This document shows positions 1 through 64,000 of a DNA stretch of 64,000 bases, piece after piece. The stretch is from contig CM075992.1 of assembly GCA_038087875.1 (NCBI GenBank), positions 11,472,001-11,536,000 of the forward strand. The letters run 5' to 3'. How positions within the stretch are numbered: the first letter of the stretch is position 1; every line of letters begins with the position of its first letter. Source of the DNA: Malacoraja senta. Its lineage: Eukaryota. Below the pieces are notes generated by a model. That model was not told where the DNA came from and ran no database searches. It saw only the letters and a program-made list of their open reading frames with translations. Made by a program: the position numbers and the translations under genes.

Positions 1-1261
1 GAGGCAGCACCTGGACCGCATATGCTGCGGTCCACCCTCATTGAGACCGAGCCGAGCCCAGTACCGCTAGCGCAGCCTGACCAACAGCAGTGGACTGGAG
101 GCAAATCAAGACAAAAAACTGACCGGCCGGTTATTTCTGACTCCAATGAGGAGGGCTCTCCGCCTTAGAGCGGCAGAGCTAGCCGCCTGAGCCGCATGGA
201 AAGGCTCATGGAACAAATGCTCCAGCGAGACTTGCTTCGGGAGCTGGAGCAGTCTCGCCAAGGGAACTCAGGCACTCCCACATCAGTGCTCTACAATGCA
301 CTGGCCATCGCTTCCCCCTCAGCTGAGGGCAGCGTTGGCGACCAGGGCTGGGCTGGTCAGGAACAGGGGGTCATTGGCTGAAGATGTCGGGAGTACGCTT
401 GGGGTACAGGATCAGGAAGAGCTGCTGGGTGTGGAGAATCGCTACGTGGCTACACCACGAGCAGGGCGGCCGTTGCAGTCAAAACTGGCGGCCAGCATTA
501 ACCACCTGTCCCTCAAACCCCTATAAGAAGAGAAATCTGGGGGTATGTTGGACAGAGTATCCGGAAACAGGAGCTAAAATTACACGTATCCTCAAGCTCC
601 TGACGACAAGGATAACATCCTATGCTCGTTCCGTGGATGGGGTGGATATGACCACCAACCAGCAAGACACTCTGGCTCTGCTGTGCAACACTCAATATGA
701 GATAAACAACCTCCGCAAGGAGAGAATAAGACCTGCCCTCAATTCCAAAAATGCAGGACTGTGTACAACACCGGCCTCAGAGCCGCAGATCCCGTTATTT
801 GGAAAGGACTTGACAAGTGAAAGACCTGGAGGAAGAGTCCAAAGCATTTGGCCTCATGAGGCAGGCCCCGGAACGAGCAGACCCACACAACCCAGAAGGC
901 AGTACCCACCGCATCCACCAGTCGACGTCAAACTTATGGGACTGGTGAAAGCTCGGGGTCCGCATACCATCCCCGAAAGCCTTTTTTAGGCCAGGGCCCA
1001 GAGCGGACCCCATGGAAAATGCGCCACCCCCAACCAGCAGTACATCCAGCAGTACAACAACGGATGAAGAAACTGACGAAAGGAACACTTCCATAATTAT
1101 GGAGGTAGGTGGGTCTGGTTCCTACCAGCATATAAAAAGTGGGAGAACTGTACTAACAGGGGAGATTACACCTGTTCATTGAAGCATGGAGGTCTGTCAC
1201 GAATGATAGTTATATACTTAACAATATTCGTGGATATAAAATAGAGTTCATTCAAGAAAAT

Positions 1262-3022
1262 ATGCCACCAGTTCAGCATGTACCCCAAAGGGTCTTTACC
1301 CTCTCAGTCAAAGAAAAACTAGAGGGTCAAGCAGAACTGGTGAGGTTACTTACAAAGGGTATCATTGAGAAATCCAAACATGAACCTTTGGAATTTGTCT
1401 CAAATATATTTACCAAAGACAAAAAAGATGGTGGATGTCGCATCATCATTGACTTCACTAAATACCTTTGTTAAGTATGTACATTTCAAAATGGAAACAT
1501 TTGTAACTGCCAAACAATTGATTTCCAAAGGATACTTTATGGCAGGTATTGATTTAAAAGATGCCTACTATACAGTACCCATTCAAAAGGGTTATCGCAG
1601 ATACCTGAAATTTACCTGGATGGGGCAACTATGGCAGTTTAAAGCGTTGCCTAAATGGGTTAACATCAGCCCAAAACTATTTACCAAGATATTAAACCGG
1701 CCTTGGCAACATTGAGAAAACACAGACATATTGTCATAGCATATCTTGATAATATTCTAATAGTAGGAAAAACCATGGAGTTGGCTAAATCAGCTGTATT
1801 AGCTACCAAACAATTGTTTGAAACCCTGGGATTTGTCATACATCCAGATAAATCTAAGTTGACGCCATCCACAACTATGGACTATCTGGGATTCACGATT
1901 AACTCAGTCCACATGTCCGTAATGTTGCCAAAAGATAAAGTAGCAGACTTGGCACAGACGTGTAACAATTTAATGGTTAGCAATCGACCAACCATCCGAC
2001 AAGTGGCAAGAGTAATTGGCAAAATGGTAGCAGCATTTCCAGCTACACAATTTGGACCCTGCACTATCAAAACCTACAAAGGGCAAAAGTACAGGCATTA
2101 AAACGACATGCAGGTCACTTTGACCGGACCATGAAATTACCCATTGAAGCTATATCAGAGTTCCAGTGGTGGATAGAACACATTTGGCATAGTTCCAGCC
2201 CTATCATCATCAATAACCCAACATTAACTATACAAACAGATGCCAGTGCTCAAGGCTGGGGAGCAACTAATACCATATCCAGCACAGGTGGTAGATGGAC
2301 TAACCTAGAGTCATCTTTGCTACAAACACTGGGCATAAATTATTTGGAAATGTTGGGTGTGTTTTATGGTTTAAAAGCATATTCTACAAATATGCACCAT
2401 TTGCATGTTCGTTAAAAAATTGATAATACCACGGTGGTGGCCTATGTTAAACCATATGGGCGGAATAAAATCGATATCATGACAATTTGGTCTACAAAAT
2501 CTGGCACTGGTGTGTCGATAGACATATTTGGCTATCAGCAACTTACCAACCAGGTAAGCTAAATACAGTGGCAGACACCAGGTCACGCAAATTCAATGAT
2601 AAACACCGAATGGATGTTAAATCCTAGAGTTTTTGCTAAAATTTACAAAGCAATATGGCACACCAGATATCGATCTCTTTGCATCCAGACTAAATTATCA
2701 GGTACCAATGTATGTCGTTTGGGAACCAGACCTGAGGCAGCAGCGATAGATGCATTTGCGCTGAACTGGGGAAACTATTTATTTTATGCTTTTCCCCTTC
2801 TGCCTCATCAGTAGGGTACTACGCAAAAATACAGATGGACTCTGCTACAGGTATTTTGATAGTATCAACTGGCCCACACAGCCATGGTTCCCAGTGGTCC
2901 TCGACATGGTCATCGAAACTCCTATGACCTTTCCCAGTAGCCCAGACCTATTGACGCACCCGGTATCAGGCATAAGTCATCCATGCCATGACAAAATTAA
3001 CCTACTGGGTTGCAGATTATAA
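1262..3022 (+). pseudogene. DIRS pol: RT + RNase H + DNA-methyltransferase-like domain, frameshifted
   Basis: Motifs are split over several ORFs: HFKMET, DLKDAYY, YLDN (YLDD mutated), TDAS, DLFASRLN-like, DAFALNW..YAFP. Confidence 0.9.
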
Positions 3023-3030
3023 AAAGACCA

Positions 3031-3982
3031 ATGCTGGGCATGGAATTGTCTGACAGGACCATCAACACGATGACAGCGTACCACCGTATGTCCACCAGGA
3101 AACAATACCTATCGAGCATCAGGAAGTGGGGAAAGATACTGCTCCGACTACTGGGACAAAATACTCATCTACAACCATAACCCAATGTACTGGAGTTCCT
3201 GGGGGGCCTTCACCATATTGAAGGACTGAGCTACAGCGCCATCAATACTGCCAGAAGTGCTCGGTCAGCCTACTTAAAACAAGTACCAGGACAACAGGCC
3301 ATAGGGTCTCACCCGCTGGTGATCAAACTCATGAGGGGTATATTCAACTCCAACCCCCCCTAGACCTAGGTACACCCAAATCTTGTATGTCAGTGTGGTC
3401 CTGACATACCTAAGGGGATGGTCACCAGCCAGGTCTCTCACCCTGGAACAGCTAACCCTGAAAACGGTCATGCTGATGGCACTAGTCTCAGCACAATTAG
3501 TCCAGTCCCTCCTCTTACTGCGACTGGACAACATGGTTATAACACCAGACCGGGTCTCATTCACCATTCAAGAGCTGCTAAAGCAGAGCAGGCCAGGAAT
3601 TTCAGGCCTAGTTATGGATTTCCGGGCATACCCACCTGACCCACGGTTCTGTGTCATGACTCACCTACTCACTTACATCAACACAACAAGAGATTCCCGA
3701 GGGAGAGAAAAAGCCTTATGGGTCAGCCACAAGAAACCTCATGGTCGGGTGTCAAGCCAAACCATCTCAAGATGGCTCAAGCAGGTACTGGGAGCTGCTG
3801 GAGTAGATACTGATGTATATACATCTCACTCCACCAGGGCAGCATCCACATCGGCGGCTAAAAGGATGGACGTACCACTGGACCACATCCTGGCTACAGC
3901 GGGGTGGTCCATGGAGAAAACGTTCCAAACATTCTACAACAAGCCGCTAGCAGAACCTGTGTTATTTGCAGAAAGAGTTTAG
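3031..3982 (+). pseudogene. DIRS tyrosine recombinase, disrupted
   Basis: The 3383-3982 ORF has HSTRAAS, AGWS and FY. The first catalytic Arg reads SAQL here versus SAQR in copy 2. The N-terminal part is frameshifted. Confidence 0.9.
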
Positions 3983-6720
3983 AATCTGCAAATATATATT
4001 TTAAGCCCGAGGAGCATTTTGTCTTTTGTTATTGTTAATTGAAACCATTATTGTTTACAAACAGATTCATGGTTGATTACGATAACATACTTCCTCCCTT
4101 GAAGGACTTCGGCAGTGAGTGAAGTATGAACTGTTACACGGTTTGAAATCACAGAGCTTTAAAATCTTCACGTAGTCACTCACGTGACTCCGAAGTAAAA
4201 TAGTAAGATTAAACGAGAACTTACCAGTTTGAAGTTTGATCTGTATTTTATGAGGAGTTACGATGAGGGATTACATGCCCTCCGCTCCCACCCTCAAATA
4301 TAGAGATCAACTGGTATCTTAGTTCTCCTTTTCTTTACTATGTTTATTTCAATTGTTGTTTCCTGTGATTCCACCACGGCTGCTTTGAAGAATGTCGCGC
4401 ATGCGTGCTGGACGGGCTCTTCACGTAATCCCTCATCGTAACTCCTCATAAAATACAGATCAAACTTCAAACTGGTAAGTTCTCATTTAATCTTACTATT
4501 TTATCCCTCGTTATCCTTTTGCTATTCATATAGCTGTAGAAACCCTTTGGATTTACTTTCACCTTACTTGCCAAAGCAACCTCATATCTTCTTTTAGCTT
4601 TTCTAATTTCTTTCTTAATATTCTTTTTACATCCTTTATACTCCTCAAGCACCTCATTTACTCCATGCTGCCTATAATTATTGTAGATCTCTCACTTTTT
4701 CCGAACCATGTCCAATTTCCCTTGAAAACCATGGCTCTTTCCAATTATTACTCTTTCCTTTCAACCGAACAGGGACATAAAGATTTTGTACTCTTAAAAT
4801 TTCACCTTTAAATGTCCTCCATTTCTCTACTACATTCTTCCCATAAAACAAAATGTCCTAATTCACTCCTTTTAAATCCTTTAGCATCTCCTCAAAGTTA
4901 GCCTTTCTCCAATCAAAAATCTCAACCCAGTTCTGACTTCTCCATAATTATATTGAAACTAATGGTATTGTGATCACTGGACCCGAAGTGCTCCCCAGCA
5001 CATACCTCCGTCAACTTACCTGTCTCATTTCCTAACAGGAGGTCCAGCACTGCTCCTTGTCTCGAAGGTACCTCTATGTATCCTGCGCACATTTTACAAA
5101 CTCCAACCCATCCAGCCCTTTTACAGAATGTGTTTCCCAGTCTATGTGTGGAAAATTGAAATCTCCCACAATCACTACCTTGTGCTTACTGCTAATATCT
5201 GCTATCTCCTTACATATTTGCTCTTCCAATTCTCGCTCTCATTAGGCGGTCTATAATACATCCCTATAAGTGTTGCTACAACCTTTCCCATTTCTCAGTT
5301 CCACCCAAATAGCCTCCCTAGACGAGCCCTCTAATCTATCCTGCCCAAAGCACTGCTGTAATATCTTCCCTGACAAGCAATGCAACACCTCCACCTCTTG
5401 CCCCTCCAATTCTATCACACCTGAAGCAACGAAATCCTGGAATATTTAGTTTCCAATCACAGCCATCCTGCAACCATGTTTCACTAATCGCCACAACATC
5501 ATACTTCCAGGTGTCAATCCAGGCTCTAAGCTCATCCACCTTTCTTACAATGCTCCTAGCATTAAAATATACACATTTAAGAAACCCACCACCTCTTATT
5601 CTCTGTTTATTATCTTTTTCTTCTTTCTCCCCTACATGTTGGGTCTGAGTGCTTCCCTTCTCTGCCTCCTGCCTCACACACTGTCTACTAGCTTTGTCTA
5701 TTTGAGTCCCTCCCCCCAACTATTCTAGTTTAAAGTCTCCCCAGTAGCCTTTGCAAATCTCCCCACCAGGATATTGGTTCCCCTCGGGTTCAAGTGCAAC
5801 CCGTCCTTTTGTATACGTCACACCTTCCCCAAAAGAGGTCCCAATGATCCAGAAACTTGAATCCCTGCCCTCTACCCCAGTCCCTCAGCCACGCATTTAT
5901 CCTCCACCTCACTCCATTCCTACTCTCACTGTCGCGTGGCACAGGCAGTAATCCTGAGATTGTTACTTTTGCGGTCCTTCTCCTTAACTCTCTTCCTAAC
6001 TCCCAAAATTCTCCTTTCAGGACCTCTTCTCTTTTTCTACCTATGTCATTGGTACCTATATGTACCACAACCTCTGGCTCCTCTCCCTCCCATTTCAGGA
6101 TATCTTGGACACGTTCAGACACATCCCAGACCCTGGCACCAGGGAGAAAAACTACCATCCGGGTCTCCTGACTGCATCCACAGAATCGTCTATCTGACCC
6201 CCTAACTATAGAGTCCCCTATTACTATTGCCGTCCTCTTCTTTTCCCTACCCTTCTGAGCAACAGGGCTGGTCTCTGTGCCGGAGGCCCGGCCGCTGTCG
6301 CTACCCCCAGGTAGGCTGTCCCCCCCAACAGTACTCAAACAGGAGTACTTATTGCCAAGGTGTACAGCCACCGGGGTACTCTCTAGTCCCTGCCTCTGTC
6401 CCTTGCCCCTCCTAACCGTGACCCACCTGTCTGCCTCCCGTGGTCTTGGAGTGACCACCTCTCTATAACTCCTCTCTATGACCTCCTCACTCTCCCTGAC
6501 CAGACAGAGGTCATCGAGCTGCTGCTCCAGGTTCCTAATACGGTCCCTTAGGAGCCTCATCTTGACGCACCTGGCGCAGATGTGGACTTCTGGATGGCTA
6601 TCAGACTCCATGACTTCCCACATCTGACATCCAGAACAATAAACTGGCACTCATACTCCCCCCTTACCTTTATTAAGGTAGTATCTGGGGTTACTCCCAA
6701 TCAGCTGCTTCCTCTAGTCC

Positions 6721-6950
6721 TGCGTGTGCCTGCGTGTGAATGTGTGTGAGTGATTGGTGGTGGTCGGAGGGGCCGTAGGCGCAGATTAGCAGCCACGCTT
6801 CCGTCAGTCTGCCCCCAGGGCAGCTGTGGCTACAGAAGTAGCTTACCACACCGAGTGTGACTGAGGAGTGAATGAATAATGCGATGTAAAGCGCCTTGAG
6901 TATTAGAAAGGTGCTATATAAATCCCATCCATTATTATTATTATTATTAT
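6721..6950 (+). mobile_element. 5'-truncated tRNA-SINE with L2-type tail and (ATT)n, inserted in the CR1 5'UTR
   Basis: TSD TAGTCC at 6715-6720 and 6951-6956. Near-identical to the 3' part of the SINE at 43378-43719. Confidence 0.85.
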
Positions 6951-7034
6951 TAGTCCGCTTCCACCAATCAGCGGCTTCCTCTAGACCACTTGTTTTGAAG
7001 TGTGATGGAACGTTGCAGATTGGGCGCTAGAACC

Positions 7035-7217
7035 GCTCCAACCGCTCCTGGGCCTCTGTGAAACAAAGCCTCGCGCTCCGTTTTGAAACTCACCGCCCGG
7101 ACGCTGCTCCAACCGCTCCTGGGCCTCTGTGAAACAAAGCCCCGCGCTCCATTTTGAAAACTCACCGCCCGGACGCTGCTCCAACCGCTCCTGGGCCTCT
7201 GTGAAACAAAGCCCCGC
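7035..7217. repeat. ~71-72 bp GC-rich tandem repeat, 2.5 copies (probably CR1 5'UTR monomers)
   Basis: CCAACCGCTCCTGGGCCTCTGTGAAACAAAGCC starts at 7038, 7109 and 7181. Confidence 0.85.
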
Positions 7218-7548
7218 CAGGGCCGGCCTTAGGAGGTGCGGGGCCCAATTGGAAACGATTTTGGTGAGCCCCAGGTTCCCAGCCAAGGTCTGTCAGCCCT
7301 GTTACTTAGTATATATTATGAAAATTGTACACTGAGGTGCTATGGATTATACACTGTCTGAATCTCTCCTGCTCCTGTTTGACTGTCAGTAGCTCCACTG
7401 GCTTCCAACCTTTACCATAGCTGCTAATTGCCATTAAACTGCATTATGTGATTGGACACAATGCCCTTGGAGACTGCGGTTGATTGGACGGGAGCATACC
7501 GAATTGTTGATTGGACGGGAATTTTAAGGCAAGCTGGTTGGTGATTGG

Positions 7549-7748
7549 NNNNNNNNNNNNNNNNNNNNNNNNNNNNNNNNNNNNNNNNNNNNNNNNNNNN
7601 NNNNNNNNNNNNNNNNNNNNNNNNNNNNNNNNNNNNNNNNNNNNNNNNNNNNNNNNNNNNNNNNNNNNNNNNNNNNNNNNNNNNNNNNNNNNNNNNNNNN
7701 NNNNNNNNNNNNNNNNNNNNNNNNNNNNNNNNNNNNNNNNNNNNNNNN
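7549..7748. other. Assembly gap (200 N)
   Basis: Run of exactly 200 N. Confidence 1.
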
Positions 7749-8599
7749 GTCAGCAATTGGGAATAAAATCCTTCAGGTGGATCCTTTTCTTTTCTACTTT
7801 GGAGAAATGTATTTGTTTGCCAGTTAAATGTGATCAGAGGTGAGTGCAGGCTGATGTTTGATTGGTGGCTTGCCTTCCTTGCGTTGCATTCTGGGTGTAT
7901 CACGTGACATGGGGCAGCAGCGTGGGGCTGGATGGATGTGGCAGCTCATGTGATGAAACAGTGTGGAGTGTAGGGAGCCAGAGCTATGACTGGAGGATGA
8001 TGGGATTCGGAGCAGATGAAGCAAATGTTTATAGTTGGCAAGCCAGCAAATGGAATAACCTGTCCAAATGTTTCCATTCAATATACATGTGGCATTTAAC
8101 CCGATCATAATCCAGTGCTGAGCTGATGGAACCTGCTCAATACTTGGGGGTGGATTTACTCTAGATCACCTGGAATGCATTTGATCTGCTCTCCTCAATG
8201 TCTGGGATTGAAGTGGCTTCAAAACATGGAACTGGATGAATTTGCTCTCGGGATTCAGGAATGGGCTGGAATATTTCTACAACAATCTCTCAGGACTGGT
8301 AACGATCATTATGATGTTGTTTTCCATTGTCCCTTACCGTGTGAATCTATTACACCAGAATTACACCAAATTGGAAGACACAGAAACAGAAGCAGGAGTC
8401 GGCCATTTTACCCACATGTCTACTCCACCATTCAGTAATACTGTCCTTTACCTCAGAGACACTTACCTGCACCAGCCCAGAATCATTATGTAATTCCCTG
8501 GCATTGTCTAGAGACCATCTCTGTTGGTTCATGGTGGTGGTGGCACTATCGTAAACTATGCAGCCCTGTTGAAGGTGCTTCCACAGTGTTTGATCAAAT

Positions 8600-8905
8600 T
8601 GATTGAAAGATACCGCATGGAAACAGGTCCTTTGGCCCATCGAGTCCTCGCTGGTCAAACATCGATCACACGTTCACACGAGGTCTATGTTATCCCACTT
8701 GCACATCCATTGACTACACACTGGGGTCAATTTACAGTCCAATGAACCTACAAACCAGCACTTCTTTGGGATATGGGAGGAAACTAGAGCACCCGGAGGA
8801 AACCTATGTGGAGAACTTGCAAACTCCACACAGACAGCAGACAAGGGCAAGATCAAACCTGGGTCTCTGGCGTTGTGAGGCTGTTGTTCTACCAGCTGCA
8901 CCACT
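8600..8905 (-). mobile_element. HE1-type (V-SINE-like) tRNA-derived SINE, degenerate
   Basis: The minus strand reads GTGGTGCAGCTGGTAG..CAGAGACCCAGGTTTGATC, the same family as the 11260 and 30303 copies. Confidence 0.75.
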
Positions 8906-8957
8906 CTACTAACCACATGCCTACTAACCACTAACCTACTAACCATCTACTAACCAC

Positions 8958-9098
8958 ATGGGATCAGAGGGTATGGAGAGAAGGCAGGTACAGGATACTG
9001 AGTTGGATGATCAGCCATGATCATATTGAATGGCGGTGCAGGCTCGAAGGGCCAAATGGCCTACTCCTGCACCTATTTTCTATTTTCTATGTTTCTAT
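8958..9098 (+). mobile_element. CR1 3'UTR fragment with (TTTCTAT)n-like tail
   Basis: GATCAGCCATGATCATATTGAATGGCGG..GGCCTACTCCTGCACCTA, matching the 3' ends of CR1 copies elsewhere in the window. Confidence 0.75.
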
Positions 9099-9099
9099 G

Positions 9100-10630
9100 C
9101 CTGCTGCTGAGAAGAAGTTCTCAGACTTAGACCCAGTGATGAAGCTTTGCTTAATTCACTGAAGGTTATTCCCAAGTCAGGAGGGGGTGTAATTTAGACA
9201 GGGACAAAAGTTGTCATGTTCCCATGTGCTTGAAACTCTTGTGCTTCTTGGTGGTAAAAGCCATGGGTTTGGAGCAGCCTGGGTGAGTAACGAATGAATG
9301 AAACTCAAATCACTGGGCACCAATACTTCATTGTGGATGTAGTCAAACTCTTGAGATGTTGGCCATGTATTTGGCCACATTCCTGACTTGTCCCTTGTAG
9401 ATGGTGGAAAGGTTTTGTGGTGTCCAGAGTTGATGCAGGTGCCAGGAGATGTCCAGCCATGTGGTTGGACTGGAGACAGTCATTATTTGGCATTTGTGGT
9501 GTGAATGTCGTGTGACACTGAATGTTGTCTACACCTTGCTGCCTGCAGCCAGGGGCCGCTTCATTAGCTGTGGAGTTGTCGCAGGAATGGGATTTTGTGC
9601 ATCCATCAACAAACATTCCAACCTCTGATCTCCTGATGGAAGCAGCTGAGATGGTTGTGCCGAGGATACTGCCCTGAGCAACTCCTGCAGTGATGTCCCT
9701 GGGGTGGGATTATTGACCTCCAATGACCACAACTGCCTTTCCATGAGTGAGATCTGACTCCATCCATTGGAATGTTTTCCCATTGATGCACACTGACCTG
9801 GTTTACCAGATGCTGCTTAATGCCGCACTCCATCAAATACTGCTTTGCTGTCAGGGGCACGCACTATAGGCCTCTTTGCTCCATCCTCGGGTTTGTGAAT
9901 CCCAAAGTGGGAATCAACTAGTGAGTAATTGATGAAAGCACCTTCTATGTCTCCTCCCATCACTTTGATGATGATCGCGCACCAAGTAGCTGTATTCATT
10001 TGTCCTGCTTTTTGTGACAGGACATCACCTGGGCAATTCACCCCACTGGTAGGGTAGATACTAATGCTAGACCTACACTGGATCAGTTTGACTACAGGTA
10101 CAGCTTGTTTTAGAGAGCAGCTCTTTAATACTACAGCAAGGATGTTATCTGATCACCCAACCTTTACTCTGTCCAATGCTTACAGCCATTTCTTTATCGG
10201 CTCGAGTGAACTGAACTGGCTGAAGACCAGCTTCTGAGATACTGGAGATCTCAGGAGGAACTCAGATGCATCAGTCACTTGTTACTTCTAACTGGGTCTG
10301 GTGCAAAGCTTCAGCGTTGCCTTCAGCACACAATTCATGACCATCATTCATGACTAGGTGTGGTAGGGATGTTGGTCTCCAGAAAGATCCACTATGTTGA
10401 CTTGGCTCTGTCTCCTGCATGGTTTAACTTTGCAGTTTCATTAGTCTGGCATCTCATTCCTGGGTACATCAGGTGTAGATGCCCTGCCTGAGCCAACGTC
10501 GACTCCCTGGTTGGATAGAATTAATCGAGTGAGGGTGTATGGGCCATATGGTTTCAGATGGTGCTGGTGAATGTGTATGCCATTGAAGCCCCACCATGCC
10601 TCATGATGCACAACTTGGAGCTGCCAGATA
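9100..10630 (-). mobile_element. Old degenerate CR1/L2-group LINE fragment
   Basis: RT remnants across frames (DSKAVFDGV; a PQGSVLGP-like stretch near 9670). Many stops. Confidence 0.6.
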
Positions 10631-10674
10631 GGCCCTGACTCTCTACTATATAGAAATTAGAAATGCTTCAGAAA

Positions 10675-10980
10675 ATGTAGTTTAGTGTAGGTTAGTTTAG
10701 TGATACAGAGTGTAAACGGGCCCTATGGCCCACTGAGTTCACTCTGACCCACGGTCACCGGTACTCTAGTTCTATCCTACACACTAGGGACAATTTACAG
10801 AAGCCAATTAACCTACAAACCTACATGTCTTTGGAATGTGGGAGGAAAGCAGCGTACCCGGAGAAAACCCATTCAATCATAGGGAGAACGTACAAAATCC
10901 GTACAGACAGCACCCATAGTCAAGATCGAACCCGGGTCTCTGGCACTGCAAGGCAACCACTCTATCGCTGTGCCACTGTG
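10675..10980 (-). mobile_element. HE1-type tRNA SINE with (CTAAA)n tail
   Basis: tRNA-like head GGCACAGCGATAGAG..GGGTTCGATC on the minus strand, with a CR1-derived tail. Confidence 0.8.
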
Positions 10981-11257
10981 CTGGGCAGTTGATCTCCACA
11001 AGGACAGTGTTGGTCACTTGTACCAATGCTATTGTGGACAGGTAGATAAGATGGAGAACAAGGTTGATCCCTCGCATTGATCCGTTCACTATTCACAGAG
11101 ACACAATCTAGCAGCAACATCCCTCTGGACCTGACCAGTCACAGCCTTCATTAGATAAGGAATTTCTGAGGCTGATGACCTACCGCTTGAAGACATTTCA
11201 TCTCATACTTGCTCTGACTGGATGATCTCTGATTTTGAAAATAATGCTAATGCATCG

Positions 11258-11430
11258 CACTGTGGTGCAGCTGGTAGAGTTGCTGCCTCACAGCGCCAGA
11301 GACCTGGGTTCGATCCTGACCCCGGGTGCTGTCTGTGTGGAGTTTGTCCGTTCTCCCTGTGACTGTGTGAGTTTCCTCTGGGTGCTCCTGCTATTTCCAA
11401 TATTGCAAAGATATGCAAGTTTGTAGGTTT
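11258..11430 (+). mobile_element. HE1-type tRNA SINE, 5' part
   Basis: A box GTGGTGCAGCTGGTAG and B box GGTTCGATCC. Confidence 0.8.
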
Positions 11431-11888
11431 ATAGGTTGTAGTTTACTGCTGAGGGTGGTGGTGGTGGAGGCAGACACAAAGATGGCATTTAAGAGACTTT
11501 TACATAGGCACATGGATATGCAGGGAATGGAGGGATATGAATTATGTGCAGACAGATAAGTGTCTTGGCATCATGTTCAGTGCAGACATTGTGGGCCAAA
11601 GGGTCTCTCTTGTGTTGTATTGTTGAATGTTCCATGTTAATCGGTCTTCATACATTGCCCCTGGTGTGTAGGGAGTGGATGCAAAAGTAGGATAGCATAA
11701 AACTAATGTGAATGGATGACCAATGGTTAGTGTGAACTTTGGATATTTGAGATTGGATTGGATTTAATTTCTGTCAACAGGAAGGGCAAACATTGAATAC
11801 AGTTACTTGTAGGGAGACACTGTGGTAGAAATAGGACTGACCAATCCAAGCTCTCAGCATCAAACCAAGTAACAGAGCATGGGGATTT

Positions 11889-12700
11889 ATGTGTAGGAAA
11901 GAACTGCAGATGCTGGTTTAAATCGAAGGTAGACACAAAATGCTGGAGTAACTCAACGGTACAGGCAGCATCACTGGAGAGAAAGAATGGGTGACACTTC
12001 GGGTCGAGACACTTCTTCAGACTGCTGTCTGGGGAGGGGGTGGGACAAAGATAGAATGTAGTTGGAAACAGTAAGACTAGTGGGAGAACTGGGAAGGGGA
12101 GGGGAGAGAGAGGGAAAGCTAGGGATATCTGAAGTTAGAGAAGTCAATGTTCATACCGCTGGGGTGTAAGCTACCCAAGCAAAATATGTGGTGATGTTCC
12201 TCCAATTTGTGCTGGGCCTCACTCTGACAATGAAGGAGGCCCAGGACAGGAATGTCAGATTGGGAATGGGAGGGGGAATTGAAGTGCTAAGCCACCGGGA
12301 GATCAGGTAGGTTTAGACGGACTGAGCGGAGGTGTTCAGCGAAACACTTGATCGCCGAGCCTGCGCTTGGTCTCGCTGATATAGAGAAGTTCACATCTGG
12401 AACAGCGGATACAGTATATGAGGTTGGAGGAGGTGCAAGTGAACCTCTGCCCCACCAGGAAAGACTGTTTGCGTCCTTGGATGGAGGCGAGGGGGGAGGT
12501 AAAGGGACAGGTGTTGCATCTCCTTCGGTTGCAGGGGAAAGTTTCTCGGGAGAGGGTGGTTTGAGTGGAAAGGGACGAGTTGACCAGGGAGTTTTGGAGG
12601 GAACAGTCTCTGTGGAAAGCAGAAAGGGGTGGAGATGGGAAGATGTGGCCAGTAGCGGGATCCAGTTGGAGGGGGTGAAAATATTGGAGGATTTATGTGC
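11889..12700 (-). mobile_element. Penelope-like element, 3' fragment (GIY-YIG region and 3' end)
   Basis: Homologous to the 3' part of the 32314-34260 element. Degenerate hammerhead motif at ~11991-12022. Confidence 0.85.
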
Positions 12701-12887
12701 TTAGTAAAGACAACTTCTGATGGTTTGTTCTCAATCTAGCAATTCATAAAGCTGTCTTTGTGGCACTATTACTGCCTCTAGTTTGTAATCTCAAACATCC
12801 TCCTTGCTGGAATGTTTTTTGTAATTATATTAAAGTCTTTTTTTACATGTAGAATATCAATTTCCCTCCACCAACATACTCCTTTGC

Positions 12888-15260
12888 CTAGCAGAGCTGG
12901 TCCTTACTCTTAATAACTTCTTCAACTCCTCCCACTTCCTCCAAATCCAAGGCATAGCTATGGGCACCTGCATGGGCTCCAGCTATGCCTGCCTCTTTGT
13001 AGGGTACGTTGAACAATCCTGTTCCAGACGTACACTGGCCCTGTCCCTGAACTCTCTCTGCTACATTGATGACTACATCAGTGCTACCTCCTGCACCCAT
13101 GCAGAACTCACTGACTACATTAACTTTACTACTCATTTCCATCGTGCACTCAAATTTACTTGGACCATCTATGACATCTCCCACCCATTTCCTGATCTCA
13201 CTGATTCCATTGTAGGAGATAAACTATCAGCAGACATTTAGTGTGAACCCACTGACTCCCACAGCTATCCTGACTACACTTTTTTTTTGATATCTTTTAT
13301 TTCGAACGATTAAAAAAAGAAGAAAAGAAAAGATGAAAATGAATAATAAATAAAGAAAAATTATATATATACATATATATATACATAAATACATACACAC
13401 ATACATACATATACATGTACATATATACATACATACACACACATACACAACATATATATACGTACATAAATTAAAAAATCAAAAGCCAATTTCAACATAA
13501 TACACATTAGACTCGTTCGAAAAGGGATAGGAAGAAGCCTATGCTTGTCAAGTCCTACCCCCATTCTTCACCATTAACAAATGCAAAATTCAATAAAATA
13601 AACTAAACAGACAATTCAAATAAAACTACTCCAATCAAGCTATTAAGAAAAAAAGAACAAAACAAGAAAAGAACAAGCACCATTAACATCTGTGAGATTT
13701 ACATTCTCCTTCCTCATTACTGTACTTTTCAAAGATATATCATTTGTACATTTTTTAAAATTGCATTATATTCATACTTTGTTTAATCGTTTCGTCAAGA
13801 CCATTCCACAAATCCACCCCACAAATGGAAATACACATACTTTTTAAATTGGTCGGAGCATAATGCTGTTTCAAGTTTAGTTTCCCTCTAAAGTTATAAC
13901 CCCCATCTCTGTCTCTGAACAGTTTTTGTTTGTTTACAGGTAGCAGTTTATTTTTTGCTTTATAAATTATTTGTGCAGTCTTAAATTCTACCAGATCCTT
14001 AATCTTGAAGGTATGTAATTTTAAATACAGTATATTAGTGTGTTCATGATATCCTACTTTGTTTACTATACGAATAGCTCCTTTTTGTAGTGTGCTTAGC
14101 TCACTTCTCTCACCCTGCTTCCTATAGAAACTCTATCCCCTACTCCCAATTCCACCATATCTGCTCCCAAGATGAGGTGTTCCATACCAGGAGACCTGAG
14201 ATGTCCTCATTCTTTAGGGAACAGGGGTTCCTCTATTCAATCATTGATGAATCTCCTCAATATCCTGCAGCTCCGCTCTTGCTCCCCCCCCCTCCCAGTT
14301 GCAACAGGGACAGAGCCCCCTAGTCCTCAACTTTTACCCCAACAGCCATCACATAAACAGCACATAATCCTCGGGCATTTTCGCCACCTCCAATGTGATC
14401 CCACCAATAGCCACATCTTCCCATCTCCACCCCTTTCCGCTTTCCACAGGGACCGTTCCCTCCGTAATTCCCTGGTTAACTCGCCCCAACCCACCCAAAC
14501 CACCCACACCCCAGTTACCTTCCCCTGCAACCACAGGAGATACAACACCTGTCCCTATACCTCTCCACTCATCTCCATCCTAGGACCCCGACAATCTTTT
14601 CAGGTGAGGCAGAGGTTCACTTGTACCTCCTCCAAACTCATCCTCTGTATCCACTGTTCCAGGTGTTGACTTGTATATATTGACGAGCCCAAGCGCAGAC
14701 TCGGCGATCGTTTCACTGAACATCTCTGCTCAGTCCACCTAAACCTACCTGATCTCCCGGTTCCTAAACACTTTAACTCTCCCTCCCATTCCCACACTGA
14801 CCTTTCTGTCCTGGGCCTCCTCCATTGTCATAGTGAGGCCCAGCACAAATGAGAGAAACAAAAACTCAGATTTCACTTGGGCAGCTTACACCCCAGCAGT
14901 ATGAATATTGACTTCTCTAACTTCAAATAACCTTTGCCTTCCTTCTCTCTCCATCCTTCCCCCCTTCCCAGTTCTCCGACCAGTCTTACTGTCCTTGTTT
15001 ACATTTTATCTCTGTTTGCTTTGTTGTTAACTTCTCCTTGCTAACATTGATCTATTCTACGCTGTCCTTGATCTCCATCACCTTTGTCTCTTTTTCACAT
15101 TTTACATTTCCTTATCTCTGTATCTCCCTCTCCCCTGATTGTCTCGACCTGAAATATCACCCATTCCTTCTATCCAGAGATGCTGCCTGTCCAGCTGAGT
15201 TACTCCAGCATTTTGGGTCTATCTTTGGTTTAAACCAGCATTTGCAGTTCCTTCCTATAA
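12888..15260 (+). mobile_element. Penelope-like element, decayed, split by a LINE insertion
   Basis: MGTCMGSSYACLFVGY..YIDD at 12960-13241. GIY-YIG region at ~14600-14900. 3' end GCAGTTCCTTCCT at ~15245-15256. Confidence 0.88.
13281..14101 (-). mobile_element. 5'-truncated L2-group (Crack/Daphne-like) LINE 3' end with poly(A), nested in Penelope
   Basis: The minus strand translates QKGAIRIVNKVGYHEHTNILYLKLHTFKIKDLVEFKTAQIIYKAKNKLLP..CISICGVDLWNGL. AATAAA and A-tail at ~13281-13300. Short TSD CACT(T). The 3'UTR contains a TA/TACA microsatellite. Confidence 0.75.
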
Positions 15261-16070
15261 CATAGTAAGATTAAAGGAGAACTTACCAGTTATGAGGAGT
15301 TACGATGAGCGATTACGTGAAGAAGGCCGTCAAGGCACATGCGCTTCAATCTTCAAAGCAGCGGCGTGAAATCACAGATAACAGTTGTTGAACTAAAATA
15401 GTAAGATTAGAGCTGAGTAGAACTTTGAGAAAGATCTTTATGTTACAAGGGTTGGGAGCGGAGGGCACGTAATCGCTCATCGTAACTCCTCATAAAATAA
15501 AGATCAAACTTCAAACTGGTAAGCTCGTTTAATCTTACTATTTTACTTCGGAGTCACGTGAGTGACTACGTGAAGACTTTGAAGCTCTGTGATTTCATGC
15601 GTGGAAAACGAGTCCATGCGTCACACACTGCATTAGTTGACCAGGATGAGTGAGAAATAATCAAACATGACATAGATATAAAATGCTGATGCTTTAATAA
15701 ACAAAGAAAACAACAATAGTGACCCTCTCACCCAGGGGGAAACTGTAAAACAGAACATAAAACAGAATTAGCAAAAGTCCCCGGTCTGGCAATAGGTTTG
15801 TTGTAAAACCTCTGATACGTCAGTTCATTAGACCATCCCGCAGACGCCAGAATGTGGTCGATTGGGACGTCCATATCCCTTGCTGCTGACGTAGATGCAG
15901 CCCTGGTAGAATGAGGTTTAAATGTGTCAGTGTCCACTCCTGCACATGCCAGCACCTGTTTTATCCATCTTGAAATGGTCTGCCCTATAACCTTCCTATG
16001 AGGTTTGGTGTAGCTGATGAATAAGGATAATTCCGAGCCTCTGAGGCTCTTAGTGATCATAATGTATTGT

Positions 16071-18976
16071 TAAAATCTCAGAATTTTTAGATAATTGTAA
16101 TCTACCACAATTAGAACGCAGGGAACAAGAGGAACTGGGAGCACAAATTACTTCTAAGGAGATAGAAGACACAATAAAAACACTAAAAAATGGAAAAACA
16201 CCAGGACCAGACGGATTCAGTAATGAATTTTATAAATCTTTTTATGATATAGTTACTCCACGATTACAAAAAATGTATACATATGCTTATAAAGAGCAAA
16301 ACCTACCTGAAACACTAGCGGAATCAACGATCATATTAATACTTAAAAAAGATAAAAATATAGAAGAACCAGGATCATATAGAGCTATTGCTTTGTTAAA
16401 TACGGATCAGAAAATAATAGCAAAAACATTAGCCAATAGATTAAGCAAGTATGTTAGTAGACTAATACATGAGGATCAAACAGGATTTATACCTAAGAGA
16501 CACTCATTTAATAATTTGAGACGTTTGCTTAACATAATGCATTCATATAAATCTTATGACGAAGAGTTAGCTATCATCTCACTGGACGCAGAAAAAGCGT
16601 TTGATCAAGTAGAATGGGACTATATGATCAAAGTATTGCAAAAATTCCAATTGGGAGAAAACTTTATTGCATGGATAAAACTACTATATAACAAACCTAC
16701 GGCTAGAATACTAACTAATAATATATTATCTTCAAAATTCGAATTATCTAGGGGCAACAGACAAGGATGTTCACTATCACCGCTGTTATTTGCTTTGGTA
16801 ATTGAACCCCTTGCTGAAAAAATAAGAACACACTCGAATATTCACGGTTATAACACAAAATATTCAAACAACAAACTATCCCTATATGCTGATGATGTAC
16901 TACTGTACATCACAAAACCACAAATTAGTATACCAAATATATTAAACTTAATTGAGGACTTTGGATCCTTTTCAGGATATAGAATAAATTGGAACAAAAG
17001 TGAAATTATGTCGATTAAACCAAAAGACTCAACACATCTCAGGAAATTCCCTTTTAAAATAGCTATGGAAAAATTCAAATATTTAGGAATTGAGATTACT
17101 AGAAATTACCATGATATGTTTAAAGCTAATTATAATCCCCTACTTAAGAAATTAAATAATCTGATTAAATTTTGGAAAACACTTCCGATGTCCTTAATAG
17201 GTAGGATAAATGCTATAAAAATGATTTTCTTACCACAAATCCTTTACCTATTTCAATCAATACCTATATATCTCCCAAAAAAGTTTTTCAAAAAACTGGA
17301 CTCAGACATTACAAATTTTATATGGGATTACAAATCCCACAGAATACAAAGAACACACCTTAACAAACGAAAAGAGTTGGGGGGTCTAGCGCTCCCTAAC
17401 TTTATGTATTATAACTGGGCAGTAAATATTAAAAATATGATTCACCTGCTGGACAATTCTGCCCAGCAGGTGGACTGGATTATAATGGAAAAAGGGGATT
17501 GCTCCCCGAATAATATAGGAGCGATTATTCTCTCTCCAATAAATTTGAATAATAAAAATTATAATAAAAATCCAATTATATATAGCACTATTAGAACATG
17601 GAAGCAAATAAAACAGAATCTAAAATTAAGAAACCTATCTCTCTTAATACCAATAGTCAATAACCCATCGTTTAAACCTTCAATCATAGATAAAGCATTT
17701 ATACAATGGGAAAGAATGGGAATTAAAACGCTCGAAGATCTGTATGAATTAGAAAAATTACTATCATTCCAACAACTACAACTGAAATATAATTTGAAAA
17801 ATAATCAATATTTTAAATATATACAAATCTGTGACTATTTGAAAACACACACAAAAGATTATTATAATATGCCTTCCGACTTACTAGATGAAGCAATGAA
17901 GACAAAGGCGGAATCAGTTAATTTAATATCATACTTATATAATATCATTTTAAATATAGAAATACCCACAACAGATGGAATTAGAAGAGATTGGGAACAA
18001 GATCTAGGTATAAAAATTTCAAAAGAAAGTTGGGATAATCATTTATTACAGGTGCATAAATGCTCGATCAACGTACGACATACGCTTATCCAATTTAAAA
18101 CATTACATAGATTATATTATTCAAAAACCAAACTAAATAAAATCTTTCCTAACGTCTCATCAATCTGTGATAAATGTATATGTCAAGAAGCTACCATAGC
18201 ACATTCTTTTGTTTTTTGTACAAAAATCCAAAAATTCTGGTTTGAAATATTTGATATTTTTTCAAAATTAATCAAAATAAAACTGGTACCAAAACCAGAA
18301 TGGATTATTTTTGGAATATCGGAAGGTATTCCTGAATTAAACGTGTATCAGAAGAATTTACTCAATTATGGGCTAATAATGGGAAAAAAGCTTATACTTA
18401 AATTCTGGAAAAATGCGCCCACACCAACAATAAAAATGTGGACATCAAATATGTTGGAAACATTACATCTGGAAGAGATGAGATTCCTCCTAGTAGGTAA
18501 AGTAGATCAATTTCAAAAGACGTGGTCTACGTTTTTGGACCTATTACAAGCATGAGGTGCAATAGTAATTTAGAAAAACAAATAAATAAATAAAAGGTAT
18601 CTGGACCTGGTAATGGGAGGTAAAATAAAAACAGACTTGGTTGGTAGTTCCTTCTCTATGAAGTATAGTATAAGAGTTATAATAGAGCGATTGTTCCTTC
18701 TTTCTTTCTCTTTTTTTTTCTAGGGTCTATTTTCTAACTTTACTTCCTTCTCTAACCTCTTCTCTAAGGGGCTTTCTTTTCCCAACACTCTTTTGCACTT
18801 CACAACCTTTGCGCACTTTCTTCACTTTTCTTACTTCTTTCTTTTTCTTTCTTAAAGTTTAAAAAAATGAAGCGGTACAAAAAATGTATTAATATATACG
18901 TGTTGTACATTACTGTAATCTACCGTACTTCTAAAAAATAAAAAAAAAAAAAAAATAAAAAAAAAAAAAAAAAAAA
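16071..18976 (+). mobile_element. 5'-truncated L1-clade LINE with uninterrupted RT and C-terminal ORF2, T-rich 3'UTR, poly(A)
   Basis: The frame is open from ~16072 to 18555 (TPGPDGF, SLDAEKAFD, RQGCSLSP, YADD, C-terminal CxxC..H..C). Poly(A) at ~18933-18976. 12-bp TSD ATAATGTATTGT at 16059-16070 and 18977-18988. Confidence 0.96.
16273..18555 (+). CDS. L1 ORF2 fragment (reverse transcriptase), 760 aa, lacking the endonuclease
   Basis: Long uninterrupted ORF with canonical L1 RT motifs. It is element-encoded and 5' truncated. Confidence 0.85.
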   Translation: MYTYAYKEQNLPETLAESTIILILKKDKNIEEPGSYRAIALLNTDQKIIAKTLANRLSKYVSRLIHEDQTGFIPKRHSFNNLRRLLNIMHSYKSYDEELAIISLDAEKAFDQVEWDYMIKVLQKFQLGENFIAWIKLLYNKPTARILTNNILSSKFELSRGNRQGCSLSPLLFALVIEPLAEKIRTHSNIHGYNTKYSNNKLSLYADDVLLYITKPQISIPNILNLIEDFGSFSGYRINWNKSEIMSIKPKDSTHLRKFPFKIAMEKFKYLGIEITRNYHDMFKANYNPLLKKLNNLIKFWKTLPMSLIGRINAIKMIFLPQILYLFQSIPIYLPKKFFKKLDSDITNFIWDYKSHRIQRTHLNKRKELGGLALPNFMYYNWAVNIKNMIHLLDNSAQQVDWIIMEKGDCSPNNIGAIILSPINLNNKNYNKNPIIYSTIRTWKQIKQNLKLRNLSLLIPIVNNPSFKPSIIDKAFIQWERMGIKTLEDLYELEKLLSFQQLQLKYNLKNNQYFKYIQICDYLKTHTKDYYNMPSDLLDEAMKTKAESVNLISYLYNIILNIEIPTTDGIRRDWEQDLGIKISKESWDNHLLQVHKCSINVRHTLIQFKTLHRLYYSKTKLNKIFPNVSSICDKCICQEATIAHSFVFCTKIQKFWFEIFDIFSKLIKIKLVPKPEWIIFGISEGIPELNVYQKNLLNYGLIMGKKLILKFWKNAPTPTIKMWTSNMLETLHLEEMRFLLVGKVDQFQKTWSTFLDLLQA

Positions 18977-19928
18977 ATAATGTATTGTAATATGTGAGAT
19001 ACCACATACAACCGTTGGTCTACGGGGTAAGCCATAAAACTTAATTTGAGCCTCGTCATCCCTGGTCTGCTCTGCTTTAATAGATCATGAACAAAAAAGG
19101 TGATGTTATCAACAGATGTAACCATGCTGTCCAATCTAAGTTTCTTTAACGTCTGGACCCGTTGTGCTGAGACCAGCACCATGAGCATGACTACCTTAAG
19201 TGTGAGATTAGAGAGAGACAGGGATGAAGCGGGTGCCCACTGACGGAGCAGCGTGAGGACCACGCTCACATCCCATATCTGTGAATATCTGGGCCTTGGG
19301 GGAGTAGAGTTAAAAATGCCCTTCATAAATCTAGTTATTAAGGGGTGAGATCTGACAGTGTGGTTCCTTGACCCCAGCCATAAGTAAGATGACAAAGCGC
19401 TCCTAGCACTATTTATGGCACTATAACTGAGTTTCTGATCATAGAAAAGTGTGGAAAGGAACTACAAAACATCTGTAATGGAAGCCGTGTCATATGAAAT
19501 ATTCGATAGGGAGCAGTACATCTCCCATTTCCTTATATGAGAGATGTACTGTTTCTGGGGGCTCTTCCTCCAGGCCGCAGTGATCACATCTACCGTACGA
19601 TCTGAAAGTCCGAGCCCCAGGAACGGTCTCCTCAGAATCTGCAAACCAATAAATTTATTTGGTCATGAAGAGGATGGCTTTCCCCTGTCACAGGATGTAC
19701 CAGCAGCTTTCTGCTTTTGGGAACAACCATAAAAGGCTGTGTAATAATAGCTAGGACGAGTGGGAACCAATGTTGAGTAGGCCAGTCTGGTACTACCAAT
19801 ATGCTTGATCTTGGCCAAGCATCGACTGATGAGGCAAAATGGGGGAAACACATACAAGAACCTCCCACCCCAGCATAGCGAGAATGCATCTACTACTACT
19901 GCCCCTGGGTCTGGTTCCCATGAAATGT

Positions 19929-21468
19929 AACCATATAACCATATAACCATATAACCATGAAGGCTCTGTCTTACCTGTTTGCGGTCATCGGCGGTGAAGC
20001 GCGGTGTCGCCGGTAGCGAGGACCGCACGGCAACGGCGAGAGCGGCGAGCCTATCCACCGGAGCGCCGCACGGATGCTGCGCGGGGGCCGAGTTAATTCA
20101 AACACGGCGGGTCCCACGTGCTTGCGGTAAGTAAAAAAAGGGCGGGCCGACTGCGATGACGTCGGCCCGCCGCATGTGACTCACCAGCGGCGGGTGTGGC
20201 GGCGGCCATCCTGATCGCGGCGTTGTAGCGGTGGCTGTGCCTGCGGCCGTGCAGCACACGTGCTTCACTGGCGGCGGCACGTGCGTCACTGGCGGAGGCT
20301 GTGGCAGTGGAGGTTTGACGCACGGCGCTCGAGCCATACTGGCGGCGGCCCGTGCGAGCGGCCGTGCCGCACTCGTGCATCACTGGTGGAGGTTGTGCGG
20401 TGAGTATTTAGTTTTGAACATTGTCCATTTTATTTTAGCACCGCGCGGTGTTGGGAACACCGCCGCACGGCCCGGGAATTGTACTTTCTCACGAGTGCGC
20501 GGTCTATGGCGGCAGATTCCTCCCGTTTCGCCGCCATAGACCGCAGACTCGTGAGACAGGCCTTTAACAGCACGGAAACAGGCCATCTCGGCCCTTCAAG
20601 TCCATGCCGAACATTTTTTTTTCCCCCCAGTTCTTTCTTCTTTCTTCCCCCTAGTCCCATCTACCTGAACTCAGACCATAACCCTCCATTCCTTTCCCGT
20701 CCATATACCCATCCAATCTATTTTTAAAGGATAAAATCGAACCTGCCTCCACCACTTCCACTGGAAGCTCATTCCACACAGCTACCACTCTCTGAGTAAA
20801 GAGGTTCCCCCTAATGTTACCCCTAAACTTCTGTCCCATAATTCTCAAGTCATGTCCCCTTGTTTGAATCTTCCCTACTCTCAATGGGAAAAGCTTATCC
20901 ACGTCCACTCTGTCTAACCCGCTCATAATTTTAAAGACCTCTATCAAGTCCCCTCTTAACCTTCTGCGCTCCAAAGAATAAAGACCTAACTTGTTCAACC
21001 TTTCTCTGTAACTTAGTTGCTGAAACCCAGGCAACATTCTTGTAAATCTCCTCTGTACTCTCTATTTTGTTGACATCCATCCTATAATTAGGCGACCAAA
21101 ATTGTACTCCATACTCCAGAATTGGCCTCACCAATGCCTTATACAATTTTAACATTACATCCCAACTTCTATATTCAATGTTCTGATTTATAAAGGCCAT
21201 CACACTAAAAGCTTTCTTTACCACCCTATCTACATGAGATTCCACCTTCAGGGAACTATGCATAGTTATTCCTAGATCCCTCTGTTCAACTGCATTCCTC
21301 AATTCGCTACCATTTACCATGTACGTCCTATTTTGATTTGTCCTGCCGAGATGTAGCACCTCACATTTATCAGCATTAAACTCCATCTGCCATCTTTCAG
21401 CCCACTCTTCCAAATGGCCTAAATCTCTCTGTAGACTTTGAAAATCTACTTCATTATCCACATTCATT
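19929..21468 (-). mobile_element. 5'-truncated CR1 LINE nested in the MT-like region of DIRS copy 2
   Basis: RT C-terminus (LQRDLGHLEEWAERWQMEFN, LERRRLRGDLIE), 3'UTR and an (ATATGGTT)n tail at 19929-19958. The DIRS frame LPNY|ISWEPDP is split by it. Confidence 0.92.
19961..20563. mobile_element. CpG-rich MITE (PIF/Harbinger-like) inserted in the CR1 3' tail
   Basis: Imperfect ~38-bp TIRs: AGGCTCTGTCTTACCTGTTTGCGGTCATCGGCGGTGAA versus the reverse complement of the right end, AGGCCTGTCTCACGAGTCTGCGGTCTATGGCGGCGAA. Flanks are TGA and TTA (TWA-like TSD). Confidence 0.7.
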
Positions 21469-21809
21469 AACGTAATTTGGTAACTGATGATTTAGTCTGG
21501 ATGCCAACAGATCAATGTCCAATACACCATACCGAACGACAATGTCGTTAAACACTTCATGATTCAACATCCACTCTTTGTTGTCATTGAATTCGCGTGA
21601 CCTGTTGTCCGCCACCATATTATATCTACCAGGTAAGTAGACAGCTGAAACCCAGATGTTTCTCGCAATACACCAGTGCCAAATGAGGTTAGACAATTTA
21701 TCACAGAATACAGACTTACTTCCACCAATGTGATTTATGTATGCAACTGCTGTAGTGTTGTCAACCTGAAGTTGAACATGCACATGATGCATATTGCTAC
21801 AATAAGCCT

Positions 21810-23348
21810 TTAACCCAACAACTCTAAGAAATTAATACCATGGGACTGAAGTATCGATGATTCCTGTAGATTCCATCTGCCACCGCAGCTTGAGACGGTG
21901 TTGGTAGCACCCCAACCTAGAGCACTGGCATCAGTTTGCAGGATAACTGATGGTGTATCAACTAAAATAGTACTAGAGCAATACCGAATATTGGTCACCC
22001 ACCATTGTAACTCAGCAATGGCTTCAGCTGGCAACTGCATGGGTCTATCGAAGCGACCTCTATGAAATTTGAGTGCCTGTTCCTTTGCACATTGTAAGTT
22101 TTGATAGTGCAAAGGCCCAAACTGAGCAGCTGGGAAAGCAGCCACTAACTTGCCAATTATACTAGCCACATGTCTAATAGAAGGTTTGTTCTTAACAATG
22201 AGGGTACTGCAGGCTTCAATTAACTCTAATTGCTTGCCGGAAGGCAGAGTCACTGACATGTGAATTGAGTTAATGGTGAATCCCAAATAATCAATTAATC
22301 TAGATGGTACCAATTCCGACTTAACTGGGTGGATTAGGAACCCCAGTCTCTCAAACATGAGTTTGGTAGCTGACACAGATAATTCAGCTAATTTCATAGT
22401 CTTCCCAATCATTAAGATGTCATCCAAGTATGCCATGACTATATGATTCTGTGCCCAGAGTAGCCCCAGGACTAGTCTTAACAATTTAGTGAATAGTCTG
22501 GGGGCTGAGGTTAACCCATTAGGCAATGCTTTAAACTGCCACAATTGCCCCATCCAGCTAAACTTCAAATATCTCCTGTGGTCTACATGAATGGCCTCCG
22601 AATAGTAAGCATCTTTGAGGTCGATGCATGCCATGTAACACCCCTTGGAAACCAGTTGTTTGGCAGTAACAAAGTTTTCCATTTTGAAGTGTTTATACTG
22701 CACAAATGAGTTAAGCTCAGTCAAATCCAGGATGATTCGGCATCCTCCATCCTTCTTTTGCCTAGTAAATATATTGGACACAAATTGGTGAGACTCATGA
22801 TTCGACTTCTCAATTACCCCTTTCTTGAGTAAAGATATGATTTCAGCTTGTGTATGGGCACAATCCTGTTGTGAAGGAACAAAGGTGCGGCTCGGTGTAT
22901 GCTGTGTGGGTGGAGGCGAATTGGAAAGGAACTCAATTTGGAAACCTTGTATACTGCACAGTATAAATGGGTCAGATGTTATCCAATGCCATTCATGTAA
23001 GAAAAATCTCTCCCCAGCATCTTGAACCTGCCCTAAAAAAGGCCTCTGTGCCTGTTGAACGTGATGCCCACCATATCCGGCAAACCGTCTGGTGTTGAGA
23101 GGAGGATAGGGGTACTGCCGTCGGAAGGATGAAGACTTGGAAGGAGTTGGGGCCTTGATAAGGCCGACAGTTTTAGCCTCATCATCCAGCTCCCTCAGCT
23201 GCTTAGGCAGATCTTCCCCGAACAGTAGGTTTGGTGGTTGGATGTTCCCAGCGTTGCATAATGCTGCAAATTTTGGGTTCAGAGCAGGACGGATGGCATT
23301 CTTACGGAGGACATTAATTTCAAAATGTGCATTGCACATTAATGCCAT
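21810..23348 (-). pseudogene. DIRS copy 2 gag C-terminus fused in frame to RT/RNase H (512-aa ORF)
   Basis: IRPALNPKFAALC (gag), then HFKMEN, DLKDAY, LPNGLTSAPRLFTK, YLDD, TDASALGWG, INFLEL. Confidence 0.9.
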
Positions 23349-24414
23349 GGCGTCCTGCTGAACATTAGAGAGGGCCCCCCATCGACCGACCAGGCCGTGA
23401 TGCCTGAGGTAAGTAATTTTAAAATGTTCTGTAATTTTACCTCCTGGGCTCTGACGCCCCCTCCAATGTGTCCCCAGATAGAATGATTCACTGCCGGGAC
23501 ACTTAATGAGGCACAGTTTACTGGGGTAAGGTATTTAGTAGAGGTTTCCTCCATGGCCTGATCTTGGAGCTGGTGAGAGGCCATCTAATTAATGCTACCA
23601 GCTAACCCCTCTCCCAGTGGTTCCCCTGATTGGGAAGAGATGGCAAATTTGGATGCCATGGGGGCTACTCCCGAAGCTTGCCCCTCATGCCTTGAAGCAT
23701 GCTCCCCAGCTGTGCCTCCGATATCTGAGTCAGTATAAAACTGGCCACTTACGCTCCCCTCCTCAGAGAGGGAGACATCAAGCAGCCCTGACACATGTGC
23801 CGCTGCCGTGGGTTCTCCATAATACCCGGGCTCAGATAGCTCCCTTCTTTGGAGCATATTGCTTTGGAGCAACCTCTCCATTAGGTGCTCCAGATGGGTC
23901 AGTCTCCCAAACACACTGCCCATAGAAGGAAGAGAATCCACCAGGCCCGACTCATCCAAGTCCAGGACCCTAACAGACTTCTTGGTGGCTTTTCTCCCCT
24001 GTGGGGTAGCCAAGGTGCTTACTGTCGGCACCAAGTCTGTAGCCGCTGGCTCCTCTGCTAGCGGCCCTGAAGGCAGAATCGGCAGCCGCCCGCAACCCGC
24101 AGGCCTTCAGAAGCCGGCTTCGCTGCAGCCCGCCTCTTTACCTTCGACATTTTCTCCGTAAAGTTCGACTACACTGTGAACAAACAGTAAAACGAACCCG
24201 GAGCATCGACCTCAGATCAAGTATGAACACTTACCTGAGCGTTTTAAACTTACCGCTGGAAGGAGCGACTCGCCTCCCAGTCGATCGTTGCGCAAACGTC
24301 AGACGTAATGACGCGCATGCGCCTTGACGGCCTTCTTCACGTAGTAATTCACGTGACTCCGAAATAAAATCCAGATTGTCTCCAATCTGATCTATTCCTA
24401 AATTAACCATTTCA

Positions 24415-24720
24415 TAGTGTCATATAGTACGGACACAAGCCCTTTGGCCCGTCTTGCCCGTACTGACCAAGAACCCTGATCTAAGGTAGTCCCATTTGCC
24501 CACACTTCGTCCATATCCCTCTTAACCTTTTCTATCCAGGTATCTCTCTAAGTCTCCATTAAATGTTGTTATTCTGCTTGCCTCAAGTACCTTCCCTGGC
24601 AGCTTATTCCATATACTCACCACTCCTCTTTGTGAAAAGGATGATCGCCGGTTCCAATAAAATCATTCCCTTCTCACCTTAAACCCATGTCCTCTGGGTA
24701 AAAAGACGGTGGGTAAAAGG
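24415..24720 (-). mobile_element. CR1 3' end fragment
   Basis: The minus strand has AGAGGACATGGGTTTAAGGTGAGA and GGGCCAAAGGGCTTGTGTCCGTACTAT, a typical CR1 3' end. Confidence 0.7.
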
Positions 24721-24978
24721 GCTTGTTTCTGAAATCTCCTGAACCTGTCCTACACATCACAAATGATGCTCCATAATATCCGGATATTATTGATGGATAA
24801 TGAGGCATTTATATTGTGCACTCTCCTTCCCGTTATCTGGAAATTTCCCCCATGTATTAGGAGTAAAGAATGAGGCATTCGCCTGTCTAACAAAGGAAAC
24901 TACATCAAAAGTAATACTTTAGCTTACAATGAGATGGCAAAAAGCCATGAATAGGGTTGACGCTGCGCTTGGACTTAC

Positions 24979-25098
24979 CAAAATTCTCTTTCCCTGCCAC
25001 GCTCTTCCAGCCAATGTTCAGGCTGTTATTGCCAGTGGATAACTTTGATCTGTTATCGTTTGGGATCGTGCTGTTCCGGATTGCTTGCATGATGATTT
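24979..25098 (-). CDS. ADGRE5-like: Adhesion GPCR E (CD97-like) exon, GAIN domain: (E)IIMQAIRNSTIPNDNRSKLSTGNNSLNIGWKSVAGKENF(G)
   Basis: 120 nt, phase 1-1. Acceptor ttttcaaag, donor gtaagt. Resembles the ADGRE segment ELTLMIQ..MKLNWAVAAG (recalled). In frame with the upstream exon. Confidence 0.85.
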
Positions 25099-25479
25099 CT
25101 TTGAAAATGGAGGAGCAGGAAAGTCAGCAGCAGCAGCATTAAATACAGGGAATAAAATGTCACACAGCTTCAGTAATTTGTCATATCTTTGTGTGGAAAA
25201 TAACATAATATTTCCAATGGTTCTCAATCCTATCTCTCTCCAGAAACCCAATGAGTTGCTCACAATACCCTGTACACAGAGATTGTCAACGTCTTTTTCT
25301 AATTACGAGTGGAGCATGGTCTTTAAAAGAAGAAACATCACCCATTCCTTCTCTCCAGGGTGACTCCAGCTATTTGTGCCTATCTTCTTTAAACCATAAA
25401 GGTCTATCTTTAATGCTTTCACAAAAAATACATTAATAATCCAGCAGATAGACACAAATAGCTGGAATAACTCAATAAA

Positions 25480-26600
25480 AAACTGTTTTTTTAGTATGTG
25501 TTAAATGTATGTTTTAGTGTTCTTTAGCTTAGCTGATGTGGGGGGTGGGGTGGGACAGTGATGGGGGAACCTTTTGTAACCTCTTATCCCGACGGAGATG
25601 CGATTTTTTTGCCGTATGATATCTCTGTCCGCACTGAGGCCTAACATCGAGGAGCTGGTGGCCTCTGCTGGAGACCGACTTCGGAAGCTCCAACCGCAGG
25701 AGCCTGCGGCCTTTAACATCATGGTGCTCGCGGTCCCTTGGTTAGAGAGCGACATCGGGAGCTCCAAGCCGCAGGAGCTTCGACCGCCCCGACATGGGAG
25801 CTACGATCGCCCCCAACGAGGGAGCTTCGATTGCCCTGACAGTGCAAAAAGACCTGAAGGCAAGACTGAGGCAGGGCAAGGACGACTACAGGAAGAAGCT
25901 GGAGCTGAAACTTCAGCAGAACAACATGAGGGATGTGTGGAGCAGTATGAAGAGCATTACAGACCACAAGAAGACCAGTGGCCTGGGGAGGGAAAGCAAT
26001 CAGGACTGCTCCATCATTCCTATGTTCACCTGGATAAGCCAGGAAGCAATGTGAGAGTCATGTTTTTTTACTTCTCCAGTGCTTTTAACACCATCCAGCC
26101 TGCAATGCAAGGGAGCAAACTGATGAGGATGCCGGTGGATGCTCCATTGGTGTCCTGGATCACCAACTACCTGACTGGCCGACCACATTGTGGCAGGCTA
26201 TAGAACTGTGTCTTGGACATGGTAGTGAGCAACACAGGGGCCCCACAAGGACGGTCCTCTCTCCCTTCCTGTTCACCATTTACACCTCGGATATAACCCG
26301 GTCCTCTCTCCTTTCCTGTTGACCATTTACACCTTCAGATATAACCCGGACTTCTGCCACCTGCAGAAGTGTTTGTATGTCTCTGCAATTGTGGGCTGCA
26401 TCAGTGAGGGGATGGAAGCTGAATACAGAGGTGTAGTCAATAACTGTTGAATGGTGTGGGCTGAAACCCCCCCCCCCAAATCTTTGCACATCCCTAATCC
26501 TTTCCACTCATCACTTTAATTTCATGTTTCATGTAATTTGTGTTTTTATGACTATTGGCAGATCAATTTGCCTCCTGGGATAAATAATGTTCTATTGTAC
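25480..26600 (+). mobile_element. Composite repeat: GC-rich dispersed repeat plus Rex1/Babar-like LINE RT fragment
   Basis: KDDYRKKLELKLQQNNMRDVW and HLDKPGSNVRVMFFYFSSAFNTIQP..VSWITNYLTGRP are typical Rex-Babar RT segments, internally deleted. Confidence 0.75.
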
Positions 26601-26826
26601 CACTTTTGTAATTGCCTTTGTTCCTGGGTGTTTGTGTTGCAGAACCAGGCAGTGATGCTATCAGTCAACATTGACGTGTTACCCATGAGAAAGTACACCA
26701 GTTTCCTCCTTCACTGTCAAACCTAAACCGTTTCTATGGCTGCTGGTACCAACTGTGTACCTTAAACCAATGGCTAAAACAGAACTTTATTCAACACCAC
26801 TAGAAAAAACAAGATTGTTACATTAC

Positions 26827-27004
26827 CCAGGTTATTGGAAGAGAAGTTTGCCTTTTGTTGGTGATGTAAATTCCGGGCAGCTGCAATTGTATAATTTTCC
26901 ATGACTTCCAGGAAATTGGAAACCAACTTGAAGAATTTTGTTGAACTTGTGTTGCAAAACTTTAACAAACTCATGGTGGAAACCTCAGCAAATGAATCAA
27001 TATC
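26827..27004 (-). CDS. ADGRE5-like: Adhesion GPCR E exon, GAIN subdomain A: DIDSFAEVSTMSLLKFCNTSSTKFFKLVSNFLEVMENYTIAAARNLHHQQKANFSSNNL
   Basis: 178 nt, phase 0-1. Acceptor tattccaacag, donor gtaatg. Helical motif like ADGRE 'LLSNLEDIMRILA' (recalled). Joins the 25098 exon to form GAA (E). Confidence 0.85.
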
Positions 27005-27169
27005 CTGTTGGAATAGAGACAGTGCCTTTGTCACCACTTGATCAACCTTTAAGCACCTGTGAACATGTACTCTATCCATTCCTCTACACCGCTCTATATC
27101 CTTCAATTTATTGAATATTCTCTTACTCATTTGCAATCATCTCCCTCCTTCCATCCAATGTACATATAG

Positions 27170-27625
27170 AAATGCTGTTCAGTGTGGACTTGGTAGGTCG
27201 AAGGACCTGTGTCCATGCTGTATCTCTAAAGTCTAAACAACAGGCACTACGGCCCAATTTGTTCATGCTGACCAAGTTGCCCCATCGAAGCTGGTCCCAT
27301 TAATGTCCCTCTGAACCTTTCCAGTCTGTGTACCAATCCAAATGTATTTTAAATGTTGTTATTATGCCTCTCTCAATTATTTCCTCTCGCAGCTCGTCCC
27401 ATATATGTACCACCCTCTCTATGAAAATATTGCCCCTCCGGTTCCTATTAAATCTTTTCCCTCTCGCCATGTTCTCTAATTCCTCAGCCCTGGGGAAAAA
27501 TAACTTGTGTTCATTGACCCTATCTATAACCCTCATGATTGTATACACCTCTGTCAGATTACCCATCATTCTCCCACACTCCCTGCCTGCCCAATCTCCC
27601 CCTATAGCTCACACCCTCAATTTCC
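27170..27625 (-). mobile_element. CR1 3' fragments
   Basis: GNLTEVYTIMRVIDRV..RVVHIWDEL is a CR1 RT C-terminus. Confidence 0.7.
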
Positions 27626-27629
27626 AGCA

Positions 27630-28100
27630 ACATTTGCAGAAACCATTCCCTCCGCAAACCTTGGTTCCCTCATCCAGTCCCACCTAAACCGCACCATCCT
27701 CAGGTATATTCCCCTGCAACAGCATGAGATGTAACACTTGGCCTATACCTCCTCGTTCACCACCATCCAAGGACTCCAGCTGTACTTTCAGGTGAGATGC
27801 TTCTCCTCTAATCTCATCTACTGCATTCAGCATTACATTACTGGTGTCCAGTGAGACCAGGTGTAGACAAGGGATCATTTCGCTGAACACTTGCACTCGG
27901 TCTACCAAGACCGACTGGATCTCCCAGCTGTTAACCATTTTAATTCCCCTTCCCATTCTCGTACCACCATTTCTGTCCTGGGCCTCCTGCATTATCAGAT
28001 TAAGGCCACACTCAAACTGGAGGAACAACACCTCATATTCTGCTTGGGTAGGTGGCAACTCAACAGTATGAACATTGAATTCTCCAATTCATAGCAACAA
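27630..28100 (+). mobile_element. Penelope GIY-YIG fragment
   Basis: HFNSPSHS..SVLGLLH..KLEEQHLIFCLG..MNIEFSN. Confidence 0.8.
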
Positions 28101-28169
28101 CCCAATTGATTTTTTCTTCCTGCCCCCTTTCCTGACTCCAATGCGCACCGGTGAAAAACATGAGCTTAC

Positions 28170-28207
28170 CGCAAAAGATGAACTCTTCGGGCGAAGATTT
28201 ATCAAAT
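28170..28207 (-). CDS. ADGRE5-like: Short linker exon between the EGF repeats and GAIN: (D)LINLRPKSSSFA
   Basis: 38 nt. Acceptor ttttcttcacag, donor gtaagc. Phase 1-0 exactly bridges the EGF exon (phase 1) and the 27004 exon (phase 0). It lies in a unique island between TEs. Confidence 0.7.
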
Positions 28208-28214
28208 CTGTGAA

Positions 28215-28910
28215 GAAAACAGAATCTAGTTGAAAAAAGATACAAAATGCTGGAATAACTCAGCAGGTCAGGCACTATCCCTGGAGAATTTAGACCGGAG
28301 GCATTTCGGGTTGGGACCCTTCTTTGGACCGATCGTATGGGGGGGCCAAAAAAGCTGGAAGAAAGGAGGGACAGGACAAAGTGTGGTTGCGATGGGTGAA
28401 CACAGGCAAAGGGGTTTTGATAGGCAAATGGTTGGACAAATGAGGGGGCTGGGAAGAAATAGGTACAAGGCCAGGTGGGACTCAGGGGAATCCCTCCCCT
28501 TTCACCCCCAGACAACCATCTTTCTTGCTCCCTCCGCTGACCTGAGCCACAACTGGCCGTGCACCTATTACTCCCCTCCCCCAACATTTCTTCCTCCAGA
28601 TTCTTAAATCACAACTCTTTAATCCTTTTGTCTCACACCCTGTGTGTTTTCATCTCTGGCCTTTGTCCACCCATCTGCCTATCAACCCTCCCTCGCTTGT
28701 GCTTACCTATTACCTGCCGTGCTTTGTCCTGCTCCCAGCTCCCTCCTCTCTTCCACTTTTCATCTCCTCACCTTACAAACAATCTGAAGAAGGGTCCCGA
28801 CCAGAAATGTCACCTTTGCATATTCTGCAGGGATGCTGCCTGACCCTCTGAGTTACTCCTGCATTTTGTATCTATTTTTGGTAAACCAGCATCTGCAGTG
28901 CTTTGTTTCA
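28215..28910. mobile_element. Two degenerate Penelope 3' end fragments in opposite orientation
   Basis: ACAAAATGCTGGAATAACTCAGC at ~28242 and CTGAAGAAGGGTCCCGACCAGAAATGTCACC at 28784-28814. Confidence 0.7.
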
Positions 28911-28996
28911 ACCAGAAAACAGCTGCAGCAGCTGTCAGGAGGATATGTTGTTACAAAGGACCTTCCACCATCACCATCTGCTTACTGAAGGATACT

Positions 28997-30290
28997 AGTA
29001 TTGTGAGCAATTTTGGGCACCATATCTGAGGAAGGATATGCTGGCCTTGGAGAGGGTCCAGAGGAGGTTTACAAGAATGATCCCAGGAATGAGTGGCTTA
29101 ACATATGATGAGCGTTTGATGGCACGGTGCCTGGAGTTTAGAAGAATGAGAGGGGGCCTCATTGAAACGTACCAAATAGTGAAAGGCTTGAGTAGAGTGG
29201 ATGTGGAGAGGGTGTTACCACGGTGCGAGAGTCCAGGACTGGAGATCATCGCCTCAGAATTAAAGGACGTTCCTTTAGGAAGGAGATGAGAAGGAATTTC
29301 AGAGGGTGGTGAATCTGTGGAATTCTTAGCCACAGAAGGCAGTGGAGGCCGTCAATGGATATTTCTAAAGCAGATGTAGATAGATTCTTGATTAGTACGG
29401 GTGTCAGGGATTATTGGGAGAAGGCATGAGAATGGGGTTAGGAGGGAGAGATAAATCAGCTATAATGGTGAAGTAGACTTGCAGATGGGCCGAATGACCC
29501 AATTCTGCTCCTATCACTTTGGACTTCATGACCTTACTTTCATGAAACCTTTATCTTTACATTTAAGAGAAAAGTGCTCCTGCCCTACTGCAGCCAATGA
29601 CCTAGGGAGGGTCCTGACCATTGAAGATGGTGGAGTTTGCACCTTCCTCCTGTATCCACGTGGTCTCCTCTCAGGATTCCAATTTTCCTCCCATTGATAA
29701 GGGTTGCGCATGGTAGGCTGCTTTGGAAGGTGAGATTGCAAGGGTTGCTGGGGGAACTACCCAACTGGATACAGAATATGCTGCATGAAAGGAAGCAGAT
29801 AGTGGTGGTGGAAGACTGAATGCCTGTGGCTAGTAGTGTGCCTCAGTAATCAGCGCTGTGTCCATTGCTGTGTGTGTTTTAATCAACAATTTGGATAGAA
29901 TGTACAAGGCATGATTAGTAAGCTTGCAGAGGACACAAAAGTAGGTGGAACTGTGGATGGTGAAGATCCTTATCAAAAATTGCAGCAGGTTGTTGAACAT
30001 CTAGACAAGTGGGCTGATGAATGGCTAATGGAGAGGGGTTGCACTTTAAGAAAGTGACAGGCACTTCACAGTGAATGCTCGGACAATGGCGAGCATTGAA
30101 GAGCAGAGGGATGAAGGTTACAGGTATATAGTTCCCAGAAAGTGGAGTCACAGGTAGTTAGGATGGTGAAGAAAGGGTTTGGTACATTCGCCATCATCAG
30201 TCAGAGTTGGGATGTTATGTTACAGTTGTACAAACTCTATTGGATGGATGCTATTGGGTTGGAAAGAGTGCAGAGAAGATTTGTATTTTC
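28997..30290 (+). mobile_element. Two CR1 fragments (RT C-terminus plus 3'UTR; older RT fragment)
   Basis: LERVQRRFTRMIPG at 29038 and 30255, and (CATGACTT)n-like tail at ~29520. Confidence 0.75.
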
Positions 30291-30302
30291 AGATGATCAG
30301 AA

Positions 30303-30778
30303 GGGTGGCAACAGTGGCGCAGCGGTAGAGTTGCTGCCTTACAGCGCTTGCAGCACCGGAGACTCGAGTTCAATCCCAACTACGGCTGCTGTCTGTATGG
30401 AGTTTGTATGTTCTCCCCTGGGGTGGAAGATTGCAACCTTCACGTGGTCCGCCTTGTTTCGATGAATGCAATCAACCCGGCGTGCACAATCAAATAAGAT
30501 CTAATAGAACAAGTTGTCCTGCAACTTTAGGCTATGCACGCCATACGCAAGAAGAAGGAGAAGAATGTTCTCCCCGTGACTGTGTGGGTTTTCCCCGAGA
30601 TCTTTGGTTTCCTTCCACGCTCCAAAGACGTACAAATTTGCAGGATAATTAGCTTTGTGTGTGTGAGCAAATTGTCCCTAGTGTGTAGGCTAGTGTAACT
30701 GTGTGGGGATTGCTGGTTGGTGCGGACTCGGTGGGCCGAAGTGGCTGTTTCTGCCCTGTATCTCTAAACTAAACTAAA
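30303..30778 (+). mobile_element. HE1-type tRNA SINE, full length, interrupted by a 146-bp retroposon
   Basis: A and B boxes at 30314-30377 and a (CTAAA)n tail at ~30765-30778. Confidence 0.85.
30419..30564 (+). mobile_element. Short non-LTR 3' end (CCATACGC + (AAG)n tail; possibly Vingi/ingi-related)
   Basis: 11-bp TSD ATGTTCTCCCC at 30408-30418 and 30565-30575. The family assignment is tentative. Confidence 0.75.
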
Positions 30779-30779
30779 A

Positions 30780-32260
30780 GAGTTGTAGGGAGAGGTGAAT
30801 TCTTTATTCTTGGAGCACAGTCGGCTAAGGAGTGATCTTATGCAAAAATCTTGAGGGGAATAGATAGGGTGCATGCACAGAGTCTTTTACCCAGAATAGG
30901 GCATTCCAGAATCAATAGGTTTAAAGTATTAAGGGACGATTTAATGGGAACCTTAGGGGCAATTGTTTCCACACAGATGGTGGTGGATTTATGGAACAAA
31001 CTGCCAGTGTGTAAGAAAGAACTGCAGATGCTGGTATAAATCGAAGATTGACAGAAAATGCTGGAGTAATTCAGCGGGTGAGGCAGCATCTCTGGAGAGA
31101 AGGAATGGGCGATGTTTTGGGTTGAGACCCTTCTTCAGACTGATGTCAAGGGAGGGGGCGGGACAAAGATAGAATGTCAAAGAACAAGCTGCCAGTGTCG
31201 GTAATTGAGGTACATCCTATAACATTTAAAATGCATTTGGACAAGTACGGGATAGGAAACGTTTACAAGGACACGGGCAGATGACCCTAGTCTAGATGGG
31301 GCATTTTGATCAGCATAGTAAAGTTGGGCCGAAGGGCTTCTATTAATGCTGTAATACTCACACATCCCAAAAATATGAGGATTGGTAGGTTAATTGGCAA
31401 ATGTAAATTCCTCCGATTAGGTCTATAGATTTGCAGAGTAGCACAGAATAGGAACAGGCCCTTTGCACAAACTCATGTATAACTCAGCCAGGAGAGGCTG
31501 CAGCCAGTGGCTCTCCCCCTCTCAGACAGGTCTGCTGCTCTGAACCCTGTCGGGGACAAGAGCCTCTCAGAGGCAGCAGCAGCAGCCATGTCAGTGGCAC
31601 CAATGTGTGGGTCTGTGTAAAGCAGGGCAGGGCAAGGACCAGGGGAGCAATAGTGAGACGGGACTCTCTAGTCAGAGGCACAGATGGGTGTTACTGTGGC
31701 TGCGAGCCAGGGTCACGGATGTCTGAGTGGGCACAGGATATTCTGAAAGAAAGGGTGAACAGCCAGGACCACAATGGTACCGACAACATAGGTGGGGAGG
31801 CAGATGAGGTCCTGCCAGGTCTCCTGGGGAGTCAGGTGGTAAATTGAAAAGCAGCATCTCTGGGCTTGTAATCTCTGGATTAGACACTGTGGTGTCGAGC
31901 GAGGCAAGCAATAAGAAGATGGCTGGGATAGATGTGTAGCAAAATAAATTTGAAGCTCTCAACCATCTCCACTACAGCACCATTGATGCTGACTGGGGCG
32001 TGTACTCCACCTCACTTCTTCAAGTCAAAGACAAGCTCCTTCATTTTGTTGGCATTGAGGCAGAGGTTGTTGCTTTCACACCATGTTACTAAGCTCTCCA
32101 TCGCCTCGTACTCTTGTACTCCATCTAGTCATTGTTTGAGATCCAGCACAGCCCAAGGAGGGCTGTAGTTATAAAGTGAATGCACAGGCTAATGGTGAAT
32201 TTATAGAGGTGTATAAAATCATGAGGGGAATAGATAGTGTGAACACACAGAGGCTAGAGA
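30780..32260. mobile_element. Mosaic of degenerate CR1 (3' end and ORF1), Penelope end (31005-31175) and LINE fragments
   Basis: RGIDRVHAQSLLPR..VVDLWNKLP; AIVRRDSLVRGTD (esterase-like); AAAGAACTGCAGATGCTGG (Penelope end). Confidence 0.65.
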
Positions 32261-32377
32261 CTCCTTCAGTCTCCTCATGACATGTGCAAACCAGCTAGTA
32301 GGAACATTGTAGAAGGTACACAAAAATGCTGGAGAAACTCAGCGGGTGCAGCAGCATCTATGGAGCGAAGGAAATAG

Positions 32378-32410
32378 GTAACGTTTCGGGCCGAAACCCT
32401 TCTTCAGACT
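32378..32410 (-). ncRNA. Minimal type I hammerhead ribozyme motif of the Penelope 3' end
   Basis: The minus strand reads GT-CTGAAGA-A-GGGT-TTCG-GCCC-GAAAC-GTT-AC. This gives the CUGANGA and GAAA cores, stem II with a UUCG loop, and the palindrome AACGTT in place of stem III. Confidence 0.75.
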
Positions 32411-32523
32411 GATAGGGGGTGGGGAGAAGAAAGGAAAAAAGGAAAAGGCGGAGGAGGAGCCCGAGGGCTGGGGGAGGGGAGGAGACAACCAGATGGCTGA
32501 TGAAGGGGAGGGGACAGCCAGGG

Positions 32524-34260
32524 CTAGCAGAATTGGGAGAATTCAACGTTCAGGCCACCAGGATGTAGACTGCCCAAGCAGAATATGAGGTGCATTTCCT
32601 CCAATTTACGGTGTTGCTCGCTGTGGCCATGGAGGAGACCCAGGACAGAGAGGTCAGATACGGAATGGGAGGGGGAGTTGAAGTGCTGAGCCACCGGGAG
32701 TTCAGGTTGGTTATTGCGGACCGACCGGAGGTGTTCGGCGAAACGATCGCCAAGCCTCCGCTTGGTCTCACCGATGTAGATCAGCTGGCATCTAGAGCAG
32801 CGAATGCAATAGATGAGGTTGGAGGAGATGCAGGTGAACCTCTGTCGCACCTGGAACGACTGCTTGGGTCCTGGAATGGAGTGGAGGGGGGAAGTGAAGG
32901 GACAAGTGTTGCATCTCTTGCGGTTGCAAGGGAAAGTACCAGGGGAGGGGGTGGTATGGGAGGGAAGGGAAGAATTGACAAGGGAGTTACGGAGGGAGCG
33001 GTCTTTGCGGAAGGCAGACATAGGGGGAGATGGGAAGATGTGGCGAGTGGTGGGGTCACGTTGGAGGTGGCGATACTGACGGAGGATCACTTGTTGTATG
33101 TGACGGCTGGAGGGGTGAAAGGTGAGGACTAGGGGGACTCTGCCTTTGTTGTGAGTGGGGGGATGGGGAGAGAGAGCAGTGTTGCGGGGTATGGCAGAGA
33201 CCCTGGTGCGAGCCTCATCTATGGTGGAGGAGGGGAACCCCCGTTCCCTGAAGAATGAGGACATTTCAGATGCCCTGGTGTGGAACGCCTCATCCTGGGA
33301 GCAGATGCGGCGTAGACGGAGGAATTGGGAGTGGGGGATGGAGTCCTTACAGGAAGCAGGGTGGGAAGAAGTGTAGTCCAGATAGCCATGGGAGTCGGTA
33401 GGTTTGTAGTGGATGTCGGTAAGGAGTCTATCACCTGCGATGGAGATAGTGAGGTCAAGGAATGGTAGGGAAGTGTCGGAAATGGTCCAGGTGTATTTGA
33501 GTGCCGGATGGAAGTTGGTGGTGAAGCGGATGAAGTCAGTCAGTTGTGTGTGGGTGCAGGATGTGGCACCAAAACAATCATCGATGTAGCGGAGGTAGAG
33601 GTCGGGGATGGGGCCCTGGTACGCATTGAACAGGGATTGTTCTACGTACCCGACAAAGAGGCAGGCGTAGCTGGGGCCCATGCGTGTGCCCATAGCTACG
33701 CCTTGTATTTGGAGGAAATGGGAGGAGTCAAATGAAAAGTTATTAAGTGTAAGTACCAGCTCCGCTAGGCGGAGGAGGGTGTCAGTGGCCGGGTATAGAT
33801 TGCTTCTACGGTCGAGGAAAAAACGGAGGGCTTTGAGACCATCCTGGTGGGGGATGGAGGTGTACAGTGACTGGACGTCCATGGTGAAGATGAGGGGGTG
33901 AGGGCCTAGAGAGTGGAATGCGCGGAGATGACGGAGAGTGTCTGAGGTGTCTTGAACATAGGTGGGGAGGGATTTAACCAAGGGGGATAGTATGGAGTCG
34001 AGGTAGGTGGAGATGAGTTCGGTGGGGCACGAACAGGCAGAGACAATGGGTCTACCGGGACAGTCAGGTTTGTGGATTTTGGGGAGAAGGTAAAAGCGGG
34101 CTGTGCGGGGCTGGGGAACGATGAGGTTGGAGGCTCGTTCGGGCAGGGCGTGGGAGTGGATGAAGTTGGTGATGGTGCTGGAGATGGTGGCCTGGTGCTC
34201 GTCAGTGGGGTCATGGTCCAGGGGTAAGTAGGAAGAGGTGTCCGAGAGTTGGCGCGTGGC
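32524..34260 (-). CDS. Penelope RT + GIY-YIG endonuclease (~580 aa, N-terminally truncated)
   Basis: LPKIHK..GRPIVS, MDVQSLYTSIP, QIQGVAMGT, RYIDD, PFLD, LIYCIRCSRCQLIYIGETKRRLGDRFAEH. Confidence 0.92.
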   Translation of the reverse strand, partial: ATRQLSDTSSYLPLDHDPTDEHQATISSTITNFIHSHALPERASNLIVPQPRTARFYLLPKIHKPDCPGRPIVSACSCPTELISTYLDSILSPLVKSLPTYVQDTSDTLRHLRAFHSLGPHPLIFTMDVQSLYTSIPHQDGLKALRFFLDRRSNLYPATDTLLRLAELVLTLNNFSFDSSHFLQIQGVAMGTRMGPSYACLFVGYVEQSLFNAYQGPIPDLYLRYIDDCFGATSCTHTQLTDFIRFTTNFHPALKYTWTISDTSLPFLDLTISIAGDRLLTDIHYKPTDSHGYLDYTSSHPASCKDSIPHSQFLRLRRICSQDEAFHTRASEMSSFFRERGFPSSTIDEARTRVSAIPRNTALSPHPPTHNKGRVPLVLTFHPSSRHIQQVILRQYRHLQRDPTTRHIFPSPPMSAFRKDRSLRNSLVNSSLPSHTTPSPGTFPCNRKRCNTCPFTSPLHSIPGPKQSFQVRQRFTCISSNLIYCIRCSRCQLIYIGETKRRLGDRFAEHLRSVRNNQPELPVAQHFNSPSHSVSDLSVLGLLHGHSEQHRKLEEMHLIFCLGSLHPGGLNVEFSQFC

Positions 34261-34849
34261 CATTGTAGACATCTTTAACCTCTCACCACTCCATTCTCAG
34301 ATTATTCTCACGAGGAGGTTTGGGGGTGACCTTATATAGATTTGGGCCATTCTTTGGAAAGTGAACCAAAATGTCACACACGTTACCAAAGGAGTGTCAC
34401 AGAGGGATTCACTTGGATACACTGTGAATGGAGGGATATGGATCACTTGCAGGCAGAGGAGATTAGTTTAACTTGGTGTTGTGTTCGCAGACAAATTGTG
34501 GGCTAAAGGGTCTGTTTCTGTGCTGTATGGTCTGTACAGGATTGTTAAGATGCTAATACTATCTTGCTATTTTGTCCAATGCTCTGGTTGGACACTGACT
34601 TTCGAGTCAAAGGCCAGTAAAATCCAAGCATGGCCAGAAAGGGGAGAATAAGTGAAGCAAAGCCTGTCCCAGATTATAGTTGTTAACATTATTGTGATCT
34701 GGATGTCCTTGAGGGACCAACGGTTAATAAGTAGTTTGAAATTTTAAGTTAATAACCAAAAATGCCCAATTTTGCTGGAACAAAGGACGAACAAAAAATA
34801 CCCTGAACGGAATGAAAAATACAAACTGAGCAGCTCAGACCACAACTGC

Positions 34850-35470
34850 TCACAGCACTGCAAGTGTGGTCTCACCATAGACTTGTATCTTTATGTCCCA
34901 GAGTTAAGTTATATTAGCTATTCCTTGGACCACTTTCCCAACTGACCGAGATCCTTTTGTAAACTTACTATATATTTCTTCACTGCCCAGTATACCACAG
35001 ATTTTGGAGTTACCTGCATATTTACTCACCGCAATAACTACATGATATTCATATTGATAATGTAGATAAGGAACAACAATAGACCCATCACCAAACCCTC
35101 CCTGCAGCACTCCACTGGTCACAGTCCACAATCAAATAAATCAACACATCACAACTACCCTTTGACTAATTCCTCCAAGCCAATTTTGTCAGACAGTCAT
35201 AGAGTGATACAGCATGGAAACATGCCCTTTGGCCCAACTTGCCCATGCCGGCCAACACGTCCCTACTACACTAGTCCTACTTGCCCAAGTTTGGTCCATA
35301 TGCCTCCAAACCCATCCTATCCATGTACAGTATCTGTCTAACAACATCCAATTCGCTAGCTCACCTTGGATTCCTGACTAGTCTACCATGTGGGACCTTG
35401 TCAAAGACCTTCCAAAGTCCATATAGACAACATTGCCCTACCGCCATCAATCCTCTTGGTGACTTCATGA
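34850..35470 (-). mobile_element. Old CR1 RT fragments
   Basis: WTVTSGVLQG..SKYAGNSKI, plus a degenerate 'DFDKVPHGRL' stretch. Confidence 0.65.
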
Positions 35471-35849
35471 AAAAACTCAGATTAATTTCCCACATAAAAA
35501 GCCACGCTGGCTGTAGAACCATTTTGGAACAAACCTGCCGTAATGTCCTGTCTCACTGGTTTGTTTGATGCAACTGATGTCACTCACAAGTCATGGCACA
35601 GTTGGGTAAAAGCAATGTTATGAAAGTTAGAGTCAACAGACTTTCAAAGGCCATAAAAGATGTCAGAAAGGTTCATGCTGATCAAACAAGGTGGACGGAG
35701 GGAAGCTTATTAATTTCACAGTGGTAGACGGCTCAAATATCAGAAAGAATGTGAGGACAAACCGAGTCATCTAAGCTTTTGAATTGGGATAATCTTGTAG
35801 GTAAAAGGTGGGGGAATGGAATTGATATACGGCAGCACTGGAAGGAGAG

Positions 35850-38390
35850 GTGGGAGATTACAAGTTGAATCAGGAGTTAAAATTGGCATGTCGTAAAGGT
35901 AATGCTACAGTTGTTATGGGAGATTTCAACACGCAGGTAGACTGGGAAAATCTGGACCCCAAGAAAGGGAGTTTGTGGAGTGCCTCCGTGATGGATTCTT
36001 CGAGCAGCTTGTATTGGAGCCTACCAGGGAGAAGGCAATTCTGGATTTAGTGTTATGTAATGAACTGGAACTTGAGGATAAGGAAGTTGAGGTTAAGGAG
36101 CCATTAGGAGATAGTGACCATAACATTAGGAGATAGTGACCATAATATGGTCAAATTGAATCTACAATTGGAGAGGGAGAAGGGTAAATCGGAGGTGTCG
36201 GTTTTACAGTTGAATAAAGGGGGCTATGGAGCCATGAGGGAGAAGCTGGCCAAATTGACTGGAAAAATACCCTGGAAGGGATGACAGTGGAACAACAATG
36301 GCAGGTATTTCTGGGAATAATACAGACGGTGCAGGATCAGTTCATTCCAAGGGGAGTATGCGGCTAATGTGGCTGACCAGGGACGTCAGGGTCAGTATAA
36401 AAATAAAAGAGTAGCAACGTAGCACAGATGACCGGGAAGCAAGAGGATTGGGTAATGTCTAAAGAGCAACAGAAGAGAACTGAAATGGCAATACGGGGAG
36501 AAAAGATGAGATACGTAGGTAAGCTAGCCAAGAATATAAAGGAGGATAGTAAAAGCTTCTTTAGGTATGTAAAGAGGAACAAATTAGTTAAGATCAAAGT
36601 TGGACCCTTGAAGACTGAAAAAGGTGAATTTATTATGGGGAACAAGGAAAGGACAGATGAGTTGAACAGGCACTTTGGATCCATCTTCACTAAGGAGGAC
36701 ACAAACATTTTCTTGATATACTAGTGGCCAGAGGATCTGGGGTGACTGGAGGAACTGAAGGAAATCCACATTAGGCAGGAAATGGTGTTGGGTAGACTGA
36801 TGGGACTGAAGGCTGATAAATCTCCAGGGGCCTGCTAGTCTGCATCCCAGGGTACTTAAGAAAGTGGCTCTAGAAATCGTGGATGCATTGGTGATAATTT
36901 TCCACAGTTTTATAGATTCAGGATAAGTTCCTGTGGATAAGAGGATAGCTAATGTTATCCCACTTTTTAAGAAAGGCGGGAGAGAGAAAACAGGGAATTA
37001 TACACCAGTTAGCCTGACATCGGTGGTGGGGAAGATGCTGGAGTCAATTATAAAAGATGAAATAGCGGCACATTTGGATAGCAGTAACAGGATCGGTACA
37101 AGTTAGCATGGATTTCCGAAGGGGAAATCATGCTTAACTAATCTTCTGGAATTTTTTGAGGATGTAACTAGGAAAATGGACAAGGGAGAGCCAGTGGATG
37201 TAGTGTACCTGGACTTTCAGAAAGCATTTGATGAGGTCCCACATAGGAGATTAGTGGGCAAAGTTAGGGCACATGGTATTGGGGGTAGAGTGCTGACATG
37301 GATAGAAAATTGGTTGGCAGACAGGAAACAAAGAGTAGGGATTAACGGGTCCCTTTCAGAATGGCAGGCAGTGTCTAGTGGGGTACCGCAAGGCTCGGTG
37401 CTGGGACTGCAACTATTTACAATATACATCAATGATTTAGATGAAGGGATTCAAAGTAACATTAGCAAATTTGCAGATGACACAAAGCTGGGTGGCAGTG
37501 TGAACTGTGAGGAGGATGCTATGAGAATGCAGGGTGACTTGGACAGGTTGTGTGGGTGGGCAGATGCATGGCAGATGCAGTTTAATGTGAATAAATGTGA
37601 AGTTATCCACTTTGGTAGCAAAAACAGGAAGGCAGATTACTATCTAAATGGTGTCAAGTTGGGAAAAGGGAAAGTACAAAAGCATCTGGGGGTCCTTGTT
37701 CATCAGTCAATGAAAGTAAGCATGCAGGTACAGCAGGCAGTGAAGAAAGCGAACGGCATGTTGGCCTTTATAACAAGAGGAGTTGAATATAGGAGCAAAG
37801 AGGTCCTGCAGTTGTATAGGGCCCTAGTGAGACCACATCTGGAGTATTGTGTGCAGTTTTGGTCCTATAATCTGAGGAAGGACATTCTTCCTATTGAGGG
37901 AATGCAGCGCAGGTTTACAAGGTTAATTCCCGGGATGGTGGGACTGTCATAGGCTAAGAGAATGGAGCGGCTGGGCTTGTATACTCTGGAGTTTAGAAGG
38001 ATGAGAGGGGATCTTATTGAAACATATAAGATTATTAAGGGTTTGGACAAGCTAGAGGCAGGAAACATGTTCCCGATGTTGGGGGAGTCCAGAACCAGGG
38101 CCACAGTTTCAGAATAAGGCGTAAGCCATTTAGAACAGAGACGTGGAACTTTTTCTCACAGAGAGTTATGAGTCTGTGTAATTCTCTGCCTCAGAGGGCA
38201 GTGGAGGCCGTTTCTCTGGATACTTTCAATAGAGAGCTAGATAGGGCTCTTAAAGATATCGTAGTCAGGGGATATGGGGATAAGGCAGGAACGGGGATTG
38301 GGGATGATCAGCCATGATCACATTAAATGGTGGTGTTGGCTCGAAGGGCCTGCTCCTGCACCTATTGTCTATTGTCTGTTATCTATTGAT
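35850..38390 (+). mobile_element. 5'-truncated CR1 (unit A1)
   Basis: EN C-terminus (MGDFN) and RT (YLDFQKAFD, VPQGSVLG, FADDTK), with 3'UTR and (TCTATTG)n tail. Confidence 0.93.
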
Positions 38391-38530
38391 TTTCCAATAC
38401 TCCTCTATGTACCTGAAACCAGCTGCTATGGCCTTGCCTCTTCCCATTCATGCCAAGTTCAAAGCACAAGCTCCCCAGTGAGGCAAAACAGTAAAGTATT
38501 AAATACAAAAATATGAGTGTCAGCACCCAC

Positions 38531-38683
38531 CTTCGCAGACTCTGTTGTCTGTGAAGTTACGTTGTTTGCTCGGGTGGAAATATCCTGCCTTACAGGTACA
38601 GTAGTAGCTTCCCTCTGTCTTGTGACAATCAGTGTTGGGGCCACACAGTGATTGTGCGGAAGTTCCATTACATTCATCTTCAT
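38531..38683 (-). CDS. ADGRE5-like: EGF exon copy 1 (membrane-proximal): [51 protein letters not shown]
   Basis: 153 nt, phase 1-1. Acceptor ctcctccatccag, donor gtgggt. Six Cys and the D-x-D-E-C start. The long C5-C6 loop is typical of CD97/EMR EGF domains. Confidence 0.92.
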
Positions 38684-41600
38684 CTGGATGGAGGAGAAGA
38701 AAAAAGATCCATGCTTTAATAAAAACCAAGAAGGGATGAGTGGTCTGTTGCCCATGCCAGCCCTCACACTCCACAGCTGATCATTCCTGGTCCTATCGTG
38801 ACCTGTCCCTCCATCTCCACCATCCCTTGATTCAATCAACATTCACAATGTCAGCCTGGTGTGTCCTCAACAACTGTGGCTCCACAGTGAGGAACAGGAA
38901 GACTCACAACCTTCTCAGGAAAGGGACCTTTCCTCAGCCCAGGCCTAAACGGACAAAGCCGCTGCCTCTCTGCTCCTCTGTTACTCCCACATCTACATCA
39001 GCAAACTTAGATTCTTTCTGCTTTTTGTGAAGTGTGTTATGTCATTAGAAGGAGTCTTGCCTACCCCTGCTTCTCACAATACCCCTCACTCCTCCCCCCA
39101 CTTACCCCACCTGGCCATCACCACATCCCTCCCAGTGGACCCCCTCCCCCCTCCGTTGTTCCCATCCCCCACTACTCTTCCCATATTGATTCACTCTTCA
39201 CCTTGCTTTCCTATCAAATTCCAGAATCCGCAGCCTTTTCTTGTTTCCACATCACCTCCCGGTCCCTGTCTCTATTTCCACCCTTCCCTAACCCACCTCA
39301 CTCCATCTGCTAATTAACCCTTCCTCATCTGTATCCACCTATCACTTGCCACACTTGCCCCAAGCCCTCCCCCACTCTTTGCAGTGGCTATCTCCCTTCT
39401 ATTCTTTCTGCCCACATGAAGGTCAGAACCTGTCCATTATCCACCAGAGATGCTGCCTGACCCACTGACAACTCTCCTTTGTTGTCCCAGATCCCAGCAT
39501 CTGTGATCTCTCGTGCTTCCTAGACCACCTCATGTTTCACTCTCATTCAAATATTCATCATGAGAAATAGAACAATGTTCTTGGTCTTTTCACAACCGAA
39601 GGCTTTGGTGCGATCTGAAAGTAAGGGCGGTTAGCTTTGTCCAAGCTTGCATCGCTGATCCACTGGCTCTTGAGGCAATGCGATTCCGGAATGAGCAGTC
39701 TTCCCTTGATAGGGTTAGAGACACCTGGTGATTGAAGGTGGGGAGACAGGGAAACTTGAGGCAGAGTGAGGTACCCTGACCTTGCCTCAGCTTTCCCCAT
39801 CTTGGCATCATGGATACATGTTGAACCATCCGTACCATCCGCCATTCCGGAACTGCAGATACTGGCTTATAGAAAAAGACTCAAAGTGCTGGAGTAAATC
39901 AGCAGACAAAGCAGCATCACTAGAGAACAGGTACAGGTGACATTTCGGGTTGTCGTGGAGGCGGGTGGGGGAAGAAAGCTGGAAGAGAAGTCAGGGCAGG
40001 ACAAAGCCTGGCAAGTGATATGTAGATACAAGTGGGGAAGGGGCTGATTAACTCCTGTGGATGTTGAAGAAACAGCAGCAAAGAGAAGCAGGAAAAAGCA
40101 CTGATTGGCTCTAGCTCGAGTGGGAGGAGAGTTAGAAGTGAGTCAGAGGGGGAAAACAGTTGAAAAAGAGAGGCAAAGCACAGGCAGACTTATACCAGAG
40201 CTCCCGTGGATTTTGAAGAAACAGCAGCAAAGAGAAGCAGGAAAAAGCACTGATTGGCTCTAGCCCGAGTGGGAGGAGAGTTAGAAGTGAGTCAGAGGGG
40301 GAAAACAGTTTAAAACTGAGGAATTTGGTTTGTAAATTGGTAAATTAGGCAATTTATCAGTCAATATAAGCTAGGCGGCTCTTAGGGAGCGGCCTTGTGA
40401 GGGAAGTGTGAGTCTTTGGCGAGGAGGCTGAGGAGAGGAGGCTACACTTAAAGCTGGAGAGGACGGAACGCGGTGAACACATGTCGGGGCAGATGAGACA
40501 GTGTGAGTCTTGCAGAATATGGGAGCCCAGGGACACAGATGGAGCCTCTGGCTGCTACAACTGTAGCAAGTTCGTCCAACTTCAGCTCCTAAAGAACGTG
40601 TTGTGGCCCTGGAGAAGCAGCTGGATTGCCTCGGGGCCATCTGGGAAAACGAGTGTTTCCTGGACAGGAAATACAGTGAGGTAGTCACGCCGAGGTTACG
40701 GGAAGAACCAAGGTGTGTGACGGAGAGAAAGGGTGGAAATCGTGGAGTGCAGAAGACTCGGGTGGCTGTGCCTAGTGAAAACAGGAATGCCCTCTTGGGA
40801 ACTGTCTGGGGAGACGATGTTTCCAGTCCGAGCGGTGGACACGTCGGTGGCTCCAATCCTGGAGATGGGGCTCGACCGGCGAGACTGACGTCGGGTAGAG
40901 CACTAGTGGTGGGTGACTCCATTGTCCGAGGGATGGACAGGAGATTCTGTGGCGGTAGACGAGATGCGAGGATGATCTGTTGCCTCCCTGGTGCCAGGGT
41001 TCAGGATGTCCCGAGCCGAATTCTGAACATCCTCGAGAGAGAAGGTGAACAGCCGGCAGTAGTTGTGCATGTAGGCATAAACGACATTGGGAAGAAGTGG
41101 AAGGAGGTTCTCCAACATGACTTCAGAGAGTTGGGAAGTAGACTGAAATGCCGGACTTCTAGGGTGGTTATCTCTGAATTGCTTCCAGTACCTCGTGCTA
41201 GTGAGGACAGGAACAGGGAGATAGGGGATCTGAATGTGTGGCTGAGGGGCTGGAGCAGGGAGCAAGGATTTAGATTTATAGACCACTGGGATCTCTTCTG
41301 GGGTAGGGGTGACCTGTACAAAAGGGACTGGTTACACCTTAACTGGAGGGGGACTGACATTCTGGCAGGCAGGTTTGCTAGGGCTACACGTGTGGGTTTA
41401 AACTAAATAGGGGGGGGGGAGGGATTGACAAATTGGGAGAATAAAGATGGAGTTGAAGGGGAAGTGGCTGCAAGAAAAATTACAAAAGATTCTTAAATTA
41501 ATGGGAAGGAAAGGTTGAGAATGGACAACAGAGTAAGGTCAGGGCCAATTGCGAGCGGTGCGAGGGGGGAAGTGAATACGGAGGTCAAAGTGCTGTATAT

Positions 41601-43377
41601 GAATGCGCAAAGTATAAGGAATAAAGTGGAACGAGCTTGAAGCTCAGTTAGAAACTGGCAAGTATGATGTTGTGGGAATTACTGAGACATGGCTGCAAGA
41701 GGGCCAGGGCTGGGAACTGAATATTCAAGTATATACCTCCTATCGAAAAGACAGAAAGGTGGGCAGAGGGGGTGGGGATGCCCAGTGGGTGAGGAATGAA
41801 ATTCAGTCCCTTGCAAGGGGTGATATGGAAACAGGAGATGTGGAGTCATTATGGATAGAACTAAGGAATTGGAAGGGTAAAAAGACCCTAATGGGACTAA
41901 TCTACAGGCCCCCAAACAGTAGCCTGGACATAGGGCGCAAGTTGAATCGGGAGTTAAAATTGGCATGTATTAAAAGTAATGCTGTGTTTGTTATGGGAGA
42001 TTTCAACATGCAGGTAGACTGGGAAAATCAGGTTGGTACTGGACCCCAAGGAAGGGGCTTTGTAGAGTGCCTTAGTGATGGATTCTTTGAACAGCTTGTA
42101 TTGGAGCCTACCAGGGAGAAGGCAATTCTGGATTTAGTGTTAAGTAATGAATCGGATTTGATAAAGGACCTCGAGGTTAATTAGCCATTAGGAGGTAGTG
42201 ACCATAACATGGTCAGGTTTAATCTCCAATTGGAGAGGGAGAAGAGTAGATCGGAGGTGTCAGTGTTGCAGTTGAATAAAGGGGACTATGGGGCCATGAG
42301 GGAGGAGCTGGCCAAAGTTGACTGGAAAGATACACTGGCAGGGATGACAGTGGAACAAAAATGGCAGGTGTTTTGTGAGAAAAATGTGAGTCTTTGGTGA
42401 GGAGGCTGAGGAGAGAAGGCTACGCATAAAGCTGGAGAGGACGGAACGCGGTGAACACGTGTCGGGGCAGATGAGACAGTGTGAGTCTTGCAGAATATGG
42501 GAGCCCAGGGACACAGATGGAGCCTCTGGCTGTTACATCTGTGGCAAGTTCGTCCAGATACAACTCCTAAAGGACTGTGTTGGGGCACTGGAGAAGCATC
42601 TGGATTACCTCCGGGCCATCCGGGAAAACGAGAGTTGACTGGACAGGACCTACAGTGAGGTAGTCACGTTGAGGTTTCGGGAAGAACCATGGTGTGTGAC
42701 GGAGAGAAAGGGTGGAAATCGTGGAGTACAGAAGATTCAGGTGGTTGTGCCAAATGAAAACAGGTACGCCCTCTTGGGAACTGTCCGGGAAGACGATGTT
42801 TCCAGTCCAATCATGAGTTAAAATTGGCAAGTAGTAAAAGTAATGCTGTGGTTGTTATGGGAGATTTCAACATGCAGGTAGACTGGGAAAATCAGGTTGG
42901 TACTGGACCCCAAGAAAAGGGACTTTGTAGAGTGCCTCAGTGATGGATTGTTTGAACAGCTTGTATTGGAACCTACCAGGGAGAAGGCAATTCTGGATTT
43001 AGTGTTAAGTAATGAACCGGATTTGATAAAGGACCTTGAGGTTAATGAGCCATTAGGAGGCAGTGACCATAACATGGTCAGGTTTAATCTACAATTGGAG
43101 AAGGAGAAGAGTAGATCGGAGCTATGGGGCCATGAGGGAGGAGCTGGCCAAAGTTGACTGGAAAGATACACTAGCAGGGATGACAGTGGAACAAAAATGG
43201 CAGGTGTTTTTAGGAATAATACAGATGGTGCAGGATCAGTTCATTCCTAGGAGGAAAAAAGATTCTAAGGGGAGAAAGGTACGACCATGGCTGACAAGGG
43301 ACGTCAGGGACAGTATAAAAATTAAAGCGAAAAAGTTCAAAGTAGCAAAGGTGAGCGGGAAGCAAGAGGATTGGGTA

Positions 43378-43719
43378 ATAATAATAATAATAATGGATGG
43401 GATTTATATAGCGCCTTTCTAATACTCAAGGCGCTTTACATCGCATTATTCATTCACTCCTCAGTCACACTCGGTGGTGGTGAGCTACTTCTGTAGCCAC
43501 AGCTGCCCTGAGGCAGACTGACAGAAGCGTGGCAGCTAATCTGCGCCTACGGCCCCTCCGACCACCACCAAACACTCACACACATTCACACACATTCACA
43601 CGCAGGCAAAGGTGGGTGAAGTGTCTTGCCCAAGGACACAACAACAGTATGCACTCCAAGCGGGATTCGAACCGGCTACCTTCTGGTTGCCAGCCGAACA
43701 CTTAGCCCATTGCGCCATC
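43378..43719 (-). mobile_element. Full-length tRNA-derived SINE with L2-type tail and (ATT)n
   Basis: Head GATGGCGCAATGGGCTAAG..GGTTCGAATCCC, body TCCTTGGGCAAGACACTT, tail GTAAAGCGCCTTGAG..AAAGGCGCTATATAAAT. Absent from the paralogous site at ~60238. Confidence 0.88.
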
Positions 43720-44019
43720 TGTTTAAAGAACAACAGAAGATAACCAAAAAGACTTCCGGTGGGGGCGACATGTTGGAGTAGTCGCACTTTTCCACGCTCC
43801 CGACCTTTTCACCTCCAACTTATATTACAGCTCAGTCTAAGTTTTTTAACCACCCACAAACATTTAAACATCATTGTCAGTACCTCTCTACGCTGTAAAG
43901 ATGCCAAACAAAGGAAAGAAAGCGGAGCAAAAGACAGAAGACCCGACGGCCACGCAAGCAGCCATGATAACAGAACATAAGGTATTGTTACTGGCAGAAT
44001 TCAACACTGCGTTACCAAA

Positions 44020-44706
44020 TTGGAAACGAAGCTGGACAATATCCAGATCACTATGTTAGACCACCAACACCGTCTCTCGTCATTAGAGTCTTTTGCCGCT
44101 ACCACGAGCCAAGATATACGAGCTATAACGTTAATGTTAACTACGGTGACCGAAGAGAACGCCAAGCTAAAGGCTAAGCTTATCGGCCTGGAAGGCAGGA
44201 GTCGCCGAAATAACATAAGGATAGTGGGTCTTCCCGAGAATATCGAGGGCTCCCAAACAACAGCGTTTTTCTCTCAACTTCTGCTCGAGACTCTTGGCGA
44301 ACACATACTGGAATCGGCCCCGGAGCTAGACCGAGCCCACCGTACGCTAACACCCAAGCCAAGCCCTGGTGAGAAACCCAGAGCAGTTGTGATCTGCTTC
44401 CATAGATACCAGACCCGTGAGTTGGTGGTACGTGAGGCTCGGAGACAGAGAGGTAAGCTGAAATACAAAGATACCCCGTTCCACATTTTCGAAGACTACT
44501 GTCCCGAGATAGTTGAACAACGCTCCGCGTACCGAGACGTTATGAAGGAGCTGTATAACCTGGGTTTCAAACCCTCCCTTCATTATCCAGCCAAGCTGTT
44601 CATAATGTCCGGGGAGGGAAAGAGGCGACGACTAACATCTCCCGAGGACGCTCAGGATTTCATCTCATCTTACCGTCGACGCAGACCGGGACCCACAGAT
44701 GACTGA
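44020..44706 (+). CDS. L1 ORF1p (coiled coil/RRM/CTD); N-terminus from 43901 is frameshifted
   Basis: RSRRNNIRIVGLPE, ELDRAHR, YPAKL motifs. Confidence 0.85.
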   Translation: METKLDNIQITMLDHQHRLSSLESFAATTSQDIRAITLMLTTVTEENAKLKAKLIGLEGRSRRNNIRIVGLPENIEGSQTTAFFSQLLLETLGEHILESAPELDRAHRTLTPKPSPGEKPRAVVICFHRYQTRELVVREARRQRGKLKYKDTPFHIFEDYCPEIVEQRSAYRDVMKELYNLGFKPSLHYPAKLFIMSGEGKRRRLTSPEDAQDFISSYRRRRPGPTDD

Positions 44707-45878
44707 CTTCGTTCAGTACGTCTATATTCGAGTGGCACAGGGGCCCGGTTAATCTATGGTTACATGGACTAACTTTAGCTTGACTGTTCCTAATAACTAG
44801 CTATGGTTAGCGTTCAGCATTGCTGATTATACTAGACCCCGGTTTCAAAATGTATGAGGCTGGTAAGAAATCACCAGGATTTGTGAATATTTTATATCAA
44901 CTTTTTCTTATATTGTCTATGTGTAATTGTGCTTGAGGGGTCCCTCACCAGCATATGCTATAAAACTGGGCTCAAAGGACCCACTTTGTGGTTTGTGATT
45001 TGGTCTCTGCCTTCCTGTTCTTAGCAGCTGGCCGCTAATGCTGTCAGCACCTGGCTAGTTTGCTTATACTAATCTTCATAACGAACTGTCTGGGGCTGAT
45101 AAGAGCTCATTACAGCCAGGGCTGTGTTATACAAATCTTATCTTATACCTTTTTTGTTTAACAAAACATAATTGATGCCTTTAGCGCTGTGCTTTAATCC
45201 AACAGCCCAGTTTGTAATTTGCTAACCTTTCCAACGCCAACTCTCTCTTTATACTTTGTCAATTTTAAGACATACTATGTAACACCAAAGGAAGTTATTC
45301 CGGATCCACTTACACGTTAGCCGGTTTATTTAGTATCACCATTTTGTTAATATGCTTTGTCTTATTGTGACTATCATCATTGCTATTACTATTAGTGTTA
45401 GCAATGGTACTGGCAGTGCAACCATTATGGTTATTATTTTAACTTTGCATTTATCAATGTATGTTTATCTACTTTATTCCTACTCTATTTTTCAAATTAT
45501 TATCATCATCATCATTATTACTATTACTACACTTATTTTACTTCATGTTACCTTATCGACACTGAGTGACCGTCGCTTTGGGAAGCGGTGATATAGGGAG
45601 TTAAGATTGGATATCTCCATGCGGAAGCGAGGACAACGCACCTTGGTGCAATGGGCACTTAAGGTTCAGTTGAGACATGGGGGAATCTCAGGTCTGGAGA
45701 CTCAGGTTTGAAAGATGGTTAAATGATATGTGTTCCACTTGTTTGCTGTGTGTGTATGTTTTTGTTCTTGTTCCCCCCCCCCCCCTCCCCCTCCACATCC
45801 CCACTCTCGGCAGCTGGCTTCGATGCGCTCTTCCGTCTCGTTTTGCAGAAGTACAGCGCATTACCCATATAGCTAAAT

Positions 45879-48800
45879 ATGGCTAACACAAACGATACTC
45901 TTAGATTTGTCTCGTGGAACGTGAGAGGGATGGGAAGTCCTACCAAAACTGATAGGAACTTGGCCCATTTGCAACAGCTCAAAGGTGATATATTCTTCAT
46001 CCAAGAGACCCACCTTCGCAACAGAGAGGTAACACGGCTTAAGAGAGGCTGGATTAGTCAACTATTTCAATCGAAATTTAATAATAGGGCTAGGGTCACC
46101 GCTATCCTGATTCGTAAGAACATTAAGTTCGAACCACAGAAAACTGTGGAAGACCCTGCTGGTCGCTTTGTCATGGTGTCGGGCAAATTGCAAGACACAC
46201 CTGTCAAATTGGCAAGCATTTATGGACCCAACTGGGATGACAGCTCATTTATAACTAAATTTTTTACATCTCTCCCAAATATTGAAAATCACCATGTCAT
46301 TGTGGGTGGAGATTTTAATCTGGTCCAAGATCCTATACTGGATAGATCTTCGAATAAAGCCTCTACTTTAACTAAATCCGGTAAGACTCTGCATGTTCTT
46401 GCCAAACAACTGGGGCTCACAGATCCATGGAGATTTATATTCCCCACGACTAAATTATTTTCATTTTTCTCCCACGTACATCGTACGTTTACCCGTATAG
46501 ACTTCTTTCTCTTAGATAATAGATTGCTTTCCAAAATCAAATCTAGTGAGTACCATAGCATCGTTATATCAGATCATGCTGCGACCTCCCTTGATCTTCA
46601 TTTTCGTAAACGAACTAACCCCTTTAAGTGGAGGTTCAACTCCTCATTATTAGCAGAGGCTCAATACATGCAATTCTTGCACTCCCAAATCACCCTATAT
46701 TTTGAGCTGAATGACTCGCCGGACATAGAAAGAGGTATACTTTGGGAAGCTTCAAAAGCCTATATTAGGGGCCAACTTATTTCCTTTATCTCCAACCTGA
46801 AAAGAACCGAGACGTTCCAAACGGCAGATCTGTTACAAAAAATAAAGGACATTGATGACAAATATGCATCTGACCCAAACCCTAATCTCTATAGAGAACG
46901 CCTTAGGCCACAAACAGACTTTGACCTCATATCCATTAATAAAGCCAAACTACGACTGCTTAAATCTAGGCAACACTTTTTTGAATCTGGGGATGAAGCT
47001 GGAAAGCTTTTGGCCCATCAGGCCAGAACAGAGGCGACTTCACAGCTAATTCCAGCCATCAGATCCAGCTCAGGGGAGACTCATACTGATCCTCTCAGAA
47101 TTAATGAAGCATTTGCTAAATTCTACACTGAACTATACACTTCCGACTGTCCGCCCACTGCAGGTGACATGTTCAGCAGTATGACGCTTCCCCGAATTGA
47201 CGAAGAAGCCATGAGAGACTTGGGTGGTCCCATAACTGTAGCTGAGGTCCAAGCAGCCATCACATCGCTGCAAAGCGGAAAGTCACCCGGCCCTGACGGC
47301 TTCTCTGTAGAATATTACAAAGCTTTCTCTGACCTCCTCGCACCAGTCCTGAGAGATATGTACAATGAGGCGTTTTTACATCGTCGCCTACCGCCCACCT
47401 TGTCGTGGGCTACCATCTCCCTAATTCTTAAAAAGGAGAAAGATCCCCTGCTTTGTAGTAGCTATAGACCAATCTCACTCCTGAATGTGGACCTCAAAAT
47501 CCTTTCTAAAGCCCTTGCGCTCCGTCTTCAATGAGTAATGCCCTCTATTATCTCGTTAGATCAAACAGGGTTTGTACCTGGCCGACAGTCTTCCCATAAT
47601 ACTAGGCGTCTCCTTAACATCATTCACTCTTCGAGTAATGAGACCCTGGAGATGGTGATCTCCCTCGATGCCGAAAAGGCCTTCGACAGGGTCGAGTGGA
47701 GGTACTTATATGATGGATAGGTTTGGCCTCGGAAACAGTTTTATTCTCTGGGTGAGCCTATTATATTCGTCCCCGGTGGCCTCAGTACAAACAAACGACA
47801 TACTGTCGCCCCACTTCACACTTCAGAGAGGTACCAGACAGGTACCACTATCTCCACTCTTGTTTAATGTCGCGATAGAACCCCTGGCGGTCTGGTTACA
47901 CGCAGAGAAGGGCTTTAAAGGTATTACATGGTTTGACACAACTCATAAAGTCTCATTGTATGCGGATGACCTGCTCGAACCCAGTCAGTTCTCTCCCTGT
48001 GATTATGAATATTTTAAAACGGTTTGGTGCATATTCTGGTTATAAACTTAACTACCAAAAGAGTGAGCTATTACCGATTAACTTACCGGCTAAGCAGCTC
48101 CCTCGCTCTTTAGCCTCATTCAAAAGGGCAGAGGATGGCTTTCGCTATCTCGGCGTTTTTATCACAATACCCTTATCTGATATGTTCCGCACAAACTTTT
48201 TACCTCTGGTTGAGAAAGCCGAAAAAGATTTTGACCGCTGGTCAGTTTTACCACTATCCCTCGTGGGCCGGATAAATCTGGTTAAGATGGTTGTCCTACC
48301 CAAATTCCTGTATCTTTTCCAGCATGTCCCCATACTTATCATCAAATCTTTTTTTGACAAATTAGAAAGGACAATATCTAAATTCTTATGGGGTAGCAAA
48401 CCGGTCAGAATCCGAAAGGCGATACTGCAGTCGCCTAAGAGTGATGGCGGTCTGGCCCTCCCTGATTTTAGGCGATACTACTGGGCAGCTAACTTGCAAA
48501 AACTCCTGTATTGGATGAATGATGATTGCGAGCACCCACCGATCTGGGTATATATGGAAAAGGCGAGTTCACGTCTCCCGTTGCGGTCTGTCCTATGCTC
48601 CCAACTCCCCCTTTCTATAACATCTGTGGGTGCAGGCCCAATTGTGTCCCTTTCGCTCAAGATATGGAGTCAATTTAGGAAAAACCTCGGTTTACAGGGT
48701 CCTTCCATCTTGACCCCACTGCTTAAAAATCACATTTTTAAACCTTCTAGTATAGACCACGCATTTAAAACCTGGCATAGTAATGGCATCAGTAGTATTA

Positions 48801-49650
48801 AAAACCTATATAAGGATGGCATCTTCTCATCTTTCGTGGAGCTCTCGTCTAACTACAACCTCCCAAACTCCCACCTTTTTCGGTTTTTCCAGATTAGGGA
48901 TTTTGTGAAGAAGACATTTCCCTACTTCCCAAATCGCCCTCCTGAAACCCTGACTGATATCATCTTAGCCTTAGACCCCAATCGGAAGAAATGCATCTCT
49001 ATTTTGTATAATTTGCTAGGGTCGGTTTTATTGAAACCTCATACCTCATTAAAAGCTGCGTGGGAGGGAGAGCTGAATACGCAATTAACAGACCAGCAAT
49101 GGGACTCTGCCTTGGATTTGATCCACTCTTCTTCCATATGCGCTCGTCATGGCCTAATCCAATGCAAAGTCCTTTACAAAGTCCACTACACAAATGCAAG
49201 ATTAGCTAGAATGTACCCAGCTGTTAATGACACCTGTACATATGTAGTCAATCTCCTGCCAACCATAGCCACATGTTTTGGTCTTGCCCTAAGCTAGCAG
49301 CCTTTTGGAGGAGTGCTTTTGAATTGATAAGCAGAGCTTACGACCAGACTATTCTTCCAAATCCAATGTCAGCTATTTTCGGTACCCCTCCCAATACTAA
49401 CCTCTCTGTTGCGGTGAAACGGGTCCTAGCTTTTACAACCTTGTTAGCCCGGAGACTGATCTTGCTTAGTTGGAGGCTTACCTGTCCCCCGACACACGCC
49501 CGTTGGATTAAGGAGGTGCTTTACAATCTGAAACTTGAAAAACTTAGGTTCTCTCTCAAAGGCTCTACCAAGACATTCCTAGATACATGGAACCCTTTCT
49601 TTGAACTGGTTAACTCTCTTACCTTGTCCCCGGACTCGGAAGAGGACTGA
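45879..49650 (+). pseudogene. L1 ORF2p (APE endonuclease + RT + C-terminus), lightly disrupted
   Basis: 551-aa ORF ending in TGA at 47532-47534, continued by ORFs at 47538, 47668, 47933 and 49273. Confidence 0.9.
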
Positions 49651-52248
49651 GTGTTCTCCATCATCGTTTTGTTATACAGCAGCTGCTTTCCCCTTAATCC
49701 CCCCCTCCCTACAATTGTTTATTTAGATATATGTGCATATATATATATTTTTTTTTCTTATTTTTTTTTTCTATTTTTATTTTTATATAGCACATTTTGT
49801 TTCGTCTATTCCACCATTTGTGTGTGGGTGTGTACGTATGTGAGTGTTGTTTGTCCCTGTTTGGCTCCGACCTGACTTGGGTGTGTTGAAGGTGGGTAAG
49901 GGTTTTGAGGATCGCTTACATACTGTTGTACAATTATGCCTTGATTATTACTGTCTGTTATTATTGTATGTATGTAAATTGCTGTGAAATTCAAATAAAA
50001 AGATTAAATTCAAGAACAACAGAAGATAACCAAAAAGACAATACGGGGAGAAAAGGTGAGGTACGAAGGTAAGCTAGCCAAGAATATAAAGCAGGATAGT
50101 AAAAGCTTCTTTAGGTATGTGAAGAGGAAAAAATTAGTTAAGACCAAAGTTGGACCCTTGAAGACTGAAAAAGGTGAATTTATTATGGGGAACAAGGAAA
50201 TGGCAGATGAACTGGTACTTTGTATCTGTCTTCACTAAGGAGGATACAAACAATCTTCCTGATATAGTAGTGGCCAGAGGATCTGGGGTGACAGAGGAAG
50301 TGAAGGAAATCCACATTAGGCAGGAAATGGTGTTGGATAGACCGATGGGACTGAAGGCTGATCAATCCCCAGGGCCTGATGGTCTGCATCCCAGGGTACT
50401 TATTTTCCCAGGGTGATAATTTTTCAATGTTCTATAGACTTGGGATCAGTTCCTGTGGATTGGAGGGTAGCTAAAATTATCCCACTTTTTAAGAAAGGCG
50501 GGAGAGAGAAAACGGGGAATTATAGACCAGTTAGCCTGACATCGGTGGTGGGTAAGATGCTGGAGTCAATTATAAAAGATGAAATAACGTCACATTTGGA
50601 TAGCAGTAACAGGATCCGTCCGAGTCAGCATGGATTTACGAAGGAGAAATCATGCTTAACTAATCTTCTGGAATTTTTTGAGGATGTAACTAGGAAAATG
50701 GACAAGGGAGCCAGTGGATGAAGTGTACCTGGACTTTCAGAAAGCATTTGACAAGGTCCCACATAGGAGATTAGTGGGCAAAATGAGGGCACATGGTATT
50801 GGGGGTATAGTGCTGACGGATAGAAAATTGGTTGGCAGACAGGAAACAAAGAGTAGGGATTAACGGGGTCCCTTTCAGAATGGGAGGCAGTGACTAGTGG
50901 GGTGCAGCAAGGCTCGGTGCTGGGACCGCAGCTATGTATCAATGATTTAGATGAAGGGATTCAAAGTAACATTAGCAAATTTGCAGATGACACAAAGCTG
51001 GGTGGCAGTGTGAACTGTGAGGAGGATGCTATGAGAATGCAGGGTGACTTGGACAGGTTGGGTGTGTGGGCAGATGCATGGCAGATGCATTTTAATGTGG
51101 ATAAATGTGACGTTATCCACATTGGTAGCAAAGACAGGAAGGCAGATTACTAGCTAAATGGTGTCAAGTTGGGAAAAGGAAGTACAAAATTATCTGCGGG
51201 TCCTTGTTCATCAGTCAATGAAAGTAAGCATGGTACAGCAGGCAGTGAAAAAGCGAATGGGATGTTGGCCTTTATAGCAAGAGGAGTTGAATATAGGAGC
51301 AAAGAGGTCCTTCTGCAGTTGTATAGGGCCCTAGTGAGACCACACCTGGTGTATAGAGGGCGGTGGAGGCAGGTTCTCTGGATGCTTTCAAGAGAGCTAG
51401 ATAGGGCTCTTAAAAATAGCGGAGTCAGGGGATATGGGGAGAAGGCAGGAACGGGGTACTGATTGGAGATGATCAGTCATGATCACATTGAATGGCGGTG
51501 CTGGCGCGAAGGGCCAAATGGCCAACTCCTGCACCTATTGTCTATTATCTATTGTGCGCAGTTTTGGTCCTCTAATTTGAGAAAGGACATTCTTGCTATT
51601 GAGGGAGTGCAGTGTAGGTTTACAAGGTTAATTCCCGGAATGGCGGGACTGTCATATGCTGAGAGAATGGAGTGGCTGGGCTTGTTTACTCTGGAATTTA
51701 GGTTGAGAGGGGATGTTATTGAAACATAGAGGATTATTAAGGGCTTGGACACGCTAAAGTCAGGAAACATGTTCCCGATGTTGGGGAAGTCCAGAACCAG
51801 GGGCCACAGTTTCAGAATAAGGGGTAAACCATTTAGAATGGAGACGAGGAAACATTTTTTCTCACAGAGAGTTGTGAGTCTGTGGATTCTCTGCCTCAGA
51901 GGGCGGTGGAGGCAGGTTCTCTGGATGCTTTCAAAAGAGAGCTAGATAGGGCTCTTAAAGATAGCGGAGTCAGGGGATATGGGGAGAAGGCAGGAACGGG
52001 GTACTGATTGGGGATGATCAGCCATGATCACATTAAATGGCGGTGCTGGCTCGAAGGGCCGAATGGCCTACTCCTGCACCTATTGTCAATTGTCTGTTGT
52101 CTATTGATTTTCCAATACTTCTCTATGTACCTGAAACCAACTGCTATGGCCTTGCCTCTTCCCATTCATGCCAAGTTCAAAGCACAAGCTCCCCAGTGAG
52201 GCAAAACAGTAAAGTATTAAATACAAAAATATGAGTTTCACCACCCAC

Positions 52249-52400
52249 CTTTGCAGCCTCTGTATTCTGTGAAGTTACGTTGTTTGCTCGGTGGAAATAT
52301 CCTGCCTTACAGGTACAGTAGTAGTTTCCCACTGTGTTGTGACAATCAGTGTTGTTGTCACACGGTGTTTGTGCAGAAGTTCCATTACATTCATCCTCAT
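52249..52400 (-). pseudogene. ADGRE5-like: EGF exon copy 2, 152 nt with a 1-nt deletion: [37 protein letters not shown]/..TEYRGCK
   Basis: Splice sites are intact. CAC-CG-AGC replaces CAC-CCG-AGC. The deletion may be a homopolymer assembly error. Confidence 0.8.
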
Positions 52401-53739
52401 CTGGATAGAGGAGGAGAAAAAAGATCCATGCTTTAATAAAAACCAAGAAGGGATGAGTGGTCTGTTGCCCATGCCAGCCCTCACACTCCACAGCTGATAA
52501 TTCCTGGTCCTATCGTGACCTGTCCCTCCATCTCCACCATCCCTTGATTCAATCAACATTCACAATGTCAGCCTGGTGTGTCCTCAACAACTGTGGCTCC
52601 ACAGTGAGGAACAGGAAGACTCACAACCTTCTGAACTAAGGGACCTTTCCTCAGCCCAGCCCTAAACGGACAAAGCCGCTGCCTCTCTGCTCCTCTGTTA
52701 CTCCCACATCTACATCAGCAAACTTAGATTCTTTCTGCTTTTTGTGAAGTGTGTTATGTCATTACAAGGAGTCTTGCCTACCCCTCACTCCTCCCCCCAC
52801 TTACCCCACCTGGCCATCACCACACATCCCTCCCAGTGGACCCCCTCTCCCCTCCGTTGTTCCCATCCCCCACTACTCTTCCCATATTGATTCACTCTTC
52901 ACCTTGCTTTCCTATCAAATTCCAGAATCTGCAGCCTTTTCTTGTTTCCACATCACCTCCCGGTCCCTGTCTCTATCTCCACCCTTCCCTGCCCCATCTC
53001 ACTCCATCTGCTAATTAACCCTTCCTCATCTGTATCCACCTATCACTTTCCACACTTGCCCCAAGCCCTCTCCCACTCTTTGCAGTGGCTATCTCCCTTC
53101 TATTCTTTCTGCCCACATGAAGGTCAGAACCTGTCCATTTTCCACCAGAGATGCTGCCTGACCCACTGACAACTCTCCTTTTTTGTGCCAGATTCCAAAC
53201 CTGTCCTATCCATGTACAGTATCTGTCTAACAACATCCAATTCACCAGCTCACCTTGGATTCCTGACTAGTCTACCATGTGGGACATTGTCAAAGTCCAT
53301 CCAAAGTCCATATAAACAACATTGCCCTACCCCAATCAATCCTCTTAGTGACTTCATGAAAAACTCAGATTCATTTCCCACATAAAAAGCCACGCTGGCT
53401 GTAGAACATGGAATTTTGGAACAAACCTGCCATAATGTCCAGTCTGACTGGTTTATTTGATGCAACTGATGTCAATCACAAGTCATGGCACAGTTGGGTA
53501 AAAGCAATGTTATGAAAGTTAGAGTCAACGGACTTTCAAAGGCCATAAATTATGTCAGAAATGTTCATGTTGATCAAACAAGGTGGACGGAGGGAAGCTT
53601 ATTAATTTCACACTGGTAGACGGCTCAAATATCAGAAAGAATGTGAGGAAAAACCGAGATCTAAGCTTTTGAATTGGAATCATCTTGTAGCTAAAAGGTG
53701 GGGGAATGTAATTGATATACGGCAGCATTGTAAGGAGAG

Positions 53740-56290
53740 GTGGGAGGCTGCAAGTTGAATCAGGAGCTAAAATTGGCATGTTGTAAAGGTAATGCTACCG
53801 TTGTTATGGGAGATTTCAACATGCCGGTAGACTGGGAAAATCAGGTTGGTACTGGACCCCAAGAAAGGGAGTTTGTGGAGTGCCTCTGTGATGGATTCTT
53901 AGAGCAGCTTGTATTGGAGCCTACCAGGGAGAAGGCAATTCTGGATTTAATGTTGTGTAATGAACCGGATTTGATAAAGGAACTTGAGGTTAAGGAGCCA
54001 TTAGGAGGTAGTGACCATAATATGGTCAAGTTTAATCTACAATTGGAGAGGGAAAAGGGTAAATTGGAGGTGTCGGTGTTACAATTGAATACAGAGGGCT
54101 ATGGAGCCATGAGGGAGAAGCTGGCCAAATTGACTGGAAAAATACATGAGAAGGGATGACAGTGGAACAACAATGGCAGGTATTTCTGGGAATAATACAG
54201 AAGTTGCAGGATCAGTTCATTCCAAAGAGGGAGAAAGATTCCAAGGGGAGTAAGGGGCGACTGTGGCTGACCAGGGACGTCAGGGACAGTATAAAAATAA
54301 AAGAGAAGAAATACAACGTAGCATAGATGACCGGGAAGCAAGAGGATTGGGTAATGTCTAAAGAGCAACAGAAGAGAACTAATAAGGCAATACGGGGAGA
54401 AAAGATGAGGTACGAAGGTAAGCTAGCCAAGAATATAAAGGAGGATAGTAAAAGCTTCTTTAGGTATGTAAAGAGGAAAAAATTAGTTTAAGACCAAAGT
54501 TGGACCCTTGAAGACTGAAAAAGGTGAATTTATTATGGGGAACAAGGAAATGGCAGATGAGTCGAACAGGTACTTTGGATCCGTATTCACTAAGGAGGAC
54601 ACAAACACTTCCTGATATACTAGTGGCCAGAGGATCTGGGTGACAGAGGAACTGAAGGAAATCCACATTAAGCAGGAAATGGTGTTGGGTAGATTGATGG
54701 GACTGAAGGCTGATAAATCCCCAGGGCCTCATGGTCTGCATCCCAGGGTACTGAAGGAAGTGGCTTTAGAAATCGTGGATGCATTGGTGATAATTTTCCA
54801 GAGTTTTATAGATTCAGGATCTGTTCCTGTGGGTAAGAGGGTAGCTAATGTTATCCCATTTTTTAAGAAAGGCGGGGAGAAGTGAAACAGGGAATTATAG
54901 ACCAATTAGCCTGACATCGGTGGTGGGGAAGATGCTGGAGTCATTTATAAAAGATGAAATAGCGGCACATTTGGATAGCAGTAACAGGATCGGTCCGAGT
55001 CAGCATGGATTTACGAAGGGGAAATCGTGCTTGATTAATCTTCTGGAATTTTTTGAGGATGTAACCAGGAAAATGGACAAGGGAGAGCCAGTGGATGTAG
55101 TGTACCTGCATTTTCAGAAAGCATTTGATAAGGTCCCACATAGGAGATTATTAGGGGAAAATTAGGGCACAAGGTATTGGGGTAGAGTGCTGACATGGAT
55201 AGAAAATTGGTTGGCAGACAGGAAACAAAGAGTAGGGATTAACGGGTCCCTTTCAGAATGGCAGGCAGTGACTAGTCGGGTGCCGCAATGCTCAGTGCTG
55301 GGAACGCACCTATTTACAATATACATCAATGATTTAGATGAAGGGATTCAAAGTAACATTAGCAAATTTTCAGATGGCACGAAGCTGGGTGGCAGTGTGA
55401 ACTGTGAGGAGGATGCTATGAGAATGCAGGGCGACTTGGACAGGTTGAGTGTGTGGGCAGATGCATGGCAGATGCAGTTTAATGTGGATAAATGTGGTTA
55501 TCCACTGTTAGCAAAAACAGGAAGGCAGATTACTATCTAAATGGTATCAAGTTGGAAAAGGGGAAGTACAACATGATCTGGGGGTCCTTGTTCATCAGTC
55601 AATGGAAGTAAGCATGCAGGTACAGCAGGCAGTGAAGAAAGTGAATGGCATGTTGGCCTTTATAACAAAAGGAGTTGAGTATAGGAGCAAAGAGGTCCTT
55701 CTGCAGTTGTACAGAGCCCTAGTGAGACCACATCTGGAGTATTGTGTGCAATTTTGGTCCCTAATTTGAGGAAGGACATTCTGGTTATTGAGGGAGTTCA
55801 GCGTAGGTTTACAAGGTTAATTCCCAGGATGGCGGGACTGTCATATGCTGAGAGAATGGAGCGGCTGGGCTTGTATACTCTGGAGATTAGAAGGATGAGA
55901 GGATATCTTATTGAAACATATAAGATTATTAAGAGTTTGGACACTCTAGAGGCAGGAAACATGTTCCTGATGTTGGGGGAGTCCAGAACCAGGGACCACA
56001 GTTTCAGAATAAGGGGTAAACCATTTCGAACGGAAACGAGGAAACACTTTTCTCACAGAGAGTTGGTGAGTCTGTGGATTCTCTGCCTCAGAGGGCGGTG
56101 AATGCCGGTTCTTTTGATACTTTCAAGAGAGAGCTAGATAGGGTCTTAAAGATAGCAGAGTCAGGGGATATGGAGAGAAGGCAGGAACGGGTATTGATTG
56201 GGGATGATCAGCCATGATCACATTAAATGGCGGTGCTGGCTCGAAGGGCTGAATGGCCTATTCCTGCACCTATTGCCTATTGTCTATTGA
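53740..56290 (+). mobile_element. 5'-truncated CR1 (unit A2)
   Basis: Same truncation point and upstream flank as the 35850 copy. Confidence 0.93.
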
Positions 56291-56431
56291 TTTTCCAATA
56301 CTCCTCTATGTACCTGAAGCCAGCTGCTATGGCCTTGCCTCTTCCCATTTATGCCAAGTTCAAAGCACAAGCACCCCATTGAGGCAAAACAGTAAAGTAT
56401 TAAATAGAAAAATATGAGTGTCAACACCCAC

Positions 56432-56584
56432 CTTTGCAGCCTCTGTTGTCTGTGAAGTTACGTTGTTTGCTCAGGTGGAAATATCCTGCCTTACAGGTAC
56501 AGTAGTAGCTTCCCACTGTGTTGTGACAATCAGTGTTGTTGCCACACAGTGTTTGTGCAGAAGTTCCATTACATTCATCCTCAT
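56432..56584 (-). CDS. ADGRE5-like: EGF exon copy 3: [51 protein letters not shown]
   Basis: 153 nt, phase 1-1, intact AG/GT. Full calcium-binding EGF consensus, including C-x-N-x4-Y-x-C-x-C. Confidence 0.92.
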
Positions 56585-57884
56585 CTGGATGGAGGAGGAG
56601 AAAAAAAATCCATGCTTTAATAAAAAACCAAGAAGGGATGAGTGGTCTGTTGCCCATGCCAGCCCTCACACTCCACAGCTGATCATTCCTGGTCCTATCG
56701 TGAACTGTCCCTCCATCTCCACCATCCCTTGATTCAATCAACATTCACAATGTCAGCCTGGTGTGTCCTCAACCACTGTGGCTCCACAGTGAGGAACAGG
56801 AAGACTCACAACCTTCTCAGCAAAGGGACCTTTCCTCAGCCCAGGCCTAAACGGACAAAGCCACTGCCTCTCTGCTCCTCTGTTACTCCCACATCTACAT
56901 CAGCAAACTTAGATTCTTTCTTACCCCACTTACCCCACCTGGCCATCACCACACATCCCTCCCAGTGTACCCCCTCCCCCCTCCATTGTTCCCATCCCCC
57001 ACTACTCTTCCCATATTGATTCACTCTTCACCTTGCTTTCATATTGAATTCCAGAATCCGCAGCCTTTTCTTGTTTCCACATCACCTCCCGGTCCCTGTC
57101 TCTATCTCCACCCTTCCCTACCCCACCTTACTCCATCTGCTAATTAACACTTCCTCATCTGTATTCACCTATCACTTGCCACACTTGCCCCAAGCCCTCC
57201 CCGAGTCTTTGCAGTGGCTATCTCCCTTCTATTCTTTCTGCCCACATGAAGGTCAGAACCTGTCCATTGTCCACCAGAGATGCTGCCTGACCCACTGACA
57301 ACTCTCCTTTATTGTGCCAGATCCCAGCATCTGCGATCTCTCGTGCCTCGTAGACCACCTCATGATTCACTCTCATTCAAATATTCATCACAAGAGAAAT
57401 AGAACAATGTTCTTGGTCTTTTCACAACCGAAGGCTTTGGTGCGATCTGAAAGTAAGGGTGGTTAGCTTTGTCCAAGCTTGCATCGCTGATCCACTGGCT
57501 CTTGAGGCAATGCGATTCCGGAATGAGCAGTCTTCCCTTGATAGGGTTAGAGACACCTGGTGATTGAAGGTGGGGAGACTGGGAAACTTGAGGCAGAGTG
57601 AGGTACCCTGACCTTGCCTCAGCTTTCCCCATCTTGGTGTCACGGATACCCATTGAACCATCCGTACCATCCGCCATTCAGGAACTGCAGATACTGGCTT
57701 AGAGAAAAAGACTCAAAGTGTTGGATTACCTCAGCAGACCAGGCAGCATCACTGGAGAACAGGTACAGGTGACATTTTGGGTTGTCGTGTAGGGGGGGGG
57801 GGGGGAAGAACGCTGGAAGAGAAGTCGGGGCAGGACAAAGCCTGGCAAGTGATATGTAGATACAAGTGGGGAAGGGGCTGATTA

Positions 57885-60800
57885 ACTCCCGTGGATTTTG
57901 TAGAAACAGCAACAAAGAGAAGCAGGAAAAAGCACTGATTGGCTCTAGCTCGAGTGGGAGGAGAGTTAGAAGTGAGTCAGAGGGGGAAAACAGTTTAAAA
58001 CTGAGGAATTTGGTTTGTAAATTGGTAAATTTGGCAATTTATCAGTCAATATAAGCAAGGCGGCTCTTAGGGAGCGGCCTTGTGAGGCAAGTGCCTTGTG
58101 AGAAAAATGTGAGTCTTTGGATCGAGAGACTTTGGCGAGGAGGCTGAGGAGAGGAGGCTACGCATAAAGGTGGAGAGGACGGAACGCGGTGAACACATGT
58201 CGGGGCAGATGAGACATTGTGAGGCTTGCAGAATAAGGGAGCCCAGGGACACAGATGGAGCCTCTGGCTGCTACACCTGTGGCAAGTTCATCCAGATTCA
58301 GTTCCTAAAGGACCGTGTTGGGGCACTGGAGAAACAGCTGCATTACCTCCGGGCCCTCCAGGAAAATGAGAGTTTCCTGGACAGGACATACAGTGAGGTA
58401 GTCACGTCGAGGTTACGGGAAGAACCAAGGTGTGTGACGAAGAGAAAGGGTGGAAATCGTGGAGTGCAGAAGACTCAGGTGGCTGTGCCTAATGAAAACA
58501 GGAACGCCCTCTTGGGAACTGTCTGGGGAGACGATGTTTCCAGTCCGAGCGGCGGACACGTCGGTGGCTCCAATCCTGGAGATGGGACTCGACCGGCGAG
58601 ACCGACGTCAGGCAGAGCACTAGTGGTGGGTGACTCCATTGTCCGAGGGATGGACAGGAGATTCTGTGGTGGTAGACGAGATGCGAGGATTGTCTGTTGC
58701 CTCCCTGGTTCCAGGGTTCAGGACGTCACGAGCCAAATTCTGAACATCCTCGAGAGAGAGAAGGTGAACAGCCGGCAGTAGTTGTGCACGTAGGCACAAA
58801 CGACATTGGGAAGGAGGTTCTCCAACATGACTTCAGAGAGTTGGGAAGAAGACTGAAAGGCTGGACTTCTACGGTGGTTATCTCTGGATTGCTTCCAGTA
58901 CCTCGTGCTAGTGAGCACAGGAACAGGGAGATAGGGGATCTGAATGTGTGGCTGAGGGGCTGGAGCAGGGAGCAAGGATTTAGATTTATAGACCACTGGG
59001 ATCTCTTCTGGGGTAGAGGTGACCTGTACAAAAGGGACGGGTTACACCTCAACTGGAGGGGGACCGACATTCTGGCAGGCAGGTTTGCTAGGGCTACACG
59101 TGTGGGTTTAAACTAAATAGTGGGGGGGAGGGGTTGACATATTGGGAATATAAAGAGGGAGTTGAAGGGGAAGTGGCTACAGGAAAAATTACAAAAGATT
59201 TTCGAATTAATGGGAAGGAAAGCTTGAGAATGGACAACAGAGTAAGGTCAGGGCCAATTGCGAGCGGTGCGAGGGGGGAAGTGAATACGGAGGTCAAAGT
59301 GCTGTATATGAATGCGTGAAGTATAAGGAATAAAGTGGAAACGCTTGAAGCTCAGTTAGAAATTGGAAGTATGATGTTGTGGGAATTACTGAGACATGGC
59401 TGCAAGAGGGCCAGGGCTGGGAACTGAATATTCAAGGGTATACCTCCTATCGAAAAGACAGAACGGTGGGCAGAGGGGGTGTGGTTGCCCTGTTGGTGAG
59501 GAATGAAATTCAGTCCCTTGCAAAGGTTGACATTGAAACAGGAGATGTGGAGTCATTATGGATAGAACTAAGGAATTGTAAGGGTAAAAATACCCTAATG
59601 GGACTAATCTACAGGCCCCCAAACAGTAGCCTGGACATAGGGCGCAAGTTGAATCAGGAGTTAAAATTGGCATGTAGTAAAAGTAATGCTGTGGTTGTTA
59701 TGGGAGATTTCAACATGCAGGTAGACTGGGAAAATCAGGTTAGTACTGGACCCCAAGAAAGGGACTTTGTAGAGTGCCTTAGTGATGGAATGTTTGAACA
59801 GCTTGTATTGGAGCCTACCAGGGAGAAGGCAATTCTGGATTTAGTGTTAAGTAATGAACCAGATTTGATAAAGGACCTCGAGGTTAATGAGCCATTAGGA
59901 GGCAGTGACCATAACATGGTCAGGTTTAATCTACAATTGGAGAGGGAGAAGAGTAGATCGGAGGTATCAGTGTTGCAGTTGAATAAAGGGGGCTATGGGG
60001 CCATGAGGGAGGAGCTGGCCAAAGTTGACTGGAAAGATACACTGGCAGGGATGACAGTGGAACAAAAATGGCAGGTGTTTTTAGGAATAATACAGAAGGT
60101 GCAGGGTCAGTTCATTCCAAAAGATTCTAGGGGGAGAAAGAGACGACCATGGCTGACAAGGGGACGTCAAGGAGAGTATAAAAATTAAAGCGAAAAAGTA
60201 CAAAGTACAAAGGTGAGCGGGAAGCAAGAGGATTGTGTAATGTTTAAAGAACAACAGAAGATAACTAAAAAGACAATACGGGGAGAAAAGATGAGGTACG
60301 AAGGTAAGCTAGCCAAGAATATAAAGCAGGATAGTAAAAGCTTCTTTAGGTATGTGAAGAGGAAAAAATTAGTTAAGACCAAAGTTGGACCCTTGAAGAC
60401 CGAAAAAGGTGAATTTATTATGGGGAACAAGGAAATGGCAGATGAACTGGTACTTTGTATCTGTCTTCACCAAGGAGGATACAAACAATCTTCCTGATAT
60501 AGTAGTGGCCAGAGGATCTGGGGTGACAGAGGAACTGAAGGAAATCCACATTAGGCAGGAAATGGTGTTGGATAGACCGATGGGACTGAAGGCTGATCAA
60601 TCCCCAGGGCCTGATGGTCTGCATCCCAGAGTACTTATTTTCCCAGGGTGATAATTTTCCAATGTTCTATAGACTCAGGATCAGTTCCTGTAGATTGGAG
60701 GGTAGCTAATGTTATCCCACTTTTTAAGAATGGCGGGAGAGAGAAAACAGGGAATTATAGACCAGTTAGCCTGACATCGGTGGTGGGTAAGATGTGGGAG

Positions 60801-61810
60801 TCAATTATAAAAGATGAAATAACGTCACATTTGGATAGCAGTAACAGGATCGGTCCGAGTCAGCATGGATTTACGAAGGAGAAATCATGCTTAACTAATC
60901 TTCTGGAATTTTTTGAGGATGTAACTAGGAAAATGGACAAGGGAGCCAGTGGATGAAGTGTACCTGGACTTTCAGAAAGCATTTGACAAGGTCCCACATA
61001 GGAGATTAGTGGGCAAAATTAGGGCACACAGTATTGGGGCTAGAGTGCTGACGGATAGAAAATTGGTTGGCAGACACGAAACAGAGTAGGGATTAACGGG
61101 GTCCCTTTCAGAATGGGAGACAGTGACTAGTGGGGTGCAGCAAGGCTCGGTGCTGGGACCACAGCTATGTACAATATACATCAATGATTTAGATGAAGGG
61201 ATTCAAAGTAACATTAGCAAATTTGCAGGTGACACAAAGCTTGGTGGCAGTGTGAACTGTGAGGAGGATGCTATGAGAATGCAGGGTGACTTGGACAGGT
61301 TGAGTGTGTGGGCAGATGCATGGCAGATGCAGTTTAATGTTGATAAATGTGAAGTTATCCACACTGCTAGCAAAAACAGGAAGGCAGATTACTATCTAAA
61401 TGGTGTCAAGTTGGGAAAAGGAAGTACAAAAGGATCTGCGGGTCCTTGTTCATCAGTCAATGAAAGTAAGCATGGTACAGCAGGCAGTGAAGAAAGCGAA
61501 TGGGATGTTGGCCTTTATAGCAAGAGGAGTTGAATATAGGAGCAAAGAGGTCCTTCTGCAGTTGAATAGGGCCCTAGTGAGAGCACACCTGGAGTATAGA
61601 GGGCGGTGGAGGCAGGTTCTCTGGATGCTTTCAAGAGAGAGCTAGATAGGGCTCTTAAACATAGCGGAGTCAGGGGATGTGGGGTGAAGGCAAGAACGGG
61701 GTACTGATTGGGGATGATCAGCCATGATCACATTAAAATGCGGTGCTGGCGCGAAGGGCCGAATGGCCTATTCCTGCACCTATTACCTATTGTCTATTGT
61801 CTATTGATTT
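57885..61810 (+). mobile_element. Near full-length CR1 (unit B2)
   Basis: ORF1 at 58170-59116, EN at 59379-60188, RT to ~61600. Shares private lesions with B1. Confidence 0.92.
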
Positions 61811-61948
61811 TCCAATACTCCTCTATGTACCTGAAACGAGCTGCTATGGCTTTGCCTCTTCCCATTCATGCCAAGTTCAAAGCACAAGCTCCCCAGTGAG
61901 GCAAAACAGTAAAGTATTAAATACACAAATATGAGTGTCACCACCCAC

Positions 61949-62100
61949 CTTTGCAGCCTCTTTTGTCTGTGAAGTTACGTTGTTTGCTCGGTGGAAATAT
62001 CCTGCCTTACAGGTACAGTAGTAGCTTCCCACTGTGTTGTGACAATCAGTGATGTTGCCACACAGTGCTTGTGCAGAAGTTCCATTGCATTCATCCTCAT
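61949..62100 (-). pseudogene. ADGRE5-like: EGF exon copy 4, 152 nt with the same 1-nt deletion as copy 2: [37 protein letters not shown]/..TDKRGCK
   Basis: Splice sites are intact. The plus strand reads TTTGCTCGGTGG, as in copy 2, versus TTTGCTCGGGTGG in copy 1. Confidence 0.8.
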
Positions 62101-62740
62101 CTGGATGGAGGAGGAGAAAAAAGATCCATGCTTTAATCAAAACCAAGAAGGGATGAGTGGTCTGTTGCCCATGCTAGCCCTCACACTCCACAGCTGATCA
62201 TTCCTGGTCCTATCGTGACCTGTCCCTCCATCTCCACCATCCCTTGATTCAATCAACATTCACAATGTCAGCTTGGTGTGTCCTCAACAACTGTGGCTCC
62301 ACAGTGAGGAACAGGAAGACTCACAACCTTCTGAGCAAAGGGACCTTTCCTCAGCCCAGGCCTAAACGGACAAAGCCGCTGCCTCTCTACTCCTCTGTTA
62401 CTCCTACATCTACATCAGCAATTGTTTGTGAAGTCTGTTATGTCATTACAAGGAGTCTTGCCTACCCCTGCTTCTCACAATACCCCTCACTCCTCCTCCC
62501 ACCTACCCCACCTTGCCATCACCACACATCCCTCCCAGTGGACCCCCTCCCCCCTCCGTTGTTCCCATCCCCCACTACTCTTCCCATATTGATTCACCTT
62601 TCGCCTTGCTTTCCTATCAAATTCTAGAATCTGCAGCCTTTTCTTGTTTCCACTTCACCTCCTGTCTCTATCTCCCCCCTTCCCTGCCACACCTCACTCC
62701 TTCTGCTAATTAACCCTTCCTCATCTGTAACTACCTATCA

Positions 62741-63775
62741 TAGGTATGTTACAATACTTACCTTCAGCGGCGCTGCAATTCTGCCACTGGCCGTGTGCGC
62801 GATTTTTGCGCCTTTGAGGGGTGGGGGCGGGGTTAAAACACGGGTTTATCCTACCTTGTCCTGTATTTTATTTCGTTGGAGTGCCAGCTTTTGCTGAAAA
62901 ATCATTCCGACGGGCGTTTTGTGTATTTTTTATTTTTATTCGATCGACTAGTTCAGCGCTGGAATTATTTTAAAATCAGCTTCGAAAGCCGTCAACGCCG
63001 ACGGATTTCACGCACGGGACAGATAAACAAAAGCAGTTTATTTTATGTATAAAAGTGCTTCTTAAGAGGCCTTTAATTCACATTTTGTAATGCGAAACGG
63101 TGATTCTTTTCCCCGAACTAACGGCAGAATTTTTCATGCCGATACGGGGTTAAATTCACCGCAAATCAACGTTCCAAATGATCGCGTTCCAGAAAATCCC
63201 ACTCGCAAGATGATTTAAATGCCCATTAATTTACAGGTATTAAACATTAAATTTCTTCCATTTGGCCTGTAAATCCATGACAATGAGATTTAAAAATAAT
63301 GTTATATTGTGAGTTCTTGTGTGAATGTTATTTGGACACTTAAGCTAGTTAAAAATGTTAATCTATTCTTAAGAAATTGATAGATGTTTAGATCTAGTAA
63401 TTGAATTTTGTAATTAGCTACAATTAGGTAACTAGCTAATTATATGCTTTAATTTCATGTCATCTAAGTAAGATTGTTTCATATTTGTTTCAGAATGCTT
63501 CAATCTATAATAACTGAAAATCTCTTTTAGTTCTCTCGATTTTTAAGAAAGTTATGGGCTTTTGACTGTCCTCGATCACAGCTTTTGTGTTAAGTCAATG
63601 GAAAAGCAATAGGGAACAAGATGCTAATTTCCGAGTATGAAAATGGCCATAATTTTTTTAATACTGAAGATATGAAAGTGAATTAGGTGTCAAATTAAAC
63701 GTCTTTTTCTGCTTTATCTGATGGGATAAATTACAGACTTGATTTTTAAAATCTCAACATTTTGTAACATTGCTA
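62741..63775. mobile_element. Non-autonomous DNA transposon with TAG..CTA ends and a 7-bp TSD (hAT-related)
   Basis: TIR TAGGTATGTTACAA versus reverse-complemented right end TAGCAATGTTACAA. TSD CCTATCA (62734-62740) / CCTGTCA (63776-63782). The empty site CCTATCACTT is seen in the paralogous units (~39338, 53039, 57168). Confidence 0.85.
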
Positions 63776-64000
63776 CCTGTCACTTTCCACACTTGCTCCA
63801 AGCCCTCCCCCACTCTTTGCAGTGACTATCTCCCTTCTATTCTTTCTGCCCACATGAAGGTCAGAACCTGTCCATTTTCCACCAGAGATGCTGCCTGACC
63901 CACTGACAATTCTCCTTTGTTGTGCCAGATCCCAGCATCTGCGATCTCTCGTGCCTCCTAGACTACCTCATGATTCACTCTCATTCAAATATTCATCACA

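What the first reader, a model, noticed from the sequence alone, without database searches (positions are those of the whole stretch)
35315..64000. Recent expansion of an EGF-exon array in a CD97/ADGRE-like receptor via duplication of intron+exon cassettes
Seen: four ~93-97% identical EGF exons, each in a multi-kb cassette (CR1 LINE + exon + flank). The array runs to the window edge and may continue. Known: ADGRE receptors have symmetric phase-1 EGF exons, and CD97/EMR2 isoforms differ in EGF number, which alters ligand binding. Inference: this lineage is lengthening the receptor ectodomain by unequal crossing-over, probably seeded by the intronic CR1 copies. That could create a copy-number-variable, alternatively spliced immune adhesion receptor.
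Basis: partly seen in the sequence, partly recalled or inferred. Interest (0 to 1): 0.8.

Follow-up and report, generated by a model that had tools for sequence, protein, structure and literature searches.

The report
Skate receptor EGF-exon array, half broken
Four near-identical EGF exons, two of them frameshifted, lie in tandem in a CD97-like adhesion-receptor gene, likely of a skate; they likely arose long ago through one crossover between CR1 retroelements and one later block duplication, and database gene models suggest that rajid skates and devil rays each replaced their mixed EGF chain with copies of this one exon.

Summary
The array is real. Four calcium-binding EGF exons lie on the minus strand, 90.8–97.4% identical, each beside a CR1 LINE, upstream of three intact linker/GAIN-region exons that match skate ADGRE-like receptors. 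No GPS or 7TM exon is in the window.

(1) Exons B and D share a 1-nt deletion that shifts the frame and removes Cys6, so only 2 of 4 are symmetric and in frame.
(2) Only the first duplication looks CR1-mediated: a hybrid CR1 with a sharp divergence step near 36.9 kb. The second copied a two-exon block at a 4-bp junction outside CR1.
(3) It is not very recent or private. Flanks differ by 3–6%, contigs from three coded organisms bridge the same junction, and Amblyraja (9 copies) and Leucoraja carry the same repeat.

Across database models, sharks and several rays keep a mixed EGF chain, whereas rajids and Mobula separately carry runs of the first full EGF, likely the CD97-EGF2 equivalent. This looks like birth-and-death turnover rather than simple lengthening. 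Expression, splicing and copy-number variation are untested. Known mechanisms, one neat convergent pattern.

The parts
61949..62100 (-). EGF exon D, 152 nt, frameshifted by a 1-nt deletion, Cys6 lost; splice sites intact
56432..56584 (-). EGF exon C, 153 nt, phase 1-1, in frame, six cysteines
52249..52400 (-). EGF exon B, 152 nt, same 1-nt deletion as D
38531..38683 (-). EGF exon A, 153 nt, in frame; the most divergent copy
28170..28207 (-). 38-nt linker exon (phase 1 to 0), matching the EGF-to-stalk linker of skate ADGRE-like models
26827..27004 (-). 178-nt stalk/GAIN-region exon, 90% identical in protein to Leucoraja XP_055486231.1; no Pfam hit on its own
24979..25098 (-). 120-nt GAIN-region exon, 95% identical in protein to the same model; last exon of the gene found in the window
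35861..38380 (+). 5'-truncated CR1-type LINE beside exon A; inferred crossover homologous to about 36940-37070
40052..52100 (+). Hybrid CR1 of cassette B (5' UTR and ORF1 from a second element, 3' end shared with A), with internal duplications and a nested SINE-like and L1-like insertion
43754..50010 (+). L1-like LINE inserted in the cassette-B CR1, flanked by a direct repeat of about 27 bp; absent from D (L1 label from ORF layout, recalled; Pfam gave only the endonuclease)
53194..53197 (.). Junction of the A+B to C+D block duplication; 4-bp overlap, outside CR1, between two short repeats
35305..35860 (.). Non-CR1 left flank, copied at 53194-53749 (6.0% diverged)
53750..56290 (+). 5'-truncated CR1 of cassette C (A-type)
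57886..61800 (+). Hybrid CR1 of cassette D (B-type), with an internal deletion near its 3' end
62741..63774 (.). About 1-kb insertion private to cassette D, with a near-perfect 8-bp flanking repeat and short imperfect terminal inverted repeats (likely a hAT-type MITE; label recalled)

Best explanation
The window holds four tandem calcium-binding EGF exons, two of them frameshifted, of an ADGRE/CD97-like adhesion-receptor gene, likely of a rajid skate; the array likely arose by one unequal crossover between two same-direction CR1 elements and a later microhomology-type duplication of the two-exon block, and full-length receptor would need the two broken exons to be skipped. Steps: (1, inferred from a shown divergence step) a single exon lay between a 5'-truncated CR1 and a full-length CR1; they misaligned and crossed over inside ORF2, giving exons A and B with a hybrid CR1 between them. 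(2, inferred) The B lineage lost one base in the exon. (3, junction shown, mechanism inferred) The A+B block was copied head to tail as C+D. (4, shown) Further elements inserted into B and D. (5, inferred) Exon copies exchanged short tracts. (6, predicted) Transcripts that skip B and D encode a membrane receptor with at least two EGF copies; transcripts that include them meet a premature stop and would be degraded or give a short secreted EGF chain. The array behaves as birth-and-death turnover of one ligand-contacting module, not as steady lengthening.
For: Hybrid CR1: sites that split A,C from B,D number 59 of 985 columns left of position 36940 and 18 of 2082 right of it (2dLL 66; maximum 15.6 in 200 permutations). 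A/C versus B/D differ by 10.1-11.7% left of the step and 4.8-6.6% right of it, while A-C stays near 6%. B and D carry a CR1 5' end with ORF1, and A and C are truncated at the same point. Block duplication: alignments tile A+B onto C+D and meet at 53194-53197. Frameshift: B and D share it, together with several other shared indels right of the crossover. In-silico splicing gave no stop for C-A and for A alone, and a premature stop for all 6 tested combinations containing B or D. Gene identity: downstream exons are 90% and 95% identical to Leucoraja XP_055486231.1, one model with three such repeats plus stalk and 7TM; the best PDB matches of exon C are CD97 and EMR2. Age: contigs bridge the junction in 4 of 4 runs laid, from 3 coded organisms. 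EGF-number isoforms exist in Mobula (6, 6, 5, 4) and Pristis (3, 2, 1) database models. Tract exchange: 48 of 153 informative site pairs among 18 skate repeats show all four combinations.
Against: No GPS, 7TM or signal-peptide exon lies in the window; 25 kb after the last exon has no match and contains a 200-N gap, so the link to a 7TM is by homology only. The listed contigs over the deletion site show the in-frame form (all depth in 3 runs, 717 of 892 in the fourth; 14 indel rows were not shown), which is unexpected if the deletion predates a junction these organisms share. Exon B groups with in-frame Amblyraja repeats (99/87 support, 37 residues only). B-D divergence in CR1 (3.1-3.4%) is lower than A-C (5.8-6.4%) although one event should have made both, so later conversion or rate differences are needed. 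The junction contigs are short (91-207 nt) and begin in high-copy repeats. The distance test for tract exchange was significant at only 1 of 3 window sizes (p 0.018, 0.076, 0.70). There are no RNA data.
Confidence: 0.7

Rival explanations
1. The array and its history are as described, but the deletion in B and D is an assembly error in a short C run, so all four exons are functional and the ectodomain carries at least four copies.
For: Listed contigs of four runs show the in-frame form at that site. The deletion falls in a 3-base homopolymer. Related Amblyraja and Leucoraja repeats are in frame in database models.
Against: The same base is missing in two copies, exactly the pair that shares other indels and substitutions. 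No single copy shows a clear excess of private 1-bp losses (4, 1, 0, 1 for C, B, A, D). The laid runs are probably other individuals or species (best holder 0.55 of words), and contigs drop rarer variants.
Confidence: 0.12
2. This gene copy is a decaying or truncated paralogue: it lacks the GPS/7TM part, and the EGF exons drift neutrally or give only a secreted fragment.
For: No downstream exon within 25 kb. Half of the EGF exons are broken. Pairwise pN/pS in the exons is near or above 1 in most pairs, on few changes. Skates have several paralogues (Rhinoraja five models, Leucoraja three). The Amblyraja model ends after the same stalk exon.
Against: The three downstream exons are open, with canonical splice sites and 90-95% identity to a full-length Leucoraja model. 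Amblyraja has a separate GPS+7TM model on a contig of the same length, which suggests a split annotation. The intron is full of large transposons and an assembly gap.
Confidence: 0.12
3. The tandem units are falsely joined haplotypes or an assembly duplication.
For: Repeat-rich region; no whole genome or raw reads of the individual were available.
Against: Copies differ by 3-6% in non-repeat flanks and by private kilobase insertions. The block junction is bridged by contigs in four runs. Amblyraja and Leucoraja models carry the same array.
Confidence: 0.03

Closest known systems
ADGRE5/CD97 and ADGRE2/EMR2 (EGF-TM7 adhesion GPCRs)
   Same: Calcium-binding EGF modules on single exons ahead of a stalk/GAIN region; best PDB matches of exon C are CD97 and EMR2. 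CD97 isoforms have 3-5 EGFs, and this changes CD55 binding (PMC8191316, passages).
   Different: Mammalian EGF1-5 are distinct domains, whereas here one exon is repeated at 91-97% identity and two copies are broken. One-to-one orthology with a mammalian ADGRE is not expected (PMC8584163, passages).
Skate database models: Amblyraja XP_032906753.1 ('LTBP2-like', 9 repeats) with XP_032906737.1 (GPS+7TM); Leucoraja XP_055486231.1 and XP_055486856.1
   Same: Same 51-residue repeat, linker and stalk exons.
   Different: Different repeat numbers and mosaics of motifs; all repeats are in frame in those models; their genomic DNA could not be examined.
Mobula ADGRE-like models (XP_072104499-502.1, XP_062892115.1)
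   Same: A run of near-identical copies of the first full EGF with the downstream EGF types absent; isoforms with 6, 6, 5 and 4 copies.
   Different: Mobula repeats group with the single first EGF of Pristis and Hypanus (98/96), apart from the skate repeats (99/98), so the amplification was independent.
LINE-LINE non-allelic homologous recombination
   Same: Directly oriented LINE pairs mediate copy-number changes with breakpoints inside the elements (PMC4344489, abstract); here a hybrid CR1 with an internal divergence step.
   Different: CR1 rather than human LINE-1, an old fixed event, and it explains only one of the two duplications.
ADGRL4/ELTD1
   Same: EGF-GAIN-7TM architecture with variable EGF number (PMC6626334, passages).
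   Different: The 7TM of the Leucoraja homologue scores 227 bits against ADGRL4 and 297-308 against ADGRE5.

Membership tests
ADGRE (EGF-TM7) adhesion GPCR | N-terminal calcium-binding EGF modules | tested here: met
   EGF_CA at or above cut-off for 4 of 4 exons; best PDB hits CD97 and EMR2
ADGRE (EGF-TM7) adhesion GPCR | Stalk/GAIN region after the EGFs | tested here: met
   Three exons match the stalk of ADGRE-like models at 90-95% for two and about 60-90% for the short linker; Pfam gave no hit for the 60-residue exon alone
ADGRE (EGF-TM7) adhesion GPCR | GPS motif and secretin-type 7TM in the same gene | tested here: inconclusive
   Not in the window; present in homologous models (Pfam on P0004 and P0030; P0048)
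ADGRE (EGF-TM7) adhesion GPCR | 7TM closer to ADGRE than to ADGRL4 or latrophilins | tested here: inconclusive
   Tested on the Leucoraja homologue only: over the 7TM, ADGRE5 297-308 bits, ADGRL2 281, ADGRE1 277, ADGRL3 263-274, ADGRL4 227; longer ADGRL3 chains score higher overall (323, 310). No tree with outgroups was built
ADGRE (EGF-TM7) adhesion GPCR | Symmetric phase-1 EGF exons | tested here: inconclusive
   Met by A and C (153 nt), not met by B and D (152 nt)
ADGRE (EGF-TM7) adhesion GPCR | Leukocyte expression, autoproteolysis, ligand binding | not testable with these tools
   No expression or binding data
LINE-LINE unequal crossover product | Hybrid element with a switch in ancestry and the same orientation as both parents | tested here: met
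   Change point near 36940; 10-12% against 5-7% divergence
LINE-LINE unequal crossover product | All duplication breakpoints inside the LINE | tested here: not met
   The A+B to C+D junction lies outside CR1
LTBP/fibrillin-type EGF protein | TB (8-Cys) domains and no GAIN/7TM | tested here: not met
   No TB family listed for P0001; stalk exons match ADGRE-like models

The most novel reading that the evidence does not exclude
Rajid skates and devil rays independently discarded the mixed EGF chain of their CD97-like receptor and replaced it with a run of copies of the module that matches CD97 EGF2, the main ligand-contact module in mammals. The copies are reshuffled by tract exchange and exon skipping into a variable ligand-binding repertoire under selection, and the frameshifted copies with intact splice sites act as poison exons or yield secreted decoys.
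Probability: 0.15. Interest if true: 0.7.

Novelty: new variant of a known kind. Interest (0 to 1): 0.4.

Why it matters
It is a clean, readable case of how a receptor gains and loses domain exons: one retroelement crossover, one block duplication, a frameshift and tract exchange, all in 29 kb. The comparative pattern (two batoid lineages each carrying runs of the same first EGF) points to a testable ligand-avidity or arms-race question for an immune-type receptor in cartilaginous fish. It also flags a likely split and mis-named database model in Amblyraja. It is not a new kind of system: variable EGF number in ADGRE receptors and LINE-mediated duplication are established, and near-identical EGF pairs also occur in shark and teleost ADGRE-like models.

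Tried and rejected
No whole genome was held for the window, so the adjacent sequence and copy number could not be read. The sequencing-run search listed no RNA holder; this says nothing about expression. Contig depths (for example exon 347, left flank 144, junction 65 in X1) hint at several exon copies per junction copy, but the tool states that they are not copy numbers, so they were not used. tblastn and local alignment for GPS/7TM exons in 1-24978 found nothing (best scores 31-44 against self-scores 278-857), and no signal-peptide exon or remnant of the downstream EGF types was found. The search of 1.84 billion representatives returned generic EGF-rich proteins and no new close repeat beyond P0002 among the 150 listed of 1783. 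Three look-ups of earlier findings were empty. Alternative in-frame donors 4 and 7 nt into the intron exist after B and D; by eye they match the donor consensus worse and would not restore Cys6, and they were not scored. Pure B-D gene conversion as the cause of the CR1 step was rejected because it cannot double A-B divergence on one side only. Positive selection on the exons was not shown: too few changes. The LTBP2 label was rejected. A preprint on the terminal complement pathway (10.1101/2022.04.21.489004, abstract only) was irrelevant. No fold or complex job was sent.
Full report
OBSERVATION. Self-BLAST of the window shows a duplicated region from 35305 to the right edge. A search with one copy finds exactly four EGF exons, on the minus strand at 38683-38531 (A), 52400-52249 (B), 56584-56432 (C) and 62100-61949 (D). 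All four reach the Pfam EGF_CA cut-off and have intact acceptor and donor sites. Identity over the 6 pairs is 90.8-97.4%. A and C are 153 nt and phase 1-1. B and D are 152 nt: they share a 1-nt deletion at codon 37, which shifts the last 14 codons and removes the sixth cysteine. Of 8 exon combinations spliced in silico to the downstream exons, only C-A and A alone stay open; all 6 containing B or D hit a premature stop.

THE GENE. Exon C found two proteins: an Amblyraja model with nine such repeats and a Leucoraja fragment with two. Three further exons lie downstream on the same strand: 28207-28170, 27004-26827 and 25098-24979. The latter two are 90% and 95% identical to Leucoraja XP_055486231.1, a single model with three repeats, stalk and 7TM. 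The organism is therefore likely a rajid skate (inference from protein similarity). No GPS or 7TM exon lies in 1-24978, which is filled with transposons and a 200-N gap, and no signal-peptide exon was found. In the PDB, exon C matches CD97 and EMR2 best. Over the 7TM, the Leucoraja homologue scores highest against ADGRE5 (297-308 bits; ADGRL2 281, ADGRE1 277, ADGRL4 227), though longer ADGRL3 chains score higher overall. [quoted passage not shown]

HOW THE ARRAY AROSE. Each exon sits beside a plus-strand CR1-type LINE with the same 3' end. The A and C elements are truncated at the same 5' point; the B and D elements have a 5' UTR and esterase ORF1. In a four-way alignment with the large insertions left out, sites splitting A,C from B,D number 59 of 985 columns left of position 36940 and 18 of 2082 right of it (2dLL 66, against a maximum of 15.6 in 200 permutations). 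A/C versus B/D differ by 10.1-11.7% on the left and 4.8-6.6% on the right, while A-C stays at 6.4% and 5.8%. LINE-LINE recombination of this kind is established in human genomes (PMC4344489, abstract). The second step is different: block A+B (35305-53197) recurs as C+D (53194-63934) and includes non-CR1 flank. The junction has a 4-bp overlap and joins two unrelated short repeats. Later events are private: a SINE-like and an L1-like insertion in B and a 1-kb element in D. After D the sequence continues into the spacer that precedes a CR1 5' end, so the array may or may not continue. One loose end: B-D divergence in CR1 (3.1-3.4%) is lower than A-C, and private changes in the exon flanks are uneven (A 6, B 12, C 21, D 24 in 869 columns), so conversion or rate variation is also at work.

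AGE. Block-duplicated neutral DNA differs by 5.1-6.0%, and exon flanks by 2.6-6.0%. At the epaulette-shark rate of 7e-10 per base per generation (95% interval 1.4-14.1e-10; PMC10587355, passages) this is tens of millions of generations. That rate may not fit skates, but the event is not population-recent. Contigs from 4 of 4 runs laid (3 coded organisms) bridge the junction, with 2-14 other letters in 91-207 nt; these contigs are short and start in high-copy repeats. Against my reading, the listed contigs over the deletion site show the in-frame form, and exon B groups with in-frame Amblyraja repeats in a protein tree (54 columns, bootstrap not settled). The deletion nevertheless follows the same B,D pattern as several other shared indels, so I take it as likely real, perhaps later than the block duplication and spread by conversion.

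COMPARISON. Of 21 chondrichthyan models typed by cysteine spacing, 12 have a first long-spacer EGF followed by short-spacer types (sharks, Pristis, one Rhinoraja paralogue). Five have only repeats of the first type: Amblyraja 9, Leucoraja 2 and 3, Mobula 6 and 4 matched. Three have one matched EGF (two of these with a degenerate second), and one has none matched. In the tree of 61 EGF rows, all 16 skate rows form one supported group (99/98), and the 9 Mobula rows group with the single first EGF of Pristis and Hypanus (98/96). The amplification therefore likely happened twice. These are automated gene models, not checked transcripts. Mobula models have 6, 6, 5 and 4 copies and Pristis models 3, 2 and 1 EGFs, which suggests that these exons are skippable. 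Near-identical EGF pairs (96-100%) also occur in 2 shark models and in 5 of 22 further models, all five teleost, so internal EGF duplication itself is ordinary in this family. The repeated exon scores best, marginally, against CD97 EGF2 (24.5 bits against 23.1, 21.8 and 14.0), and a stingray two-domain fragment aligns best to EGF2+3 (37.3 against 25.2). The Leucoraja two-repeat fragment aligns best to EGF4+5, so this assignment is only likely. In the CD97-CD55 structure, EGF2 forms the largest interface, and EGF number changes affinity (PMC8191316, passages). Among 18 skate repeats, 48 of 153 informative site pairs show all four combinations, with a distance effect at 1 of 3 window sizes. Exon A has 8 private changes in 152 columns against 6 in 869 flanking columns (p 3e-4) and sits nearest the Rhinoraja EGF in the tree (98/79). 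Both observations fit tract exchange between copies. Conversion among EMR2, CD97 and EMR3 is reported in mammals (cited in PMC2720389, passages; the original paper was not read).

HOW IT LIKELY WORKS. Shown: the exons, the frameshift, the hybrid CR1 and the junction. Inferred: the order of events, and that the gene continues to a 7TM. Predicted: full-length receptor is made by skipping B and D and carries at least two copies of the module, while inclusion gives degraded or short secreted products. Since the shark models already carry 3-6 EGFs, this is replacement and turnover more than lengthening.

NOVELTY. I found no paper on this array or on EGF number in chondrichthyan ADGRE genes in searches (listings only; the library lacks most subscription papers, and no supplements were read). 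Searches were background searches. The mechanisms are known and the arrays already sit in database models, one of them mis-named. New here are the breakpoint anatomy, the broken copies and the apparent convergence. Verdict: new variant of a known kind, interest 0.4.

Noticed in passing
window 1-24978: At least 25 kb follows the last GAIN-region exon with no further exon; it is packed with transposons and holds a 200-N gap at 7549-7748.
   Followed up: partly
P0001 and P0030 (Amblyraja XP_032906753.1, XP_032906737.1): A nine-EGF model named 'LTBP2-like' ends by reading into the intron after the stalk exon, and a GPS+7TM model lies on a contig of the same length; likely one gene split in two and mis-named.
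   Followed up: partly
window 38531-38683: Exon A has far more private changes than its flanks (8 of 152 against 6 of 869) and shares several residues with the Rhinoraja EGF, although C should be its direct copy.
   Followed up: partly
window 32527-34296, minus strand: Open 590-residue frame with RT and a weak GIY-YIG hit, a Penelope-like element (label recalled); related decayed copies at about 11.9-15.0 kb and 27.6-28.1 kb.
   Followed up: no
window 18934-24300 and 1300-4500: Two related elements with RT and a frame resembling a tyrosine recombinase (DIRS-like; label and motif recalled); the first is interrupted by other repeats.
   Followed up: no
window 16063-18552, plus strand: Open 830-residue RT frame of an AT-rich L1-like element ending in a long A run near 18933-18980.
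   Followed up: no
window 43380-43722 and 6719-6949: Two copies of a short interspersed element, about 95% alike, each starting with an AAT run and each inserted in or next to a CR1.
   Followed up: partly
window 40052-40315, 42373-43210, 51355-52100: The cassette-B CR1 has three internal duplications (5' UTR, ORF1 start/ORF2 start, 3' end) that D lacks.
   Followed up: no
window 7035-7217: 72-bp tandem repeat, 2.6 copies, 97% matched, near the assembly gap.
   Followed up: no
P0004, P0006, P0007, P0052, P0053; P0002, P0025, P0048: Rhinoraja has five and Leucoraja three models of this receptor, so whole-gene duplication accompanies exon duplication in skates.
   Followed up: no
P0036 (Salmo trutta CD97 model): The whole N-terminal EGF+stalk block occurs twice, almost identically; possibly two genes fused in one model.
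   Followed up: no
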